A DNA stretch of 64,000 nucleotides from Psammoneis japonica. Its lineage: Eukaryota. The stretch spans positions 124,001 to 188,000 of the forward strand of contig QPGO01000057.1 of the NCBI GenBank assembly GCA_008632985.1. The letters run 5' to 3'. Within the stretch, counting starts at the first letter, position 1; every line of letters starts with the position of its first letter. The notes under the pieces are model-generated. The model ran no database searches, was not told the DNA's origin, and saw only the letters and a list, made by a program, of their open reading frames with translations. Of the stretch, positions 1-64,000 are shown piece after piece. The position numbers and the translations under genes are program-made.

Positions 1-3000
1 AACCGCAATCGCAAAACAAAGAAGAAGCTGGCGGTAAGAAACTGAGTCGTAAAGAGTTGCGCCTTCAGAAGCAACAGAAGAAGCAGCAACAGGCAAAGAA
101 GCAGAGTAGTGATGAAGATGACGATTTGATGATGCTTCAGGGTCGTTCTAATGACTACGGGGATGATTCCAGCGAAGACGAGGCGCCTTCACAGCCAGCG
201 AAGAAATTGAGTAAGAAGCAACAGAGAAAACAGGCGGCTAAAATGGCCATGTTGGCGCAAAGTAGTAGCAGCGAGGAAGAGACCGAGGAGGATGAAGAGG
301 AGGAAGAAGAAGTTCCACAGCCGGTCAAAAAGTTATCAAAGAAGCAGCTTAACAAGCAGAGAGAATTAGAAGCTTTGGCTGCTCTGGCCGAAGAGGTGAG
401 TGAAGAACAATCGGAGCAATCGGAAGCTTCGGTAGTTGACGAGGATGAGGCAGAAAGCGATGGTGACGAGCTCGCAATTGACATGAGCAACTTAAAAATG
501 ATAGACGAGGATGATCTCGATGACATGGGAAAGAAAAAGAAAAAGAAGAAAAAAGATAAGAAAGAAAAGAAAAAATCGAAGCTGGAGAAACAGTTGGCGG
601 AAGCTACCAAGCTGAAAGAGGATGGTTCAGACGAAGACCTCGACGACGAAGCAAAGGCGAAGGCAGCAAAGAAAGCCGAGAAAGCCAAACGTAAAGCAGA
701 AAAGGAAGCAGAAGAAAGCAGCTAAAGAAGCAAAGAGGGCAGCCAAACTAGCGGCAGAAACTGCTAGTCCTTCCGGAGACGACAGAGAAGAAGATGGAGA
801 TGGAGACGATGGGCTGATGTACGGTGCTCCGATGACGTTGCGTGGACAGACAAGAGTCATGCACAAATATCTGCAGAAGAAAAAGCCAAAGAAGGACCTG
901 ATCTGAGTGTAAGCTACTCTGCCATGATGTGATCGTTGTTGCACTTTCTCTGTCGCTGTCTTACCTTTTCATCTGATCTCGATTTAGCTTATCTATGGTC
1001 CAGACGGCAAGAAACTCAGCAACAAAGAGAGGAAACGCGCGTTGAAAGCAAAGCAGGCAGCTGAGCGAGCTGCGGAGTTTGAAGCTTCTGCTGCGCAGGC
1101 CTCGCGTGAAGGAGCTCAGTTTGCATGTTCCCAGACTGCCGTTGCGGATAATGACGCAAAATGGGAAAACGCGCTTGACATTGTGGTCCCATCGTTTAAC
1201 ATTAGTGCAGCGGGAAAGATATTGTTCAAAGACGCTGCATTAATGATTGGTCAGGGCCGAAGATACGGTCTCGTAGGACCAAATGGAAAGGTATGTTGTG
1301 TTGACGCCCATGCCTGTCACTGCGGAGTGCAAGAGTTGTTCCTTCTCGCCATGTGTTGATGAATTTCTCATTTTCCGTCATCGCTGCATTTATTAGGGAA
1401 AATCAACTCTTTTGAAAATGATCGCGTCGGGAGATCTCAAGATTCCGCCCAGGATCGACTACCTCTATGTTGAGCAGGAAGTTGTCGCGGATGATACTCC
1501 TGCGGTCGATGCAGTTCTGAAAGCCGACACGAAGCGCTGGGAACTCCTCGAAGAGGAAAAGTTATTGATGAAACAAGTTGATGATGGTGACGAGGACCCA
1601 AAGAAAGTTGCGCGACTTCAGGAAGTCTTTGAACAACTGACCCAGATGGGAGCAGACAGTGCAGAGGCGAGAGCTCGCCGAATCTTAAACGGACTTGGGT
1701 TCGACCCACAGATGCAGACACAGGCCACCAAGAAGTTCTCCGGTGGTTGGAGGATGCGTATTTCACTTGCTCGTGCTTTGTTTATGGAACCTACCTTGAT
1801 GATGTTAGGTACGAGAAACTCGTGCTCTTGGCTTGCGATGCTGGGCCACTCTTGACTGCTAGACTAACCGTGCTGTCACCTCTGTCTACAATGCACCAGA
1901 CGAACCTACCAACCACCTCGATCTTAACGCCACAATCTGGTTTAGACGATTACCTACAGCGATGGAAGAAGACGCTACTTGTTGTGTCTCACGACCAAGA
2001 CTTTCTCAACAGTGTGTGTCAAGAAATCTTGCATATTGAAGATCTGAAACTAGTGTCGTACAAAGGAAACTATGATAGTTTCAAAAAGGCAGAAGCGACA
2101 AAGCTCAAACAGCAGCAAAAAGCCTGGGAAAAGCAAGAAAAGCGTCTAAGAGAACTCAAGAGATCCGGACAGTCGAGAGCGAAGGCAACCGAGAATGTCA
2201 AAAAGTCGTCAAAGCGTGAACCAGGGGCGAGAAGCGCCAAGAAGAAGAATGATGCTATTGCGTCAGGAACAGCAGCCGCTGAAACAACAGAGTTGATCAA
2301 ACGTCCCCGTGAATATCGCGTCAAAATTGAGTTTTCAGACGTTGCGGAACTCTCGAGGCCTGTTATTGAGGTGAACCGTGTTCATTTTCGTTATTCACCC
2401 AAGTACCCAGTCATCTTCAACGAACTTGATTTCGGAATCGATATGGACAGTCGCATCTGTGTCGTTGGGGCCAATGGAAGTGGCAAGAGTACGCTCCTGA
2501 AGCTTCTCACTGGTGAAGTTGAACCGACCAAGGGCGACGTCCGACGAAACCCTCGACTACGCATGGGTATATACAACCAGCACTTCGTTGATCGTCTTCC
2601 CATGAACAAGACTCCAGTAGAACATCTACGAGACAGGTTTGACGAAGAAGATTATCAATCCATCCGAAACCGCCTTGGAAAGTATGGGCTAGAGGGACAT
2701 GCCCACGAGGTGACCATGCGAGACCTGAGCGGGGGTCAGAAGGCCCGTGTTGTTTTCGTCGAGCTCAGTTTGCAGCGACCTCATATTCTTTTGCTAGGTA
2801 AGGCTGCATGGAGTGAACGTGTGCCACCTCTCCGTTTTTTTCATCGCTGTCCTCACTGTACGAGGTGCCGTGCCCTTTGTCTCGTCGTTATTGCTTTCAA
2901 ACTCTTGCGTGTAGATGAACCCACGAACAACCTAGACATCGAGTCCATTGATGCTCTTATACAGGCCATCAACGAGTTTTCTGGGGGGATTGTAGTTGTT

Positions 3001-3234
3001 ACGCACGACCAACGCCTAATTGATGAATGCGAATGTGACCTATGGGTTGTTGACAAGCAGAGTGCCACCAAGTGGGATGCAGGATTTGATGATTACAAGG
3101 ATACTCTATTGAGAGAGCTCGAAGAGGACTACGAAAGGGAGGCTGCGGTGCGTCGAGAAAAAATAGAAGCGGCCGCCAATGCACGTGCGGAGAAGATCGC
3201 TCGTCTGGAAGCAAAGCTCAAGGCCAAAAAGTAG
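1..3234 (+). CDS. ABC-F family ATPase (ABCF1/GCN20-like), 5' end probably outside the window, multi-exon
   Basis: Lys/Glu-rich N-terminus and two ABC domains ([51 protein letters not shown]), no TM segments. Introns at about 909-987, 1291-1396, 1809-1899 and 2798-2914 restore the motifs. Single-base slips near 715, 830 and 1941 are probably assembly errors. Confidence 0.93.
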
Positions 3235-3365
3235 AGCAGTCAAAACTTAAAACAATCTCTCAAATCGCGCAGATGACACTAATAAGCAAAGCAGAAGCCA
3301 GCGCCATTCGTATGCTTTCTTTTATCTCCGTTTCTGCCCCCTTCATCGTTCCAAGCATCAAGTTT

Positions 3366-4656
3366 TCAAGACTGCTCTTTTTGTTTCCTCTCCAATTCCT
3401 CTATCTCCTCCGTCTTGTAAAATTCAAAGGATATTCGCTTTCGCAGTTCAGCATTCGCCCAATTGTAAGTTGTGAATGTTCTGTTTCCAAGTTTTTTTCG
3501 CCTTGTCAGACTATCCACAGTGTAGAAACGAACTCGAGTCGCGTTGCTCAGGTAGCCAGCCCAAAATGCAAAGGTTGACATTGACATTCCCACTAACTCT
3601 TTCTGTGTCGATCTGAGAAAGCAGAAATCTTGGAGTCCCGTTTGACCCTCAACTATGCGAACCACCAAACCACGTGCCTTGAGAGCAGATACGTACTTTT
3701 GAACTTCCGCGCCCCCAATTCGCGTTGTAATGGCTACTTTTTCCCCGGGTTTCAAATGCCCAAAGATTTCTGTAGCTGTCTTGTTTGCACTCAATTCTAC
3801 AAAACCCAGAGTATTCCACACGCGCGGCATTTCTCCTTTAAAGTTTCGAAAGTGCTAGAGAAAGATTTACAAATAAACAAAACGTGAGGAGTCACATCTA
3901 CATTGGAATACATCTCCGCGACTTGAATACACTTACAAAAACGCTTTCGTCTGGATCCGGTCTTGCCTTGCAGCAAGCCTCCTCGTCAAAGACAAATAAT
4001 TTGCGCAGTTCTTCATAGTATTTATCCATGAGAAACATCGCACCATTGCCAAAGGAGTCGGTAAATAGTAAAGGCATCGAGACGTTTGCGTTGGGGCGAA
4101 CAAAGCCATCCGCCGGTGGTGGGCCCTGTAGTAATGTCTTGAGGTAACGTAGAGAATCATTAAGACAAACGTCGGTGCCACAGCGCATCGACGAGAGTCG
4201 AGACGAATTTGCTCCCAGCCATTGAGCTTGCGCAGCAAAAGTATCTGCTACCTCTTGCGTGTTTCCTGCACGAAAGTCATATGGTCGCATGTTGGGAAAG
4301 CATGCTTTTGTAGCCACCATGGCCCGATACCACTTACTATGTGCTTGTGCTTTGAATACAAGCTCCGTATTGTGTATTCCAAAGTATTCTTCGGCCCATA
4401 GCTGCATCGCGCGGCCAAATGCGATTTTGGATAGCTGATTTCCCATTTCTCCCGACAGTTGTATTACAATTGTAGTGTTTCTGGATAAAGCCCACGGACT
4501 CAAGGGAGCATCGACAGCTTTGTTTGTTCTACTTTCGACATTGGCTGAAACTTGCCTATGAAGCGACGACTCATCTGACAAAAAGTACAGGGTAATATTC
4601 AGGACAATAACCACCACTATCCCAGCCTTTCTCTTTAAAAACGAAGGTCCCGCCAT
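3366..4656 (-). CDS. GT11-like (alpha-1,2-fucosyltransferase-like) type II membrane glycosyltransferase, copy 1
   Basis: N-terminal TM. IQLSGEMGNQL, VF|HFRNF (intron 3855-3936) and DFCFL...STFAFWAGYL resemble GT11 motifs. Confidence 0.6.
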
Positions 4657-4680
4657 TACATATCTCAAAGGAAGACATCA

Positions 4681-5469
4681 CTATACTGGTAGATGCCTGA
4701 TGTTGTGTTGGAGTACCTGGAAAGGCAGGGTCGGTTGTGCGTGAGGAGTCTCAGTCGTGACGCAATCACAGTCATCCTGCTGGATCCGAATGACCGTTTC
4801 GACATCGGACATTTGTGCAAGTGACCAAAAAAGACTCACGTCATTCAATTCTTCAAAGCCAACAATGCCGAGGCGGTGGCTGCGTGCCATTTTGCAGCCT
4901 CTGCAAGCTGCCCCCTTGTGGTGAACCCAGTCATGCCCAAGAGTTCCTTCAATCCACAACGGCCGATGGGTCCAGAGCATGCAGGTGCTGCACCTCCTCT
5001 CTGTGCTGGCAGGGGCCCAGCGGAAGCTCTGTGGAGATGGGCAGCCGCTCTGCTCTTCAACGCTGTCGTCGGCGTCTCATGTGAGCACAGCCCTCTTTGC
5101 CGCCTGGGCTATGCTGGGCCACTGACAATTGCAACCTGCATTCTCAAACAGCAGCACCAGCTCCACATCTTCTTGGCAAGTGGCTGGGTGGGCAAAACAC
5201 ACAGCATTGCCAGGCGCGGGCCAGCGGTTGTCAAAAAGCTGCTCTCCGTGCCTGCCAGACCTCAGACCTTGGCCTCTTTCTCCAAATGTCTGTTTTTTGC
5301 AAGCAGCATGGCTGAAATGTGCTGGACAGATGCTCTCATTCAGCATCTCCATGTGCCCCTGCTGCCCCTGCTCTCCAAATCTGCGGAGCCAGAGAGACCA
5401 AGCAGCTCAGCAGCCTTGTGCTGCGACGGCTGCAGCGCTGGCTGCAGAGCCAGGCTGGCCAGCCATTGT
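4681..5469 (-). pseudogene. Decayed ORF of unknown function inside TpA-depleted domain A
   Basis: One frame of about 260 codons (MAGQPGSAASAAAVAAQ...NIRHLPV) broken by two TGA stops. Tyr-free and Cys/His-rich. Confidence 0.35.
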
Positions 5470-5960
5470 AAGATTTTTTCACTCACATGCCACAATGGTG
5501 CACCCAATGACAAGTTGACAAGCTGTGCACTCAACAAGAAAATGCCCCAAGAGCACGAGAAACAAAACCAGCCATTCAGCAAGCTCTTGGCCAAGCAGAA
5601 ATTGTTTTTTTGTCTCATTGTTTGGCAAAGAAGCAGTTTCTTGTCTTTTTGCCTGAAGCACTTCTTCACAAATCCAGGTTGTCAAATTGTCACACTTGCC
5701 TTTCTTTCTCTGCTGGCTCTTGTCCAGCTGAAAAGCATTGTCAATCCTTGTGCCTGGGCAAAGGAGGCTCGTCATGTGCTGAGTTGCCATGCTTTTGGTC
5801 TTGTCTTTGTTGCTTTTTAATTCTGGCATGCAGATGAACCCACGAACACCTGGACATCGAGTCCATTGATGCTCTGAGGGTCCATCCAGGCCATTGACGA
5901 GTTTTCTGGTGGAATTGCAGTTGTAACGCACGACCAGCGCCTGAGGATGAATGTGACCCA
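4720..5960. other. TpA/CpG-depleted, TpG/CpA-rich domain A
   Basis: Only a handful of TA dinucleotides in about 1.2 kb; flanks are normal. Confidence 0.85.
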
Positions 5961-6152
5961 TGGGTTGTTTACAAGCAGAGTACCACAAAGTGGGATGCAG
6001 GATTCGATGAGTACAAGGATGCTCTATTAAGAGAGCTCGAAGAGGACTACGAAAGGGAGGCTGCGGCGCGTCGAGAAAAGCTAGAAGCGGCAGCAAATGC
6101 AAGGGCGGAGAAGATCGCTCGTCTGGAAGCAAGCCTCAAGGCCAAAAAGTAG
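5765..6152 (+). pseudogene. Partial duplicate of the last ABCF intron and exon
   Basis: Aligns to about 2850-3234 with indels and frameshifts. Part of a tandem duplication that also carries the GT11-like gene. Confidence 0.92.
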
Positions 6153-6279
6153 AAGCAGTCAAACTTAACAGAATATCTCAATCGAGAGGATGACACTATA
6201 AGGAATGCAGAAGCCAACGCCATTCGTATGCGTTTTCATCTCCGTTTCTATCCTATTGATCGCCCTAAGCACAAAGTTT

Positions 6280-7614
6280 TCAAGACTCCTCCTTTTGATT
6301 TTTCTCCAATTCCTCTATCTCCTCCGTCTTGTAATATTCAAATGATATTCGCGTTCGCAGCTCAGCATTCTTCCAATTGTGATTTACGAATGTTCTGTTT
6401 CCAAATCTTTTTCGCCGGGTCAGACTATCCACAGAATACAAACGAACTCGTGTCGCGTTGCTCAGGTAACTAGCCCAAAATGCGAAGGTTGACATGGACA
6501 TTCCCACTAACTCTTTTTGTGTCGACCTGAGAAAGCAGAAATCTTGGAGTCCCGTTTGACCCTCAACTATGCGAACCACCAAACCACGTGCCTCGAGAGC
6601 GGATACGTACTTTTGAGCTTCCTCGTCCCCAATTCGCGTTGTAATGGCTACCTTTTCCCCGGGTTTCAAATGCCCAAAAATTTCTGTGGCTGTCTTGTTT
6701 GGACTCAATTCTACAAAACCCTTAGCATTCCAAACGCGTGGCATTTCTCCTTTAAAGTTTCGAAAGTGCTAGATAATGTCAAAAATAAGATTCGGTGAGA
6801 AGCAAGTCCAAGCAAAAGGTACGTATAATCTCCCCTGCGTGACTCCCAATACACTTACAAAAACACTTTCGTCCGGATCTGGTCTTTCCTTGCAGCAAGC
6901 CTCCTCGTCAAACACAAATAATTTACTCATTTCTTCATAGTATCTATCCATGAGAAAAAGCGCGTTGTTGCTAAATTGATCGGTCAAAACCAAAGGCATA
7001 GAAACGTTTGCGTCGGGGCGAACGAAGTCATCTGCCGGCGGAGGGCCCTGTAGTAATTTCTTGAGGTATTGCAGAGAATCATTAAGACAAACGTCGCTCA
7101 TACAGAGCATCGACGAGAGTCGAGACGAATTTGCGTCTCCCAACCATTGTGCTTGAGCTGCCAACGTGTCTGCTACCTCTTGCGTGTTTCCAGCACGAAA
7201 GTCGTATGGTCGCATGTTGGGGAAGCATGCTTTTGTAGCCTCCATGGCTCGACGCCACTTACTATGTGACTGTGCTTTGAATACAAGCTCCGTATTGTGT
7301 ATTCCAAAATGTTCTTGGGCCCACAGTTGCACAGCGCGGCCAAACGCGATTTTGGAAAGCTGATTTCCCATTTCTCCCGACAGTTGTATTACAATTGTAG
7401 TGTTTCTGGATAAAGCCCACGGACTCAAGGGAGTTTCATATGTTTTATTCTGAAGTAAAACGGCAGATTTGTTTGTTTTGGTTTCCATTCTTTCCGAAAC
7501 TCGCCTACGAACCGACGACTCATCTGACGAAAAGTAGAGCGCTACATTCAGGACAATCAACGCCACCACGACAGCTATCCCAGTCTTTCCCTTTAGACAC
7601 GAAGGGCCCGCCAT
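6280..7614 (-). CDS. GT11-like glycosyltransferase, copy 2 (tandem paralogue)
   Basis: Highly similar to 3366-4656, same intron position (6769-6858), intact frame. Confidence 0.6.
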
Positions 7615-7899
7615 TATATCAGGGGAGGATAATGGTTTATGTTATGCGCGGTGAGTCGTAAGCAATGCAGCACTCGATCCGTCATCGGAGCACACCATGT
7701 TCAATGTTGCCGGCAACGCTTGGCCGGGTTCGCGGTTTGAATTCTGGCATTCTAATAAATCATGTCCGTATTATTTGAATATTTTCCAACGCTTGCCTTT
7801 ATTCAACTCTGAAGAAGTAGTTATAATGTCAGCATCAGTTTTCTTTGACGTCTGTCAGTGCCGGCGGATCTTTCGAAATGAATGTGCGACTTGATAAAA

Positions 7900-10550
7900 T
7901 CACCGTCACTGTTGTGTTTTGTGTTCCCGCATTTGCAGTTGTTGCAGTTTGTCTCTGATGCTTGGATGTGTGTTGAGCATGCTTTGCATGAAAGAGCAAG
8001 TCTCTGTGTTCCCACTCTCGGGCTGGTGTGTGGCATTCGTTTTGAAACTTTGGTGCCCCTCGCCCTGATGATGCTCCCCAATCACGTGCTCAGAGTGAGC
8101 CACGCTGCTGCAGCATTTTCAATCAGCATGAGAAAATGGGAAATTCCAGGAGCCAACAGTGACCCACACAGAGAAAAAATGGTGATGGTGTCAGGACAAC
8201 AAAAGTCTGTGTGAGAGAGAACCTCTGCCACCACTTTTTTGCAGCTGCGCGCTCCTTTTGCATTGTCGAACCACACAGTGAGACAAGCTTCTTTTCTGTG
8301 TCAACTTGCCACACCCACTTTGTGGCATTTTTGAGCTGTTGTTCAGTTGAGGTCATCATGTGCTTGGTCAACACAGCCCCTGCCAGTGGGCCTGTGAAAC
8401 TTCTCTTGTTTCTCTTCCAAGAAAGCAGCAAAGCAGCAGTCTCTGCAGCACTTCCTCACTTTTTTCTTCCTGGGCTGGTGTCAATCAGAGACAGCACTTC
8501 TTCTTTTGGGGCTTGCAACCACAGCACTCTGAACACCCTCATGTGCTCCTGCTGCACCACTTTTTTCTGCTTTTCTGCCCCGGCAGCAGGGGCAGAAGAT
8601 TGCTGAGCAAGCCGCAGCGCATCTTGAGCTGGAGCATTTCTTCTGCAGTTGTGACCAGCAACTCTCTTGATTGTGCAAGTCATGTTCTTTCTCTTGTTGT
8701 GCCCCAAACAACACCTTCCAAGTGCCTAAAAGGATGGCTTGATGGCACTGCATCATTGCCCAAAGTGTGCCAACACACTGGTGAGCAGGCAAGCTTGGTT
8801 GCAAAGCTCCTCATGTGATGTCTGCAAAAGCTTTTGAGCACACTTGTTGAGATGACTGGCTGCTGTCACATGATGGCCAATCCAGCCCTGCAGCAGCTGA
8901 CTCAACAGGAGGTCTCCACCTGGTGGGTCCAAGAAGTGGCAAGGAAGAAGTTTTGACAAGAACCTTGCTCTTGACTGTGTGGAGCAGTCATGCAGCCCGA
9001 GGAGCGCTTGAGGAGGTGGGTCATGAGAGCTCTTGTTGTGTGCCTTCCAGCTTGTTGGCAAGCACTGAGCTGCCAGCCAAGCATGCTGCATGGCAAGCCT
9101 GCACAAAGAAGTGCAAAATTCATCACATTGCAAGATGCACTTTTCTGACAAGAGAAAAAGGTGCCCATCAGTGAGCCCAAGATCATGAGCCAGATTTGTG
9201 TGACTGCTTCTTGTTGTGCACCATCACTCTGATGACATGCCAAAAATGTGCAGCTGGGGTCATCAGCAAATCTGCTGGCTTTCTTTGATCCTGACAGAGC
9301 AAACGCAGTGCTCACATTGGAGATTTCTTCTGTTTCTTGCTGTTTTGCCAGGTGCCAGGTGTGTGGCTGCCCCTTTGCCAAAGTTTTGGGATTGGGGTTT
9401 TTTTTCGGCATGTCTGTCATTCACAAAATGTTCATCATTCAAGTCATCATCTCCAATCTGTGAAGTGTTGGAAATGTTTTTTTTCATGGAGAGAACTCTG
9501 TCTCCCTTGTTTTGATCACATGGCTCAAGCTTTCCTTCTGAAGAGCAATGAAAGCTTGCCAGTGGTGGTGTGAGCTGCACACTCAGGAGTGCTGCCATTG
9601 ACCTCTGTTCAGACCAGCAGAGCAGGCTCTTTTCTTTTTTCTGCAGCCAGCCACCTCTGTGAGCCCTCACCCCCACAGTTTTGACTTTGCGACACCTGTT
9701 GAAATCAGCAAAACAACACTTGATGGTGCAAACAGCAGCCACTCTTTGTTGCTGTGTGGGGTTGTGCCAAAAGGTGGTGGGAATCTGATGTGATGTGAAG
9801 TCACTTTGGTTTCTCTGTGCTTTTTTCTTCTTCCTTCATGCTTGTGTCCAGCTTTTGCCACTTCTGTGCCTCCTGCAGTGTTCTTGTTGGTGGATTGAAT
9901 GTGTGGGGGATGACAGTTCTTTTCAATCAAGCAAAGAGCCAAAGAGCCTGGTTGGCAAAACAAGGGCAGGGTGAGGCAGCAAGAGGAGGCATGGAAAAGG
10001 CTGCAGAAGCGGGAGCAAAGAAAGGGCGCACAGCAAGACAGCACACGGGGCATTTCAAAGAAGGAGATGGGAGAGGTGTTGGTGCAAACAGCAGACAGAA
10101 ATCAAAGGGCATGGGCAGAGAGACAATGAAAAATGTTGCTGCCAAGAGTTGTGGTGGTCCGTGGGGAGGCAGTGGAGGAGCGGCAAGAAGAGCCAAAATG
10201 GTCAGCAGTGAGCTGAGGCCAGGCAAAGTCAGTGGAGAGGACAGAAGCACAGCAGATGGTGAAGTGAGAGCATGACAGAAGGCAATGCAGGAAGGGTCAG
10301 AGACTTGGAAAGCAGAGAAGTCAGACCAGGGGGGGGGGCTTGAGAGAGCAGGGGAGGAGGAGCCAAAAAGGAAGTGATGGAAGAAACAAAGAAGCCAAGA
10401 CAACCGAGGTGATCCATGGTGAAAGGCAGGGAGAAGATCCCGTCGTCATCATTGCGAGACTGAAAAGTGAGGGAGCCATTGGAAAAAGAGGCAGCAGGAC
10501 CAAGAAACTTTGACCTCTCGCTCGTGTGGTGTGCCTCAGTTTCTCGGAGG
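7900..10550. other. TpA/CpG-depleted domain B, probably decayed mobile DNA of unidentified type
   Basis: About one TA (CCTAAA near 8726) in 2.6 kb. No recognisable protein motif found. Confidence 0.85.
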
Positions 10551-10811
10551 CTTCGCTAGCTGGCCTGGAATGAAGGAATCTAGGGCCCTAATGAAACAAT
10601 TTGATCACGAAAAGACAAACACCCATGTAAGATAGACGGACGCAAGCAAAATAACCGCCGGTCAACAACAAAAAGACCGCGCAAACCGCAAACCGGAGAC
10701 CGCGAAGACGAAGAAGCCGATGGCCGGGCACTCCAACATTATCATCGCACCTACCGGCACTATTGACCACGACATCGATAACAGATCTGTTCCAGAATAG
10801 TGCACACCATC

Positions 10812-11981
10812 ATGTCTACGTCTAGTTCTGGTGGCGAAGACTCCTCGTCAAGTCAGAAGCGCGTTACACTCACCACGAAAGAAACAGAGGAACGAATGCA
10901 GAGGTTTATTGAAGATCAGCAGCTCTTGGCGTCTCAATCAATCCCCACTGCGTACACACCGACAGTTATGAAAACACCAGTTCTTCCAGATTCGCAGCGT
11001 ATGAAGATTCTAGTAACTGGTGGCGCTGGCTTTGTGGGCTCTCATTTGGTGGATCGTCTCATGACTCAAGGGCACGAGGTTATTGTTCTGGATAATTTCT
11101 TCACCGGGATGAAGCACAATGTTGAGCACTGGATCCATCATCCAAATTTTTCTCTTGTGCGCCACGATATTACGCAGCCTATTCTTCTAGAGGTGGATCA
11201 GATCTATCACTTGGCTTGTCCTGCCTCGCCTCCACACTATCAGTACAACCCTGTCAAGACTATAAAGACAAGTGCTATGGGTACTTTGAATTGTCTTGGC
11301 TTAGCCAAGCGTGTCAAAGCTCGAATTCTACTGGCCTCTACCTCTGAAATCTATGGTGATCCCCTGGTCCATCCTCAGCCCGAAACTTATTGGGGAAACG
11401 TGAATACGATTGGTCCAAGAGCATGCTATGACGAGGGCAAACGCGTTGCTGAAACCATGATGTATGCCTACAAGAACCAGAACGGTGTAGAGACACGCAT
11501 CGCCCGAATCTTTAACACCTTTGGCCCACGCATGCATCCGAACGATGGTCGTGTCGTGTCGAATTTCATCATTCAAGCCTTGCAGGACAAGCCCATGACG
11601 ATCTACGGCGACGGTAGCCAAACACGGTCGTTTCAGTACGTGAGTGACTTGGTGGAGGGTCTCATTACACTCATGAATTCTGACTACGATGCACCTTGTA
11701 ATTTGGGTAATCCCGAAGAATTCTCCATCAAGGAGTTTGCCGAGAATATCAAGCACCTGACAAAGTCCAAGTCGGAAATCCTTTATCTCCCAAAGGTGAC
11801 GGATGATCCCACGCAACGCAAGGCTGACATTACAACCGCTAAGCGTGAGTTAGACTGGTCACCCAAGGTATCTGTCAAGGATGGACTCGAAAAGGCAATC
11901 GAGTATTTCTCGTCAATGATTTCCATTGCAGGAGAAATTGAACCAACCGGTCCACATGCCGCCAAGCCCAAGGGCAAATGA
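10812..11981 (+). CDS. UXS1: UDP-glucuronic acid decarboxylase (UDP-xylose synthase)
   Basis: [63 protein letters not shown]. Confidence 0.96.
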
Positions 11982-12206
11982 GTTCAAGAAATGCCGGCTA
12001 CGGTAGTAGTGCAGCCAGTAGATATTGTAGTTACCACATGAGTGAGTCACTCCAGAGACCGATAGTAGGTAGCTAAAGTATACCTTTTAAAATTGTTTAC
12101 TCTGCGATTTTAGCCACCAACTTAATTCTTCAATCGAGAGATAGAGCGATCCATATGCGAACGATGTCGTCTATCTGTCATCTGCCGAGCTGATTTCCTT
12201 TTTACA

Positions 12207-13260
12207 ATGGTCAACGATCGGCAACAACCACAACAACGCGAAGAATGGGCCCTGTCGTTTCACCAGCATCGAGCGTGGGGAAAAGGCAAGCGCAACAAGC
12301 CAAAAGGCGACGCCGACAACAATGTTGCGGTGGTGGTTAGATTTCTGGACAAAAAGGCCTTTCGATGATTTAGGCATGGGAATTTGGAGGCGTGTCCTCA
12401 GTTGAGGCTCACTCTTTTGCAGACACGACGATGATGCGCTCCATGCCATGATTGATTGGTGTCTTCACCTGAATTGAAGGCATTCAAGTGACTTTGTAAC
12501 TCATGAAGGATGATTCTCACAGTTGCAATGCCCTTGCCTTGGGAGGATATTTGATTCTCTTCAAAGTTGTCAAAATTGTCACTGACAAGCACTGCAAAAG
12601 ACAGCTTGTCATTGAAAACAGAACTCCAGTTGAAGCCAATGCCATGGGTGCCTTGATGACAAGCAAGGCAGCAAAGATTCTCAAGACCCAGTGCATCTGA
12701 CATGTGGGGCTGGTGGGCTGCTTACATTTTGTGCCTTTTCCATTTGAGCACATTGCTGCCGTGCACGAGGCTGGCATTTTGTTAAAAAGATCATCTCAAC
12801 CCCAGCCCCAAAACTCAATTTTACCAACAGAGAAGAGTGGACAAGGTTCTGTTCCAGCTTGATGTTTGCTTTCCCCTGCATTCTGCACACAAAGCAGAAA
12901 GGATGAACAGCAGCACCACACTGTCCCTGGCTGTCTCCTCATGTGAGCTGTGTGACCTCAGGGGACTTCCCAGCATTGTTGCTCAAATGGGGTGATGTAC
13001 AAACCACTTGCTCTTTGTTCAATCTTTCTGTCTGCAGTTCTTGCTGCTGAAGAGGGGGCTGCATCTTGAAAACATCATCCTTGGAAGGCTTTGGGAGAAA
13101 TCATGTCTTGAGCAAAGGCTCGCTCAAGCACTGCACGTGCCCAACATTTTGGACAATGTTGTCAACATGGGATGCTCTTGTGAAAAGGAATCCAAGAACA
13201 TGATGGTGTGTGGTCAGTGTGACACATGGTTTGGCACTGCAGCAATGGTCATGAGTTTCC
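12207..13260 (+). mobile_element. Probable Mutator/MULE-like transposase remnant with SWIM-like and PHD-like fingers
   Basis: EEWALSF...DNNVA, then GCLHFVPFPFEHIAAV (SWIM-like PCxH) and CSC...MMVCGQCDTWF (PHD-like), with stops and shifts. Confidence 0.4.
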
Positions 13261-14376
13261 AAGAAGAAGGGTTGGGAAAAGTGCCAAACAGTGTGCACAA
13301 TCAGACCAACTTGAAGCCACTGAACAAACACCCACTGAAATCTCTGCTGTGCCTGTTGCAAATAATTTGACATGCTTGGAGCTCAGAAATGTCACACAAC
13401 AATGGCAAACACTTTGGATGGCTGTTCAAACAGCTTTGCGCCATTTGTTTCTGAGTGCCAAAAACACAAAAAATGTTGCAGCCACTCAATCACATCAACC
13501 AAGTCACTTGCCTGGCTTGCAGCCACTGAAAAGTCAGTGCCACAATGCTGTGGTGCAGCAAGACAACATTTTGCAACACGAGCTCATCTTTCTTGCTGCA
13601 AATTGTTGCTCTCTCAGTGCCGCCATTTCTGCATGATGTTTTGCGGCTCTTTTTGCAAGTCACTGCCAGAGCAGACTGCATTGTCAGCATGGTTTGGCAA
13701 ATGGCCCTGTCATTGTGAGAACAATGGCTGAAAAGCATTCAGCCACACCACTTTCTGTTTTAGCTCATTTTCTGCTTCTTCTGTTGATTGCCAAATGGCA
13801 ACCATTTTTTTTTTCACCAGTGCACACCACTGTGAGGCTTTTTTGAAGTGCACCCAAGTGCTTGAAAATGACTTTGTCAAAAGGTGAGGAAGATCTGTCC
13901 CTCTTCTGAGAAATGATGAGACATGGAGCAACAGATGTGCTGCACCACCAGCTTTCCAAATGCCAAACCATCAAGCTGACAGCTTGTGCCCTCTCTCAGA
14001 CTTGGCAGCAGTTTGTCTGCCCAAAGTCAATTTCATGCCTTCCAATCACATGGCACTGCTTCTCTTGAGTTGTGGCTCTTGTGCATCTTGGGATGCAGCA
14101 GTGTGTTTTTAATGGCTTTGATGGTTGGGCACACTGCTGGAACAACTTGTTCGTGGTGACTCTTGTGCATAACAGAAGCTCAACTTGGAACTCAGTTGAG
14201 GTGCCTGTGGAGAGGCTTCTGCAAGAGGTGTGTTTGTGCACTTGATTCATTTCATGGCATTTTCGGTTCCTTTGGAAATGTGCTCTTGTTGTCTGATGTG
14301 ATTTGCACATCAAAATCACTTGGAAGCAGGCACCAGAAAAACTGTTGTTTGGCAAGAACCAAGAATTTTGTGCTCC

Positions 14377-14403
14377 CTGCTGCTGCTGCTGCTGCTGCTG
14401 CTG
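14377..14403. repeat. (CTG)n microsatellite
   Basis: About nine CTG units. Confidence 0.9.
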
Positions 14404-15593
14404 TTCCTCCTCCTCCATTTGAAGCTCCAGCAACTCCTCCTCAGCAGTCTTTGTGCACAACAACAACTTTGACAAGGGTGTGAAACCCTTCTGAGCCAAT
14501 CAAATGATCATCAACAAGCAAAGCTGGGATGATCTTAGCAGCAAGTTTGCACTTTAAAAATTGGACACAAAAGGGCTGCATCATCATGCCCCGCACTTTG
14601 CATGCTGTGATGACACAGACACACAGGATTCTGAAAAATCCCCAGAAAATGATGCAATTGAGGACAGCACGTGCATGCTTTGGTGTGCCACGACACATCT
14701 GCGTGCCATGCATGCAGACAGAATGATTCTTGCACTGCCAGGAATGATTTGGGTGTTGGCAGGGGCAACAGTCAAGTTTTGGTGCAATTTCCACCACCCT
14801 CTTGAACGGAAAAAATTCATTTCACAATGAAGCGCTGCTGCGGGGGGGCACAAAAACTCAGGAATCACCAATGTTGCTGTTCCGCCAGTTCATTAGCTCA
14901 AAGGGGGAACCCCACCACACACTTTTGCAAATGATTTCTCTCTCATTGTTGCGCACCACCATCGCCGTTGAGCAGAAAACACTCTTTGTCAATGCCAAAA
15001 ATGATGTGTTGTTTGAGTGTGACTTGCAGCCAAAGTAAAAAGAGGCGCTGCAGATGGCAACCAAGATTGCAGAATTTGCTTGCAATTCTCTGCAGCACCA
15101 GCATCATGCCACCATGGCCGGGTGCTTCTGCCACATGGTGGCTGGTGCCAAGAGCAAGGAGATGTCTCTCTTTGACCTGCTGCCCCTCAAACAAAAGAAA
15201 AAAACTGTTGCAGCACTTGACATTGTTCTTGAGATTTCTCACCTGCCTCCTGGACACGACCAGGCACCAGCGCCCAGTCTCTCTCTCGCACCTTGAACCT
15301 GAACTGCTGCAATTTTTCTTTGAAAATACACCCGCAAAACAGGCTGGCACAAACTTCAAACTCAACCGCCCCACCCTGCCTGCCTGCCGTGGCCTCCACC
15401 ACAGGCTCAGACATTCAACTCTGTGCTTTCCAGATGCAAGTACAGAGCTCAGACAAACGGGCGGAACATGCACCGACCCCAAAACGCACGCAACACGCAA
15501 CCAACCCGCATCATTCACTTCTCAAGGAGAAGCGATGTGCCGGTCAGAAGATGAGAGTTGCAATAGATGATGGCAGTGCAAGGCCACTGTGAC

Positions 15594-17080
15594 ATGACAT
15601 ACAGAAGATCTCGTCTTGATAATGAAAAGAAGAAATCCAACTTGAATCAAGTTGTGGCTGGTGATTCTGACAGGCGGGTCGTCAAAAGCAGATCAAAACT
15701 TACGTCTCGCTCGAGAAAGATCTTCTTGTTTCTCCTTCTTGTTCCGGTTATAACGTTATGGGGACTCAATCTTATGGTAATGGATCCGGAAAGCTCGCCA
15801 GACGCGTCGTCACAACGTCATAAAATCTGTCGTCGAACGTGGTATGGGAGATGGAAGTGCAGAGACTGTGGAAGTGACGGAAAAAGTTGTCGCGTTCTGT
15901 CTCCCAAGGGATTGTGCCCTCCGTTTTATAGACAAGAATGGGATTCCCCGCCCAGACGTTCCAGCTTGTACAATCCAGCATCGAATACCGAGGTGTCTCA
16001 TAGCCTGGTTACCTCTTATGGAGTGCGAAAGAAGATCCGGCGTACCTATGACTTAGCATCCTGTTCAGTAGCGATTCCCTCGTGCTTCAATTTGACAAAA
16101 TGCCATCATTTGATTGATAATTCACAAAGTTTGCTAAGGGTATATGCAGGAACAAGAACGAATCATCCAAAGCACAGAGTACGTGAATCGGGCTGCAAAA
16201 AAGGATGTGATAGTGCGAGTTTACGATCCGTCGGAGGCTTGCTTGATTGTCATCACGAACGACCTGTATGAGACACCACAGTCACTGTCGACGAGAGAAA
16301 CGTGGAACGACGGGCAGAATCATTTGTTTGGGATGTTCAAGGCGATGCTCCATTCAAGAAAGTTGGAACTTTTGGAATGGCCGCAACATCTTGCGGTGCA
16401 TTCACAAACGCGCAAATTCGATTGGGCTATGACATGTCTATTGCGTTGCGGTCAAAATGGAAAAGACCGACTCAGTACAGTGACTTGGATATCCATCGTC
16501 CACGGCGTCTTCTACTTAGTTTCAAAGGCAGTGTTATGGACTCATTTATGCCATACTATCAGCATCGGTGGCTTGCGGCAGAGTACTGGGACACGACTGA
16601 CCGTGATGTTGTCGTGGACGTGCAATGCAAGTATCGTGGATTGTTAGGGGGGCACTCAATCGATTCTACTTCCCGAAGCATTATGATGATAGTGATCCTG
16701 CATCATATGGAGAACTTCTGTTGAACTCGACATTTGGCTTTGCTCCTGGAGGAAGCGGAGCCTCATCCTTTCGATTTACCGAAATCCTCTCCGCAGATGG
16801 GATTCCTGTTGTTCTGCCGGAAATGGTACCACCCTTTTCCCCAGAGATTGATTGGTCCGACTGCGTGGTTCGAATCAGCGAAGAACGTATCGTCGATCTG
16901 CCTAGGATACTCCGTAAAATGCCTGCCAATGAAGTAAGGAAACGACAACGCGTTTGCTCAACCCTGTACAAGACCATCCTGCACGATGACGTCTACGGCC
17001 AGTTTGAGGTCGCCATGAAGATTTGGAAGATCCGAGTGAAGAATGCTTTACAGTTGAAATTAGAAACAAGCAAGATTTAG
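15594..17080 (+). CDS. Exostosin-family (GT47) glycosyltransferase
   Basis: N-terminal TM; WNDGQNH; LLLSFKGS; YGELLLNSTFGFAPGGSGASSFRFTEILSADGIPVV...PFSPEIDW. Needs about 3 frame corrections. Confidence 0.85.
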
Positions 17081-17335
17081 GAATTGCTGAGCCGGAAAGT
17101 CGATGCTGACTGCTAGTGAGGTGGGATGAGCCTGTGGATGTTCCGCCAAGCTCAGTTCATTCGATTTCTCTTCAACATTGGCAGTACTGTCTACAGATAA
17201 AGTATGGCAAGTGAATTGATTGTTCCGCGCCTGTCGCTAGAATGCTTCCGCACCTATCCTGTCGGCTGGCATTATGATTTTCATGGGACGAAAGATTGCG
17301 GCGTGGTGATGATCCAATCGAATTAATCCTGACGG

Positions 17336-17343
17336 TTTCGCGC
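17336..17343 (+). promoter_or_regulatory. E2F-like site TTTCGCGC upstream of MSH4
   Basis: Match to the TTTSSCGC consensus about 230 bp upstream of the likely start. Confidence 0.3.
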
Positions 17344-17568
17344 GGCGCTATGCGCGGGTTTGGGTCGCTGTATTAGCCTACACACAAGAGACGTATGTAC
17401 AACTGGCGTAGAATCAGTACCGCGCCACTCTCCCTCCAACACAGACATCGTTTTGATTGCACAACAAACAGCAAGCAACGACTTTGAGAGTCTTCAGTGT
17501 ATCGTCAAGCCTGCCGAGTCTCTGTCTTTATCGTACACTCTCGACAAGAGAGCACCACATCAATACCA

Positions 17569-20500
17569 ATGAATGCTACATGTAGCTGGAAAAACGCGAA
17601 GAAAAAGAACGCCCCCAAACGGAAGCGACAAAGTCGACCGCGCGGCAATGACGGGCTCGAGTCCAAAATTGTTCGAGCCGGCGGTAGAAGCGGTTTCGGT
17701 CTCGATGCATCATCCGATAATGAAGACGACGAGATAACAAGGCAAAAACGCCGGGGCTCTACGGAAACAGATCGACTGCTTGTCTAAGCGGTCCACGACG
17801 AATCCGGCTTTTCCCAACTCCGGCGACGCAGAAAAGCGATGCTTCTATGAAGCAAAACGACGGCTCCGTGCAAAGTCAGAGCAGATTGTCCCTGTCTTCG
17901 AAACCATCGAGTGTGAATCCGTACAAGACAGATCACAGTCGACGCTCTCGTTCTATCTCCGTCGCGCCGAGGCTTTCCTCAAATCCACGAAGAGTTCGCA
18001 CCACCCGAAGCCCCTCCGCTGTTCACATTGTTTGCGCCATTTCGGAAAACCTTGCGAGAGAGACCTGCGTCGCCTCGTTGGATGCAGGGTCGCCCGTGAA
18101 ACTCCACATCACAAAGCAAGCAAACGGTCAAACCTACGCCGAAACCCTCGCCTATCTCGAAGTTCTTCAACCTCACGAAGTCCTGCTGAACGAGGGACGT
18201 AGAAACTCGCAGCTTACAAACAAGATCTTGGAGCTTTACAACATCCCAAGTGGCCAAGAGAATGTGCTGACTTTTGATCGTAATCAGGGAAAGAAGGAGC
18301 AGGCCGCTAAAAAGGCTGCGGCGCGCAGGAAGCGGTTGTTTCCGAAAAGTACGTCTAGTGGAGACGTGGACGAGCTGACAGCTGATGGTTCCGAAAGGAA
18401 CACAGCAGGCCCGTGTGCCACATCTGTAGTTGTCAAGGTTGTCCCGCGCTCGTACTTCGACCAAACAAAGGGTGCAGAAACGATGCGCCGAGTTGCCCGC
18501 CAGGAGAACTTCGATTGGGCTCTCTTAGAGGAATACATTCTCTTGTCGTCATCTCATGCGGTTCTACAGTACACCAGCCTTTGCCTAGGAGCCAACTTCT
18601 CACCGTCGTGTCTCGAAGTGATAGTTAACACCGGCGGAGGCAATCGAATGACTATTGACCGTTCGTCGCTAGTGAATTTGGAATTGCTGGCAAACTCCAA
18701 GACAGGAAAAATCGCAAACTCTCTGATAGGTACCATTGATTGCACCAAGACGACGGTTGGAAGTCGACTGCTCCGCACTAACCTTATGGCTCCTCCGATT
18801 AGAACGGATACCATCAATGCACGTCTGGATCTGGTTGACGCATTGCTCGGGGACGAAGAATTCTTTTATGACGTGATGGGTCACCTCGAAGAACTCCCGG
18901 ATGTCGACAAGATGCTGACGAATATTGCGCTGGTCCCATGGAAGAAAGGCAGCAAAATTGGCTCCGAAGAGACCGAAGTTACCGCAAGGATTGCCAGTAA
19001 AGGTATTTCCGCCTTGGTATGCATCAAGAGTACGTTATCCGCCATTCCAGCCTTTGCGCAGGTCCTCGAAGACAAGCTGAGTTCCATGCAACTTGAAGAC
19101 GGTCCCGAGACTAGTACCGCAGCTGTGAATCAGCAACAGGAAGACTCTGCGTCACTGGGCAGTGCGTCAGACGCCGAAGCTAAACATGATTCATTCGATG
19201 CTACGAGCACGATTACGGGAGGAACCAGCTTGTTGATTGGTCTCGGCGGAGGTTCTCGCAACGAAACGCCGGATAGTTGTTTGATGGACCAGCATTTACT
19301 CAGAGCGATTGTCGCCACGATGAAGCAGCCAGCTCTAGCGGAAGTTCTGAATGCTGTTACAGACATATTCATGGAAAGCACGACATTTACACGAAATGCG
19401 CATGCAATGCGTCATCAAGAGTGCTTCGCATTGAAGCAGAACGAGGACGGCATGATGGATGTTGTACGCAAAGCGTTTCTCGCTAATGTCGATGACATTT
19501 ATCGTCTTGCGGATGAGTACGCTGAGACGCACGAAATGTCGGTGACAGTGAAAGAAACAACCAGTCGAGGCTACTACCTCGCCGTGCCAATAGATCTCGC
19601 TTCTGACTTACCAGCAATCTTCATCCAGCCAGTCAAGAGCGGCAGATTTGTATTCTGTACCACAGAGGAGGTAAGCTTGAAATCGAAGTCTCTATCCATA
19701 GCGCGAGCCGGTGGTTTCTCAACACCCTTTTCCCCGTGTCTTCCTCAGGTACATAGTCTCAATGCTAGGGCGCAAGAGAACATCGAAGATCTGCTGATTA
19801 TGACTCATAACAAGATCCAAGACGTTCTGGACGAAGCTAGATCGCGGTACGACGCACTTGCGTCGCTATCTGACGCCATAGCCCTGCTTGACATGTGCCA
19901 CTGTTTCGCAGATAATGTAGCAAGCAGTAGGCTCCCATGGTGCCGCCCGGTGGTGAGTGATGGTCCACCGGCGATTGACATCGAAAACCCTACCTTCGGA
20001 GTGAATAATGGCAACCCTCGCGCTGGTTCAGGCGGGGACATAGCCATTAGAAACGGACGATATGGGATCGACGTCAAAGGAACAGGTCTTATGGTGGTCG
20101 ATGAGAATTTCCCAGGGCTGGCAGGTGATTTCATTCCAAACGATACGTTTGCGTCGGAGATGAGAAGCTTCACCGTAATCACTGGAATCAATGGTAGTGG
20201 AAAGACCCTCTATCTGAAGCAAATTGCGATTAGCGTTGTACTTGCTCATTGTGGAAGCTATGTACCTGCGGAGGAAGCGCATATTCCGGTATGTACAAAT
20301 AGAGACGTCGACTTTCCGCACAACCAACTGGTACTCACAATTCATGCTGCTGCTCTTTGGATGGTACAACAGGTGAGGGACCGGTTATGCACCCGCATTG
20401 GTACAGCCGACGACCAAGGTAGGACAGACTGTGATTTTCGGCTTACAAGACAAACATCAGTCGCGTGACAACTCACCGTTTCTACTAATTCTCGCTTGCA

Positions 20501-21824
20501 CATGTGACTACAGAGCACAACATTTCTACGTTCATGCTGGAAATGAAGGAAACCGCGTTCATATGCAACAATGCCACTGACAAGTCTCTTATCTTGGTGG
20601 ATGAACTGGGCAGGGCTACGAGCAACGAAGACGGAGTTGCAATGACGTGGGCGGTATCGGAATTTCTTCTTGAGAAGCGCTCTATGACATTTTTCGTTAC
20701 CCACTACCCGCAGCTTTCGATGCTATCAAACGTTTATCACGCTGCGCAGAACCAGCACATGTCAGCCAAAATTTCAGGAAAAGACGAAACTGAAATTCAG
20801 TATTCTTTCAAGATTCTCCCCGGTCCCTGCGAAGCGGGTGGAGATTACGGCGTTGAAATGGCGGCCACTTGTGGTTGGCCAAACGATGCCATTGCTGAGG
20901 TACGTCAACCCAGAACCGTGTCTTTGCGCATTCGAAATTCGTACTGGAGTAAGTATCGCTTTGACCTCCTCTCACTAACTTGTTCGCGCACCTCTCCGAT
21001 AAGGCGAGGGAATTAAGAAAGGAGATAGATCAGAATCGCCCGGATGGTTCATTATGTCATGTTGAGCCAGGTAGCGGTGCCGATCTTTATCGCAGTAGAT
21101 GGAGAGCGGGGGAAGTTCTCCATGTTCTTTTTAGTCGCCTGATGACACTTCAGAAAAGTGGGAAGGGCCTTAGCGCCGACGCCACAAGGAGTTACTTGCA
21201 GGATCTGAGGAATAGGCTTGTTCCGGATTCAGACGCCGAACTCATCGACAACATCAAAAGCATCCTAAACGATGAACCACTGCCGCCGATCCATCTGCCG
21301 ACGGACACTCATCTTTCTCGGACGCTCAATCAGGCAGAACTTCCTGAGGGCCGCTCATTTGATATGCAGCTTTCTCAGATGGCGAACGATACTGCACTGG
21401 TTGTCGATGCTGCTCGTTCGAGAAGGCCGCACCGACACCCAGGCCGCCAGGGCACGAGCCCAAGGCGGCGCCTATTCACTCCAAAGGCATGGAACGAAAC
21501 CGAAGAGCAAAGGAATACCAAACTCCTAGTTCCGCGTTCCTAAATCCTTATGTTCGGGGTGCCAACGCCGAGCGAAATGGGACACGTTATGATCGAACTG
21601 GCAAGTTCGCAAAACGTCGCGAAACTCCTAGCTCGGCATTCTTAACGAAGAATGGTACTGGCACGCATGATGAATCGCGATCGAGCAACCGCGACCACTA
21701 CGCAGACGACGCCAGTTCAATTTCATCATCTTCAGATGATTCAACTTCATCGCAAGACGACAGTGACTCTTATAGTTCTAGCACAAACAGTGATTCGACT
21801 ATCTCCACAAAACCTTCTACGTAA
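17569..21824 (+). CDS. MSH4: MutS homolog 4 (meiotic), multi-exon
   Basis: IDRSSLVNLELL, TTVGSRLLRTNLMAP, ITGINGSGKTLYLKQIA, NISTFMLEMKETAFICNNATDKSLILVDELGRATSNEDG, FVTHYPQL. No N-terminal mismatch-binding domain seen. Introns near 19671, 20289, 20419 and 20900. Confidence 0.88.
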
Positions 21825-21983
21825 CCGGAAACCTGAGGATCAGGGTCCGAATCGGACTGGCCAGTCATTCGTGCATCATGGTCTGCTGTTGGTGCATGGC
21901 AGTGTTGACGCGGATCACTTCTAGCTTTCTAACGTCTATAGCCACTGCAATGTATTTCGGATCTCGTGATGATAACAGACGAC

Positions 21984-23312
21984 CTATGAGCAATATTTGT
22001 CGAGCCCCTCCAGCAGTCGATGAATGTCACGATGCGTAGTGTCGACGAATGGTGATATCCGAAAAGCTCCGCATCTAACTGCAATATATATGCCATCCTT
22101 TTCCAAGTTGCCTGCAATACGAATCATGTCTTGAGGGGTGATGGGATTTGATTTGCCAGGTCGAATTCCAATAATATGGTGTGCATGCGAGTCAGTCGTC
22201 ATTGTAAAACCATTCTTTTCTGCCCAGTTTATGATCGGATTCGTCAATTCCTTGAGATGCTCCTGCACGTCGGCTATTCTCGTTTCGAGCACAAGTGTTA
22301 ATCCTGAACAAATCATGGATAACAAGATGGGATTCGGCTTGCCACCGCTGTCAAATTTGAGAGCATCTTTGACGTATTCGCTTGGATACCCCTTAGGCCC
22401 GATCTCATTTTGCTTAGAATCCCAGCTTGACGGATGATCAACGACGACTTGACGTGATCGTCCATGCTGATCCAATGGATCCCACAAGTCATAAATATCG
22501 GGAGACACGTAGACCAGGGAAGCACCGATAGGACCGCGCAGCCATTTGTGAACACTAGCAGCAAGTAATGCGGGGCGAATTCTCGATACATCCAAATCCA
22601 TTATTCCTGCAGCTTGTGTGCCATCGACAACCAAACATATTTCATGTAAACGGCATTTTGCGCTAATCTGCTGCAAATCAATAATAGATCCATCTGACCA
22701 GTGTACTGGCGGAAGACTGTTTCGTACCCCAAGTTTAACAAGATTGAGAGGAGCGAACAAATTGACCTCAGGTTGGTGCGAAAGCTGAGTACATGCGAAG
22801 GACAGTCGGTAGCAGTTGAATTCTTACCACGCCACCAGCACCGACCCATCGATCCTCTCCAATACTGCCTCAGTCCAATTTCCTTCCATTGGATACGGTA
22901 CTACACGCAAGGATAAGTTTTCTTCTTCTTCGCATAATCTCTGCCACGGATAAACGGCCGAGCACATTTGATCTTGTAACAACAGCACGTGGCGACGTTG
23001 TTCTTGTTGTTTGAGCAGTCTCTGAATGTTTACGGCTGCAAGCGTCATGGCAAACGCTGTACTAGGCATTATTGCGATATTTGTCGAGTCTGCATGAATC
23101 AATGATGCAAACAACTCCCTAACGGTTGCTTGATCTTGGTGGCTCCTCTGCTTCCACGGAGGGCATCGAATTGCTTCGTTTCCAGCGTTCTGCACCGCCG
23201 GATGCACGGCATTTGGGAGGCATAGTTCAAATATGTCACATCTTCAGCATCATCCGGCTAGAAACAGTACTCCAGGCCAAGTTGTCGCCAATAAGGAGGC
23301 TGTCTTCACCAT
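21984..23312 (-). CDS. Class-V PLP-dependent aminotransferase / cysteine-desulfurase-like protein
   Basis: YLNYAS, IAIMPSTAFAM, VVDGTQAAG, ASVHKWLRGPIG (PLP lysine), RISP. Intron at about 22726-22827. Start uncertain. Confidence 0.85.
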
Positions 23313-23534
23313 GGTCGCGCTGCAAACTTTCCCAGGAGAAAAAATGATACGGTAGGTGCCATGTGACGTATTGCGATTGCATGACGGCGATGGGCGGTCG
23401 ATTCTGCGAGCCAGAGTCGCGCGAAAATGAGAACCCCTTGTCAATCATACGATGAGATCATGTAAATACATGCGTATGTAGAAAGTCAGTAATCATCTAC
23501 GAAGAATCGAAAAGAAGGAAAGAGGTGCTCAACA

Positions 23535-24697
23535 ATGGCGAGAGGAGCGAATAAGACGAACAAAAACAACGAAGGTGCGACCGATGTGCAACTTTGAGAG
23601 GGCTTCACAATGACAATGACTAAAGCCCAATGAACATGATGCGAGAGAATCAACACGTCGGATGGAAAGGACGTCCGACTCAGAGAATAGCAAGGAAACG
23701 AAATCAAAGCCCGCTTGTTGATTTGATCGAGAACGACATCGAAAAGTTCCAGAGGCAGGTAGAAGAACCCCATGTTGCACAAGCTATTGGGAACTTCTTG
23801 AGAGCGTTGATTCTTGGTCTTGGAAGTATGGTGGTATCGTGTCGCATCGATGACGAGAACAAGATTCGTGTGACTTTGCCATGTGCAGTGATAGGAAACG
23901 TTGCGACACGCTCACGCCTTCCCGTCGAGTGGCTTTTACAGAAAAAGTTCGAGTTGTGGGTTGAAGACGATACGAAACTTTGTCTGAGTGGGATAACGGT
24001 AGTGCCCATTGAAGGTGCACTTGACGCATTTAGGATTCTCCGACCGAGGTTTGTCAAGGCCGGTGCCAAGACCGTTGATGAGAAGAGTGCAGTTGCTTGG
24101 GAATGGTGGGACTCGGATGGTGGTCGAGAGGCGTTTCGAAATACAAAAATGTGGCGCATAATTGAATCGCTAACGGGGCTTGGGTATGGAAATATCGTAC
24201 CCACCTACACAAAAGCGTCCATGGTACTCGGATGTTCGTTAGGCATAAGGCAGGATCTCACATCACTCCACTATCGTTTTCACGCGAAAGAACGCGCTGT
24301 GGATGTGGTGGGTACATTGAAGACACTCGACTCAGATTCATCTAGTCCAGATTTTGACGGCAGCGAGAAAGAGAAAGAAGCCATTGGACGTACAATGTTC
24401 ACCGAGTATGCCAAGTCGGCAACGAGACGAGTCGTTGCAAACAGGTTCGGCAGATCTTCGTGGAACTATGGAGCCCTCTTTTGCGAGCTCGAAAATGAGT
24501 TGGCAGCATCGCCTGTTTCGGTTGAAAAAATGTTTAGTGTAGCTAGAAACTATGGTGGTGCTAAAAAGCACGATGTTCTGCAGGGAAGGGCAAGCTCGTG
24601 GCAGCAACACGACGAGACGTATCAAATGACTGGGAAAGACGGTCGAGTTGTGTGGAGACCAATGTCGGAATGCCTCCCTAAGCGATCCAAGCATTAA
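23535..24697 (+). CDS. Hypothetical protein
   Basis: ORF of at least 355 codons with normal composition. Start uncertain. Confidence 0.6.
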
Positions 24698-24751
24698 GAT
24701 TACGTAGGATGCATTGATATCGTTTCTGCATATATGATATCCAGTGCACCT

Positions 24752-25660
24752 CTAATAAAGCGAAACTAAAGCGGGGTCCATCGCGTTGAGGGATGTGTCT
24801 AGAACATTTGCTCGGACACTAGCCGCTCGTAACTCTGTGCCTCCCCATGAGCTGACTGCGTCGCTGTACTGGTTCATAAAAGGTGAGTATGTTGCTATTT
24901 CCAATTGTTTCTTTGTCTTTGATTGCACGTTCCTTGCCTTTCTTTTTGTTTCTTGTTGTTCTTCTGACTGCTGAAAAAATGGAATGAAGTCACGGTCTAC
25001 GTACATAGCCAACCGGGAAGAATCATCCATTGAACAGGAAGCGGTTACCCAGCAGCAATTTTTGGCAAGTGAAAAGGATTGCACTTCAAGCCTGGAAAAC
25101 TACAATGCAGAAAAGGTGGAACGACCAAAGAGACCAGGCTAGGCAACGCGTGTTGTGGGCTGCCGCTTGATCAGCCGCTCGTAACCCTGTGCCTCAGCAG
25201 AATCTGACTTTTATGTTCAACAATGGTGAGTTTTGCTGCTATTTTCAATGGCTTTGGCGTGAATTGCAGGTTCCTAACCTTTTTCTTGTCGTTGATCCGA
25301 ACGGAATTGCAAAGGTATTGAGTGGTCGACAGCTGCTATCCACGCTGTTCTCGGGTAGAGATAGCTTGAATACACTGTCGAATCTCCCTTGAATTAGAGA
25401 CGCCGAGTCCTATGTAGAAGTGGCCAACCGGGAAGAAGCAGAGTACCAGCAGAAGAAGCACAACGCGAGTACACAAACAAGATCGTATCTCGGCCTTCGA
25501 GAAACAAGCGGCTGCCCATATGGAATGCTTGAAACAGCATTCCCGGACAAAAGAGAGCATGTCGAACAACGTAAAAAGGGTTACCGGTAAGACTACGTAG
25601 AATGCATAGTTTCTGCATGTACGATAGGCAGTAGATACAATTGAGCAACAAATGCCAATC
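24752..25660 (-). other. Possible decayed or short hypothetical gene with an internal ~350-400 bp duplication
   Basis: AGCCGCTCGTAAC(T/C)CTGTGCCTC at about 24821 and 25173; GCCAACCGGGAAGAA at about 25008 and 25423. Confidence 0.35.
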
Positions 25661-25708
25661 ACCTCCAGAACTTTCCGAAACTAACCATATATGATGGCAG
25701 CAAATCGA

Positions 25709-27119
25709 TTATGCCTCCGATTTGCTTCTTGGTCGCCCCGTCGACGCGTTTGCCAAGAGGGCGCTTGCTTCTGTCACTTGAACGACGCTTGGTAACTGTC
25801 TACTAGTTGTCCTTGGCACAGCCCCGTAAACGATCCCAAAAAGTGGAATCGTAGCAAGCAACAAGGTTAAGTTTGGTCCAAAGTAATCGCCAGCTGCTTC
25901 CGCCCACTCAACCAGCGGTCCTTGCGAGAGTGACAGAGACTGACAACAACATTAGTCAGACCCAACAAGACACCATAATTGCGAAACCCGAATAGTTCAC
26001 CCGTTTGATGAAACACGGTCGAATACACTAGTTGTCGAGAGGTTGCCACTGACGAGAACACAATCAAAACTTGATAAAACGCCTGCTGCGGGAAGAATGT
26101 CAGAACAAGCCCATACAAAACGCCAACGGCATTGGCTAGCTGAAAGCAACGAATGGTTGATTTTGCCAATAGATATGCAACCAGTGGTAACACGACAAAG
26201 CCAAATGGCAACATGGCACCAAATATATTGATCAAGAGATTGGCCTGGTCCAGATCATCTGGCATTGCGTAATCCAACTGGTCGTTAATCGTCGCAACGA
26301 CAAAATTGAGCTTCAAAATGTGTACCGATACCCAAAGGGATAAACAATAGAATGCCGGGCGTTGAAGAACTTTCGACAAGGGAGCGTCTATCAAAGGCGA
26401 AGTTGTGTCATGCGAGGCAAGAGTACCTGGACTGAGAAAGGGCGATCCTGCGCCAACATAGGAATTTCGTCGCTTTCTCGGTGACGGATCTGGCAAAATG
26501 TCGTTTGGCCAGACGAAAAGAGCAGTCAAGAGTGTCAACATGGAATAATCAGGTATAACCGAAAAAAGAACTTGGAGGACATTTGCAAGACTTTAAACAT
26601 GAGCGAGTAAAGGGCAAACACCATGGTACCACCGTCAAATGCCCCCGCTTGAGCCGACATGAACAAAGCGGCTCCTCCACTCCCACCCTCTCGCGCTTCT
26701 CCAGGAAAGAGTCTTGCCATGTGCAGAGTAGGCAACTGAATTCCCGGACCTGCAAATCCCAATAAGGCAAAACCAGCGTCAAGACTATTTGCACTGCTCG
26801 CTGCGAAGGAACACAGTACCAAGCCCATCGCGAATAGGATGCTCGCAACTACACCGCAGCCATTGGGTCCAAACCGATCCAACAAGAGACCAAACGGTAA
26901 GGAAGAAAGGTAATTACCAATTGCACCATGAGTGAATACCCGAGCCAAGTCTCCCGGCGAAAGAGCAATACCTTCGGCTCGGAGAATTGGGAGCAGCGAA
27001 GCCCAGCCAAAGACGATGCCTGCTGTGAGAAGCGTATGGACGACACCAATTGATGCAAACAGCACCGGGTGACGACGAAGTCGAGCATGGTAAAAGTCTT
27101 CCTCGCTAACAATAGACAT
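25709..27119 (-). CDS. MFS transporter (SLC43/LAT3-like)
   Basis: AGIVFGWASLLPILRAEG, GLLLDRFGP, FGFRNYGVLLG and many TM helices. Two apparent frame slips (about 26540 and 25935). Confidence 0.8.
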
Positions 27120-27250
27120 GCCAGTATAGATACACGTGCGGTAGTTTCAAAGATGTAAACGAGGAACGAAGCTGTGCAGCTTGCTTCTTATGGTGCTGTT
27201 CAATGCGAAATGACAACTTGTGACGAAAAAGAACTCGTCGTTTTTCTCGG

Positions 27251-27279
27251 TTTCCCGCCAAAAAATGAGGCTGACGTCA
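27251..27279. promoter_or_regulatory. E2F-like TTTCCCGCC plus palindromic TGACGTCA in the divergent MFS/STRAP promoter
   Basis: Motif matches in a roughly 390-bp divergent intergenic region. Confidence 0.3.
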
Positions 27280-27509
27280 CGAGATTGACGGATGAACGAC
27301 GGACCCACTACTGGCAACTACGTGATGCTACGTGTGGCTTTTTGAGGTCGTGATTTTTGGTCTGTCTCGCGTCCGATTCAACAGATTTTTCCAAGATTTC
27401 TATTTTCCCAGATTTTGCCCAGATTCTTCCAAGATTTTGCTCAGATTTTCATCTGAGGATAAACACGATTTTCACCACAAGCTCACAACGTACACAACGT
27501 GCTGCAACC

Positions 27510-28481
27510 ATGGCGTCAACAGAAAAGCCAGCGGCGGGAAGACAGATTCCTATAGTATGTCCAGGCCATACTCGTCCCTTAGCTGAGCTTCAGTTCCGCT
27601 CCATCGACAAGAGCATCATGCAAGAGGAATCCGACAGAACGCTGCTCGTGTCGGCGTGTCACGACAAAATGCCCATGATGAGAGACGGGACTACGGGAGA
27701 TTGGATCGGAACCTTTGCAGGACACAAGGGTGCTGTTTGGTCGTGTCGTTTGGATCCTTTGGGGCTCTTGGCTGCTACGGCTAGTGGAGACTTCATGGTC
27801 AAAGTGTGGGATGCAATTACGGGGAAAGATTTGTTCACCTTTCCTCATAAGCACGTTGTCAAGACGTGCGACTTCTCACCCAATTCAAAGCTCTTAGCTA
27901 CGGGAGGACACGAAGGTATTTTGCGAATCTACAACTTGCTAGAAGAAGAACAGTCGAAACCGATTGAAATTGTTCAGAGTTCTGAGAAAAAGGTTGCTAT
28001 TACGAAATGCAACTGGCTTGGAGAAAACACCGTGTTGGCTGCGGCAAACGATGGTACGGTAAGATTCTGGAACATTCAAACCCAACAACTTGTATCGTCT
28101 GTTCAAGTCACTGCAGAAGTTCGTGATATGGAGTTAATCACAACTACGGATAACAAAAATCTATTGACTGTCGCTGCCGGAGACAAGGTTTCCTTTTTTG
28201 ACTTAAGCAACAATTCCTTGCTTCATTCCTACAAGATGCCCATTCACTTTCGTGAAGAGGGCGGAGCGTCGCTTCATCCATCCGGAAAGAAATTTGTTGC
28301 GGGAGGGAGTGATTTATGGGTTCGTGTCTTTGATTTTGATACGGGTGACGAGTTGGAATGCCACAAGGGGCACCACGGACCGATCCGGTGTGTCAGGTAC
28401 GCGCCCGACGGTAAAACGTACGCGACTGGATCCGAAGACGGAACCATTCGTCTGTGGAAGACTAATCCTGACGAAGATTAA
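27510..28481 (+). CDS. STRAP: STRAP/UNRIP WD40 protein
   Basis: PIVCPGHTRP, LVSACHDKMPMMRDGTTGDWIGTFAGHKGAVWS, GHHGPIRCVRYAPDGKTYATGSEDGTIRLW. Confidence 0.93.
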   Translation: MASTEKPAAGRQIPIVCPGHTRPLAELQFRSIDKSIMQEESDRTLLVSACHDKMPMMRDGTTGDWIGTFAGHKGAVWSCRLDPLGLLAATASGDFMVKVWDAITGKDLFTFPHKHVVKTCDFSPNSKLLATGGHEGILRIYNLLEEEQSKPIEIVQSSEKKVAITKCNWLGENTVLAAANDGTVRFWNIQTQQLVSSVQVTAEVRDMELITTTDNKNLLTVAAGDKVSFFDLSNNSLLHSYKMPIHFREEGGASLHPSGKKFVAGGSDLWVRVFDFDTGDELECHKGHHGPIRCVRYAPDGKTYATGSEDGTIRLWKTNPDED

Positions 28482-28722
28482 GTCAGAGTTATTCTCATCC
28501 TGGTGGACTTGGGAAACCAGGATAAAACGTAAAGGAACTCTTACTCAAAATAAAGCAGCATCGAACGTGATCGAGACAATTGCGTTCTAAAACTTGGGGA
28601 GTGCCTTATGTAGTAGAGGTTGCTACTCATACCATTTACACTGATGATCACACCAACAATTCATTGCTCTCATGAAAAAGTCACGTGCAAGTCACGCTCA
28701 CAGTTATCGATGCACAATCCAT

Positions 28723-29861
28723 CTATCCCTTGTAAGGCTGCAGATAGCAACTGGCAAGGAAAAAGAAAAAGTTCTCAATCGAAAACACCACCGAGGGTGT
28801 CCACTTGAGTCCCTGGTATCTAAGAGGAATGATTGAATACACGATAATCTTTGCCATGATCCAAATCCCCAGACCCAACAACCACGCCACCTTGGAGTGA
28901 CCTCCAGATGCCTTGCTGTACAAGGAGAACCCTTCCATGTCATCGGTGTTCACACCACGAAAGGTCAGCTGGCCAATCAACATGAGCCAGTTGAACATAC
29001 CCAAGTACTCCAGGGCGGGAGGGAATCCAACACCAGCCAAAGTAAATATACCCCAACGTCTAGCTTGTGCTGTCAAATGCGGTCGATCGGGTTTCACCAC
29101 CAATCCCTGTGTCCACTTGGGAGCTTCCCATTCCTTGTTCTTATTCTTTGGCTGATCAACATCGTCCGCTCTGAAAATCATGACAGAGAGTAGACATATA
29201 GATTAAGTTAGTTTATCCAGAACAAGAAACAAAAGAACGACCATATTCGTCATGAATTCAAACTCACCCCTCTTCTTCAAACGAAGACATGGCTCGCGCC
29301 TCCTTATTCTCGGATGTAATACCAGAAAGTCGCTCATTCAATCGAATTTGAAGAATCCTATCTTTTGCAATTTCAATTTTGATTTTCTTCTTTTGGTCCG
29401 ACCCAGCTCGGGCAATTAGCATGTTGGTGGCTTCTGTAAGCTCTTCGTAGGTGGAATCTTCTGCAATTCCCAACTCTCTGTGAAGCTTGGCACTTTCAAG
29501 CTTGAGACGACGAGCCTCGCGTTCCTTTTCTTTCTTTGCATTCCAAGGAAGCTTATTAAAAGGATTCGAAATAGCGGCGCCGTGTAGTGCAGTGGCGCTG
29601 TTGAGACTAGTTGATGCTGTTGTGTATATAGAAGATGGAGAAAGAAGAACACAACGAACAAGTCAGAATTTCATCTACTCAAGCAATACTTTCATGCAAC
29701 TTTTCCGATGTCACTGGAAAAGAATAGCTTCATACTCAATGACGAAAACGAGATTACCACTCACAGCGAAAGAGAACTGAACGGGAAGCTTGGTGTCTCG
29801 TCGCAGGGGCAAACGCCGCAACTGCTGCCGCCATGGCAACGATGCCACAAATTACTCTCAT
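28723..29861 (-). CDS. CPP1-like (chaperone-like protein of POR1) plastid membrane protein, multi-exon
   Basis: Signal peptide ending VAAFAP; LGIAEDSTYEEL...KIEIAKDRILQIRLNERL (J-like); C-terminal TM segments. Confidence 0.65.
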
Positions 29862-30282
29862 TTTTTTGTTTGTGCAATATAAAGATGAACTTGATTTCGC
29901 TTTTGTTGAGTTAAGTAGGTCCAAAAAAGGCTTTAACTGGTCGATCACAACAACAGATGGGCCTTTGGTTGCAATGGTCAACGGTGATGAACGATGCGAG
30001 TGATGCGAGATTGTGGAGGACAAACATCAGGACCAGGTACGTAGGAACTGGTATTAATTACACGTGGATCCTGGTTGAAGTTTGCGCAGGCTCAGAACCA
30101 TTTTTTTGAAATTCCAGGCGGAAGTTCAGTTACTTCCGACTTGTTCGATTCAATTTAACTTGAGGAACACGTCATCCGCCACCCACGAAAAATCGGCACG
30201 ACCACTTTCAACTTGCGCTCCTTTGCCCTGTTGCTCGTTTTGGTATCGCAACTCGCAACCTTCTCTGTCGGTTAATATAATC

Positions 30283-31402
30283 ATGATGATGAAATGCAAC
30301 GCAGCCCTTGTGGCGCTCTTAGCTGCGAATCTGACTGTAGGCAGTGACGCCTTTCTTTCGTGGAGCCCGTCGTTTGCTCACAGACAACAGGTCTCTGCCA
30401 ACTTGGTCCCTCCTCAGGTGGAAGAAATTCAGGAGGAGCTTTGTCTCGACGCAGTTTCTCGGTTAAAGCAGGTTCCCGTCCCGGTATCGGAGAGCGTGAG
30501 TGCATCCGGTGAAGTTGGAATTTCATACGTTCACTGGCCGGCTGAGAAGAAAACCTCGTCCCATCCACTAGTTTTGATCCATGGATTTGACTCGTCCTGT
30601 CTAGAATACAGACGATTGGGACCACAATTGGCCGCCCGAGGGATTGATACTTATGCCGTGGATTTGTTGGGTTGGGGATATACACAGCTGGAGGACGTGG
30701 CAGATTTTTCTGCCAACGCCAAGGTGGACGCCCTCAAGGGATTTGTTCAGACAGTCGTGAAATCAGCAGACGTGTGCATTGCCGGTGCAAGTCTCGGCGG
30801 GGCTGCTGCTATTGAGTGGGCCTCAGCCCACCCCGAAATTTGCAAGGGGCTCGTTTTATTAGACGCTCAAGGCTTTGTGGACGGTGTTGGACCAATGGCA
30901 ATGCTTCCAAAACCTTTGGCCCAATTGGGAGTTCAAGTGCTAAAAAGCGTCCCTCTTCGCTCTTCTGCCAATCAAATGTCTTATTTCGACAAGGAAACTT
31001 ACGCTACAGACGACGCTGTAAAAGTCGGACGCCTCCACTGTCTTCGTGATGGATGGAATGATGCTCTAGTCTCGTTTATGCTCAGTGGTGGCTTTGCTCC
31101 CTCAAAGAAGGTCCCAACTATCGAGGCACCTTCCCTCGTTCTCTGGGGACGACAGGACGGGATTCTCGACGGCGAAGAATTTGCAACCAAGGTAATTTTT
31201 CACTGTTTTCGATATTTTCGTCAGCATACTCCATCGTCCTGAATCCTCAACATTCTCTTGCCTCCCACACCCCACTCTACATCAGTTCATTGAGACGCTC
31301 CCAAAAGCTGAGCTACAATGGATTGAGGAATGCGGTCACGTCCCTCACCTTGAGCAACCGGAAGAAACAGCTGACGCGATTGCAAAGTTTTTGCGCCTCT
31401 AG
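30283..31402 (+). CDS. Alpha/beta hydrolase, probably plastid-targeted
   Basis: VLIHGFDSS, GASLGG nucleophile elbow, LWGRQDGIL, ECGHVPHLEQP. Intron 31192-31285. Signal peptide ending SDAF. Confidence 0.92.
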
Positions 31403-31589
31403 AGGGAATCACTGTGCGCAAAAGTGTCGATAAACATGTCTATGTATTGAAAAATCTAATATTCTAATTTCAAATTCGCATACTGTACACATAGAGGAAA
31501 AATGCTTCAGTTATCTACCTATCTTGCAGAAGCTTTGGAAGGACATAAAGTCGGCTTCTCAAGCTTGGATGCGCAAAACTGCGTACAGA

Positions 31590-34500
31590 TCATAGAGACA
31601 AAAGAAGTAACATGAGCGCTGTGGGGGCAGAAAAGAAGAAGGAGACGCACGACGCTGCAGACGGCGGCGGCGAAGAAGAAGCATCAGCATCTGAGGGCGG
31701 TGAAGAAGGCTGTGATGACATTAGAGAAGATGATGTAGATGTTGATGGCACCACGAGAGAGATGGAGCAACAGAAGTTGTCGGCACATTTGCAGGCTCCC
31801 AAGAGGCCAATTCATGCCTTGGGAATGGATTTGGTCGCAAGTGGGTGGTCTCGTGGGCGGAGGAGTTGCTGGTGTTGGTGGAATGGGGCTTGTCGGAGGC
31901 AAGAACACTGGCGGTGCTGTGACCGGACTCGCAGTTGGGGTCTGACAGGCTTCCTCTTTCCAAAGACAGTCAGGTCCAGTTGTGTCATTGGTCGACGGAA
32001 ACTCCTTGTTCAGGTCTGGAGCAATCTCAGGGAAAGATCTTGATTCGTCGATGAGCAGTGTGTGCGTTTCAGTGTCTGCTGTTGCTGCACCAGTGTTTCC
32101 ATCACTTCGAAATCCGTTTGTCATTAGAAGCAGGCCCAATGGCGCTTCATTTGTCTGGGGCAAAAAGCCACTTCCAGAAACTTTCAAGCCCAGCGTTGCT
32201 CCAGGTGGGACGTCGTATGATGGTGCCGAAAACGATGGCTGATTTGCTCTGATCAAACTGGAGTCAACAAAATCAGCACCGGAAAGCGACATTGGAGCAT
32301 CCATTGATGTGATCACAGTTGTGAAGAACTCATCGGGTGAGCCAACATCTGCGGAGCAGACCCTCAAAATGGCATTGCAAGAATTTGAGGAGTTGTCGGG
32401 TGGAAAGCCCGTGCAAGTCCGTTCACCAGAGAAAAGGTCGCCAACAACGACTTTTACATCGCTTCAGCCTTCAAAGTCATTGAAAATGCAGCATTGTGCA
32501 CCGCCGGAGGCAGTCGCATGAATGCCAATCACAACACTTTTTGGATTCAACAACTCGTGTCTTTCCCACATGTTTGCCAAGAACTCAAAAACAAGTGGGC
32601 ACCCCACATCACCCACGTCCAAAGCACGGAACCCCACTGCACGAATGTCACCTTTTGCTTTCTCTCCATGATTTGTTTTGCTTTCATCGTGGCTGAGAGC
32701 TGCAAGATCAAAAGCTTCCAATTGCACAACACCTGCTCCAAAGTTTTGGACTGCAACCACTGTTGCAGAAGTTGCTCCCGGCTCCCAAGGCAAATTTCCG
32801 GTGGAAATTGTGGCATTCGCTGCCTTTCGCAAAAGAACATGAAAAGGTGATGTCACTTCATGCCCAGTGGATGCAGATTGCACTGTGACATGCCCGTCAA
32901 ATTCATTTGCATCTAAGGCATCTGAACATCTCAGGGAAGGATTGCCGCCGACCCCTGTGTGATTCGTCGGGGCCTTGCTTGCGTCAATTTTGAAGTCAAT
33001 TGCTGCGCGTGTCTCGTCGTTGCAGCCACTGAGGGCCACGCGTTGTGGAAACATGGGTGCTGCAACTGCACCACTGGCGGCATCGTCTGGGTCTCGAAAC
33101 ACAGCACTGACATCGAGAACATTCAAACTGTCCAAAAGACTCACAATTTTGATTGATCAAGAAACAGTGATGTCAGAAGCCACATTCACTGGGCCCAAAC
33201 TCAAGAAGGGCTGAACATCTCCTTCATCTGGTGAATGTGCCCAGAAGTTGGCATTGAGGCTTTCTCTTGTTCTCAGTTTGCTCGTGCCCCCAAGAGTTGC
33301 AGGTGCAGTTGTGTTGGTTGTTTTGCCACAAGAAACAGACCAAAAAGCATTGTTCATCAAGATTGCTTTGAGTGCCAATTGACTGCATGATGGGCATCGC
33401 TCTTTGAGAACAGCAGCTGCTCCTGCAACCACAGGTGCCAAAAAACTTGCACCACACATGGCTGCCATCTCAACACCAGTGCTTGCCGTGGCAACGCATG
33501 ATCCAGAAGGTGCAGAAACATCTGGTTTTGTTGCATTGTTTTCACCAGGGCCACGAGAAGAATGAGCCTCCATGGTTTCTCAAAAGCCTGGATGGCCGCT
33601 GGGATGCTCGGCAGCCGCCACCACCATTCTGTTTGGAGAGCCAGCCACAGGACCCATGACATGTGGATGATTTCGCCAATTTCCTGCTGCAATGACAGCA
33701 AGAGTCCCCAGCTCAAATGCTTGTTCAACAGCAAGGGATTTCGAGTCATGAAATGAAGCCAAGCACCTGCTGCCGAGTGACATGTTTGTGATGTCCACCT
33801 TGTCCTCAATGTCAGCATCTCAGTTTGGGTCCATTGGTGCATGTTCCAAACCTGTTGATGGAAAACATGAAATGAAAAGAGTCAGCAGCATGATTTTGCA
33901 GAGATTGACAAAGTTGCAATTGTCAACATTCGGTGCCCCTCGAGCAAGAGCAAAATTGGGACACAGCTGCCCTGAACAAACTCAAACAGCAACCAACGAG
34001 GCATCAGGAGCAATGGCAAGAACCGCTGACGCCACTGCCATTCCATGACCTTGTGGCTTGTCAATGGGATCCATGTCCGGGACAGCGGTTGTTCCAGATG
34101 GAGCACCAACAAAGTCACATCCATCGACAATGCGTTTGGTTGGAAAGAACCTGTCCCTGTCAGCTGGTCGGGTGCAGGCATGTGCACATCATGCTGGACT
34201 TCCTGACCCACCCATCACTTGATGGGTGCAGTCAATTCCTGAATCTAGAACAGCAACCTTGACTCCCTTCCCGGTGGTGCAGAATTCTTCATGTGCCGCC
34301 TGCACCCCTGCTTGTTGTGCAACTTCTTCCAGACTGATTTCATGCGTGTGATGCACCATGGTTGATTTGACGCCATTGAGGGATTGCACCTCTTTGTCAC
34401 TTCCAGGAGGCAAATCGATGTGGACTGTGTTTGCAAGCTTCTGTGCTCTGGCCACAACTTGAGTGGCAGGGATTGTTGCTTGAATTTCCGTGATTGCTTT

Positions 34501-34821
34501 GTCTTGCTGTTCCCTTGCTTGTTCGACACACGTTGTTCCCTTTTCTTCGCACAAGAAAGCTCGAGTTTCAGAGCATTCTACAGTGACAACTCATGAGAAA
34601 TCTTCATCCTCATCTTCTTTCCCTTGCTCTGCCAGCTTTCGATTGTTTCTCCGACCGTTGATGTTCCCGCACATTTCATGCATGTCATCAGGGATCTGCT
34701 TCTCTTTTGGCGTGCGACGATTGCATCGCTGCATCAACAGCTCTTGCAGACTGTCATCAGATGACACTTGGATCAACAAAGCAGCCAACAAACAAAAGAT
34801 TTCCAAATGCCGCACCATCAT
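31590..34821 (-). pseudogene. Subtilisin (S8) protease pseudogene with signal peptide and C-terminal hydrophobic tail
   Basis: GKGVKVAVLDSGIDCTH (canonical IDYTH), QGHGMAVAS (HGT), GASFLAPVVAGAAA (GTSxxAP), IAAGN. Multiple stops and shifts. Confidence 0.88.
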
Positions 34822-34879
34822 GGCACTGTGAAGCAGGGGCATGCTTGCTTGACAGACAAGTCGACGGCGACAGAGAGTG

Positions 34880-35804
34880 TGAATGGGAAATGCAGACAAT
34901 GAGCCGTCGAAAGGATGAATTCTACGAGCATTTCATCGAAAAAGCCCTCGTTGCTCTTGAGTTCATCAATTGGTTGTAAAAAGTCAGCAGAAACAAAAGG
35001 TTGGACCACGGTGTGTGCGTTGAGCATGTCGAATCATTTCTGGAGATGAGAGACAAGTCAACTCCACAAATCTGTTTGGCTGGCACTCCGGCCTTTGTCA
35101 GAGACGGCACCAAAACGCCTGGTCCACAACCTGCATCCAAGCACTTGCCGCCACTCCCAATCGCATCGGCAATGATGGAGCATGCGTGATTGACCCGTTC
35201 TTGCATCTCGGCTGGCATGTTTCCTGTTGGAGCATGGGCGGCCTTTGCATCAGCCGATGCATCCCAAGTGAGCCTTTGGAACAGGTTGTGCAGCAGCTTG
35301 TCTGAAAGTTCTGATGGATGTTGCTCACAAAGGGCACGCAGCTGTTCCTTGGCACGTCTTGCGCCCTCCATGTCTTGGGGAGGTAACTTTGTTTGTTGCA
35401 AGATTGGCATCTTCAAAATGTGTGCATCCCATCGTTTTGCTTGCTGGCACAATTGAGCAGCTGTCTGAACATGCTCTGGCAGTTGCTCATGGCTTTCTGA
35501 ATGCGCTCCGATGTGCCACAAGCCACATCACCACCACATTGATCCAACAATTGTTCCTTTGCACATTTGATGTCCTTGGTGCTCTTCTTGTTTTGTGCCG
35601 GAGCTCTTCCCAAAGCCTCCACCTGCGCCGCCTCCAAATCCCTGGGCACACAAGACAACGCGACGTCTTGTTGATGTCTTCAGAAAACATGGTGATGCTT
35701 GCCAAATCCGCGATGCAAAAAAGCCATGCACACCATTGCCAGAGCTGACGCCAAGCAACAACATGAAAAAAAAACAGAACAACGCATGGCGGGTCCGATC
35801 TCAT
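34880..35804 (-). pseudogene. Class I SAM-dependent methyltransferase pseudogene
   Basis: KCLDAGCGPG motif I and ICGVDLS...SPEMIR motif II, with frameshifts. Confidence 0.75.
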
Positions 35805-37099
35805 GGATGATTTGTGATGAGAACGATGGACGGTGGCATCATTGCATCACATCATCACATGTTGTCATCCAACATCACACATCGCGCATGCACGCGCTCA
35901 CAGGAGGCAACGAGACGAGAACAAGCAGCAGGCGCATGCTGCGGCACAAAGCAGCAGCCACACATCTGTTGAAAGGGTGGTGATGGCACCCTCAAAGATG
36001 AGCACCTGTCAGAAGCATCTTTTGCCAGCGGCGCTGCTTTTGTGGACAACCAAGTTCCTGTCCACACTGCAAGCAGCCTGCATCTTTGCGAGGTTCTTTG
36101 AACAAGAAAGGTCAGTGCCGGAGTGCACAAACATTGCATGCTTGCCTCTTTGTGGGAAGTGGTGGCTCCGAGTGCACTCACCACAGACATGATTGCAGGC
36201 CCTGGGATGACCCACAAAAGTTCTTCTCTTTGCCCAGTTTGCCAGCAGGGCGGCACACTCCTCACACATTTTGTTGTGGAAAAGGCAGCCAACATTGGCA
36301 GCGCATTGGCTGGGAAGGCAGCAGCACATGTTGTGGGACTTTCATGAAGAGACCCATGGACCATGAGCTGAATGCTTTTCCCATTGGGCACCAGACAGCA
36401 ACAGGATTTTGTGCTTGTTGTCCCATCAAGAAGGGCTGGAAATGTGATGGCTCTTGCCTCCATTGGAATGCCGTCTTTGCTCGTTGGCCACTGTGATTCT
36501 GAAAGAATGGCTGCAAACAGATTTTGGTGGATTGATCAAGTGGCTTGCAGGCACTTGACTGGAAATTGGGTGCCAGATGCAGAAACAGCAGAGCCCTGGT
36601 CAAATGAGTTGCAAGAGGACACAAACACATGCAAAGCACTCCCCCAGAATCTCCCTGTGACAGGTGCAATGTTTTTTTTTTTGCTGCTCAGAAAAGACAT
36701 GCAGCACAATGACTCAGGGGTCACCCAACACTTTTCATCCAAAGGCAAAGAAGCTGTGCTGAGTGAGGATCTTGATGATTGCTTGAGGCCAGTGAACCAT
36801 TTTCAACAAAATTTGCATCAGCAGCGACAAGGCCTTGCAATCTTCTGAACTTGCCAATGAAGGCAGCAACATTGCAGCCACTGCAAAGATCAGTTCCTGC
36901 ATTGCCAAGAGGCCAATGTGTCAATGCACAGCAGCCAAACCTCCAATCATTGCAAGCATCAAAATGTTGAAAAGAAAAAACCAAAAGAGGGAGGTGGCAA
37001 GCTGTTGCAAGACACAATCTCCATGTTCAAAATGAGCATGACATTGAAGTGTCAACTGCACACATGAAATGGGAGAGAACAGGCACCACAATCATTTGC

Positions 37100-40000
37100 T
37101 GATGAAAAAAGAAATGATGCAGAAAAACACAACAAGCTCAGAAGGACAAAGACTTTCATGTCCGCCAAAAGAAGAGCTGCTGAGGCTCTGTTGTGGGGAT
37201 TGGGGATGCAAGGAGAGCAATGAACTGCAGGCAAGTGATTGGCAAAATTGCCAAAGCTGATGCAAAAGCTGGAAATTTGCTGAAGGCAATGATGCCATGC
37301 AGCAAAACAAGCTGCCAATGGTCATGCAAAATGCAAAGCAAAGTGTGAAAGAATGGATGCACAGCATGAGCAACTGCAATGGTGCTGAGGACAATGACCA
37401 TGATGAGCACAGCAAAGCATTGGAGACAATGGGCCTGGCATGGTTGGCTCTTGCCATCATGCCATGGCATTTGGCTCAAAAGCCAAGCATGCTGGGCATG
37501 CTTTTGCTGTGTGCCAGACTGTTGCGCCAGCTGAAGACAATCTTCGGGTGGGCCTCTCTGCAATGCTGCTGGGTGCATCAGGCCCAACCCAGAGGATGCA
37601 ACCCAATGCACAAAGTCTGCGCATGCTTGACAGCAGGGGTGCGGTGGTGCAAGGAGGTGGGGATGTGGGCCAAGCACCAACTTGAGAGTGGGTTGTGTGC
37701 TGAGAGAGCCCCCTTCAGCAACAAGTTGAATCTTGAGCACCACACACCATGCTTGCTGCAGCTAGCCAGGGCAGTCAGCACCAGCCAAGTTTCCAAAATC
37801 ACCACTGTAAGAAGATGGGGACTGCCCCAATGCTGGTGTCCCAGCCATTTTGCAAACATCTGGCACACAGCTTGTTGTTTTCTCTGACAATGAAAGTTGC
37901 TTTTGAGGAGATGTCTGAAGCAACATGTTGTTCTCTGACTCTCCCTCTCATTGCATGGTTGAAAGATCTTGAGAGTGCACTGCATCATGCTGGTTGAAGG
38001 TCAGTGGCCTGCGCAAGATGGAAAAAGAGGCAACATTGCCTCTTGCCAAGAATGCGCAACACCAGTGTCTCTCCAACAACCAACTCTGGGTGGAGCAAGG
38101 GTGTGAGCTGACTCCAAGGCAGCTTCCAAGTTGGAGTCAATTCCACCCAAGAACTCCACAGCCTGAGCCAAACAGCATGCCACCAAACCACCAACACAAC
38201 TCTTGGCTGTTCTTTGCACAGCCCTTGATCCACTGAACTTGCTGGAAGCATCCAACTCAGATTTGCACCCACTGATCAAAGACAACAGCTGGCTGCATCA
38301 GTGTGGGAATCCAGGTTTCATGCTGCCCATGTGGTTTGCCTTGTCCGCATCCACCAAATCATGGTGATCCTGCTCAAAATGTGAGCTGCTCTCACATGTC
38401 AGCTCATCTTTGGCAGAAACTGTGCCACACTCCTCCTCACTGTGCAAGATCGTGCATTTTTGCTTCAAACCAGCACAGAAGCAGCAGAAAGGGTTGTCCC
38501 ATTCTGTGCTGATGTTGACCTGATCAGCACACATGACAACAAATGGCTCAAGAAAGTGCAGTTTGGACACAACTCTTGGAGCCACTTGAGTGCATGGGCC
38601 TGCAAGCCAATGCCAACAAAACAAAACAAAACAAAATTGCAGCCTGCACACCTGGCCAAATCAGCAGCAAGGTGACCTCTCCAACACATTGTCAATGGTC
38701 AGAGGGTGCAGCATTGTCAAAGATGCCCCCCCTGATGGCATCCTGATTGTTTTGCAAAAATTTGATGTGGCTTGTTGTTCTCTGACTCTCACCCCTCATT
38801 GCATGGTTGGAAGTTGAGCACAAGCAGCACAGGCAAAGGTTGATGGCCTGCACAGGAAAACAGAATGAAGTGGCCTCACTTTTTGGAAACCAATCTTCCA
38901 CCTGTCAGAGGCACACCAAAATTTGCAACACAACTGGTGCCCCAAATGAACAGCCCAAAAGAGCACAAGGAGGTGAGACAAACTGGCATCAATCCTCACC
39001 AACTCCACAGAGCCCAAGCCAGACAAGAGAATGACACCAACCCACACAACTCTTGGTCACTCAGCAGCTCCTTCTGCTCTAAAGTTCTCACTTGAGACAT
39101 CCATCACATGTTTGCAACTGCTGTTCAAAGACAATGACATCAGTTTGTGGGACCCAATTTGCAGACTCTCGCCCATTCTTCATCTGGTTGTCTGCCAAAC
39201 AAGTCATGGAGATCCTGCTCAAAATGTGAGCCTGTCTTCAGCTCTTTCCTCAGATCCTCAGAGACTGTGTCACACTCACACTGTGCAAGTTTGCACACCA
39301 TTTCTCTGCTGTGACCAAAGAAACAGTCATGGAGTGGATTGTCCTGTTTTGTGCTGATGGTGGCCCAATCAATGTGCACACAACAATGAACAGCTCTCTC
39401 CAGAGAGTGCTCAAGCAACTCTCGGAGCCACTCCAATGCATGCTGGGTGCCTGCGTAAACCACCAACAATGCCAACAAAACCAAAACCATGGCCATCACA
39501 CCTGACTGCATCAGTGGCCAGTTGGTCCACCAACACATTGTGAATGGCTGGGGAGAGCACAGCAGTGCCAGCCTGCTGAGCAGCACACAGGTGTGCAGAA
39601 ACATGTTGGGTCAGTGTCCAGAGTGCAGGAAGAAGTGTGCTTGCTGCTGTGGGATGATCTCTGGACTCAACATGCCTTGGCTTCTCTTTTGGACAGAGCA
39701 GGCCAGGCAGATGCCCCTGGGCATCTGCCAGTGGAGCATTGGGCATTGGGTGAGGTTCCCGTGCACAACCTTCAGGGTTGTTCATCATCCTGTGGACACC
39801 CACTTGTGCAAGCCTGTGCTGCTGGGCAACCCAAATTTTGCAAGAAAGAATGTTTTGACAGCATCTCAACTTGCAACATCTCAATGACTCCATGTGCATC
39901 CTGGAGGAGGGCTCTTGCCCTCTGAAACAATGCAAGTTGTGCAAGAGGATGTGTGTGCTCTGTGTGCCATCCAAGCTGACCCCACAACCCAACTCTGCAT

Positions 40001-40600
40001 GTTGCCAAAAGGGGAGGGGGGACAAGGCCAGTTGCAGCAGCGTGGGGCACTCAAGTTGGCACACACCCAGCCCAAGAAATTGTCTCATCAGGGTGCGGCA
40101 CTCCTCTCCAGGAGGTTCAAACCTTTTGACATGTCTCAAGCACTTGCTGCCATGCACCCCCCCTCAACCCAGCCAAGGTGTTGCAAAAGTGCTGGTGCAG
40201 ACCCACTGTGCACAATCAGCTTCACTTTGTGGGTCAACGATGTGGAGACCACCACTCCCCAGGTGCTCAAAGCACGTGATGGGTTCCATCAGAAGGTGGT
40301 GTGTCATCTTTCTGACAAGCAGGAGCCACACAGTCTCTCTTCCTGATGCCAGGAGAGGATCACACGGAGCTCCACGTGTGGAGATTGCAGGCCAGTGTTT
40401 GATTGGATGCTGCATCAGGGTCCAACAGGGTGCACTTGTGGAAAGCATTTCCACCCAACCAGCCACCTGGATCTTTGAAAAGGTGCAGAGAGGCTGCCAC
40501 CAGGGTCCTCCACCAGATGCCAGCTCTGGTGTGGAGGAGGACACACACAGTGGGCAGGGGAGATTTTGTCTGCAATGGAATGGGTGTGGCTCAACAGCAG
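37100..40600 (+). mobile_element. Decayed non-LTR (LINE-like) retrotransposon with two tandem RT-core segments
   Basis: DLESA; GVEQGCELTP; FCADV and LFCADGG (YADD-derived); GLQANANKTK; SLCGSTMW (LYGSETW-like); DGFHQKV. Confidence 0.65.
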
Positions 40601-41823
40601 TCTAGCGTGCGGCCCAGGGGGGGCACCTTCTCTGCTTGGGGATCAACATCCCCAAGTCAAAGGCATGGGATGGGGCTCCCGGCTCCGGTGGCGGATTACG
40701 CCATGAAACGGTGGAAACGCACTCTGCCATTGTGGCTGCTGCGGTGTGGTGGTGGCCCCAAATTCGAAGGAAGAATCGGATGAGTCGTCGCGTTTGTTTG
40801 CGCGCCGCCACACATCACGTGCACATCATCACCGCACCTATTATGTACCTCTCGGCATTCACCATGAGCATGTGCTGAATGAAGTAGCGGCTGCAACCAA
40901 GACAACATAACATCCGCAACAAGTCATGGCACCACAAAATCACGGCACATGTGCCCAAGGAATACCCGTAATACCCGTAAACAAGAAGCGTTCTTCAGCC
41001 AGGTTATTAGCACTAGAAGCTAAGCGAGAAGGTATCAAGTCTGCAACAACAACACGCAACACTTACAAGAGCAAGTTTCTTGATTTCGGAATTCTTCCGA
41101 GTGAATGATATAAAATCAAATCGAGTTGTACTGAACAAGTTCCGTGGGGTTATATTTGTGGATATCCAACGAAGAACGGGGACTTGTATGGTGGTGGTCA
41201 CTACATAGAATCGGCAGGCAGTGACACACTTCAAGGCCGAGCGATTGTGCAAGCCACTCTGAAATTTGCTTCTCCCGGTAAACGTACACTTGATTTTACG
41301 CCGTGTAAAAAGGGCTCTGTGCCATATAAGAATGGTAATCGCATGTATGCGTGTCCCTTGCATCATGCTAAACGTTTTGAACGGGTACAACGACACGGGT
41401 ATCGTGACGGTGAAGTCGAGCTGGAGCCCTTTTGGAACAAGTACGAAGCAACTCTAGAGTGTAAGGATAGTTTGGAGGACAATTCACTAAAAAAAGCAGA
41501 ATCAATGAGTCCTTGTGTCCATAAGAAACAAAAAAAGATAAGGTAAGGAAACTGTGAACCAGTTGGAAATGATGAATCGGTCTTTTTCCTTCGTGAACCG
41601 TGAATGACATGTGATCGAGACCGGCGAGTTGTCGGCAGCGATTTGGCATTGAACAAAACGGCCATGTTTTGAAATGGGCTTATTTCATAGTTTTGAACTT
41701 CTAGTAGAGGAGCAATCAACTCAGAACAAATGCTACGCAAGCACAGTAGAAGGTACAAGCGAAGGCAAGGCGACAACAGAGCAACTCGGGTTGCCGTCGG
41801 CTTTATTTTTTGCGACACAGATC

Positions 41824-42955
41824 TCATTCGACGTCAGGACTAGAATCGATCTAAATACAAAAAGACTCATGATGGATGGACAAGGTATTATGTGGATGAA
41901 GCCTCTAGCGATAGGTATGGTTATTGGCGATGACAAGATTGTACAAGGACAAGCTCGCCAACCGCACTGGCTGCAACGCGTGTCAAGCTACGGCACACGT
42001 GTTATTTGCTACAGTTACGATTCGTCCATCAACATTACTACTCTTGACATATGCAGTAAATTGCTGTGCGAGAATGAGAACGACAAACGCAACAGGTAAG
42101 ATTAAACAGAGATCCAGGTCGAAATGACCTTCGACATCCCTTCCCTGAATGCTTTGTTCTCTCAACTACACCCCTCGTTGCTCTGTGTCAGACGCCAACT
42201 CGATCCGGCGAAACATCTTGGACTGTTTTGCAGCATGCTCCAATAAAGCAATTGCACAGCGTGCTCTTTGGATTAAGAGCGGAGCATTTGTCGGCTGCAT
42301 GGACATCCTTGAGGACTGGCTTGTGTATAGCTACTATGGATTTGGGCAGAAGCAAGGTACTTTAAGTACGTCGAAGAGCCTGTGGACGAGAATAGCGCAA
42401 CACTCTCTACTTGACGGCACCACCAAATGAAGTTTTCGGAGATATTGTTCTCAGCTTAGTTGTAACAAAGCTGCTCCATTCTCTCAATCTGGGTGACTGT
42501 AGTGAGCTCGGAACTCAATATCATTGGCAGCGACGTGTCCTTGTATGCAGGAGCCTTGATTTCAGCGACTCGATGAAGCTTCCTTGAACATTCGGCTTGA
42601 CCGAAACTTGACGAGCTTGTCATCTTGGAAACAACATGGGACAAACGCAACTAGTATTCATGTTAAATTCTTTCCGCTTTCGAACACTAGCTTAGACAAT
42701 CTGATGACACAAGATGGGAATACCAAAACATTCAGCCGGCACTACCGCGTTGGCCAATATCAATTAGCTAAGTAAGGCAGCAAAAGTCGAAAGCAATCCG
42801 TTTTTATTGTTCTTGTAATACGGATGTTATTCGATGTCAGGACTAGAATTGTTCTAAATACACAATACTCATGATGGATAGGCCAGGCATTACAGTATGC
42901 GGATGAAGCCTCAAGTAATACAGTAGTAATAGTTTTGGTGATTGGACAAGGACCT
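41824..42955 (+). repeat. Diverged ~130-bp direct repeat (about 41824-41950 and 42828-42955)
   Basis: TTCGA(C/T)GTCAGGACTAGAAT...CTAAATACA...ACTCATGATGGAT...GGATGAAGCCTC...ACAAGGAC in both copies. Confidence 0.85.
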
Positions 42956-43635
42956 ATTTGACCGAAAGACCACTTCAACAAGCAACTTCTATACATTTAT
43001 TCTAGACGCCACGGACTGCTTTCCTTCGTTTACTACCATAGGGAGGAGCCGCTATCCTTCCTGGAGCATAAACAAAGCCATTCCGTGACGCCAATACTTA
43101 CCTAACTATTTCCATTCTTCCACAATTCATTCTCCGCGTCCGAAATAAGTAAGGGTTTGGTTCATTGACTACCGCGGGTCTTGAGCAAATACAGAGTCGC
43201 CATTTCGCATTGAAGCACCAATCATGCCTGGTACACATTTTGTTCCGGAAAACCTAAGTCGCGGGGCGGGACCCACTGTTACTTGAACCTTAGTACTTCA
43301 ATAAAGACTGACTGCCGCATCGTTTCAAGTCGGGTGGTCGAACCGGGTAAAGGGTGTATTTTTATGTTGACAAAATGACAATGAAAAGCAACGTCAGTAA
43401 AGATATCTCGAATGAAAAGAAAAATAGACACGAAATTGACTTACGTTGGGGGTGCATTCGAATGTAACGTAACACAACGAACGCACCCCATGGTATTGTG
43501 AATTGCACGACAAACTCGTGCAATGTTGGCGAGTCTTTGATGCGCACAAAAGCTGCATTGTACCACGAAACGGAAACGAGAGATGCCCCCATGCATGCTC
43601 GATTTCCATAGGTACAAAACAAGCAGTCAATGAGT

Positions 43636-45549
43636 CTAGCGGCGACTCATGATCCTTGCAGATCTACGCACGACACGCCCAGTATTAGACGAAAGAAAGA
43701 CACTACCCGTTGCTACACCGAGCCTAGGCGAGCGTCTCAAAGGGACAGGTTGGGTTTGTTTCTCCTCGTTTCTCACAAGTACAGCATCAGGAACAACATC
43801 CTCCTCTGCTCCTGGATCATTGTCAGCAGCCATATCCTGAACGATGACAGTATCGTCAGGTTCCTCGGCTACAACTCCAAGAACGACTTCCTCATCGTCG
43901 TATGCAGCAATAGCAGGATCGTCCATGGCTTCAGCAACAGCAGGTTCCTCAATGACAGGAGTGGGAATGATTGCCTCTCCATCGATTGTTGCATTATCCA
44001 CATCCACTGCAGGATCGTCCAAGGCTTCAACGACAGGTTCCTCTACAACAGAAACAGGTACGCCCACCTCCGCATCGTCTGGTGCATCGTCAACAGTCAC
44101 AGCAGGCTCGTTCAAGGCTTCCCAAGGCTCTTCAACAACATCAGGAACTGCTTCCTCCACAGCATTTAGATTGTTGTCCGTATCCTCAGCCGGTTCCATA
44201 TCCAAAATATCCGAGGCATCGTCAGCAATGGGGCTGTTGTCCGTAGCCTCAGCGGGTCCAATGGCCGCTGGAGTCCGTACCCAGCCACGCCAGTGATCAC
44301 ACGAAAGATCAGAGTCCCAGTGACGAATACTTTCTTCTTCACCCGCATCAAATTCAAGCATCGCCACAGCCAACTGCTCATCATTCAACACGGGTATCAC
44401 ACGGGTGTAACGTGCGCGTCGAAGAACGCGTTTGGCAGGCACACCGGTTGGGACTGGAGGAATGTCACCAACGTGAAAGTCTTGAGTCATCACTCCGTCG
44501 GGTTTCCAACTGACATGCCTTTCTACTGGATCAGCAAGAGCCTCGGCCGGTTCCATGGCCGCTGGAGTCCGCACCCAGCCACGCCAGTGATCATATCTTG
44601 GATGCGCACGATACTCACGAATGTATCGGTCTTGTTTCCGGTCAAACTCAACCAGCACTGCAGCCAATCTCTGATCATCCAATACGGGTATCATCCGGGT
44701 GTAGCGAGGGACTCGAAGAATTCTTGGAGCAGTCACGCCGGTTGGATTGGGAGGAGCGTCACCAACGTAACGGTTCTTAAGCATCATTCGGTCCGGTTTC
44801 CATTTGATGCGCCCATGTCCAACTAGTTTGCGCTTCAACAGCAGCAGCCACGGGAATAGAAACCGCAAAGGAACGTAGATGAAGTAGAAGAACCAATACA
44901 CGGTCCATACAACAAATGCAACCGCAAGAATAGCCGCAACAGCATCGCACACTCGATCCCAAAGAAGCGTGGCGAGGTCGTCAATTTCGATAATATGGCG
45001 GTACAAGAAATGGACCTTATCACCATTCATCTTCAATGAGGAGTGTACGAATATCCCAGCATATAAGGCGAGAAGAACTTCACAGATCGCAACGACAAAG
45101 GGCACGAGAGCGTGAATCGTGCAGCGAATCATCTTGTCCCACGCTTCCCGAAGAAAACCGCCAACGATTCGGCCGTGGTTCTGCTTACCGTGAAATGCGC
45201 GTAGCATGAGGTTGATAAAGAGAATGAGTAGTGCAATGTATGCAATCATAATGGGGGTGATAGTATCAATAAAGATAGATTGGTAATAACCGAGTGTTGT
45301 TTCAACAAAACTTGAAATTGTGCGGTGAGCGAGACGTGAGATAGACGTGGCTCGTTGTTGCGGCTGCGTCACATTCGTGAATGCGTAGAAACTGTACTGG
45401 TGAATCCCGTAGAAAAGCCGACAGTCAGTCACGCTTTTCAAGTTTTGACGGGATGTCGCGGCACGTTTGCATTCGGTTCCTCGTAGGCTCTTGAGCAGGT
45501 GATAACAGATGCCGATGCTGATGCTGGACATAGCCATAATGAATAGCAT
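43636..45549 (-). CDS. Hypothetical membrane protein with a 98-aa tandem repeat, acidic region and LRRSPRL...RRSAR tail
   Basis: 637-codon ORF. Two copies of WKPD...YTR.IPVL...DHWRGWVRTPAA spaced 294 bp. True start may be downstream. Confidence 0.65.
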   Translation of the reverse strand: MLFIMAMSSISIGICYHLLKSLRGTECKRAATSRQNLKSVTDCRLFYGIHQYSFYAFTNVTQPQQRATSISRLAHRTISSFVETTLGYYQSIFIDTITPIMIAYIALLILFINLMLRAFHGKQNHGRIVGGFLREAWDKMIRCTIHALVPFVVAICEVLLALYAGIFVHSSLKMNGDKVHFLYRHIIEIDDLATLLWDRVCDAVAAILAVAFVVWTVYWFFYFIYVPLRFLFPWLLLLKRKLVGHGRIKWKPDRMMLKNRYVGDAPPNPTGVTAPRILRVPRYTRMIPVLDDQRLAAVLVEFDRKQDRYIREYRAHPRYDHWRGWVRTPAAMEPAEALADPVERHVSWKPDGVMTQDFHVGDIPPVPTGVPAKRVLRRARYTRVIPVLNDEQLAVAMLEFDAGEEESIRHWDSDLSCDHWRGWVRTPAAIGPAEATDNSPIADDASDILDMEPAEDTDNNLNAVEEAVPDVVEEPWEALNEPAVTVDDAPDDAEVGVPVSVVEEPVVEALDDPAVDVDNATIDGEAIIPTPVIEEPAVAEAMDDPAIAAYDDEEVVLGVVAEEPDDTVIVQDMAADNDPGAEEDVVPDAVLVRNEEKQTQPVPLRRSPRLGVATGSVFLSSNTGRVVRRSARIMSRR

Positions 45550-46221
45550 CTATTTTATGGCTATTCTGTACAATGAAATTCAGTGTTGCTTCGACAGAGC
45601 ACACTCCACTTGCTGCGCATGAAACATTCGAACGCACTTTCCCACGTCACACACTGGCACCAGACATTGCGGGCCAGTTTTTGGCCAGGACAATGAAGCA
45701 GAGCAAAACAAGACATCTTGGCATTGATAGAACCACAAGTTCTCAGAATCACCATTCAGCAATTCATCTTGTTTCAATTTGCTGGGAAAGCCATTTGGTG
45801 GATGGCGACAAGGGCTTCCACTGCGAACCCCGAAGCATGCCCCGTTTAGATGCGCCGCCAGCAGCAGAGTGACAACAACCGTACAATGGCTCACAAGTAA
45901 AAACAGTGCCATTAAAATGCAACTGACATCTGAAGAGAGTGTAAGACTCAGGTGATGTTTGCAATGGCAGACATGCAGTTCTTGCGCCTCTCATCAAACG
46001 GGTGGGGATCACGCACCCAAAGCATGGTCGACACCCCAATGCTTCACAACGCCACGGTGCATGGCGGCAAAAGGTCACTCAAAGTAGACTCAAGCTCCAG
46101 CGTCTTTGTGTGCATGGCAAAACTTTCTTTGAAACAGCCCCTCTGTCTCGAACGTTGTTTCCGGTCAAGATTGTCCTGGCCGATTCCGACATCCGGATGT
46201 GAGGTGGAACAAGCTTGTTGC

Positions 46222-47345
46222 TGACACGTCTCTCTTCCTCCATAAAATTAAACAGCGGTGGAAGGGCTTCTCCCCAGGGAAGACGGGTGCCTTCCAATCA
46301 AAGCTTGTCAAAAAGGCGTGAGCACACCCTTCAAGAGGCTTGATGCGATTGTCCAGAGTGTGCGCCAGAGTGGATGCTGTGCATTCCATTGCTTCTTCCG
46401 GCATCCTGTTTCGAAATGCCTTTTCCCACACTGACATCCCTTTGTCTGGGGAAACTTGAATTCAATGTAGTTGGAATTCATCGAGCTGATCTCCTTGCAT
46501 GTTTGGGGTTCCTAGAACCTTGATGATCTCTGCAAGCTGGTCGACACCCGAGTGGCCAGTGGGAAATGGAGTTGTCCCAGCAGCAGCTCCACTCCAACAC
46601 ACCCCTCCGACCAAATGTCAATGGCGGTGGTGCACTCTGTCGACCCGAAAATGAGTTCGGGTGCACGGCAGCATCTCAAGCAAATGTGTGATGCATTGGG
46701 TTCCCCACGAACAAGCCTCTTTGCACTCCCAAAGTCACACAGCTTTTAAGCTGCTGGTTTCTTGGGTCACCAGCAAATTCTGCAGCTTGATGTTGCGGTG
46801 GCAAATCCCCAAAGAGAGGACATGTGCCAGCGCTCGGGAGAGCTGGTGCAGGCAGAGCTTGACACACAAAGCAACGGGAGAGTGGCTTCTTGGATCTCTG
46901 ATGGGTCCACCCAACTGAGTGCACAGTTTCAGGGACATGCTCCAAAACCAGATTGAGGCACAGCTCATTGGGTTTTTGCCCTGCAAACGAAGAAGTCCAA
47001 CCGCGTGACTTCAGCGCTGCACACAAGAACAAACATGCCGCCACTTTTGCAAATCGAACAAAATCAACAAATCAACACAGGGCCCTGCGTGAAAGTAAAA
47101 GCAGTGCTTGAGTGCAACAATGTTGGAACGGGGATCCACAACAAGTTGACGCATGATCTGCAGCTCTCTGTTCTTGAAGCGCTTGTCATGAAGCACCTTT
47201 TCAATGGCGACAACATCTCCTGTTTCAACAACAGCCACTTGAAACACCACACCGAAGGACCCATTCCGACAACTCTTTCAGTTGAATGTGAAATCTGTTG
47301 CTCTCCCCCAGCCGCTTTCAAAGAAACAATTGATTTTGCTCGAGT
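46222..47345 (-). pseudogene. GSK3: GSK3/shaggy-like kinase pseudogene
   Basis: [85 protein letters not shown]. Frameshifted. Confidence 0.93.
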
Positions 47346-47940
47346 GGCACCATTGGACCTCACACAGTGTGACTGATTCTTCTCCTGAAATTTTGCTTGA
47401 TGCATCATTTTGGAGATGCAGTCACATGCCACACCAACGAGACAAAAGAGCACTCGCTTTTTCAACTTGTTCTTGTTGCTCTTTTTCTCCATCTGCAATG
47501 CTGGACCACTTGTTGCTTCAGCTGCAAGCACCTTGCAGTTTTGCATCTCGGATCGTTTCCATGCCCATTGTCTGGATGCAGGTGTGAGACTGGAGAGCTC
47601 TCTTGCTCAAGTGGCATGGCATGTGGCATGTGGCATGGGCTTGCCATCATTGCGTTGTTTTTTGTGTGTTTTTGTGGTGGGGGAACTGCCTCTGCCGGCA
47701 CCATGCCGTCACACCCAAAATTCCACCCAAGTGGCAAAAAAAAAGTTTTCTGCTGGAAAGTGGAACTCTCGCATGCAGAAATGTCAATGCGGAGACAGCA
47801 TCTTCTAAAGAATTCTGCCGCACTGTGCATCCACTGTTTGTTCCACTCAGGTGCAGTGGAAGGCACAGCAGAATTTTCGGAGCCAAAAATTCTGCCCTGC
47901 GCGTGCAGTGTGCATGCAGACAAAAGGTCATTTTTGTCAT

Positions 47941-48308
47941 GCCCTTTGTGACATTTAAAGGCTGCAACACGTCGCCGTGATGCGCTGGCTCTTGTTGGTG
48001 GCTGTGTGTTGCACTCCTCCCCATGTGTCACACGTCCATGCGGCTCTTTACTGGCACACACTGACACTGCACGGTTTTGGCGGAACAGTGTGGGTACGTG
48101 CAAAGGAACACACAGAACTGCACAGAGTTTTGCGCGTTCGACAGTGATCAATGTTGCTGCAGACAACTCCCACTCAGGGTTTCGAACCCCTGGCCTCCTG
48201 CCTGATGGTTGCGATGAACCACTCCGCTGTGAACGCCCTTTGTGACATTTAAAGGCTGCAACACGTCGCCGTGATGCATTGACTCTCGTCAGCAGCTGTG
48301 TGTTGCAC
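47941..48308 (+). repeat. 74-bp direct repeat (47941-48014 and 48235-48308)
   Basis: GCCCTTTGTGACATTTAAAGGCTGCAACACGTCGCCGTGATGC identical in both copies. Confidence 0.9.
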
Positions 48309-49007
48309 GCACCCCTTTCGCGCGATCTAAACCATCTGTCCTTGGTGAGGTCGGGTGCGACGGCAGGAACAAAAAAAATGCTCGAAAGTTCTGCTCGTCT
48401 CAATGCGGCATCTCAACCATGAGCGTTGCCGCGTGCAACCCCAGCAACTGCACCAATGCCAACTGCATCTGTGGTGGCATGGCAGTCAGCACTCACAGGC
48501 GTCCTGAGTGCAGCAGAAACCTTCACACTTCTTGTGGGAAAGCAGACGAACGACTTGCACTGCTTTCAACTTTGACAAGCTCCAAAGCACCCACTTGAGA
48601 TTGCTGTTGTGAGTTTCATGTTTAAATGGCACTGAACAGTTGCGTTGGCCTAAGAAACAATCAGCACCTTGCTGCACTTCCACCAGCTTGACAAGAAAAC
48701 AAGCTGCTCCCCAGCACGGAAGGCACGACCAAGGGTTGCTTGATCTTAAAACAGATTGTTCCGCATCCTTGGCTTGAGACACATTTTTTAACAACTGTTT
48801 GGTCCACAATGATCTTGGCACTTTTGCTGCCATGGGTGCTGAGTGGACCTGCGAGGGACAATGAGACTGGAGAAACAGTGAGGAACAAACTCTGCCACAC
48901 TCGACAATCATCAAACGCCCAAAACATGAGATGTGCACAACAAACAAACATTTCCATCACACATTTGACACCATCATTGGCAATTTTTTTTGTTCTCACC
49001 TTTGCAG

Positions 49008-49201
49008 TGTCAGCCCACCTGCACATGTCGTGTGATGGACAGACTGTGCATGGATGATGACCGGACCATCTAGATTGACGAGCAGATCTCTCTGAGATCT
49101 GCTTCTCACTTTCTCATCTGCCAGTGCTCATGTTGTCACAGTCCTGGCACTTCAGGGAGTCTTTCACACCTCTGTCATCATTGACCTTCGGCACTCTGTC
49201 A
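49008..49201 (+). repeat. 5' LTR
   Basis: Gap-free alignment with 55374-55567. Confidence 0.95.
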
Positions 49202-51480
49202 GGTTGTGGCCTTGTGCTGTGCCACAGACCTCTGTGCCAAGCTTTCCGTTTTGATTCATTTGTTTTGTGAGCCGATCGAGCAAGCCTCATCTCTTGTTCC
49301 CGGAAGGATTTTTATCTCGCTTTCCCGGCATTTTTCACGCTCATAGAAACACACCAGATTTCTGCACGTGCATGACCAAAAATGTTTTCACGAAGTAAAA
49401 CCATGGCGTCTCCCGACCTTGCAAAGGCCGCTCCCAAGTCTGTCACAGAGATCTGTCATGAGTTCCAATGACAGGATTTGAACAGGATTTGGGTGCGCGC
49501 GACATGTCGCGCGCTGTTTAGTTTACCGCGCACAGTTTTGTGTGCTTCAGTTTTGCGCGTTCGTGCGCGATGCAGTTTGCTTTCGAGCCACAAGGCTCAC
49601 AAGAACAATGACAGCAGCCCGATTGTGCCGACTTGCACGTCTTTCGTCTCTGAGTGGAGACTCATCTGCTGTTTAGACAGCAGCAAGGAGTCATTGTTTG
49701 AATTCTTGCCATTTGCTTTCAATTTCTGTCAGATTGACAGTCTTGCTCATTGTCAACCCATTGAGCAACCGCCATTGTCGTCGTTGATTTACCGACGACG
49801 CTGTTCCATTCTGTGTGGACCTCCGTGTGTGCTCTACGTACATCGGCAAGTCTGCGCGCATTCAATGCCAGGCATCGGCAGGAAGTTAACGTCGCCGTCA
49901 AGTCTCCTTGCCGCTGGATGTCTGGATTGATTGTGCTGCCTTTTGTCGCTGAAGACACACATTCAACGGTCATGTCCAAGTCCATCCTTGATCCTCATCC
50001 CTTGACACACCCATTCAACGGTTAACGGTCAAGAACCCCACACATTCAAGGATCTTCGTTGCTGAAGACATGCACATGTGCACATCTTCACGGCCAAGGA
50101 CTTGAACCCACTCTTTGGACTGCGGCTTTGCCACCACTCTACAAGCACACCAAGTCTGTTGCACCTGATCTACCCCGGACCACTGGTGCTCTGCAGTTCC
50201 ACCAGGTCCACGAGGACGACTGTGAGAGCAAGCAGCCATGATTGCAGCCCACGTTGGGGCAAGGGTGTTTTCCCGCGTTTGTTCGTTCGTCCACAGCACC
50301 TGACGCCTGCGTCAACTGGCCAGCCTGATCGAGAAATCCAACCGATGTAAAACAAGAACGGTTCAGGGGTCTTGTCCACCTCTGGTCAGCTCACCTGCAG
50401 GGGTTTGCAACCCGCTGCTCTGCTCGCAAGCAACCCAAAGCGCCACCAGCTGCGGGTTCGGACGTGCCGGCACAACTCTGTGGACCGGACAGGAAGTTTA
50501 GCACTTGACAACAAATGGGACAGCACACCCCGGCGACTTCTGATTTTTTAGGATGGTTCAAGATTTCAAGTCAAGTCCATTTCAAGCCAAGTTCCAAGTC
50601 AAAACTCTGAGTCAAGATCATGCTCTAGATTGGCTCCTGTCTTTTGTTTCTACTGCACCGTCCTCCGTCATGGTTCTCACGCGACAGCAACAAACCGAAA
50701 GCTTCAAATGCATTCTAGGCACTGTGCTCAATCAAGACAATGACAGCCCTCTTTGTTCTGCCCTGTCCATCAATGGGATTGAATCGTGTGAGGAATTGTT
50801 CACGTTCTCACCCACCCAAATTGATGCCCTCACTTGCAGAGACGGCGCCAATGCAGTGCCTTTGCCACGGACCCACAGAAACCTCCTAGCAGCTTTGATC
50901 AGCTTCTGCTTTGTCAAAGTTTGCAACGGTGATGATGTGACCAATGAACCCCAGTTGCTCACACCCGACGAATTTCGCAACTGCCGCCTTGGTCCGGACT
51001 GCTTGACCTCTCTAGCCACTGGCGCAGCACCCTCTGCACCTGTGCCGAGTCCCTTGCCATCCAAACCAGGTGAACCCAGTGCCATTTTGACACCAGCCTT
51101 GCACTGTGCCGAAACTCAGGTGTCCCCTAGAAGTGGTGTCAGCCGCGCCCCGCATGTCTTGACCAACCCGCCTGCAAGCAACCTCGGCCCAGTGCAGGAT
51201 TGCAGCCCTTGCGCAGGCCCGCACTTCAAGACCAGTTGGGACACTCCACCCATGGCTTCCAAAGCTGCAGTCTTTGCACCCCGCAAACCATGTGCTGCCA
51301 ACCTCCACATGTTGACCGCTGTCACCCTTCACAGTCTTCGTTTGGGAAGTGATGGAGATGACAACTTGCTTCTCGCATCTCCTGATGGGGAGCCTCCTTT
51401 TCCCGTCATTGAATCTGTTCACAACAGTTCAACCGGTTCATCAGATGGGGAGTTCAGGACATCCAAGCAGCTTCGTTGTC

Positions 51481-52245
51481 TTTGGATCCTCCAAGCATCG
51501 CACCACGAGACGAGGCCTCCTGATCGGATGCCTCAAGTCTCGCACCTCAAGACTGGGCCTCCTGATTGGATGCCTCAAGTCTCGTGCCTCAAGACTGGGC
51601 CTCCTGGTTGGATCCTCCAAGTCTCGCACCTCGAGACTGGGCCTCCTGATTGGATGCCCCAAGTCTTGTACCTCGAGACCAGGTCTCCTGATTGGATGTC
51701 CCAAGTGTCGCACCTCGAGACCAGGCCTCCTGATTGGATGCCTCAAGTCTCGTGCCTCGAGACTGGGCCTCCTGGTTGGATCCCCCAAGTCTCGTACCTC
51801 GAGACCAGGCCTCCTGATCAGATGCCTCAAGTCTCGTACATCGAGACTGGGCCTCCTGATCGGATGCCCCAAGTCTTGTGCCTTGAGACCAGGCCTCCCA
51901 ACTGGACTCTCCACGTCTCGTGCCTCGAGACCAGGCCTCCCAATTGGATCCTCCACGTCTCGCACCTCAAGACTCGGCCTCCGGATTGGATCCCTCAATT
52001 CTTGCGCCACGAGACCCGGCCTCCTGATTGGATCCCCCAAGTCTCGCACCTCAAGACTTGGCCTCCTGATTGGATCCCCGAAGACTCGTGTCACAAGACT
52101 GGCAAGTCCTTTTGGATCCCAGAAGTCTTGCAGCACGGGACTGGTTGCCCCAATCAGACATCTGCAGCCCTGCATCACAAGATGTCTTGCTCCAATCCGA
52201 TCCCTGAAGGCTTGCACCTTGAGACTCGTTTCTCCAATTGGATCA
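51481..52245 (+). repeat. 42-bp tandem array, about 18 units, inside the LTR element
   Basis: Unit reads ET(G/R)PPD(W/R)MPQVS(Y/H/C)L. Confidence 0.97.
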
Positions 52246-55200
52246 GTCTCTCAGGAGATGCAGCTGAGCTTGCAATCGGATTGGTGGAACACAAGACCAC
52301 CGCTTGTGCCTTTGAACTCATGCTTGCTCTGTTCCCCAAGTCGTGCAAACACCATGCCACCCTGCACGAGCACTGCTCTGTTTTTCTGGCAGCAGCCCAG
52401 TGTGGCAACTGTTCCAAGAACCAACAGACGGCCATCAGTCTTTACGACCTTTGCTCAGGAAGTGAAGGCGATGTCAACTTGTTTGCATTGTCCTGCGATG
52501 TTGCCCCGCCATTCAACATTGTCAACCAGAGACTCATCTGCCATTTAGACAGCAGCAAGGAGTCATTGTTTGAATTCTTGCCATTTGCCTTCAATTTCTG
52601 TCATCCAAGCACATGGCACTCCACCACACGTCCATGCGTCCCTGAACAGGCTGCACGCGGATGCCACATTGGATCTGGATCTGTTCTTCAACGATCCAGA
52701 ACACACTTGGCCCAAGAAGAATTTTGTGGACTCATTCCATGAGTTTCTCATAAATCAAGCGATTCCACCTCACACGGTGGATCCTGTGGACATGCAGTCC
52801 ATCAAGACGATTGTGGATGAAGCTCGTTTTTGCGTTGTGGACCCTGCCAAGTCTCACGCGATTCGTTTGATGCCTGAAGGTCTCTCAACCATGATCAAGT
52901 TGAATCTTCAGCAACACGAGCAATTTCTCTACATTCGTGTGTCAACGCACCATGTGCACTTCAATCCTGATGTGACATGGAATTACAGAGATTGGAAAGA
53001 GTTTTCTCTGTCCCCACACACATCCAAACAAGCTCACGTGGCTCCACAGTCATCGAGTGTGAATCCTTCGTTGATGTGCATGGACCATTTCACAACAACA
53101 TCGCGTCATGTTGTGCACAACCACACTCGACAACTGCAAAGCATTGTGGAGGCACTCTTGCGTGTGATGCACCCCAGTGTCGACCTCCACAAGAACATCT
53201 GCCTCATCCAGCGACGAGCATGAATTCCTCGTTGATTGGTGTCTGCGATTCCGTCACAACCGGGCGTGGTCCTTCATCAGCAACTGCGCCACTCCATGCA
53301 AACACAACCATGCATCCTGGAGGCACTGACATGCATCTTCCTTCCAATTGTGTGCCACATGCAAAACAAGGAGCTCTTGTGCCTCTTTCAATGACGAGTG
53401 CACCTCTTCCCTCTACAAGCATTCATGATCTTGTTGATGTGTCATGCAACTCCTCATTGGGGTCTGCATCATCCATTGTGCCTGCCACTTTGTCTTCTGG
53501 AGAATCTGCTGCACCTGTCATGTCTGTGGATCAGGGTGTGACTCCTGACATCAAGGCCACTGGGGAGATTGAAATTGGTTCTCGTGTTTGGGTTCGAGAG
53601 CCCGGTTCCCGTCGCTCCAAGTTGCACCCCGTCCCAAAGAAGGGCATTTTCCTTGGTCATTCATCTGACACCAACAAGCACGTCCTGTGGCAGGATCCTG
53701 AAAACTCTCAGATCAAGATGGACACGAATGTGCACTTCAACGAGGGCATGGACGGACCTCCTCGTGCAAAGGATCAACGCCATCCAGACCTTTCATCTTC
53801 CGGTGACCGTGACGGATGTGAGAAAGCCTCTTCACTCTTTTCCTCACCTCCGGCCTCGTCTTTGACTGATCATGCATTTGAAGATTCCAAGATGGACGCC
53901 GCCACCGAGTCCTCCAGCCAAGATGATGCAGATGTGACTCAAGATGAAGGTGCAATCTTAACGGGTGCTCGGATTGATCCTGTGAATGCCACTGCACTGG
54001 ATGTCAAGTCTCCCATGTCTGTTGTGGTTCCTGCGAGCAAGACATCTGCAATTGTTGGCACCGGTTCACTTGCATTGTCCATCGGATTGGTGGCATTTCC
54101 CGCCGACCTCCATGCTTGCCTGCTCAAGACCCCAAAGTTTTTTGTGTCTGGCAACCCCATTGTTTCATGCAATGGGGCTCGCTTCAATCCATTGGATGGA
54201 TCACACTGCATTGCCAAGGTCACCCTTGAGCTGTTTGCTGCCTCTGTGGCACCGTCGCATGATGCGAATGATGCCTGTGGATGCAGCCAGAGCTCTGTTG
54301 GTTGGTTGTCAGGTTACTTCGTCCTTGGATTTTTGGCTCGGCCGTCGTTAATTTCGGATGTGCGATGCTGCCATTCCTTCCATTGTCCGAACAAGACCAA
54401 CAGAAGCGGGGTTGTTGTGAAAGAGGGCCACCGAGTCTCACTGCCTTCCGCTGTGCCATCTCTTTCCTCCGTTGTCAGGACCATTGTCACGTCTGTTTGC
54501 ACTTTTCATGGTGCTCCAGACCTGCCCACCATCGCTGATGATGATCCTTTGTTTTCTTGTCAAAGGAGGGAGCAACATTGTGCAGAAGAACTGTGCAAGA
54601 TTGACAACCACACCAACTCTTCCAGTGTGTTGCCTTCTTCCTTTGCTGTCAAGACCGCTGTGGTGTTGAGCGGTGTTTTTCCTGGTGGTCCCGACCTGTC
54701 GACTGTCCCCGACGATGACCCTGCATTTTTAGATCAGGGGAGGGATTCCCACAGCACAGAGGAAGCATGTCAGGCTGTTGAGAACATCACATTCAATCAA
54801 GAAACCGTGCTTGATGACCATCATTTGAAGGCCTTGCGATGCTCACTTGCGATGCGTCACTGTTCTTCCGACGTTGAGTGACTGCACGATGCATTTTGTT
54901 TGTCCAATGTGTTCTTCAGGGGTGACACATCCGGTGGCAGAAATGTTGTTTTGTCAGGTGGATTGCTGTTGCTTCTTTATTGCCGCGCTGTCCGCCATGG
55001 TGGATTTGCATTTTCTGGCTCCATCCCTTCCGATGAGATTTGGTGACAGCATGACTTGCCAGAATGTCTTTCTGCGATCGATTGCTTGTTGATTGACAAA
55101 TTCATTTCTTTGGTGCAAGACTCGATTTGTCTTCAAGATTTGTTGGAAACTGCCTTTGATGTTTTTGTCGAAGACTCCGTTGGATCAGCACATGTGCCCA

Positions 55201-55373
55201 GCTGCCTTTGGAGATTTTTTGGAGATGTCATTGCCCTGTGCTGTGTGGTTCCTTTACGATTGCGAGTTGAGCCTGGACACTTTGTTTTGTTGTCCGGTCT
55301 GTTTGCATCATCCCTGTTCTTTGTTTTGATCTGCGCTGCTCTCCATGTTGAGACATTGCAGATCAGGGGAGGG

Positions 55374-55567
55374 TGTCAGCCTGCCTGTGCATGTCGCATG
55401 ATGGACAGACTGCACATGGATGATGACTGGACCATCTAGATTGACGAGCAGATCTCTCTGAGATCTGCTTCTCACTTTCTCATCTACTGGAACTCGTGTC
55501 ATCACAGTCCTGGTGCTTTGGAGAGTCTTTCATGCCTCTGTCATCATTGACCTTCAGTGTTCTGTCA
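55374..55567 (+). repeat. 3' LTR
   Basis: Preceded by the PPT at 55365-55373 and followed by the TSD. Confidence 0.95.
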
Positions 55568-56488
55568 TGCAGTCCGAAGCCAAGCTTGATTGTGAAAGCT
55601 GCTGTGTCAGATGCGGCAGTCCTGTCAGTGTCCTCTCTGGGAGCAAAAGTCGTGAAACACCCAAGAGGTGAGGAGCAGCAACAAATCCACTGCAAGCATC
55701 ATTTTTTTTCACAGTCACACCAGTCTGCAGCGGTGTTCATGCCGTTGCTGCAATGGGTGCCGGGTGGACCTGTGAGCGACCACAAAACAACAGAAAAAGT
55801 GAGAGAAAAGCTGTGCTCCAGAAAAAAGCATCAAACGCCCAAAAGACGGGCTTTGCAATGAGCACAAACACAACCATGAGATTTTGAATGGTTCCTTCAG
55901 CGAGCATTGGCATTCTCACCTTTGTCCTCAAATTGCCAAGCAGAAATGTCATCGCTGCTGCTGCCGACGCGATGGCGCCGCATGTTTCCTCTCTTGCAGC
56001 AAAAGTCATCAAACACCCAAAAGGCAAGGGCAAGCAAAAAATCCAAAGCAAGCATTGTTTTTCTCACAATCGCATCAGTCAACATTGGCATTCATGCCTT
56101 TGCTGCAATGGGTGCCGAGTGGAACTGCGGGCGTTCAAAGGCCATGGTTCGTCTTGGCGTTTTTTTTTTGGCTTCAACTCCTCTCGTGGGTTTGCGCAGG
56201 TTGATCACCAGCACGTGGCTTCTGCACTGATGGCCATGGCTTGGTCTTCTTCCCCATGGGATGAGCACTGCTCTCCACAGGGTAGAACTGAGGGCAGATT
56301 TTTTTGGATGCATTGGCCCGGCAGTGTTTCGGAAGGAAGCAGCCAACTTTTGCAACTCGGGACTGCGAGAGATGCGAATCGTGCGAAACTTGGTCCATCC
56401 ACAGATGCGTGAAGAAAATGAGCACTGGTGCTGCGCTGCACAGCACCGGCGCTCGTCAGCACACATCACACATCATCAAAGTCACATC

Positions 56489-58700
56489 ATGTCATCACTG
56501 TTCAACACGGCTCGGAGCCACCAAGACTCTGTTTTGTCACCTGACCACTGGGTGTCAACAGACACGGTCTCACCACTGAGTGAGACACAAAACACCAAGT
56601 GTGGCAAGTGTTGCTGCTGTCACCAATCCATGCGCCAAGAGAAAAAGTCTTGGCCAACTGTTGCATCCACCGGCAACAGCGGCACCACAGTGACAAGTGC
56701 CGCAAGTGCTGCAGCAGACATTCTCGCGAGGGCAGATGGAACACAGCTTTCCCGAGGGTCGGCAATCAAACTTTTTGAGTGGCATGAAAAAGAAAATGAT
56801 GAGAGTCTCTCTTTGACAAAATTGGGCACTCTGAATGACGAGGAAGCGAAAGGCGCAAGGCCATCATGAAGAGCTTGATCAGTTTGTCTTGGTGGATGAA
56901 AAATGCGCCTGTTCTGCAACAAAATGACACTGGGAAAGCCATGGGTGAGCGATCCACAAAACAACATTTTTCAAGCATCAAAGAGACAATGAAGAACAAA
57001 ACTCTGGCACTGGAAACATGGGACAACCACGAGGAAAATTGGTGCACCGACCTGTGAGACAGCCTGGGCAAGGGTAAAAAGCACAGCCTTCTCAAAGGCA
57101 AAGAAGAATTCAAAGAAACAACCTGTGAGGCACTTCTAATTTGCAATTCTCTTAAAAAGCTGTGAGTTGGCCATAGAATGTGGCATGAGATGCTTGGTGT
57201 TGATCTCGAATCAATCTGTAAAAATGTCATTCGTCAAGACAAGCCGGGTGCATGTCGTGATTGTGCAAAGCTCATGCTCACGTCTCTTGCAGTTGGCCGT
57301 GGTGGAGAAGTTACGTTTCTGTGCTGGAATGAGTTCCAGTGGGATGATTTGTTTCTTGCGGTGGAAGGTGCACGGACCAGAGTGAAGACCTTGTCGCAGC
57401 AGATGTTGCATTTCCAAGGGCATCATGATGGGTTCCTGTGCTGCATCCATTGGACCCTGGGAGCATTCTTTGCTGTGGAAGATGGCTTGTGCCGGCATGA
57501 CAGCTTGGACAAGAAAACAAAGCTGGCAAACAAGGCATTGTTCCCAGATCTTTGGTGGATTTCTGATGCAGCTGCAGCGGTGCAACTTGCAAAATCAACA
57601 AAGGAAAACTCGGACGCCCAGATGCATGTGTTCAATTCATCTCGGAGCATTTGCGTTGGCTCCAACACTGAGCTTTCAATTCATCCAGACATTGCACCAG
57701 AGGAGCAACGTCTTGCTGGTGGTTTCTTGGCTGGTGACAACATTGAGCTGCACACCAGAATGAATCCTTTGGCTGGAATGGTGCCGGCCAATGTGCTTGC
57801 GGGATTTGAGCATCCACGAGACATGGTGCATCCAGCAAGTCTGGATGCTCTTGTGGGCCATGTCACAGCAGAGGAAATGGACTGACTTGTGTCATGTCTG
57901 TGCCTCATGTTGGTTTCTTTATTTCAACCGGACGGCCGTCTTTGACCTCTCCTGCACAATGTGACAACCGCTAAGTTGGCAATGAAGTGCCCTGTTGTGC
58001 ACAAGGAGTTTGGCCCTGGGAATTGATTGGTGTGCAAATTGGTGTCCTCTGTTGTAAAAGCCAGGTTGGCAATGTCTCCAGGGGGAGGCACACTGCAAAT
58101 TGGTCATGTGGGCGGGCATCATTGACAAGGCCCACGAATCGGAAAACAGTCGGGTGCCAGATGCAGCAGACACAACTTTGACAGATGCAATCAACAAGCA
58201 GTCATGTGTGATCCAAAAACTTGTGCAGTTGAATTTGAAACTGCAGCAGAAACAAGCTCTTGTTGGATCTGAAGTGTCTGGACTGAAGACATTGACAACA
58301 ACCACATTCTTGTCGTCTGTTGTCACTGCGCTGAAGGCAGCGTTCTGTGGGCGTGGGCAGCTGAGGAGCCAGAAACAAACAACAACACTGAAGAACCCGT
58401 TGTGGAACAGGAATGTGCTCACAATGCCAGAGCTGACAAGATTTTGACAGCATCCTGGCTGCAGTTGCACATGAAACAGAGCATGCAGCATTCACCAACT
58501 TGACAAAAAGACAAGCTTGTCCAGCCTGCGGATGACAATGACTGGTGTCGGTGGCAGGTGCAATGAGTGTTGTGAAGCCAACGGGTGCATCCACCACAAA
58601 GGTGGGAAGAGGAGTCCTGCAGAGATGTCAACAGAGGGAGGAACAGGTGTCTTGACTTCATTCTTCTCAAGAATGAAGAATGCAGTGTCACCAGCATGAG
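56489..58700 (+). mobile_element. Decayed tyrosine-recombinase (Crypton-like) element
   Basis: AVGRGGEV (catalytic R), VKT, SSRSICVG (xxxR box with R->C), IELHTR (expected Y->H), ANVLAGF. Internal TGA stops. Confidence 0.6.
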
Positions 58701-60716
58701 CAAAGAAGCACCGCACAAGCACTGAATGATGGTGAATTGTTGCGCATTGAATGGCGCATTGTGTGGATGTGCTTTGGGTGCCAGCAGGTTTTGTTCTTTC
58801 AATTGCAGGAACTGTCATGCATCCCTCACCACCACAATCCTTGTGAGAACAAAGCAACAGAAGAAAAACCGTGCAAGCAACAAATGACAAACAACATGCA
58901 GTCATGTTGTTCTCCACTTGCATGCCAACTCTCGTGTGTCCCCTCTCATTGTGGCACTTCCAGTCAATGTTGTTTTAATTCTGCTGCTGTGCAAACTCTT
59001 GTGCACCCCCCCCTCTCTACCACAATCCTCGTTGAACAAAGAAAGGGAAGAAACACAGCACAAGCACTGAATGACACATTGCACAGAGGTGCACAACAGC
59101 AATTGCTGTTCTTTTGCTGATTCCACACAAACTCTTGTGCACCCCTCTCCACCACAATCATCATCAAAAATCCCTTTTCTGTGCTGAGCTTCACAACTTG
59201 GCAATCATCATCATGCACATGCTTGCTGAGTGAATCAAGTGGAAACTTGCAAAGGTTGTCAATGTCTGCAACTCTAAAAATGTTTCCCCTCTGACTGCCT
59301 TGTTTTGGTGGAGGAAACAAAAAACATGCAGTCACCAACATGAACAGACTCGCATTGGCGCAAAAGCAGGGCAGAGACACTTTGTGCCAGGCACAAAGGT
59401 TGCGCACGAGTTTGGCAAACTCTGCCTGCAGCTTTTTTGATGGGTTGCAGACCTGGTCATGTTCCAACCAGCCCTGTCACATTGCTGTGAGCGTGGCCTG
59501 CCACGGGTGCAGAAGCTTGTGCTGTTCTGGCCTGCCATGAATGGATCGGACACTTCAAAAGAAAAAGCTGGTTTCTTCTTTTTCTTCTGTGTCGACCGCT
59601 GCTTTTTCTTCCCAGTGGGTCTTGAAACTGAGGCAATGGCAACCAAAGAAGGATTGTTGCTGCTTTGAGCAGACGGGTTCCAGTCCCAGGTGGGACTCCG
59701 TGTGACATTGGGCCCGCAGAATTCTGCGTGTGAGCTCCACAGCAAATTTGCACTGCAACGAAAATGTGAATGATCGCCAACAGAAAAAGAGGCAATTTTA
59801 CGAACGCATCTCCTCCTCCACACTTGGAGCACATCATTGACAGTTTGCCCGGGTGCATTCCACCGACATCAAAGAACACACCCAGCGCATTTTTATTCTC
59901 ACAAATGTTGAAAATAGAAAGCCTTTGGCTTCGCAAAATGGGGAGCATGAAACAATTTTGTAGAATGTGACATGCAGAAATGTGCATGCGCGACACACGA
60001 CGCGATCCAAAAAACCATTGATGTCACAGTGCAGCAGCACGAGGTCCCACCCAGAGCTGGAACGCGTCAGCAACAAAATGACACTTGATGACGATGGCGA
60101 CAATGAACACAAAAATCAACCACCTCATTGACTTTCTGCAACACAGCACTCATCCCACAATGCATCACAGTGATGCATTTGACCTTGGAACAAACTTGTC
60201 ATTGGTCAACATGCTGCAGCTCCATCTCGTGTTGAAGAACATGCTCGATGAAGTCGTCAACTCGATGAAGGTGTGTCAGCGTCGGTGAGGCATCACCACT
60301 CATTTTCCGCGAAAAGTTCATGGTCGAGTTGAAGATTCCTTCGGCGGTGAGGCCGAACTCTCGCGAGCAATTTAGATTCGAACTTGGACATGAACATGTG
60401 GCCGCCGCTGGCGGCATCAGGAATCTTTCGCGGCCGCGAAAGTTTCGACGCCTTGGGCCCTTCAGACGGACGGAAGACGGACGTTTCTTTTGTTCTGACG
60501 TCATGCATCACTATTGGTCATTGCTACTGTACTCTACTGTAGCTGCCGTAGCTGACGTGGCAGGCGCAGGCGCAGGCGGGCCAAAGCGTGACTGAAAACA
60601 GCACTGCCAACTAAAATCTACACGTGTTATTTCTTGCTCATTTTTTTGTCTCATTTCACGTCTTCATTGCATACTTTTACTGTTACTCAGAGTACCAAAT
60701 AAACCACGAAATAACG

Positions 60717-61748
60717 ATGCCCCTCAGCACTTTTGCAACCCACCAACGGCGTTGTTGTGAAATGAAGGACAAATCTTTTGCTTGCACTCTTCTAATGGCT
60801 GCGCTAGTGGTACAATCGGCACAAATGACAAATGCCCAAGCTTCCTCCAGTCCCGATTGTGAAACGAACAGTATTTATGGTGCGAAGGCCTTATCTTCAG
60901 CATCACGAAGCAGCACAAAAAAATTTAGCTCTCGGTCACTGAAAAAGAATAGTATGAAAAGCCAACCATCGCTGGCGGAAAGAATGGCTCTCCTTTCGGA
61001 CCGTGACGAACAATTCGAGGAGAATGAATTTACAACGCGACTTTTGAAGGAATTGAAGCGGCAAGAACGCGAGTTTTACAAGGCGGATACAATAACACCA
61101 ACAGACCGAGCTTCAGAACGGCCGCCATTTCCCTGGAAGATTGTCAAGGCCACAGCTGCCACAACAATTGTGGTGTTTGCTACAGCATGCGTCTTTGTAA
61201 TGAGTTCACTCGGTACGCAACCCGATGGGCAACAAGCCACCTTGCTGGTTACGTCAATATCGTCTGTTTTTGCCATGCTTCCATGGAGAGGATTGGATGC
61301 AAGAAGAGTGGGACCCATTATTATGGATTTAGTGGCTTTGATTCCGCTCGTGACACGAGATCAGGTTGTGACTTACACTAAAGAAAAAGTTCTTCCCACG
61401 GCCTTTGCCACTTTACAAAAGATGATTTTGATGGAAATTTGGAGAAGGGTGTGGAAGTTTGTCGGAGCACAATTATCAAAAATCTACAACAAGAATCGGG
61501 ATAGCGAATGGCACAGGTGCCTTCCGCCTTGGCTCAATCACACGCGGCTCTTCTTCAAGGAGACGATCCATCGTGGAACCTGCCGGTTGATGAAGAGTTC
61601 TGTACAAAAGCAAGTCCATGCTGTAGTGAAGAGCTCGTTCCATCTTTTCTTGAAATTCACCGAGAACGTGGTTGAAAGCGTTCTTCTGCAACAAACACCT
61701 GAACCAATGGCCATAGCCACAGCATCCTCGACAGTCACAACAGAATGA
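60717..61748 (+). CDS. Hypothetical membrane protein
   Basis: Intact ORF of about 343 codons with a signal-like segment and TM segments; normal composition. Confidence 0.65.
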   Translation: MPLSTFATHQRRCCEMKDKSFACTLLMAALVVQSAQMTNAQASSSPDCETNSIYGAKALSSASRSSTKKFSSRSLKKNSMKSQPSLAERMALLSDRDEQFEENEFTTRLLKELKRQEREFYKADTITPTDRASERPPFPWKIVKATAATTIVVFATACVFVMSSLGTQPDGQQATLLVTSISSVFAMLPWRGLDARRVGPIIMDLVALIPLVTRDQVVTYTKEKVLPTAFATLQKMILMEIWRRVWKFVGAQLSKIYNKNRDSEWHRCLPPWLNHTRLFFKETIHRGTCRLMKSSVQKQVHAVVKSSFHLFLKFTENVVESVLLQQTPEPMAIATASSTVTTE

Positions 61749-62935
61749 GTCAGTAAGTGAATCATTTCATCATAATTTATAGAAGACGGTTGTGCCAAAT
61801 TAATTCACAGGTACCTGTTATGGTGTTACCGACCGTACGCGTTCAACCATCCTTTTCATCGCCTCCTTCCCTTCGTCATCGTCGTCCTTCTTTTCCTTCA
61901 ACAATGATAAATTCCTTCAACGAATCCCATAGGATTTGTCATTCTTCCCCTTCCACTGCACCAACAAGTGTAGCACTTCCTTCTTTTCCATCACTGGCAA
62001 ACCACAAAGTGCAAACATACTCTTCCTAATCCTCCTGGGGTAAGGCGTGCTTGTATGAAATGCTCACGGGCGGATCTTGCGCCAACAATCGTTTCAAATC
62101 GGCTTGACAATCGGTTTCCTTCACGCGACTAATGTAGGCTTTGAATATGGTGCTCAACAGTTTCTCGACGACTCATTGTTTGTAAAGAGCTGGTTTCCGT
62201 TTCATAGTTGGGTAGCACTGGTACTCCACTCTCCACTTTCATCAAGTTGTTGAGAAATTGGACAAAAGTTAAGAAGTTTGTAAAATCCTTACTCTTCACG
62301 CATTACTCTGCTTTACTAACCGTAATTTTTATCTTCAATCGTAGTGTCTTCCATTGTGCACAAGCACATCATACCTTCACTAGGTTCTCCGTGTTGGAAC
62401 TCGCCGTTGCTGAAACGGTTTTTCCTGCGATGGATTTTTGAACTTTATTGGCTGCTTATTTGGGCTTAGAATATGACAATTACATTTGTCTAAAGGCACG
62501 CCAATGCGGTTACCAACAGAATTATTGAAACACTGCAACCCTGCGACTGCGAAAAGCGAGAAATAGCCTCCAGCTAGTACCCAGGGTAGCTAGAGTATTA
62601 TAGCTCTACTCTACTCTAGAGAGAGTAGAGTAAGCACAAAGACAAAGGACACATGGAATCACGAGCGTGAATGAGAAAAAATGGCGGGAAAACCGCGTGA
62701 CCGCGACGGACGACGGAAGAAGTTCCTTTTTATTTTATGGTCGTACTATGAAAGAGTAGAGAGTAGCTGTGCGCTGTGCACATTGGGGGGTTGGGATGGA
62801 TTGATCGCTTCTTATTTGCTTATTTGAGCTCTGTGAACGACTAAGGTGTCTGTTTTCTCAGGAACTGATCCATTCAGTTTGATTCTCTATCGCCAGAGAA
62901 ACCGCTGGATTTCACGAAGATTCTACCGATGAGAG

Positions 62936-63793
62936 ATGAAGCTGCCACATCAGCAAAGGCCAGTCGCCATGGCAACACTTACCTACACACTAGGACAGTC
63001 GCTTTACGTGCCACTCACGAGTAGATGCAATAGTTTGACGCTTCCACAGACCCGCGGACCAAATTTTTTGTTGCCTCGCGAGGTTGTCTCATCCTTGATG
63101 AATGTGCGGAAAATTGAAGAATCGTCGCTTGAGAGAGCAACGCGTTTGGACGACTCGTCGACGTTTAAAGGATCGCAAGAGGAGCGTATGCGCTTGCCAG
63201 CACCAACATCCCCCATGATTGAACGGCTTGACGATTTTAACGAGGTTGGGTACTCGAAAGAATTGTTACTTTCAGACGACGAACGACATCCATCCTCAGC
63301 TGTGTTATTTCACGAGATTCGAGAGCGATCAAAACAGCCCTGCTTTAAAGAGATTGTAATTGCTGGTGAAGGAGAACCAACCTTAAGACTAAGAGCACTT
63401 TTGTCCTTGGCGAGGACTTTGTCGCAAGACACAGCAACATCCATGACTCCCCTGCGAGTTGTTTCGAACGGCTTGGTATCAACCACTTGGGGTAATGAGG
63501 TGGTTGCGAGTCATCTGAGGGATGCTGGAGTTGATAATCTGACAGTAGCGCTCATGACGTCAAATCCCGATGACTACAACCAACTCATGAAACCCAAAGC
63601 CTCCAACTCAGAAAAAATGCAACCTCATCATGATATGTGTGAGTTTGTACGAGTTGCAGTCGAGGCCGGTTTGCATGTCCAAGTGACTGGAGTTGAAGGC
63701 GGTCCAATTAATGTCGACAAGGAGAAGGCCCAGGAGCTTGCAACTCGATTAGGGGTTGGAGCACCACTTCGGTGGCGTCCATATTATCCATAG
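62936..63793 (+). CDS. Radical-SAM-fold protein resembling the TatD-associated family, with degenerate Cys motif
   Basis: LTYTLGQSLYVPLTSRCN, EIVIAGEGEPTLRL, RVVSNGL, YNQLMKP, C-terminal RWRPY. Confidence 0.7.
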   Translation: MKLPHQQRPVAMATLTYTLGQSLYVPLTSRCNSLTLPQTRGPNFLLPREVVSSLMNVRKIEESSLERATRLDDSSTFKGSQEERMRLPAPTSPMIERLDDFNEVGYSKELLLSDDERHPSSAVLFHEIRERSKQPCFKEIVIAGEGEPTLRLRALLSLARTLSQDTATSMTPLRVVSNGLVSTTWGNEVVASHLRDAGVDNLTVALMTSNPDDYNQLMKPKASNSEKMQPHHDMCEFVRVAVEAGLHVQVTGVEGGPINVDKEKAQELATRLGVGAPLRWRPYYP

Positions 63794-63961
63794 TTCTTCT
63801 TCCAGTCGGACCTCGTGTCGAACGTCGGCTCCTTCACGTAGCCTACACTGACGATGCTACGGATTAGATCCACGACTTCACTTTCATCAATTGCGGCTCT
63901 TGGTGAACTAGTTTTCAATATTTTTTTAGATCATCGAAATAGTATGTGGGATTTTTTTTGC

Positions 63962-63985
63962 TGTGTGTGTGTGTGTGTGTGTGTG
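63962..63985. repeat. (TG)n microsatellite
   Basis: About 12 TG units. Confidence 0.95.
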
Positions 63986-64000
63986 TTTTTCTCCGGTAAA

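Follow-up and report, generated by a model that had tools for sequence, protein, structure and literature searches.

Introduction

Several processes are known that mutate or modify transposons and their surroundings. Fungal RIP converts CpA to TpA, whereby TA is created and GC content is lowered; it requires duplication, and its enzymes are cytosine methyltransferase-like. ADAR and APOBEC edit their targets, RNA or single-stranded replication intermediates, prior to integration and leave strand-coordinated clusters. CpG methylation of diatom transposons is also known.

The closest described case is Bigelowiella natans, in whose mutation-accumulation lines hypermutation of TpA to TpG/CpA was measured (Mettrop et al., bioRxiv 10.64898/2026.01.13.699255, 2026). 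According to this preprint, two integrated viral regions that are silent acquired 231 de novo mutations, 230 of which were A>G or T>C, all at TpA, with a TpA mutation rate of ~6e-7 per site per generation; an ADAT2-like adenine deaminase is proposed there as a prediction. Our literature search returned no report of TpA hypermutation in a diatom, the sole earlier report found being that on B. natans. As the TpA signature is already known from this species, the novelty of the locus presented here is lower than its preliminary description, made from the sequence alone, had assumed.

Composition and borders of the TA-poor blocks

The window, i.e. the whole stretch of 64,000 nt of Psammoneis japonica DNA that was analysed, contains 1447 TA dinucleotides. 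Five almost TA-free blocks with a summed length of 30,216 bp (Table 1) hold 108 TA (observed/expected, o/e, 0.06) compared to 1329 (o/e 0.58) in the remaining 33,784 bp. The o/e of CG is 0.42 in the blocks and 1.00 elsewhere in the window, and TG and CA reach 1.71 and 1.67 compared to 1.17 and 1.13 elsewhere. Outcomes of both types are present, with 3167 TG and 3217 CA in the blocks, which makes the strands symmetric, and GC rises slightly from 0.478 to 0.502. Expressed as percentage of positions, TA drops from 3.93 outside to 0.36 inside and CG from 5.70 to 2.62, while TG+CA increases from 14.4 to 21.1; the loss of TA and CG amounts to 6.7 points and the gain of TG+CA to 6.8 points.

The five longest TA-free runs measure 2379, 1830, 1332, 1272 and 1147 bp, and at the outside TA frequency the chance of 2379 bp without TA is P = e^-93.6. 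The borders are sharp and intergenic. The 586 bp to the left of position 4715 contain 36 TA and the following 600 bp one; for 7896 the counts are 29 in the 596 bp to the left and none in the following 600 bp, and for 40603 none in the 600 bp to the left and 25 in the 600 bp starting there. Next to intact genes the borders are less than 100 bp wide, with a TA loss tenfold beyond the outside level. With a TA o/e of 0.01-0.11 inside, depletion is near saturation and the footprint discrete and sharp-edged. Counts and border profiles agree in this respect with the preliminary description, which had claimed five TA-poor blocks of about 30 kb with sharp borders, low in CG and rich in TG and CA.

TA loss exceeds CpG loss in each of the five blocks, the CG o/e ranging from 0.11 to 0.60 across sub-blocks. 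If expressed as -ln retention, the ratio TA:CG is approximately 3-4 in four of the five blocks and approximately 1.2 in block 3. Retention of TA differs with the flanking bases (TTAA 0.40, CTAG 0.20, ATAC 0.013, ATAT 0/84 of the expected class). Adjacent TG/CA states are independent (neighbour concordance 0.51-0.55 compared to 0.50 expected), without strand-coordinated runs. A mild under-representation of TA is also seen outside the blocks, as the o/e of 0.58 given above indicates.

Table 1. Position and properties of the blocks and of the features located within them.
Feature	Position	Strand	Remarks
Block 1, TA-free	4715..5818		2 TA (o/e 0.03); o/e of CG 0.40, TG 1.62, CA 1.70; sharp left edge
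Block 2, TA-free	7896..10557		1 TA (o/e 0.01); CG o/e 0.19
Block 3, TA-free	12549..15327		12 TA (o/e 0.06); CG o/e 0.17
Block 4, TA-free	31737..40603		gene-bearing 31737-35900, CG o/e 0.56; unrecognisable 35901-40603, CG o/e 0.11
Subtilase (Peptidase_S8) pseudogene	31924..34695	-	tblastn; Peptidase_S8 E 1.3e-10, 1.2e-06
Methyltransferase-like fragment	34925..35527	-	Methyltransf_23, E 1.1e-05, under curated cut-off
Block 5, TA-poor	45570..60373		80 TA (o/e 0.09); CG o/e 0.56
Protein kinase pseudogene, three pieces	46515..47277	-	Pkinase in three ORFs, E 3e-12, 5.1e-05, 4.4e-04
Copia-like LTR retroelement	49006..55567	+	196-bp LTRs 49006-49201 and 55372-55567; SH3_retrovirus E 5.5e-09, ORF 52971-54878
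42-bp tandem array, 14.5 units	51482..52089	+	within copia-like element; internal polarised test
RusA-like resolvase remnant	58967..59476	-	PF05866 E 1.6e-07; phrog_140 E 2.2e-09

Content of the blocks

Block 1 lies between the two copies (84% identity) of a 1.8-kb duplication. Block 2 ends 225 bp short of the intact UDP-glucuronate decarboxylase gene and block 3 starts 568 bp past it; neither block gave a Pfam or PHROG match or a recognisable protein. The unrecognisable portion of block 4 is older than its gene-bearing portion. Block 5 is made up of the kinase pseudogene, the copia-like element and unrecognisable sequence. Its LTR family is high-copy, with a summed word depth of up to ~117,600 (bin 49677-50343), word depth not being equal to copy number.

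In two ORF sets, 3/140 and 6/106 ORFs within the blocks match Pfam. The matches comprise subtilase pieces, one methyltransferase bit, three kinase pieces, one retroviral-type integrase SH3 domain, one RusA-like piece and one spurious case. Hence besides the copia-like element and the RusA-like remnant the blocks hold copies of subtilase and kinase genes, and much of their content is unrecognisable. The intact recognisable genes (ABC-F, UDP-glucuronate decarboxylase, MutS, WD40, hydrolase, exostosin, MFS, radical SAM) are all located outside. The earlier statement that everything recognisable is broken inside and intact outside is borne out, the domain matches in the blocks being pieces or pseudogenes. 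Domain searches of the ORFs found no deaminase domain in the 64-kb window.

Direction and timing of the changes

The two LTRs of the copia-like element differ by 29 mismatches in 196 sites, comprising 28 transitions and one transversion, with ten adjacent CA<->TG doubles and four single CA/CG, CG/TG or TA/TG differences. If written in the purine/pyrimidine alphabet, 195 of the 196 positions match. As LTRs are alike at insertion, these differences came about after integration.

The tandem array within the same element permits the changes to be polarised, and we counted the substitution spectrum of 14 units. At present 23 of the 28 ancestral TA sites read TG or CA. A>G occurs at 10/28 TpA sites compared to 2/84 other A, and T>C at 13/28 compared to 8/112; 23 of 27 changes at TA positions are of these two kinds. 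The first TA column contains CA 6, TG 5, TA 3 and CG 1, the second TG 6, CA 5 and TA 0. At CpG, C>T and G>A are each found in 4/28, the columns reading 12 CG:3 TG and 9 CG:5 CA:1 TG. An excess of A>G at TpA over other A contexts, which had been named beforehand as the test of the reading, is thus present in the array. The inferred direction, TA as well as CG to TG/CA, is concordant in the LTR pair, the array and a second form of the locus found in reads.

Unlikely, though still worth considering, is a thymine-directed chemistry, in which a TET/JBP-like or other enzyme would modify T at TpA in silent DNA that is then copied or repaired as C, without adenine deamination. TpA is palindromic, so T>C and A>G on the opposite strand are inseparable in all comparisons made here, and the symmetric TG and CA counts suit both chemistries. 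The sequence offers nothing in favour of the thymine route, however, and the only printed mechanism for the signature is ADAT2-like adenine deamination, itself a prediction in the available part of the preprint (10.64898/2026.01.13.699255).

Public reads and a second form of the locus

Public reads were taken from one sample with three runs. Run X1 perhaps represents the window's own assembly sample and hence is not independent support for its letters. In block 4 its contigs show 0 differences to the window at 33534-34259 (726 bp), 1 at 36886-37762 (877 bp) and 0 at 38570-39284 (715 bp), with a word depth of 64-71. A second form, approximately 10% divergent, has a word depth of 62-67 and differs by 77 differences and 5 gaps in 726 bp and by 65 differences in 715 bp. 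Among the differences listed, this form has at 11 sites (12 difference rows) in 31737-32221 six times TA, three times CG, one CA to TG double and one other state. TA or CG thus stands in the second form where the window reads TG or CA, and the 11 sites among the differences listed suggest that the second form is less mutated than the window copy. It probably is the other allele, a paralogue also being conceivable, and word depth is not copy number. The second, less changed form is transcribed.

An artefact of base calling or library preparation, by which modified bases in silent DNA (e.g. at CpG and TpA) are misread and the true sequence keeps its TA and CG, seems very improbable to us. There is no record of the sequencing platforms used for the assembly and for run X1, the latter perhaps being the source sample, and an allele-specific modification would look like an allele-specific difference. 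Misreads are however expected to be strand-specific, with one strand all TG and the other all CA, whereas TG:CA on the window-matching contigs is 74:85, 108:106 and 66:97. Both directions are also found within tens of bases in the LTRs and the tandem units, and it is contigs with a word depth of ~65 that match the window nearly without difference over 715-877 bp. Since both types are mixed on the matching contigs and neighbours are independent, the conversions lie on both strands of one molecule. The preliminary description had pointed to amplified short reads with TA or CG at these sites as the sign of an artefact; the X1 contigs, which carry the letters of the window, do not speak against its reading.

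Changes in place and further alternatives

The subtilase pseudogene in block 4 gives a single tblastn alignment to P0121 and P0122 (968 columns, 36% identity). It keeps 924 codons in one frame, with 7 in-frame TGA, 1 Tyr, 30 Cys and 26 His, and was inactivated by point changes alone. Among the 27 Tyr of the homologue, 7 are aligned to His, 2 to Cys, 7 to Phe and 1 to Tyr in the pseudogene, whereas in the intact gene outside the blocks 12 of 13 homologue Tyr are aligned to Tyr. It retains an intron-like insert of ~27 codons, and at this place 101 bases are left out in a spliced contig from run X2.

We regard it as highly improbable that no dedicated mutator is involved, i.e. that a low TA content is intrinsic to the blocks as foreign or old DNA, or that they arose by CpG decay together with biased gene conversion or relaxed repair. 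One might argue that TA is already scarce outside the blocks and that CpG decay is ordinary in methylated transposons. Yet TA sites are seen changing in place in the LTR pair, the second form and the tandem array; biased gene conversion is neither TpA-specific nor CpG-removing, and the tenfold extra TA loss with narrow borders beside intact genes is unlike a background process.

ADAR-like A-to-I editing of transposon transcripts, fixed via reverse transcription and re-insertion, is hardly credible here. The available text of the preprint has ADAR favouring a 5' U and hyper-editing repeats (10.64898/2026.01.13.699255), which would fit, but the LTRs of one insertion came to differ later than integration, an ordinary gene was mutated in place with its intron-like insert retained, and both strands are equally affected without coordinated one-strand clusters.

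A RIP-like process triggered by duplication, with repeats sensed by homology, has next to no chance in spite of the high-copy LTR family in block 5, as the change runs opposite to RIP, the 1.8-kb duplication outside the blocks (2862-4661 compared to 5781-7619) has a normal spectrum (249 mismatches: 135 transitions, 114 transversions and 3 CA<->TG doubles), and block 4, at a summed word depth of 108-172 (which is not copy number), is similar to its flanks. The mutation acts independently of duplication.

Proposed process and its significance

We consider it probable that the blocks result from a real, heritable mutation of A:T to G:C in place at TpA, alongside CpG decay, in delimited domains. 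Such a process would act on both strands and convert A:T to G:C specifically at one 5'-TpA-3' after another, with hardly any TpA left in the end; because TpA is self-complementary, the odds of ending as TpG or CpA are equal. CpG in the same domains would go to TpG/CpA approximately 3-4 times slower than TpA, the pattern expected from 5-methylcytosine deamination, and we assume that TpA loss and CpG loss are two separate processes. The domains would span the transposon, old unrecognisable sequence and adjoining ordinary genes on this haplotype, the latter being made pseudogenes by point changes only. In analogy to the proposal for B. natans, a candidate agent could be a DNA-acting adenine deaminase, by which dA becomes dI and is read as G. 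Silent chromatin rather than sequence may provide the targeting, and irreversible genome defence may be the role.

A wider reading is possible, although we would sooner doubt it than rely on it. The TpA editor could represent an ancient defence, directed by chromatin domains, that members of the SAR supergroup and perhaps other lineages have in common. In this diatom it would have run to completion and erased every TA from silenced domains, spreading from transposons into adjoining ordinary genes on one haplotype, while transcripts come from the much less changed second form, which probably is the other allele. If true, this would mean irreversible allele-specific gene killing in a diploid alga, and the preference for flanking bases, with ATAT most and TTAA least sensitive, could reveal the enzyme.

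If the process is the same as in B. natans, two distant algal lineages would possess a targeted editing of TpA in DNA from A:T to G:C, which might then qualify as a genome defence widespread among eukaryotes and mirroring fungal RIP. Since some diatoms are transformable model species, knock-outs would make the enzyme and the targeting signal testable. There are also practical consequences. Gene prediction is distorted by TA-free blocks, as only TGA stops are left and long false ORFs arise, and homology searches are weakened because Tyr codons vanish. Dating of transposons by LTR divergence is misled (15% divergence here, all but one change being transitions), and estimates of heterozygosity are inflated by the ~10% divergence between the two forms in the blocks.

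Comparison with known systems

As in fungal RIP, transitions have accumulated irreversibly and domain by domain at this locus, inactivating transposons as well as genes next to them, and the dinucleotide footprint left behind can serve as an index. In contrast to RIP, TA is destroyed here, CA is gained, GC goes slightly up and the 1.8-kb duplicate pair is spared. The decay of CpG via 5-methylcytosine would explain the change of CG to TG/CA with residual CG, and as expected this change is stronger in the old part of block 4 than in its gene part; the removal of TA cannot be produced by 5-methylcytosine deamination. Transition clusters in retroelements, read as defence, are also known from ADAR/APOBEC editing, but the changes observed here occurred after integration, on both strands and without coordinated runs.

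The agreement is closest with B. natans, as far as the available part of the preprint describes it. In both cases the changes are almost all transitions from A:T to G:C (28/29 mismatches of the LTR pair are transitions), hit TpA whichever the strand, and occur in discrete regions in which TA depletion is paired with a gain of CpA and TpG. Transposon-type domains are affected here and are enriched among the TA-depleted sequences there, and in neither case is an enzyme shown. The host differs, being a diatom (stramenopile) instead of a chlorarachniophyte (Rhizaria). The rate was measured in B. natans, whereas here it would have to be derived from saturation relative to the flanks. CpG, never mentioned in the available part of that report, is also lost in P. 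japonica. Depletion is far deeper here, with a TA o/e of 0.01-0.11 compared to a Rho of 0.45 given for the mutating viral region, and, unlike what that part describes for B. natans, ordinary host genes are affected while a less changed second form is transcribed.

Extent and content of the TA-poor blocks

To delimit the TA-poor stretches we combined sliding dinucleotide statistics with the positions of all 1447 TA in the window (64 kb, G+C = 49%). Five blocks, numbered from left to right, sum to 30,216 bp and leave a remainder of 33,784 bp. Compared to the outside, the observed/expected ratio (o/e) inside the blocks is reduced for TA (0.06 with 108 occurrences versus 0.58 with 1329) and for CG (0.42 versus 1.00), and increased for TG (1.71 versus 1.17) and CA (1.67 versus 1.13). 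The longest TA-free run measures 2379 bp, which has a probability of e^-93.6 given the TA frequency outside the blocks. At position 4715, 36 TA in the preceding 586 bp are followed by 1 TA in 600 bp; at 7896, 29 TA upstream are followed by 0 TA in 600 bp; at 40603, 0 TA in the preceding 600 bp contrast with 25 TA from 40603 on.

TA loss exceeds CpG loss in each block, and the sub-blocks differ chiefly in their CpG level; in block 4 the CG o/e is 0.56 in the gene part versus 0.11 in the old part. This suggests two processes of unequal rate.

All recognisable intact genes are located outside the blocks (ABC-F, UDP-glucuronate decarboxylase, exostosin, MutS, aminotransferase, MFS, WD40, hydrolase, radical SAM). 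The UDP-glucuronate decarboxylase, whose best named relatives are found in the diatoms Thalassiosira, Skeletonema and Asterionellopsis (75-84% identity), in line with a diatom origin of the window, occupies a 2-kb island of normal composition and is separated by 225 bp from block 2 and by 568 bp from block 3. Within the blocks, Pfam matches were obtained for 3 out of 140 and 6 out of 106 stop-to-stop ORFs (two ORF sets), namely for fragments of a subtilase, part of a methyltransferase, three fragments of a kinase, an integrase SH3 domain of retroviral type and a remnant resembling RusA; one further match was spurious. Both the five nearly TA-less, sharply bordered blocks of the preliminary description, as judged by dinucleotide and border counts, and its statement that genes are broken inside and intact outside are thereby confirmed, the blocks holding domain pieces only.

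The RusA-like Holliday-junction resolvase remnant in block 5 was the sole match in a PHROGs search of 59 block ORFs, and may be left over from an insertion of viral or bacterial origin in the diatom. The MutS homologue is divided into two ORFs, for which a frame change or short intron is the simplest explanation.

Features of the window and their coordinates
Feature	Position	Strand	Remarks
1.8-kb duplication, first copy	2862-4661		precedes block 1
Block 1	4715-5818		
1.8-kb duplication, second copy	5781-7619		precedes block 2
Block 2	7896-10557		
UDP-glucuronate decarboxylase	10782-11981		intact
Block 3	12549-15327		
MutS homologue, first ORF	17724-20468		domains III, IV, start of V
MutS homologue, second ORF	20489-21013		rest of domain V
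Block 4	31737-40603		
Block 4 internal duplication	38355-38720 vs 39200-39571		old part
Block 4 internal duplication	37913-38045 vs 38760-38885		old part
High-depth region	43007-45674		just left of block 5
ORF in high-depth region	43636-45549	minus	637 codons, no Pfam family
Block 5	45570-60373		
copia-like LTR element	49006-55567		in block 5, two 196-bp LTRs
RusA-like remnant	58967-59476	minus	Pfam E 1.6e-07, PHROG E 2.2e-09

Direction of change

Expressed in percentage points of positions, the blocks differ from the outside by -3.6 for TA, -3.1 for CG and +6.8 for TG+CA. The LTR pair of the copia-like element serves as a clock-zero reference, as both LTRs were identical when the element inserted. 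They differ at 29 sites, 28 of which are transitions, with 10 adjacent CA<->TG doubles and 4 single CA/CG, CG/TG or TA/TG differences; in a purine/pyrimidine alphabet 195 out of 196 positions are alike. This pattern is predicted if ancestral TA (or CG) were converted independently in the two copies, with TG as the outcome in one and CA in the second. The 1.8-kb duplication outside the blocks was used as control, and its 249 mismatches comprise 135 transitions and 114 transversions, with 3 CA<->TG doubles.

The same element contains a tandem array of 14 units of 42 bp, for which the spectrum was polarised against the array consensus. At TpA, A>G occurs in 10 out of 28 cases and T>C in 13 out of 28, so that 23 out of 28 TA sites are converted; away from TpA the values are 2 out of 84 for A>G at other A and 8 out of 112 for T>C at other T. 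At CpG, C>T and G>A were each found in 4 out of 28 cases. The excess of A>G at TpA over other A, proposed earlier as a test, is thus present, and LTR pair, array and bookkeeping agree on the proposed direction from TA/CG to TG/CA.

Inside the old part of block 4, an internal duplication has 65% nucleotide identity and 83-85% purine/pyrimidine identity; it is a further pair that diverged mostly by transitions. A transition-blind self-comparison in the purine/pyrimidine alphabet revealed no masked homology, either of block 1 with block 2 or among blocks 2, 3 and 4.

The effect on a gene can be followed in the subtilase pseudogene, for which a one-frame alignment of 968 columns was obtained with two subtilases of 1018 residues each (36% identity). 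Its 924 codons include 7 in-frame TGA and 1 Tyr; out of 27 Tyr positions in the homologue, the pseudogene has His at 7, Cys at 2, Phe at 7 and Tyr at 1, whereas 12 out of 13 Tyr align to Tyr in an intact control gene outside the blocks. As the single frame is kept together with seven TGA and the loss of Tyr, the subtilase was inactivated through point changes alone.

Mutation or artefact

The reads stem from one public sample of one study (runs X1, X2 and X3). As this sample may be the source of the window and no platform is recorded for it, the letters of X1 are not independent support where its contigs (word depth 64-71) differ from the window in block 4 at 0 out of 726, 1 out of 877 and 0 out of 715 bp. 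The argument for real mutation arises from the distribution of outcomes. If modified bases had been miscalled, strand-specific errors would result, all TG or all CA per read. The window-matching X1 contigs carry both (TG:CA of 74:85, 108:106 and 66:97), more than one third of these dinucleotides being surplus, and only fixed mutations can place TG and CA on one strand. Both outcomes also occur within tens of bases in the LTRs and tandem units; adjacent states are independent (concordance 0.51-0.55), and the test of neighbouring states gave no strand-coordinated runs of TG or CA.

A second form of the locus

Contigs of X1 and X2 contain a divergent second form of the locus, with a word depth of 62-67 in X1 and approximately 10% difference from the window in block 4. 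The differences listed for 31737-32221 (12 rows, 11 sites) show TA in the other form at 6 sites and CG at 3, the remaining two being one CA>TG double and one other change. The other form therefore looks much less changed, at least in this stretch. In the kinase region, a contig of the other form over 45893-46977 has 99 differences in 1085 positions. A protein search for the other form of the subtilase returned only two distant homologues with 49-53% identity.

Run X2 is filed as "DNA?" and was read by us as RNA, because in its 4.3-kb contig of the other form the GT..AG intron of the neighbouring hydrolase is skipped and the frame restored to 409 codons. The other form is therefore transcribed, both in the subtilase region and in the kinase region. 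Neither the near-zero cover of X2 at 35670-40338 and 49010-51000 nor the absence of the window's own letters from X2 contigs at 31116-32221 can be taken as silence. The similar depth of both forms, which is not a copy number, fits two haplotypes of a diploid; the other reading is a paralogue rather than an allele.

At 8 or more listed places in 31116-32221, X1 holds only the non-window letter (other depth equal to total depth). Seven of those 8 have TG or CA in the window and TA or CG in the reads (31116, 31128, 31611, 31892, 31906, 32104, 32221); 31116, 31128 and 31611 lie outside block 4, by up to 620 bp. Either the window lineage may carry conversions that the sample behind X1 lacks, or the short contigs concerned may simply not have been placed.

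Repeats and duplications

The copies of the 1.8-kb tandem duplication (84% identity) carry ORFs without Pfam family, and their TA content and substitution spectrum are normal. The region to the left of block 5, with an internal 294-bp repeat, reaches a summed word depth of about 1300-1960 (X1) or about 400-2000 (X2), compared to about 130 for neighbouring genes; it may represent a multi-copy, expressed family of normal TA content. At 47676-51000 the summed word depth in X1 rises up to 45,000-117,600. This places the LTR element, together with the adjoining sequence on its left, in very abundant repeat families, although word depth does not equal copy number. Metagenome scans detected no relatives of the ORF of the copia-like element and no instance of a 24-base LTR word.

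Potential mechanism

We commit to a domain-limited, TpA-directed A:T>G:C mutator, which would act on duplex DNA after insertion, plus a slower CpG decay in the same domains. TA retention in the blocks depends on the flanks, with 0.40 for TTAA, about 0.20 for CTAA and CTAG, 0.16 for GTAA, 0.07-0.08 for CTAC and GTAC, 0.03-0.05 for ATAA and ATAG, 0.013 for ATAC and 0 for ATAT. This bias speaks for an enzyme with sequence preference and not for diffuse damage. By analogy, the candidate agent would be a DNA-acting adenine deaminase (dA to dI); the 64-kb window contains no deaminase domain. Thymine-directed chemistry at TpA would leave an identical sequence footprint, and we regard it as unlikely. 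For the TpA-directed mutator, silent chromatin is suggested as targeting signal, as borders fall in intergenic spacers beside intact genes and single genes are included beside transposons.

Biased gene conversion or foreign composition is rejected since the polarised tests indicate change in place. RNA editing fixed by retrotransposition is rejected since the LTRs disagree, a gene with an intron-like insert was changed in place and both strands are affected. RIP is rejected since its direction of change is opposite and the duplication was spared.

Comparison with Bigelowiella natans

Our literature search yielded one relevant paper, a preprint on Bigelowiella natans (10.64898/2026.01.13.699255), and no diatom report of a TpA process. 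According to the accessible part of this preprint, 231 out of 302 nuclear mutations in mutation-accumulation lines occurred within two silent integrated viral regions, 230 of them A>G or T>C and all of these at TpA, with a viral-region rate of about 6e-7 per site per generation. It further describes 124 clusters of TA-depleted, CpA+TpG-enriched windows, proposes enzymatic deamination of adenine in DNA (dA to dI) and names an ADAT2-like candidate enzyme; this part mentions neither diatoms, CpG nor heterozygosity (10.64898/2026.01.13.699255).

Both cases share the mutational signature TpA -> TpG/CpA. They differ in that our lineage is a diatom, TA is nearly fully erased in the blocks, CpG is lost alongside TA, and host gene copies are included for which P. 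japonica has a transcribed, less changed second form. The TpA-stripped blocks are a real feature, and a further case of a kind first described in 2026.

Follow-up and report, generated by a model that had tools for sequence, protein, structure and literature searches.

Blocks of the Psammoneis japonica genome have lost nearly all of their TA steps to a mutator that acts on DNA, on either strand and one site at a time, within sharp-edged blocks defined by position. We studied it in a window of 64,000 nt (QPGO01000057.1, positions 124,001-188,000, forward strand; assembly GCA_008632985.1). The pattern would be accounted for by a locally targeted mutator that turns T:A into C:G at TpA steps only, in repeat-rich domains. 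The reading of its chemistry that we favour is deamination of adenine in DNA, to which we give a probability of roughly 0.55. The A, usually one that precedes C or T, would be deaminated to inosine and read as G at replication; inosine pairs with C, and the clean transitions fit. The blocks may represent silent, CpG-methylated chromatin by which the enzyme is recruited. Once one A has been changed, the step reads TG or CA and presents no target on the opposite strand, so that domains saturate and mainly YTAR sites are left.

HMM segmentation and dinucleotide counts placed one TpA-erased domain at 45948..60511. Its observed/expected ratios were 0.085 for TA, 0.57 for CG, 1.59 for CA, 1.64 for TG and 1.22 for AA, and 75 TA steps were left in it. 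The segment 45570-60510 contains 81 TA steps, 6 of which (45570-45947) lie ahead of the domain start. These survivors comprised 36 YTAR, 21 YTAY, 18 RTAR and 6 RTAY sites, compared with 231, 368, 360 and 367, respectively, among 1326 sites where the window has a normal TA content (2x4 chi-square 42, p=4e-9; YTAR alone, p=7e-8). The ranking of classes proposed in the sequence-only reading was thereby confirmed. Its statement that residual TAs are mostly CTAG, CTAA, TTAG or TTAA (8, 6, 8 and 14 sites) was borne out in that YTAR is the largest class, but at 44% this class falls below half. The window's four remaining domains, at 4718..5923, 7827..10556, 12377..15440 and 31740..40838 (the first 4 kb of the last having intact counterparts on two other contigs), retained 35 TAs, with YTAR again at the top and RTAY at the bottom (YTAR 14, YTAY 7, RTAR 10, RTAY 4; p=0.003).

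The four R/Y classes mask a wide spread among tetramers. Across 505 kb of domain DNA, frequencies relative to the outside ran from 0.002 for ATAT to 0.62 for TTAA, and tetramers of the intermediate classes ranged from 0.030 (ATAG/CTAT) to 0.152 (GTAA/TTAC). Among hexamers, RRTAYY was reduced to 0.003 and YYTARR to 0.433 of the outside frequency. NTAN contexts were thus depleted unequally, and AA>AG changes were far rarer than TA>TG (see below), the reverse of the two outcomes that the sequence-only reading had set against its TAY target.

The domain is built of a host gene copy and nested repeats. At its left end (45948..47315, minus strand) lies a decayed GSK3 kinase gene copy with its 3' flank and a retained intron. 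The intact copy, the TA-rich side of the pair, is found ~90 kb away on the same contig and gives the direction of change. Of 58 TAs in the decayed copy, 23 became TG, 25 CA, 1 CG and 4 something else, and 5 were kept; the RNA listing gave no holder for 43600-47900. Then come a ~400-bp repeated insert with terminal direct repeats (47903..48307; ~20 other copies listed) and the left part of a 1.7-kb repeated element (48308..49008), which has both TA-rich and TA-erased copies elsewhere; its right part is at 55568..56320. Between the two parts lies an LTR element on the plus strand, with its 5' LTR at 49007..49201, a decayed internal part at 52604..55374 (Pfam SH3_retrovirus match in the frame 52971-54878) and a 3' LTR at 55373..55567 that is 86% identical to the 5' LTR. 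Both LTRs keep TCTAGA, as had been noticed by eye (49069-49074 and 55435-55440, TA at 49071 and 55437). Nested in this element is a 3.1-kb repeated element (49469..52603; many copies, 87-93% identity), which carries a 42-bp tandem array (51482-52089) and 24 of the 81 surviving TAs. A second 400-bp repeated insert (~20 other copies listed, 88-91%) occupies 59670..60070.

The direction of change was read by setting mutated copies beside their intact counterparts at other places in the genome, which gave 680 distinct ancestral TAs. In a set of 421, 182 had become CA, 167 TG, 3 CG and 20 something else, and 49 were kept, so that 349 of 372 changed TAs went to TG or CA. The direction of change is TA>TG or CA. 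Three young copies, 99.3-99.6% identical to an intact copy outside TA and CG, had lost 38/45, 34/44 and 51/70 of their TAs and 5/48, 5/47 and 4/66 of their CGs. In them 73-84% of TAs had changed against 0.4-0.7% of other sites, which is a relative rate and not one per generation. In near-identical copies A>G was found at 149 of 390 TA sites and at 13 of 1714 elsewhere, and C>T at 14 of 390 CG sites and at 2 of 1443 elsewhere. The process is local and runs far above the background rate. These polarised pairs show that the change followed duplication, which makes it barely credible that the pattern was inherited as base composition, arose by selection or is an artefact of sequencing modified bases. 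In a public DNA run, contigs also contained the GSK3 copy in its erased form, 5 of the 6 listed pieces (45584-47744) differing from it by 0-3 letters; this serves purely as a technical check, since the DNA sequenced may have come from the sample used for the assembly. The 24 survivors in the nested element, which is young and multi-copy, may partly derive from its source copy, and inheritance blurs only the survivor counts of this one region.

Error-prone patch synthesis by Pol eta, giving WA>WG, would also yield A>G at TA. An orthologue (L191) is present in the genome, and in somatic hypermutation the WA hotspots of Pol eta include both TA and AA (PMC7884765). Resolved by context, A>G in near-identical copies affected 112/213 TAY, 37/177 TAR, 10/584 CAN, 3/701 AAN and 0/429 GAN sites. 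AA>AG at 3/701 against TA>TG at 149/390 bears out the earlier view that a TpA-specific process fits better than Pol eta. With polarity set on five intact copies, the contrast was 2/869 against 123/438 (p=4e-61). Poly-A runs were likewise uneroded, as had been noticed by eye, A/T runs of at least 5 nt numbering 3.6 per kb inside domains and 2.6 per kb outside, and the changes showed no clustering. With AA>AG at background, Pol eta is excluded, and we give it next to no weight.

The flanking bases were then resolved by position. Of 322 informative sites, 240 had been changed on the TAY strand (multiplier 2.9), a roughly threefold preference that upholds the proposed A-to-G change in 5'-TAY on either strand. 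Relative rates at +1 were T 1.0, C 0.8, G 0.33 and A 0.19, and at +2 C 1.0, T 0.84, G 0.58 and A 0.44; T at -1 was near-absolute. Survival fell with the number of matches to RRTAYY, from 18/32 at no match through 35/148, 21/265 and 5/179 to 0/56 at four. The motif is therefore broader than TAY: positions -3, -2 and +2 also count, with the self-complementary RRTAYY best and YYTARR worst. CA>CG (equivalent to TG>CG) is a possible weak second target, at 6/699 against 3/1388 (p=0.07). Exceptions to the preference exist as noted earlier, in the partial ABCF copy that overlaps the right edge of domain 4718..5923: CTAG at 2932 corresponds to CTGG at 5850, within that domain, and CTAT at 3040 to CCAT at 5958, just outside it. 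Both exceptions sit outside 45570..60510.

In the flank model, terms for palindrome arms, local GC, A/T runs and nearby CpG brought no rate increase; the nearby-CpG multiplier was 0.85-0.95, a slight lowering seen in the replicated set only. A TACG term was non-significant (multipliers 1.17 and 0.88), as were hairpin terms (0.72-0.94, p 0.08-0.86), the latter with low power for strong hairpins because only 29 of 679 sites have them. In a search for same-strand runs, the residual products at distances of 11-3000 bp did not depart from the null. Strand coordination at 1-10 bp (z 2.4) appeared in the pooled set only and was absent in three subsets. Many rounds of mutation could wipe out a cluster signal.

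These flanks bear on the suggested likeness to TadA-type deaminases, which was upheld in part. TadA requires UACG in an anticodon loop, with a strict G at +2, and TadA8e, which works processively along single strands, prefers YA only slightly (PMC10586758). The A>G outcome, T at -1 and a pyrimidine at +1 are shared with TadA. Unlike TadA, the process here shows no +2 G, no hairpin effect and a T at +1 that is no worse than C; unlike TadA8e, it has a near-absolute T at -1, additional preferences at -3, -2 and +2, and no clusters. The amphioxus ADAT2/ADAT3 enzyme, for which natural A-to-I change on DNA has been reported, sets a precedent for adenine deamination in eukaryotic DNA, but its preferred substrates are GAA and hairpin loops, with TCG edited as well (PMC10354150), and AA is untouched here. 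The missing TACG term, the missing hairpin effect and the untouched AA all speak against a deaminase of TadA/ADAT type, and the candidate enzyme reads DNA in a way unlike that in which bacterial TadA recognises tRNA.

Targeting is positional, in that one duplicate was changed and the other spared. Within a segmental duplicate, erasure was reciprocal: the GSK3 side was erased here, and the neighbouring gene, an intact frame outside the domain (43636..45549, minus strand), was erased in its duplicate on C58 (~265.7-267.2 kb). Domain edges fall inside single elements, TA-rich copies of the repeats persist elsewhere in the genome, and the observed targets are transposon-like repeats and host gene copies. 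The excess of C>T at CG sites and 29 PF00145 profile matches (a count of matches) in the genome indirectly suggest a link to CpG methylation, against which stands the lack of any rate increase near CpG. The presence of two ADAT1/ADAR-type genes, and of many mobile elements among the targets, would suit ADAR-type editing of RNA followed by reverse transcription, or editing of the elements' single-stranded replication intermediates. This is highly improbable, as the intron-bearing gene copy in the segmental duplicate was equally erased, strands were changed equally (per-copy bias variance 1.03) with no runs, and copies of one element carried differing changes (median concordance 0.67, 547 copy pairs). 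An ADAR-fold enzyme acting directly on DNA would fall within the deamination reading.

Whether the A or the T of the step is the base first altered can be read either way from sequence, because a TAY>TGY change is, seen from the opposite strand, RTA>RCA. Transcription-strand bias was uninformative on this point, the counts of TG and CA being 23 and 25 in the GSK3 copy and, on the sense strand, 24 and 20 in the neighbour-gene copy. A T in 5'-RRT*AYY might thus be oxidised or alkylated and pair with G, giving T>C, which is mathematically identical to A>G in TAY. The best motif reads identically on both strands, a base-flipping enzyme at a pyrimidine-purine step would parallel the CpG methyltransferases of which this genome has many matches, and the weak CA>CG target is compatible with either side. 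Nevertheless, 5-hydroxymethyl-U and 5-formyl-U pair mostly with A and poorly explain a near-complete, clean conversion, and Tet_JBP had no match at E<=0.1 in this genome, which is incomplete, so that the blank does not mean absence. We regard a thymine lesion as rather unlikely.

Less probable still is a TpA-specific glycosylase or nickase that leaves a one-base gap opposite T, into which a polymerase of the Pol iota type inserts G, with later fixation of the G:T pair as G:C. Opposite T, Pol iota is described as placing G more frequently than A (PMC3031609, PMC8595933), and the genome encodes an orthologue (L190; best PDB match Pol iota at E 2e-26, against 2e-14 for kappa). However, POLI is not diagnostic because other diatoms have it too, and all specificity would have to come from a further, unseen initiator. 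Patch synthesis is out, since hardly any T in a TT, TC or TG context has changed and same-strand clusters are absent. Literature searches on Pol iota or formyl-U signatures yielded no flank data.

Returning to adenine deamination, we searched the genome with the MafB19-deam, dCMP_cyt_deam_1, NAD1, APOBEC_N, SNAD4 and A_deamin profiles. These found a TadA-like gene, ADAT2, two dCMP-deaminase loci, four further small deaminases, the two ADAT1/ADAR-type genes, one APOBEC-like gene and a further weak match on C82. The deaminases found belong to families with ordinary roles. Two weak matches proved false, L194 being a TMTC-family gene and L195 decayed DNA. Comparison of the APOBEC-like protein with 2790 candidates gave no relative at E<=0.001, and the ADAT2 carries, as read by eye, N in a motif matching amphioxus ADAT2. 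No chromatin-reader domain fused to a deaminase was found in the frames scanned by the six Pfam deaminase searches and a protein search.

In our literature searches, diatoms included, the same process was found only in a preprint on Bigelowiella natans, which describes TpA hypermutation of integrated NCLDV and virophage DNA and proposes an adenine deaminase as a hypothesis (Mettrop et al., bioRxiv 10.64898/2026.01.13.699255). The two systems share local change of nuclear DNA, from TpA to TpG or CpA only and far above background, and TpA-poor, CpA/TpG-rich clusters. They differ in that the process in P. japonica is near saturation, the targets observed there are transposons and host gene copies, and CpG decay runs alongside; the rate was measured directly in B. 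natans and inferred from copies here. A measurable RRTAYY flank bias is present in P. japonica, and the words 'flank', 'context' and 'diatom' are absent from the main text of the preprint.

The rewriting of TAs in repeats to saturation mirrors, in reverse, the repeat-induced point mutation (RIP) of ascomycete fungi. In both, repeats are mutated to saturation at one dinucleotide and the affected stretches have sharp edges. RIP makes TpA from CpA; here, on the contrary, TA is lost. RIP is also described as mutating both paired copies (PMC2621366), unlike the sparing of one duplicate here. The flank matrix (RRTAYY best, YYTARR worst, no TACG, hairpins or clusters, copies hit singly) provides a fingerprint for candidate enzymes, and its comparison with the B. 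natans mutations offers a test of common origin. The TA changes inflate both the LTR-divergence dates and the apparent ages of pseudogenes in this genome. If A is deaminated in duplex DNA, the natural activity would be directly useful for base editing. It is tentatively possible that a natural dsDNA adenine deaminase reads the RRTAYY duplex, flips out a single A at each visit and owes its recruitment to silent chromatin; this would be an inverse-RIP genome defence common to distant microalgae, with an enzyme outside the substrate rules of TadA and ADAT2.

A two-state model on TA frequency identified stretches of the window in which TA steps are almost erased, at 4718-5923, 7827-10556, 12377-15440, 31740-40838 and 45948-60511. 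The assembly (91 Mb in 597 contigs) is eukaryotic, and the window carries intron-containing genes at a GC content of about 49%. In the block at 45948-60511, the observed/expected ratio was 0.085 for TA (0.53-0.66 outside) and 0.57 for CG (0.94-1.08 outside), with CA and TG at about 1.6 and AA at 1.22. It contains a decayed copy of a GSK3 kinase gene (45948-47315, minus strand), after which come nested repeats, namely a pair of 400-bp inserts, an LTR element that splits a 1.7-kb element, and a 3.1-kb element inside the LTR element. At 8000-10000 and 36000-40000, CG is also almost lost (0.06-0.19, compared with 0.57 in the 45948-60511 block), and these domains are probably older. The 3′ end of the ABCF gene, together with the next gene, forms a tandem duplicate (84%; 2862-4661 and 5781-7619) that meets a TA-erased block at its left edge only. 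An intact MutS-family gene (17724-20468) lies in TA-normal DNA between two domains.

We examined the TA steps that survive. The sequence-only reading held that those in 45570-60510 are mostly YTAR and that RTAY is rare. The 81 remaining TAs comprise 36 YTAR, 21 YTAY, 18 RTAR and 6 RTAY, whereas the 1326 outside comprise 231, 368, 360 and 367, respectively (p = 4e-9). The bias is therefore real and the ranking of classes correct, but YTAR makes up 44%, not most, of the survivors. Each LTR retains TCTAGA, counts show no erosion of A/T runs, and two exceptions noted in the ABCF copy, a partial duplicate (CTAG to CTGG and CTAT to CCAT), are genuine. A single young multi-copy element accounts for 24 of the survivors, which makes this region by itself a weak sample; counts were therefore extended to 823 kb of genome (505 kb in domains), a non-random sample collected around window matches. 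Tetramer survival inside relative to outside domains, the comparison proposed earlier, ranged there from 0.002 for ATAT to 0.62 for TTAA. With repeated contexts entered once, RRTAYY kept 4 TAs among 4971 TA/TG/CA sites in domains against 840 of 3125 outside (ratio 0.003), and YYTARR kept 346 of 4687 against 492 of 2885 (ratio 0.433). Across eight intermediate flank classes, survival dropped broadly with the number of matches to RRTAYY.

Because survivors carry no direction, erased copies were aligned with their TA-rich counterparts, including an intact GSK3 gene about 90 kb away whose TA-bearing codons represent the conserved state. When each homologous site was counted once, 421 ancestral TAs had become CA (182), TG (167), CG (3) or other steps (20), with 49 unchanged. 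The per-strand frequency of A>G was 0.57 at TAC, 0.52 at TAT, and 0.26 at both TAG and TAA; at AAN it was 0.008-0.05, as in intact-versus-intact controls. With TA and CG sites set aside, three copies share 99.3-99.6% identity with an intact counterpart; these had lost 38 of 45, 34 of 44, and 51 of 70 TAs, and only 5 of 48, 5 of 47, and 4 of 66 CGs. As such young copies have lost most TAs and few CGs, the TA process exceeds the background rate by a factor on the order of a hundred and outpaces CpG decay. In five near-identical pairs from two templates, C>T occurred at 14/390 CG sites and 2/1443 elsewhere, and A>G at TAY 112/213, TAR 37/177, CAN 10/584, AAN 3/701 and GAN 0/429. Near-untouched AA against the TA rate rules out Pol eta, whose hotspot is reported as WA (PMC7884765), and upholds the earlier view that an adenine deaminase or a TpA modification fits better. 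Among private changes in TA-rich copies of the 1.7-kb element, 11 of 29 were A>G at TA, which suggests low-level leakage of the process into copies that count as intact.

The flanks were modelled on a larger set of 117 pairs (3144 TA observations, 724 ancestral sites). These pairs were chosen for their TA content, which makes overall TA loss look larger but is not expected to produce flank or strand bias. Removal of 18 pairs (16 with changes shared by descent, at a concordance of at least 0.88, and 2 poorly aligned) and of rows with other outcomes left set B, with 2560 observations, and set A, with 680 distinct sites. In a competing-risk model that allowed change on either strand and fitted exposure pair by pair, +1 was the strongest position (set A relative rates: T 1.0, C 0.8, G 0.33, A 0.19). 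The TAY strand changed at 240 of 322 sites with one such strand, which confirms the proposed preference for A>G in 5′-TAY on either strand. A purine at −3 was favoured about twofold, A was best at −2, and a pyrimidine at +2 was favoured 1.6-1.9-fold; site-bootstrap intervals for these three terms excluded 1 (set B). Twice the log-likelihood gain was 118 with TAY as the only term and 226 with the full matrix (set A), and TAs with 0, 1, 2, 3 or 4 matches to RRTAYY survived at 18/32, 35/148, 21/265, 5/179 and 0/56. The −3/+2 effect is almost equal whichever strand changes, which suggests that the duplex is what is recognised; chance self-complementarity in the preference of a single-strand enzyme, or a symmetric flank term added by repair or fixation, could also give this pattern.

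The GSK3 copy retains its intron, and the change was therefore made in DNA. Strand choices along a copy showed no correlation from 11 to 3000 bp, and the per-copy strand bias variance was 1.03 over 99 pairs; the pooled set gave a z of 2.4 for distances of 1-10 bp, which was not repeated in three subsets, and clusters could be masked by many rounds of mutation. An inverted segmental duplicate carries reciprocal hits: mutation fell on GSK3 but not on its neighbour gene in the window, and on the neighbour but not on GSK3 in the other copy. Among 1.7-kb element copies, three young ones (on contigs C76, C103 and C31) are untouched over the same first 250-300 bp, as if one end were protected, and one older copy is spared in its right part. 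From these reciprocal hits and partly spared elements, targeting is by position, without the pairing of homologous copies that characterises RIP. CpG decay and 29 genomic matches to the cytosine methyltransferase family point to the blocks as putative methylated chromatin, although nearby CpG did not increase the TA rate in the flank model. Diatom methyltransferase families, including the RID-related DNMT4, have been described (PMC9998398). Several of the genomic methyltransferase matches are clustered, some with stops (contigs C297, C301 and C10), and are possibly element-borne or decayed copies. A base-calling artefact is disfavoured by contigs from a public DNA run, possibly of the assembly's own sample, that match the erased copy almost to the letter. 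These contigs are one base longer than the assembly at 46176, 46309 and 46972, and some GSK3 frameshifts may be assembly errors; at 47490 one of them carries T for the assembly's C, creating a TA step that may still be segregating.

TAY>TGY equals RTA>RCA on the opposite strand, so counts weigh an adenine and a thymine lesion alike. Inosine pairs with C, and clean transitions are thus expected from deamination. Adenine deamination is favoured, at a probability of about 0.55, because clean transitions run to completion and the genome search found no Tet_JBP gene. A TpA-specific cut followed by gap filling by Pol iota, which is reported to insert G opposite T (PMC3031609, PMC8595933), is a much less probable alternative. 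Y-family polymerases occupy five loci, including Pol eta, Pol kappa and a Pol iota orthologue (C22:252628-253293, minus strand); locus L193 is a second eta/iota-like gene. For deaminases, profile searches of the genome contigs found a TadA-like gene, ADAT2, two dCMP-deaminase loci, four other small deaminases with provisional labels, two ADAT1/ADAR-type genes and one APOBEC-like gene. By eye, ADAT2 has N in a motif at the position matching a residue discussed for DNA editing; no reader-domain match was present in the scanned frames of the deaminase genes. The ADAT1/ADAR-type genes are two, not one (L187 on C40, L188 on C79). The APOBEC/NAD-like frame (L182:1057-2019, minus strand, at about 247 kb of C2) had no relative at E ≤ 0.001 in a protein search and no clear in-frame start codon upstream. 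A small zinc deaminase domain is fused to a 2OG-Fe(II) dioxygenase on C79 (L108:319-1791, minus strand).

TadA is reported to require U-A-C-G in the anticodon loop, with a strict G at +2, and in TadA8e the preference is reduced to a slight one for YA (PMC10586758). For the amphioxus enzyme ADAT2, adenine deamination in DNA has been reported, with GAA contexts and hairpins as its preferred targets (PMC10354150). TACG showed no extra rate (terms of 1.17 in set A and 0.88 in set B), and hairpin terms of 0.72-0.94 were all non-significant, with strong hairpins at only 29 of 679 sites. The suggested TadA-type motif thus holds in two positions only, T at −1 and pyrimidine at +1; neither TACG nor hairpins had a significant effect. 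The process behaves like an adenine editor, but lies outside TadA-type recognition.

Mettrop et al. (bioRxiv 10.64898/2026.01.13.699255) report TpA>TpG/CpA hypermutation of integrated viral DNA in Bigelowiella natans, at about 1000 times background, and propose ADAT2. The words "flank", "context" and "diatom" are absent from the main text of that preprint, whose mutation table could contain flank data; the literature searched, with subscription journals mostly outside its scope, contained no report of the process in diatoms. The process is known from one preprint, and the variant described here is new. The window contributes a polarised matrix of flank effects (RRTAYY), shows that predictions specific to TadA fail, and provides evidence that the process acts on DNA by position and distributively.

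Follow-up and report, generated by a model that had tools for sequence, protein, structure and literature searches.

Tyrosine loss in a diatom GSK3 pseudogene probably reflects regional hypermutation of TpA dinucleotides in silent-type DNA

Introduction

The minus strand of a diatom contig carries the remains of a GSK3 kinase gene in which conserved tyrosine residues read as histidine or cysteine. What kind of process can remove one amino acid so selectively from a gene copy that has no intact reading frame, and did it act on this gene or on the DNA in which the gene lies? The stretch of DNA analysed here (the window) is 64,000 nt of contig QPGO01000057.1 of Psammoneis japonica, and all positions given below refer to it. 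The original prediction for this locus, made from its letters, was a GSK3 pseudogene altered by transitions at TA and, in part, at CG dinucleotides.

Structure of the GSK3 pseudogene

Diatom GSK3 proteins match positions 47357-46146 on the minus strand, as aligned with a dynamic programme that takes frameshifts and introns into account. The pseudogene had been predicted at 46222-47345; this location is correct, and the true homology is slightly wider. The protein strings quoted for it are all present on this strand, the first in the open reading frame (ORF) at 46512-46745, ELCLNLVLEHVPETVH in that at 46676-47071 and KLCLHQL in that at 46735-47010. The main features of the locus are the following.

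46146..47357, minus strand: GSK3 pseudogene, 5'-truncated, with nine frame changes, an in-frame TGA near 46300 and HRD changed to HRN
46982..47088, minus strand: retained intron of the pseudogene, reading GC..AG, placed from the protein alignment, the gap in a contig of run X2 and the sequence
45893..47315, minus strand: stretch matched by a second, expressed-looking GSK3 copy (run X2, record 11)

The best diatom homologues (P0051, P0096 and P0034) show 72-74% identity over 344-357 aligned codons. The alignment requires nine frame changes, one in-frame TGA and one intron (47088-46982), and the 5' end is absent. The reading frame is thus not intact, and this copy is a pseudogene, as predicted. 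The Pfam Pkinase model matches one of its fragments. Two functional residues of GSK3 kinases are the aspartate of the HRD motif and the tyrosine of the activation loop. The aspartate is lost here (ICHRDIKPQN has become ICHRNIKLQN). The activation-loop stretch NVSYICSRYYRAPE is also altered, and its tyrosine is not kept. The intron donor in the window reads GCAGG (47088-47084), which is consistent with a change from an ancestral GTAGG.

The 5' end is taken to be missing because homology to the other GSK3 copy stops at 47315. The 30 nt beyond this break occur nowhere else in the 64 kb, either with up to 3 mismatches or by blastn-short, so there is no sign of a 5' end displaced by an insertion within the window. 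A protein search with the C-terminal fragment of the pseudogene gave no match. The named best matches of the kinase fragment are all from diatoms, and so are those of an intact STRAP-like gene of the window, at identities of at most 70%, which points to a host without a close sequenced relative in the collection searched. Matches in a protein atlas were to bacterial UXS clusters and do not help to place the host.

Loss of tyrosine codons

The reference set consists of the 30 best of 67 full-length homologues, and a codon is considered conserved if it is the same in at least 80% of them. There are 272 such codons, 216 of which are the same in the window and 56 different. Among the 14 conserved tyrosines, six have been replaced by His (CAY) and six by Cys (TGY), and two are kept, in good agreement with the predicted loss of tyrosine to these two residues. 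In comparison, conserved residues other than Tyr are altered at 44 of 258 positions (Fisher p=1.4e-7 for the Tyr excess). A transition at the TA step of a TAY codon can reach only His and Cys.

The 56 changed codons comprise 20 TA>TG/CA changes, 14 CG>TG/CA changes, 10 transversions, 9 other transitions and 3 multi-step changes. The first two classes fit the transition rule proposed for this locus; their shares are upper estimates, since the classifier takes a TA or CG reading whenever a synonymous ancestral codon permits it. The 1212 nt of the pseudogene contain 6 TA, compared to 42.0 expected from the nine intact genes of the window (Poisson 5e-12).

As a control at the nucleotide level, 53 environmental diatom GSK3 coding sequences were used as outgroups. 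Twelve TA dinucleotides are each present in at least 90% of these outgroups, and 10 of the 12 are altered in the window (five to CA and five to TG), whereas 0-36% of the sites are altered in the other dinucleotide classes that have more than one conserved site. The changes are directional and specific to their context, and the even spread over contexts that would speak against a TA rule is not seen with these outgroups.

A second copy of the GSK3 gene

Contigs of three public runs from one sample were compared with positions 44000-50400 of the window at 80% likeness. In run X1, de Bruijn contigs with a depth of ~55-68 match the letters of the window at 45584-46098, 46639-47123 and 47099-47744, with 0, 3 and 1 differences, respectively. 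These contigs repeat the altered letters of the pseudogene, which makes a miscall in the assembly unlikely, with the reservation that X1 may be the assembly's own sample.

A contig of run X2 (1849 nt, depth 414) differs from the window at 124 positions, with 18 gap letters, over 1311 nt. There are 99 differences over 45893-46977 and 25 over 47090-47315. Positions 46978-47089 are absent from this contig, whose flanking parts are 5 letters apart, in keeping with the intron at 47088-46982. Past 47315 the contig continues without likeness to the window. Run X1 also has a second contig of similar depth (54 of 121), for which no more than 27 gap letters fall in the intron interval that it spans. On the evidence of these contigs, a second GSK3 copy (allele or paralogue), about 91% identical to the first and with the same intron, is present in the organism and also occurs in a spliced form. 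The paralogue supposed by the original prediction thus has a counterpart in the same sample. The retained intron indicates that the copy in the window is a 5'-truncated DNA duplicate rather than a retrocopy.

Of the 755 differences between the run contigs and the window, 40 were compared site by site, and 27 of these lie within the GSK3 stretch, mostly in the 3'UTR. Among these 27, a TG or CA of the window corresponds to TA in the second copy in seven cases and to CG in two. At 45960-45963, the second copy reads TATA and the window TGCA. Nine of the 27 are transversions, and three pairs are TG<->CA double differences, which would require a change in the second copy as well. Going by the peptide at its 5' loose end, the second copy is absent from the list of 120 proteins for the kinase fragment. 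In run X2, no contig carries the letters of the pseudogene itself and 47424-47851 is not covered; nothing on expression is drawn from this.

The TpA-purged blocks

The window is bimodal in its TA content. In 500-nt bins, normal DNA has 11-33 TA and the blocks have 0-7, bins that straddle an edge excepted. With the edges set from single TA positions, there are five blocks, which have no strand.

4715..5920: block 1, 1206 nt; 3 TA, o/e 0.045; right edge at ~6015 by the alignment of a duplicate, inside the duplicated segment
7896..10556: block 2, 2661 nt; 1 TA, o/e 0.006; CG o/e 0.19
12204..15563: block 3, 3360 nt; 18 TA, o/e 0.078; CG o/e 0.29
31737..40838: block 4, 9102 nt; 15 TA, o/e 0.027; CG o/e 0.34
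45570..60511: block 5, 14,942 nt; 81 TA, o/e 0.089; CG o/e 0.57

Together the blocks amount to 31,271 nt, or 49% of the 64 kb. Their edges are sharp both in the 500-nt bins and in the single TA positions, and are resolved to tens or hundreds of nucleotides. The intergenic DNA outside the blocks is normal, with 22-33 TA per 500 nt at 41-43.5 kb. The dinucleotide counts are as follows.

TA: 118 in the blocks (31,271 nt), o/e 0.06; 1324 outside (32,729 nt), o/e 0.59
CG: 858 in the blocks, o/e 0.43; 1859 outside, o/e 1.01
TG: 3253 in the blocks; 2261 outside
CA: 3319 in the blocks; 2401 outside

TG and CA together number 6572 in the blocks and 4662 outside. Scaled for length, the blocks are short of 1147 TA and 918 CG (2065 in total) and have a surplus of 2118 TG and CA. 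The loss and gain of dinucleotides balance, and TG equals CA. The process has no strand bias, as seen both in the numbers of TG and CA in the blocks and in the conserved tyrosines of the pseudogene (six to Cys and six to His). The TA o/e is 0.006-0.089 in every block and the CG o/e 0.19-0.57, which indicates that the process at TA is faster than that at CG.

A TA content as low as that of the blocks was not found in environmental diatom sequences. Among 1194 windows of 1 kb from 80 environmental diatom GSK3 contigs (368,429 nt), none has a TA o/e below 0.28; these contigs are gene-centred and often derived from transcripts, so this is not evidence that the process is lacking in other diatoms.

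The survival of TA in the blocks, relative to normal DNA, depends on the neighbouring bases. It is 0.36 for TTAA, 0.16 for CTAG, 0.075 for GTAC and 0.012 for ATAT, and the values for mixed tetranucleotides are approximately the products of these four. This suggests an order of T > C > G > A for the 3' neighbour of the edited A, although the numbers are small (118 TA left, 1-18 for each tetranucleotide) and some of these TA may be new mutations.

Contents of the blocks

A Pfam search with 146 stop-to-stop frames of the blocks gives five credible remnants, those of a kinase, a copia-type integrase C-terminal region, a subtilase, a methyltransferase and a RusA-like resolvase. In a search of 45 ORFs of the blocks against PHROGs, RusA is the sole match, and there is no viral hallmark. 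Two of the remnants are located as follows.

52971..54878, plus strand: open frame that retains part of the C-terminal region of a copia-type integrase (Pfam SH3_retrovirus, E 5.5e-9)
31701..34817, minus strand: subtilase-like pseudogene of block 4, with eight in-frame stops relative to the homologue P0242 and one Tyr

Block 5 contains the GSK3 pseudogene, high-copy repeats, the copia remnant, a tandem array and the RusA remnant. The pseudogene is part of this 15-kb block, and about half of the window has been treated likewise, a wider pattern that the original prediction had missed. The regions at 47852-48279 and 49350-50400 have depths of 4x10^4 to 3.9x10^5 in run X1, and these extreme values identify them as high-copy repeats. 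The segment at 47424-47851 looks unique (depth ~100-120) and is purged too. The targets of the process thus include a copia remnant and high-copy repeats, and also pseudogenes of host type, namely GSK3, which has a second copy in the host, and the subtilase.

The subtilase pseudogene provides a second case of tyrosine loss. Thirteen homologues were aligned over 34817-31701, the best being P0242. The translation of the pseudogene has one Tyr, compared to 26 in P0242. All eight conserved tyrosines are altered (four to His, three to Phe and one to Cys), as are 42 of 248 other conserved residues (p=1.3e-6 for the Tyr excess).

Duplicates and repeats

Three sets of duplicated sequence in the window constrain the mechanism.

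5781..6015, plus strand: part of tandem duplicate B within the purged zone, keeping 1 of 9 TA of copy A
49007..49201, plus strand: repeat copy 1, paired with 55373-55567
55373..55567, plus strand: repeat copy 2, paired with 49007-49201
51482..52111, plus strand: tandem array of 15 units of 42 nt, with TA, TG and CA mixed between units

The tandem duplication is 1.8 kb in length, with copy A at 2862-4661 and copy B at 5781-7619, and its copies are 84% identical. The first ~235 nt of copy B (228 aligned nt) lie within block 1. Inside the block it keeps 1 of the 9 TA of copy A, and outside the block, over 1560 aligned nt, it keeps 51 of 71 (p=7e-4). The divergence of the two copies is alike in these parts, being 14.9% inside the block and 13.8% outside. 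The duplicate is hit only where it enters the block, which shows that the process is regional, acts on DNA and is not triggered by repeats. It has no dependence on duplication in itself.

The two repeat copies in block 5 may be the long terminal repeats (LTRs) of a copia-like element lying between them. Over 195 nt they show 10 TG<->CA double differences, seven single transitions and one transversion. In comparison, the tandem duplicate, as an example of the unpurged type, has two TG<->CA doubles in 1856 nt. Nearly all TA are gone from the repeat pair, yet its members are only one transversion apart. Moreover, the two copies disagree at the edited sites, from which it follows that the editing came after they had separated and acted independently on each.

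The same mixture of outcomes is found in the tandem array. One of its repeat positions reads CA in six units, TG in five, TA in three and CG in one, giving Tyr, His and Cys in the ORF. Another position reads CG in nine units, CA in five and TG in one.

Proposed mechanism and alternatives

The best explanation of these observations, and in our view a probable one, is a regional, DNA-level hypermutation of TpA to TpG or CpA in silent-type domains, accompanied by a slower decay of CpG, with the GSK3 duplicate edited therein. About half of the window would then consist of gene-poor domains filled with repeats and pseudogenes. Within these domains, A:T>G:C transitions at TpA would have fallen on either strand with equal chance and converted almost every TpA, and CpG would have decayed more slowly to TpG or CpA. 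The GSK3 fragment would be an intron-retaining DNA duplicate of a gene that is apparently still present elsewhere in the genome. This duplicate was presumably dead on arrival, and may have landed in a purged domain or been engulfed by one. The replacement of Tyr (TAY) by His (CAY) or Cys (TGY) would result from the editing of the pseudogene together with its surroundings.

A homology-triggered defence that mutates duplicated DNA, resembling the repeat-induced point mutation (RIP) of fungi, would be expected to hit targets such as those found here, among them transposon copies, a tandem array and the duplicate of a gene. RIP, in Neurospora and others, also uses dinucleotide-specific transitions, inactivates transposons and gene duplicates, and leaves aberrant blocks. 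However, fungal RIP changes C to T at CpA (or TpCpG) and thereby creates and enriches TpA, the opposite of the direction here, where TA is destroyed. It also needs duplicated DNA and mutates both copies. In the window, the 1.8-kb duplicate is spared over the 1560 aligned nt outside the block and purged in the 228 inside, the other GSK3 copy retains its TA and yields a spliced contig, and the unique-looking segment at 47424-47851 is purged too. A mechanism of this kind is quite unlikely. Less likely still is A>I editing of double-stranded RNA by an ADAR-like enzyme, followed by reverse transcription and reinsertion. ADAR prefers an A after U, and there is a retrotransposon within the blocks. 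The footprints of animal ADAR and APOBEC in retroelements are also clustered, neighbour-biased transitions fixed in the genomic copies of mobile elements. Those footprints are made on RNA or cDNA prior to integration and do not extend beyond the element, whereas the editing here is post-integration, crosses the borders of elements and includes an intron-bearing gene duplicate. The pseudogene retains its intron (47088-46982) and the two strands are equally hit, both of which argue against an RNA intermediate, and the purge of 14.9 kb is likewise not that of a processed pseudogene. In addition, the purge is unbroken over 15 kb of mixed content, purging ends within a duplicated fragment, and the two repeat copies differ at edited sites.

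With no special process at work, old non-coding DNA might have been shaped by neutral decay of the ordinary kind or by a constraint on its composition, and this would fit blocks that are gene-poor and old enough to have acquired many indels. We regard it as very improbable, since the intergenic DNA outside the blocks has a normal TA content (for example, 22-33 per 500 nt at 41-43.5 kb), none of the 1194 control windows has a TA o/e lower than 0.28, and the repeat pair has lost nearly all of its TA at one transversion difference. Least probable of all is an artefact of sequencing or assembly, with modified bases of heterochromatin being miscalled and the true DNA keeping its TA and CG. The random outcome of TG or CA would fit strand-dependent miscalls settled by the consensus. 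On the other hand, the X1 contigs (depth ~55-68) repeat the window with 0-3 differences, though this run may be the assembly's own data. In addition, the pseudogenes carry transversions, stops and frame changes, whereas the frames of the intact genes nearby are long and uninterrupted.

Possible chemistry of the TpA process

For the regional hypermutation favoured here, we infer both the targeting and the chemistry of the TpA process from the letters of the window. The domains would be silenced, methylated chromatin, similar to transposons in other diatoms, and a slower decay of CpG would be expected if they are methylated as those transposons are. The TpA step would be enzymatic. Its simplest form would be deamination of adenine to inosine by an enzyme of the TadA/ADAT2 type. 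The natural tRNA target of this family is an A preceded by U, and the tRNA adenosine deaminases TadA and ADAT2-ADAT3 deaminate an A that follows U or T. No such gene is located in the window, and the family is named here as a lead only.

We put forward only tentatively, as a possibility that is more doubtful than the regional process itself, a diatom adenine deaminase of the TadA/ADAT2 kind that is targeted to chromatin domains and belongs to an old genome defence shared by SAR lineages, a mirror image of fungal RIP. Such an enzyme would convert every TpA of a silenced region to TpG or CpA, on both strands, at a rate at least two orders of magnitude above background and with the neighbour order T > C > G > A. 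If this is true, Tyr codons, TAA and TAG stops and TATA-like signals would be erased, making the silencing irreversible. The same signature is found in a rhizarian (see below), and the system, if the deaminase reading is correct, would be old and common to SAR lineages.

A different chemistry for the same regional process is a serious, if less probable, alternative. Here, the adenine would not be deaminated. Instead, a TET/JBP-type enzyme would modify the thymine of TpA, for instance by oxidation to 5-hydroxymethyl- or 5-formyluracil, and the product would mispair with G, giving T>C. Because TpA is its own complement, T>C and A>G at this dinucleotide are indistinguishable in sequence, and the context data can equally be read as a 5'-neighbour order of A > G > C > T for the T. 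Modified thymine in TpA contexts occurs in dinoflagellates, which also favours this chemistry. Against it, the literature searched records neither an enzyme nor a base of this kind in diatoms.

Comparison with known systems

That genomic DNA can be edited as a defence, in a directed and context-specific way, is established for cytosine, as in fungal RIP and with APOBEC. For TpA, the precedent in the literature searched is one 2026 preprint on one chlorarachniophyte, Bigelowiella natans. According to the accessible text of this preprint, TpA hypermutation affects integrated NCLDV and virophage DNA in B. natans (Mettrop et al., bioRxiv 10.64898/2026.01.13.699255, 2026 preprint). In two integrated viral regions, 230 of 231 single-nucleotide mutations are A>G or T>C, and all 230 are at TpA. 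The de novo rate of TpA>TpG/CpA in mutation-accumulation lines is ~1000x that of the rest of the genome. There are 124 clusters that are depleted in TpA and enriched in CpA and TpG, and these are themselves enriched in transposon domains. A TadA/ADAT2-type deaminase is the candidate chemistry, with BjADAT2 and evolved TadA cited as DNA-acting relatives (all from the accessible text of bioRxiv 10.64898/2026.01.13.699255).

As far as this text allows a comparison, the two cases share the change of TpA to TpG or CpA, its restriction to bounded regions beside normal DNA, and the inclusion of a single-copy region among the targets. There are also several differences. The host here is a diatom, on another branch of the supergroup from the rhizarian. 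The TA o/e of 0.006-0.089 is near saturation, compared to 0.45 in the NCLDV region of B. natans. Pseudogenes derived from the host are among the targets here, and CpG decays in the same blocks. CpG decay is not reported for B. natans in the accessible text, and the TA and CG signals in the window may therefore be separate processes that share their targets. The rate was measured directly in B. natans, whereas the diatom window is a historical footprint only, in which the repeat pair, with at least 10 converted sites but 1 transversion in 195 nt, gives an indirect hint of a high rate.

Transposons are CpG-methylated in diatoms, according to the accessible parts of two reports (PMC9998398, PMC5124317). 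As in decay of CpG through 5mC, the loss of CG to TG or CA in the window is confined to repeat-rich blocks (CG o/e 0.19-0.57, compared to 1.01 outside). This loss makes up ~45% of the turnover (918/2065), however, and 5mC decay can give neither Tyr>His/Cys nor the loss of TA.

No report of TpA hypermutation in diatoms was found in the literature searched. There is no mention of it in the accessible text of PMC2806351, PMC4504042, PMC9998398, PMC5124317 and bioRxiv 10.1101/2025.10.24.684338. In the diatom window, a signature like that of B. natans has gone to saturation across half of the 64 kb. This case adds that the process is regional and not triggered by repeats, that it is post-integration and independent for each copy, and that it is faster than the decay of CpG.

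The pattern has practical consequences as well. Blocks without TAA and TAG give long spurious ORFs in all six frames, and homology searches and the dating of transposon insertions by LTR divergence are misled by them. Silenced domains of diatom genomes could be located by a one-line scan of the TA o/e, and since diatoms are transformable, the enzyme could be sought by knock-out.

Open frames and domain remnants in the purged blocks

The five purged blocks (stretches depleted in TpA, with TA converted to TG or CA) have lost both TAA and TAG, so that TGA alone ends translation. Long open frames are abundant across the blocks, in all six reading frames, and overlap one another. Counting those that span 90 aa or more gives 146, including one of 732 aa. 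Many false genes are to be expected from gene callers in these blocks. The blocks and the domain remnants within them are:

4715-5920, 7896-10556, 12204-15563, 31737-40838 and 45570-60511, purged blocks
12996-13367 and 14558-14827 (+), weak PHD-finger-like fragments (E about 0.005-0.008)
34925-35527 (-), weak class-I methyltransferase fragment (E 1e-5)
58967-59476 (-), remnant of a RusA-like Holliday-junction resolvase (Pfam E 1.6e-7, PHROG E 2.2e-9)

The RusA-like resolvases are a mainly bacterial and phage-borne family, and the part of the block around this remnant may therefore be of foreign origin.

Repeated sequences in and beside the blocks

2862-4661 and 5781-7619, tandem segmental duplication (84% identity)
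3898-4677 and 6769-7641 (-), a pair of paralogous frames of 259-290 aa, apparently intact, carried by the duplication
43636-45549 (-), open frame of 637 aa that contains internal repeats (RYTR.IPVL..., DHWRGWVRTPAA)
49065-49125 and 55431-55491, about 60 nt shared unchanged by the two copies of the repeat pair in block 5

The tandem duplication includes the 3' end of an ABCF-type gene. The 637-aa frame, which immediately adjoins block 5 on its left, is a member of a multi-copy family, as the run contigs are stacked over it at a depth of 800-2900, with numerous variants.

The stretch shared by the repeat pair contains an inverted repeat (GCAGATCTC...GAGATCTGC), and retains one TA (within CTAG) and one CG. 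This identity may reflect conservation of a functional core in the element, or may be due to chance.

In the GSK3 3'UTR, the window and the other GSK3 copy show three double differences of TG against CA (45949-45951, 46025-46026 and 46032-46033). For these to arise, the ancestral TA or CG at each site would have had to mutate in the other copy too. They may be due to a third or further copy, or to CpG changes that affected both copies.

Follow-up and report, generated by a model that had tools for sequence, protein, structure and literature searches.

Mutation-accumulation lines of the chlorarachniophyte Bigelowiella natans have revealed a local hypermutation of more than 1000-fold (Mettrop et al., 2026, bioRxiv 10.64898/2026.01.13.699255). 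According to that account, the mutations are almost exclusively A>G/T>C, fall only at TpA and affect silent integrated viral DNA in some lines only, and the authors propose an ADAT2-like candidate enzyme. The long-term footprint that they describe consists of clusters depleted in TpA and enriched in CpA and TpG, which are also enriched in reverse-transcriptase and DDE domains (bioRxiv 10.64898/2026.01.13.699255). Fungal RIP, known from ascomycetes, is a C>T process acting mainly at CpA, which creates TpA and AT-rich DNA, and diatoms are described as carrying DNMT4 enzymes related to fungal RID (PMC9998398). Methyl-CpG decay, found in vertebrates, plants and diatoms, turns CG into TG/CA, and diatom transposons are reported to be CG-methylated (PMC9998398; PMC2806351). 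Retroelements edited by APOBEC or ADAR show clustered, context-specific transitions in individual copies, made strand-specifically on RNA or during reverse transcription, and APOBEC-edited retroelements are said to be recorded in genomes (PMC4866542).

The case described here, from the diatom Psammoneis japonica, has in common with B. natans, as that preprint presents it, the A>G/T>C changes at TpA that yield TpG or CpA depending on the strand, the confinement to silent or foreign regions with the remaining genome normal, and an episodic character, B. natans being affected in some lines only and a metagenomic family related to our element in some copies only. It differs in lineage (a stramenopile here, a rhizarian there) and in its targets, which are LTR retrotransposons, tandem repeats and unrecognisable repeat compartments instead of NCLDV/virophage inserts. 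The footprint is far stronger here, with observed/expected ratios (o/e) of TA of 0.01–0.2 vs 0.45 in the B. natans NCLDV region. CpG decay accompanies TA loss, unlike in the B. natans account, and a TAY preference was measured, of which we found no statement in the main text of the preprint. The mutations of B. natans were observed de novo, whereas the diatom process is deduced by comparing sequences.

With RIP the diatom case shares that changes are transition-only, dinucleotide-specific, copy-specific and placed on both strands of repeated DNA, and that most target sites can change, so that elements become unrecognisable; in dinucleotide terms it is the inverse, TpA being destroyed and G+C standing at about 0.5. 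With methyl-CpG decay it shares the change of CG to TG/CA, with CG o/e of 0.06–0.7 in the same compartments, but TA is affected as well, with an RTAY flank signature, and in the element CG decay is slower than the TA process. In contrast to APOBEC/ADAR editing, the changes fall on both strands, set the two LTRs of a single insertion apart and extend to DNA other than retroelements. We found no report of TA-directed or RIP-like hypermutation in diatoms in the literature searched; TpA-only hypermutation has previously been reported for B. natans only (2026). The diatom case would extend an experimentally observed process from one chlorarachniophyte to diatoms, and points to a widespread defence in major marine algae.

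DNA Examined

The window, that is, the whole stretch of DNA analysed, comprises 64,000 nt of P. japonica (assembly GCA_008632985.1, contig QPGO01000057.1, positions 124,001–188,000, forward strand). All positions follow window numbering, in which the element occupies 49008..55567. It belongs to a very abundant family, for which 824 contigs were aligned to 48950–49500 at a likeness of at least 80%; the variants given for this family are those among the rows listed. The calibrating family is a related Copia family with a 62-copy consensus, built from metagenomic contigs of an organism other than that of the window, and 80 related metagenomic loci (copies numbered with L) were scanned.

A Degenerate Copia-Type Element

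The element, which lies in the nuclear genome of a diatom, is an LTR retrotransposon of the Ty1/Copia type, degenerate or non-autonomous, with the following features.

49003..49007, + strand: target-site duplication (TSD) TGCAG, left copy (direct reading)
49008..49201, + strand: 5' LTR with TG...CA termini, 194 bp; CG 4, TA 1, TG 22, CA 22 (about 11–12 of each expected)
49202..49213, + strand: sequence like a primer-binding site (PBS), GGTTGTGGCCTT (direct reading, comparison with relatives)
49657..49731, + strand: 75-bp internal duplicate of 52529–52603, 96% identity
51482..52089, + strand: 42-bp tandem array of about 14.5 units (TRF)
53574..53747, + strand: remnant of the Copia integrase C-terminal SH3-like domain (Pfam PF25597, E = 5.5e-9)
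55360..55373, + strand: polypurine tract (PPT) AGATCAGGGGAGGG, adjoining the 3' LTR (direct reading)
55374..55567, + strand: 3' LTR, 194 bp; CG 3, TA 2, TG 25, CA 18
55568..55572, + strand: target-site duplication TGCAG, right copy, same as the left (direct reading)

The assignment to Copia follows from the integrase remnant, the PBS type and the 5-bp TSD. A TG...CA pair of LTRs with a 5-bp TSD is present, with PBS and PPT beside the LTRs, and a full Copia polyprotein (gag, protease and integrase before RVT_2 and RNase H) is lacking. The LTR ends read TGTCAG...CTGTCA, and the direct repeat extends by one G upstream of each LTR (49007 and 55373). The LTR core occurs in the window only as these two copies, and an exact-pattern scan of the metagenome contigs gave no match to it. 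The SH3 stretch is the sole recognisable coding homology, its 55 HMMER hits (among 1.84 billion representatives) all lying at around residues 172–330 of the ORF, and Pfam found no reverse transcriptase in the five long + strand ORFs scanned. Across the window, 11 of the 20 long ORFs scanned gave no Pfam domain, including all seven from TA-poor bins. Neither Rfam nor ARAGORN found a non-coding RNA or tRNA within the window, and the tRNA-like look of 49463–49500 is unconfirmed.

Directly 3' of the 5' LTR stands GGTTGTGGCC, with the PBS-like GGTTGTGG at 49202–49209. In three relatives (L044, L051 and L080) the LTR end ..ACA is followed by GGTTATGA(G), a motif that we take to pair with the initiator-tRNA anticodon arm, and a motif scan of all 80 loci found GGTTATGA 11 times and GGTTATGG once. 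The initial annotation was right in placing GGTTGTGG after the 5' LTR, and mistaken in giving GGTTATGG as the typical form, since the relatives carry GGTTATGA. Set against the latter, GGTTGTGG is a TA>TG change whose direction can be polarised, and its context is TAT. On the PPT side, the loose-end consensus of the family upstream of the LTR ends in ...TCAGGGGAGG.

Differences Between the Two LTRs

Repeat finding and ungapped alignment of the LTRs gave 28 differing bases in 194, 27 of them transitions and one a transversion. The tally of the initial annotation (28 bases, in 10 doublets, 3 CG vs TG/CA, 1 TA/TG and 4 others) was reproduced exactly: CA/TG doublets begin at 49016, 49022, 49031, 49047, 49122, 49134, 49148, 49153, 49167 and 49192, CG stands against TG/CA at 49062, 49130 and 49190, TG against TA at 49120, and the four other changes are TG/AA at 49125–26, G/A at 49156 and C/T at 49194. 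When 28 random transitions were placed on the 5' LTR in 20,000 simulations, CA/TG doublets averaged 0.90 with a maximum of 6, and ten were never reached. The 98 positions within YpR steps carry 26 of the 28 differences and the remaining 96 carry two, which agrees with the dinucleotide-specific mutation after insertion that had been claimed for this pair. Divergence is 2.1% at these non-hot sites (2/96) vs 14.4% overall. Because the non-hot sites have barely changed, the insertion is young, as had also been claimed, and dating by LTR divergence, which is badly biased here, overestimates its age about seven-fold.

The 5' LTR carries CA at seven doublets and TG at three, and the differences are spread along its length without any tract. 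We rejected a candidate in which the LTRs differed from birth by editing of reverse-transcription intermediates, as it predicts a single direction per LTR. It is also barely credible that the differences came from elsewhere, through gene conversion by diverged members of the family or because copies were assembled into a chimera, although the family is of high copy number, several doublet positions are polymorphic in it (at 49122–23, CA makes up 61% and TG 38% of family depth among the variants listed) and the best run matched only 45% of the words of the stretch. Against such an origin, identical 5-bp TSDs flank the element, the changes are scattered, and transversions account for 19 of the 81 variable family places among those listed but for one of the 28 in the LTR pair (P = 0.005).

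R_Y flanks are found at six of the ten doublets (binomial p = 0.016 against 24%) and are absent at four, and two CGs are intact in both LTRs. An origin from TA only or from CG only would each need an LTR unusually dense in that dinucleotide, with about 22–25 per 194 bp, so that only a mixture of TA and CG fits comfortably. The family supports the CG part of this mixture. Among the variants listed, position 49130 is CG in 78% of family depth, 49063 is G/A at about 50:50, 49049–50 shows 22 contigs with A>G vs 16 with C>T, which fits some CG, and CG-type variants are visible at 49366–67; with CG as intermediate or majority at several positions, it is certain that CG gave rise to some doublets. 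At 49122–23, the only such place among the variants listed, an excess of just one contig fits TA. At 49120, TG makes up 77% of family depth among those listed, so that the TA of the 3' LTR looks derived, in the direction opposite to TA loss. As for the ancestry of the ten doublets, we infer that they are probably mostly TA-derived, with a CG-derived minority. The two LTRs of an element, like any two copies that have mutated independently, keep a simple record of the process, in which the reciprocal CA/TG doublets are diagnostic and can be scanned for genome-wide.

TA-Free Compartments of the Window

The element and its flanks lie in one such compartment.

46001..60000, no strand: TA-free, CG-poor compartment holding the element and tandem-repeat flanks (dinucleotide counts)

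It holds 0–5 TA per 250 bp throughout, and its 2-kb bins have o/e of 0.06–0.16 for TA, 0.36–0.72 for CG and 1.4–1.9 for TG and CA. Taken together, the bins at 8–10, 12–16, 32–40 and 46–60 kb have TA o/e of 0.01–0.21, CG of 0.06–0.72 and TG/CA of 1.4–2.1, as compared with TA of 0.41–0.71 and CG of 0.73–1.18 in the genic 2-kb bins. The TA-poor bins hold 141 TA in 28 kb vs 1256 in 34 kb of genic ones, about seven-fold less per kb. In the TA-poor bins the total of YpR steps is conserved, with TG/CA enriched, G+C is 0.45–0.55, and at 2-kb resolution the compartments have sharp edges. An ordinary spectrum is seen in a 1.8-kb genic duplicate of this window, whose 249 differences comprise 135 transitions and 114 transversions, with two CA/TG doublets.

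An untargeted, genome-wide neutral bias against TA (and CG), with genes keeping TA by selection and the compartments at equilibrium, would agree with genic bins being themselves somewhat TA-low. We consider it very unlikely, given that the genic bins keep their seven-fold excess with intergenic and synonymous sites included, that TA loss in the related family varies more than 10-fold among copies whose private divergence is similar (see below), and that the B. natans process is described as local and episodic (bioRxiv 10.64898/2026.01.13.699255).

Plain methyl-CpG decay, in which all ten doublets were once CG and the TA poverty is unrelated, has in its favour the CG methylation of diatom transposons mentioned above, the three LTR sites with CG vs TG/CA, the CG states in the family, and an excess of CG>TG/CA with CG o/e below 1 in these same compartments, methylation itself being presumed. 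We nevertheless hold it to be improbable. It would need about 25 CpG per 194 bp with 86–93% decay in each LTR, despite the two intact CGs. The initial annotation had named, as the finding that would refute its own reading, doublets that were all CG beside retained ancestral TA; instead, TA is nearly gone from the element (o/e 0.11), CG is only moderately lowered, the interior keeping an o/e of 0.60, and the loss has gone further for TA than for CG. In the 42-bp array, two CG columns are mostly kept (12/15 and 9/15 units, 80% and 60%), beside two further YpR columns that are fully split, one into CA 6, TG 5, TA 3 and CG 1, the other into TG 6 and CA 5. Nor does CpG decay explain the TA o/e of 0.01–0.2, the enrichment of R_Y flanks at doublets, or the uneven survival of TA in the window, which, with genic counts scaled by length as the reference, amounts to about 6% in RTAY, about 13% with mixed flanks and 27% in YTAR (chi-square p = 6e-7).

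Polarity, Copy Specificity, and Target Motif in a Related Family

Intact relatives are not TA-poor, the TA o/e being about 0.6 in most of the 80 metagenomic loci. In the hypermutated copies, 45–76% of consensus TA sites have become TG or CA, but only 17–29% of CG sites are lost. In this family, 24% of consensus CG sites are changed. The most affected copy (L006) lost 92 of 121 TA sites (56 to TG, 36 to CA) and 22 of 128 CG, with background transitions of 5.2%; L061, L036, L069, L067 and L077 lost 69%, 65%, 57%, 46% and 45% of TA sites, and 41 of the 62 copies only 2–19%. At a private divergence of about 1%, TA loss is 4% in one copy (L046) vs 57–65% in two others (L069 and L036). TA hypermutation is thus episodic in this metagenomic family, as distinct from the genome of the window, with losses of 2–76% among the 62 copies that private divergence does not explain.

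Both strands are affected within single copies, with TG:CA outcomes of 56:36, 39:35 and 53:39. Two independent copies (L006 and L036) share 36 outcomes at consensus TA and are reciprocal at 31; these nearly even proportions bear out the opposite-strand origin that the initial annotation had proposed for reciprocal doublets. Such doublets between independent copies stand at consensus TA in 199 cases and at CG in 32, a ratio of about 6:1 that argues further against plain methyl-CpG decay. A>G changes affect 31.8% of the A's after T vs 3.8–6.9% of those after other bases, and by 3' base the rates are 46% in TAC, 42% in TAT and 15% in TAA and TAG. The target in this family, which comes from another organism than the window, is 5'-TAY-3' with the polarity TA>TG/CA, and the surviving TAs of the window share its TAY bias. 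Most hypermutated copies gave a null result in strand-run tests; the values of two moderately mutated ones, L067 (z = -2.9) and L077 (z = -1.9), are no more than suggestive.

Fungal RIP as the process does not fit this consensus polarity, the destruction of TpA instead of its creation or the G+C of 0.45–0.55, and the A>G polarity means that a cytosine methyltransferase-like enzyme cannot account for the changes. Another alternative is RNA-level A-to-I editing, ADAR-like, of transcripts or reverse-transcription intermediates, later fixed by retrotransposition. A 5'-U preference is described as typical of ADARs (bioRxiv 10.64898/2026.01.13.699255), and there is the precedent of APOBEC-edited retroelements already cited. 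We regard this alternative as largely refuted and its chances as close to nil: single copies are hit on both strands, the two LTRs of one insertion differ both ways, TA is missing to the same degree from non-retroelement flanks and from tandem repeats, and a 3' G is disfavoured (15%), unlike with ADAR. The B. natans mutations, moreover, are reported as arising de novo in single-copy integrated DNA (bioRxiv 10.64898/2026.01.13.699255).

Proposed Mechanism

We favour, with a probability of roughly 0.7, a reading with two processes, one of them directed at TpA. The element would sit in a silenced, repeat-rich compartment, in which its LTRs would have been hit independently after insertion. The first process would be an A:T>G:C hypermutation of TpA that is fast and targeted locally, giving TA>TG or, through the other strand, TA>CA, and strongest at 5'-TAY-3', which would make RTAY vulnerable on both strands. 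The second would be a slower decay of CpG to TG/CA, of the kind that methylation of diatom transposons leads one to expect. Both would end in TG/CA, and hits on opposite strands of one ancestral TA or CG would leave a CA-vs-TG doublet.

As for the chemistry of the first process, DNA adenine deamination by, for example, an enzyme of the TadA/ADAT2 type, which in nature acts on A34 after U33, would fit the motif, with targeting that may follow silent chromatin or repeat status. We put an adenine deaminase somewhat short of even odds. A modified thymine in the TpA of silent chromatin, of the 5-hydroxymethyl- or 5-formyl-uracil type and made by a TET/JBP-like enzyme, could instead mispair with G and produce T>C at 5'-RTA-3'. 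This equals A>G at TAY on the other strand, and sequence data do not separate the two. In dinoflagellates 5-hydroxymethyluracil is enriched at TpA, and 5-formyluracil mispairs with G. We nevertheless judge a thymine modification rather unlikely, evidence for such a base in diatoms being lacking here, whereas the U33-A34 logic of TadA/ADAT enzymes readily explains the need for a 5' T; deamination is also what the B. natans authors favour in their preprint (bioRxiv 10.64898/2026.01.13.699255).

Returning to adenine deamination, a broader proposal would be that diatoms naturally defend themselves with a DNA adenine deaminase directed by chromatin or repeat status, with a TAY target fitting a TadA/ADAT2-derived enzyme. 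The defence would erase TpA from transposons and other repeats very soon after insertion and would be shared with chlorarachniophytes. This we advance as doubtful and tentative. If true, the defence may go back to the ancestor of the SAR supergroup, it would parallel fungal RIP with A>G as its change, it would resemble, as a natural analogue, the adenine base editors made by engineering, and it would explain why diatom genomes contain large 'dark' compartments that are TA-free and resist annotation. The sharper target (TAY, best at RTAY) is a testable biochemical prediction for the enzyme responsible, perhaps a DNA adenine deaminase of natural origin.

Coding and Repeated Parts of the Element

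Hypermutated elements escape homology-based annotation. Loss of the stops TAA and TAG leads to long false ORFs, which may be called by gene finders. The two 75-bp internal duplicates have three differences, made up of one CA/TG doublet and one C/T. In the SH3 region, a codon-level comparison of Tyr with Arg, covering very few sites, gave one Y/F>H and one R>H change.

Structure of the element

A repeat search of the window returned a long direct repeat (49007–49201 and 55373–55567, 86% identity), which corresponds to the LTR pair of the retrotransposon at 49008–55567. The features of this element are the following:

49008–49201 and 55374–55567: LTRs of 194 bp each, with TG...CA ends (sequence reading)
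Both sides of the element: identical 5-bp target-site duplication, TGCAG (sequence reading)
Adjoining the 3' LTR: polypurine tract AGATCAGGGGAGGG (sequence reading)
Immediately 3' of the 5' LTR: GGTTGTGGCC (sequence reading)
51482–52089: 42-bp tandem array in the element interior
Element interior: 75-bp internal duplication

The sole Pfam match within the element was PF25597 (retroviral/Copia integrase SH3-like, E = 5.5e-9) in the ORF at 52971–54881, and all 55 matches of a HMMER search against 1.84 billion representatives fell within this integrase SH3-like stretch. A scan of five long + strand ORFs showed no reverse transcriptase. Given the homology restricted to the SH3-like stretch, the missing reverse transcriptase, and the array and duplication inside, we read the element as a degenerate, non-autonomous Copia-type retrotransposon. 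Its family is very abundant, with 824 contigs at a likeness of at least 80% in the one DNA run containing the region. The insertion site is a ~356-bp tandem repeat (48782–48957, 55579–55877, and 55935–56133); the units downstream of the element have a paralogue in the upstream flank (61–80% identity), which is just as TA-free.

Differences between the two LTRs

Ungapped alignment of the LTRs gave 28 differences, exactly the tally of the initial annotation: ten doublets (CA in one LTR, TG in the other), three CG versus TG/CA, one TG versus TA, and four other changes, making 27 transitions and one transversion. When 28 random transitions were simulated on the LTR (20,000 trials), the CA/TG doublets averaged 0.90 and never exceeded 6. 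Positions in YpR steps (TA, TG, CA, and CG) carry 26 of the 28 differences, i.e., 26/98 there versus 2/96 elsewhere. Each LTR holds 1–2 TA, 3–4 CG, and 18–25 each of TG and CA, with an expectation of about 10–14 of each. Two CGs are unchanged in both LTRs, and the only TA common to both sits in CTAG, a YTAR site. Flanks of the type R_Y were found at six of the ten doublets (p = 0.016 versus a 24% baseline).

The two LTRs do record a rapid process of TpA-directed plus CpG transitions, and the interpretation given in the initial annotation is supported, with polarity and motif established in metagenomic relatives. The insertion is also young, as had been suggested, and dating by LTR divergence would make it about seven-fold too old, ordinary positions differing at 2/96 versus 14.4% over the whole LTR.

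Polarity in an independent Copia family

With the integrase alignment as query we retrieved 80 metagenomic loci, 62 of which make up one Copia family (76–100% identity to one locus, L046). Most of the 80 loci have a TA observed/expected ratio (o/e) of about 0.6, so that TA poverty is not an inherent trait of this Copia lineage. Relative to the majority state of the 62 copies, 23% of consensus TA and 24% of consensus CG are now TG or CA, versus 2–7% for other single transitions. The TA loss is concentrated in certain copies and amounts to just 2–19% in 41 of the 62. At similar private divergence (about 1%), it is 4% in L046 and 57–65% in L069 and L036.

Table. Loss of consensus dinucleotides in copies of the 62-copy family (copy; TA lost; CG lost; background transitions).
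L006; 92/121 (56 TG, 36 CA); 22/128; 5.2%
L061; 69%; 26%; 8.9%
L036; 65%; 23%; 4.5%
L069; 57%; 20%; 4.6%
L067; 46%; 20%; 3.6%
L077; 45%; 29%; 3.9%

At TA sites mutated in both L006 and L036, the outcome was the same at 36 and reciprocal at 31. Ancestral TG or CA would make copies agree, while independently hypermutated copies agree only about half the time, which fixes the polarity in this metagenomic family as TA to TG or CA. These roughly equal shares of same and reciprocal outcomes at TA in hypermutated copies reproduce the reciprocal doublets of the initial annotation. When six independent hypermutated copies were compared in all 15 pairings, the consensus at reciprocal CA/TG doublets was TA in 199 cases, CG in 32, CA or TG in 152, and another state in 6. 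Five loci (L010, L033, L063, L071, and L043) were treated as duplicates of other contigs and left out of the motif, strand-run, private-divergence, and doublet-by-consensus comparisons; L010 and L071 are still listed in the same-versus-reciprocal comparison, by which the duplicates were recognised.

Three partial LTR-like repeats were also seen on the 13.5-kb metagenomic contig of L036 (219–1046, 4256–4992, and 12901–13398; also in the near-identical L033). TA versus TG/CA dominates their pairwise differences (one pair, 7/10 difference runs with 13 bases; another, 8/33 with 44 bases), with 1–3 CA/TG doublets as well, seemingly an early phase of the TpA process, before saturation.

Ancestral state of the doublets

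By our estimate, TA gave rise to the majority of the ten LTR doublets and CG to a few, the ancestry of each one being probabilistic. Some CG-derived changes are certain, because CG is the majority or a visible intermediate at 49130, 49062–63, and 49049–50 among the listed variants of the element's family; among the same variants, the TA of the 3' LTR at 49120 is probably derived. Extending CG ancestry to all doublets would, however, require about 25 CpG per LTR, 86–93% of them decayed in each copy, while the element interior retains a CG o/e of 0.60 and the two shared CGs stand intact. Adjacent CpGs in the 42-bp array should not decay so unequally either: two columns have CG in 12/15 and 9/15 units, and in a further two YpR columns the states are mixed (CA 6, TG 5, TA 3, CG 1; and TG 6, CA 5). 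The primer binding site, GGTTGTGG in the element and GGTTATGA directly past the LTR end ..ACA in the related loci L044, L051, and L080, is among the lines that point to TA ancestry for most doublets. With a mixed TA and CG origin, moreover, neither dinucleotide needs an implausible density in the LTR.

TA-poor compartments and target motif

The host of the element is a diatom. Among named relatives, the UDP-glucuronate decarboxylase encoded in the window best matches those of Thalassiosira, Skeletonema, and further diatoms (75–80% identity), and the genes of the window have long ORFs and few introns. Genic 2-kb bins show CG o/e of 0.73–1.18 and TA o/e of 0.41–0.71, versus 0.06–0.72 and 0.01–0.21 in the bins at 8–10, 12–16, 32–40, and 46–60 kb, where TG and CA reach 1.4–2.1 in sequence that is complex and not microsatellite. 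The 46–60 kb compartment houses the element (TA o/e 0.11 versus CG o/e 0.60 overall) and has 0–5 TA per 250 bp everywhere, non-LTR flanks included. A genic direct duplicate of 1.8 kb (2862–4661 and 5781–7619, 84% identity) provides an internal control with an ordinary substitution spectrum: its 249 differences comprise 135 transitions and 114 transversions and include just 2 CA/TG doublets. Duplication by itself does not yield the doublet pattern, and the pattern is accordingly a local rather than a genome-wide one.

The further compartments nearly without TA (o/e 0.01–0.21) and CG (0.06–0.60), with TG/CA up to 2.1, at 8001–10000, 12001–16000, and 32001–40000 are probably older hypermutated repeats. 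No Pfam domains were found in long ORFs scanned from 15.5–16.3, 31.7–32.5, and 39.4–40.6 kb. The 202 differences within a direct repeat in one TA/CG-free compartment (38152–38698 and 39001–39547, 65% identity) likewise include 12 CA/TG doublets.

In the six hypermutated copies of the metagenomic family, A>G affected 31.8% of the A's after T (369/1161) versus 3.8–6.9% after other bases, with a marked effect of the 3' neighbour (TAC 46%, TAT 42%, TAA 15%, TAG 15%). Such a TAY preference makes RTAY vulnerable on both strands and YTAR on neither, and R_Y sites gave 96 of the 199 TA-derived reciprocal doublets of this calibrating family. The window shows the same motif bias: relative to length-scaled genic counts, 18 RTAY survive in TA-poor bins versus about 284 expected (6%), mixed-class TA survives at about 13%, and YTAR at 27% (51 versus about 187 expected), a contrast with chi-square p = 6e-7.

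Mechanism

The change is A:T>G:C at TpA, specific to copies or regions, extending along entire copies and mutating both strands within a single one. It runs more than 100-fold faster than background (the TA loss of L069 accompanies 0.5% private transitions) and is independent of CpG decay, TA loss being greatest in L006, where CG loss is among the smallest. The mechanism that we infer from these patterns is deamination of adenine in 5'-TAY-3', which would act on DNA in a locally targeted way, the product being read as G in repair or replication. The natural target of TadA/ADAT enzymes is A34, which follows an invariant U33. Modification of thymine (T>C at RTA) would leave the same sequence outcome, and we consider this route unlikely.

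RNA editing fixed by reverse transcription is ruled out by the mutation of both strands, the divergence between LTRs of one insertion, the affected non-retroelement flanks, and the disfavoured 3' G. Gene conversion from family members is likewise ruled out, with 1/28 transversions in the LTR pair versus 19/81 in family variation (P = 0.005).

In the moderately hypermutated L067 and L077, like outcomes (TG or CA) tend to follow one another (runs test z = -2.9 and -1.9), a hint that a single hypermutation episode acts on one strand at a time; in heavily mutated copies their order looks random.

For the CpG loss, the best explanation would be that 5-methylcytosine is deaminated in methylated transposons. 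CG methylation is described for transposons of diatoms, and in Phaeodactylum it depends on DNMT5a (PMC9998398; PMC2806351).

Comparison with known systems

In the literature searched, we found no report of such TpA A-to-G or RIP-type hypermutation for diatoms. According to a 2026 preprint on mutation-accumulation lines of Bigelowiella natans, the mutation rate of two silent integrated viral regions is about 1000-fold that of the remaining genome, with 230/231 changes being A>G or T>C, all at TpA and in some lines only; the genome contains TpA-depleted, CpA+TpG-enriched clusters rich in reverse-transcriptase and DDE domains, and an ADAT2-like DNA adenine deaminase is proposed (bioRxiv 10.64898/2026.01.13.699255). 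What we see in the diatom is a process of this kind in a different SAR lineage. It departs from that of B. natans in acting on LTR retrotransposons, tandem repeats, and unrecognisable compartments, in its far more saturated footprint, and in the superimposed CpG decay. The TAY preference measured here was not found in the main text of that preprint. Compared to fungal RIP, which creates TpA, the diatom process is the dinucleotide inverse. The diatom DNMT4, described as a RID relative of unassigned function (PMC9998398), cannot alone explain A>G.

Other features of the mutated sequences

In a CpG-rich stretch inside the element (49463–49580), with GCGCGC runs and two TA retained, the summed contig depth jumps to 106,000–148,000 at 49463–49500 in run X1, a part that three tiny runs (X2–X4) also contain. 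This suggests a short repeat of very high copy number, seemingly spared by the mutation. Finally, TA loss deletes TAA and TAG stop codons and so generates very long spurious ORFs, a pitfall for gene finders; those of the element (50544–52742 and 52971–54881, 732 and 636 aa) and of L006 (2246–4804, 852 aa) exceed those of the less mutated relative L046.
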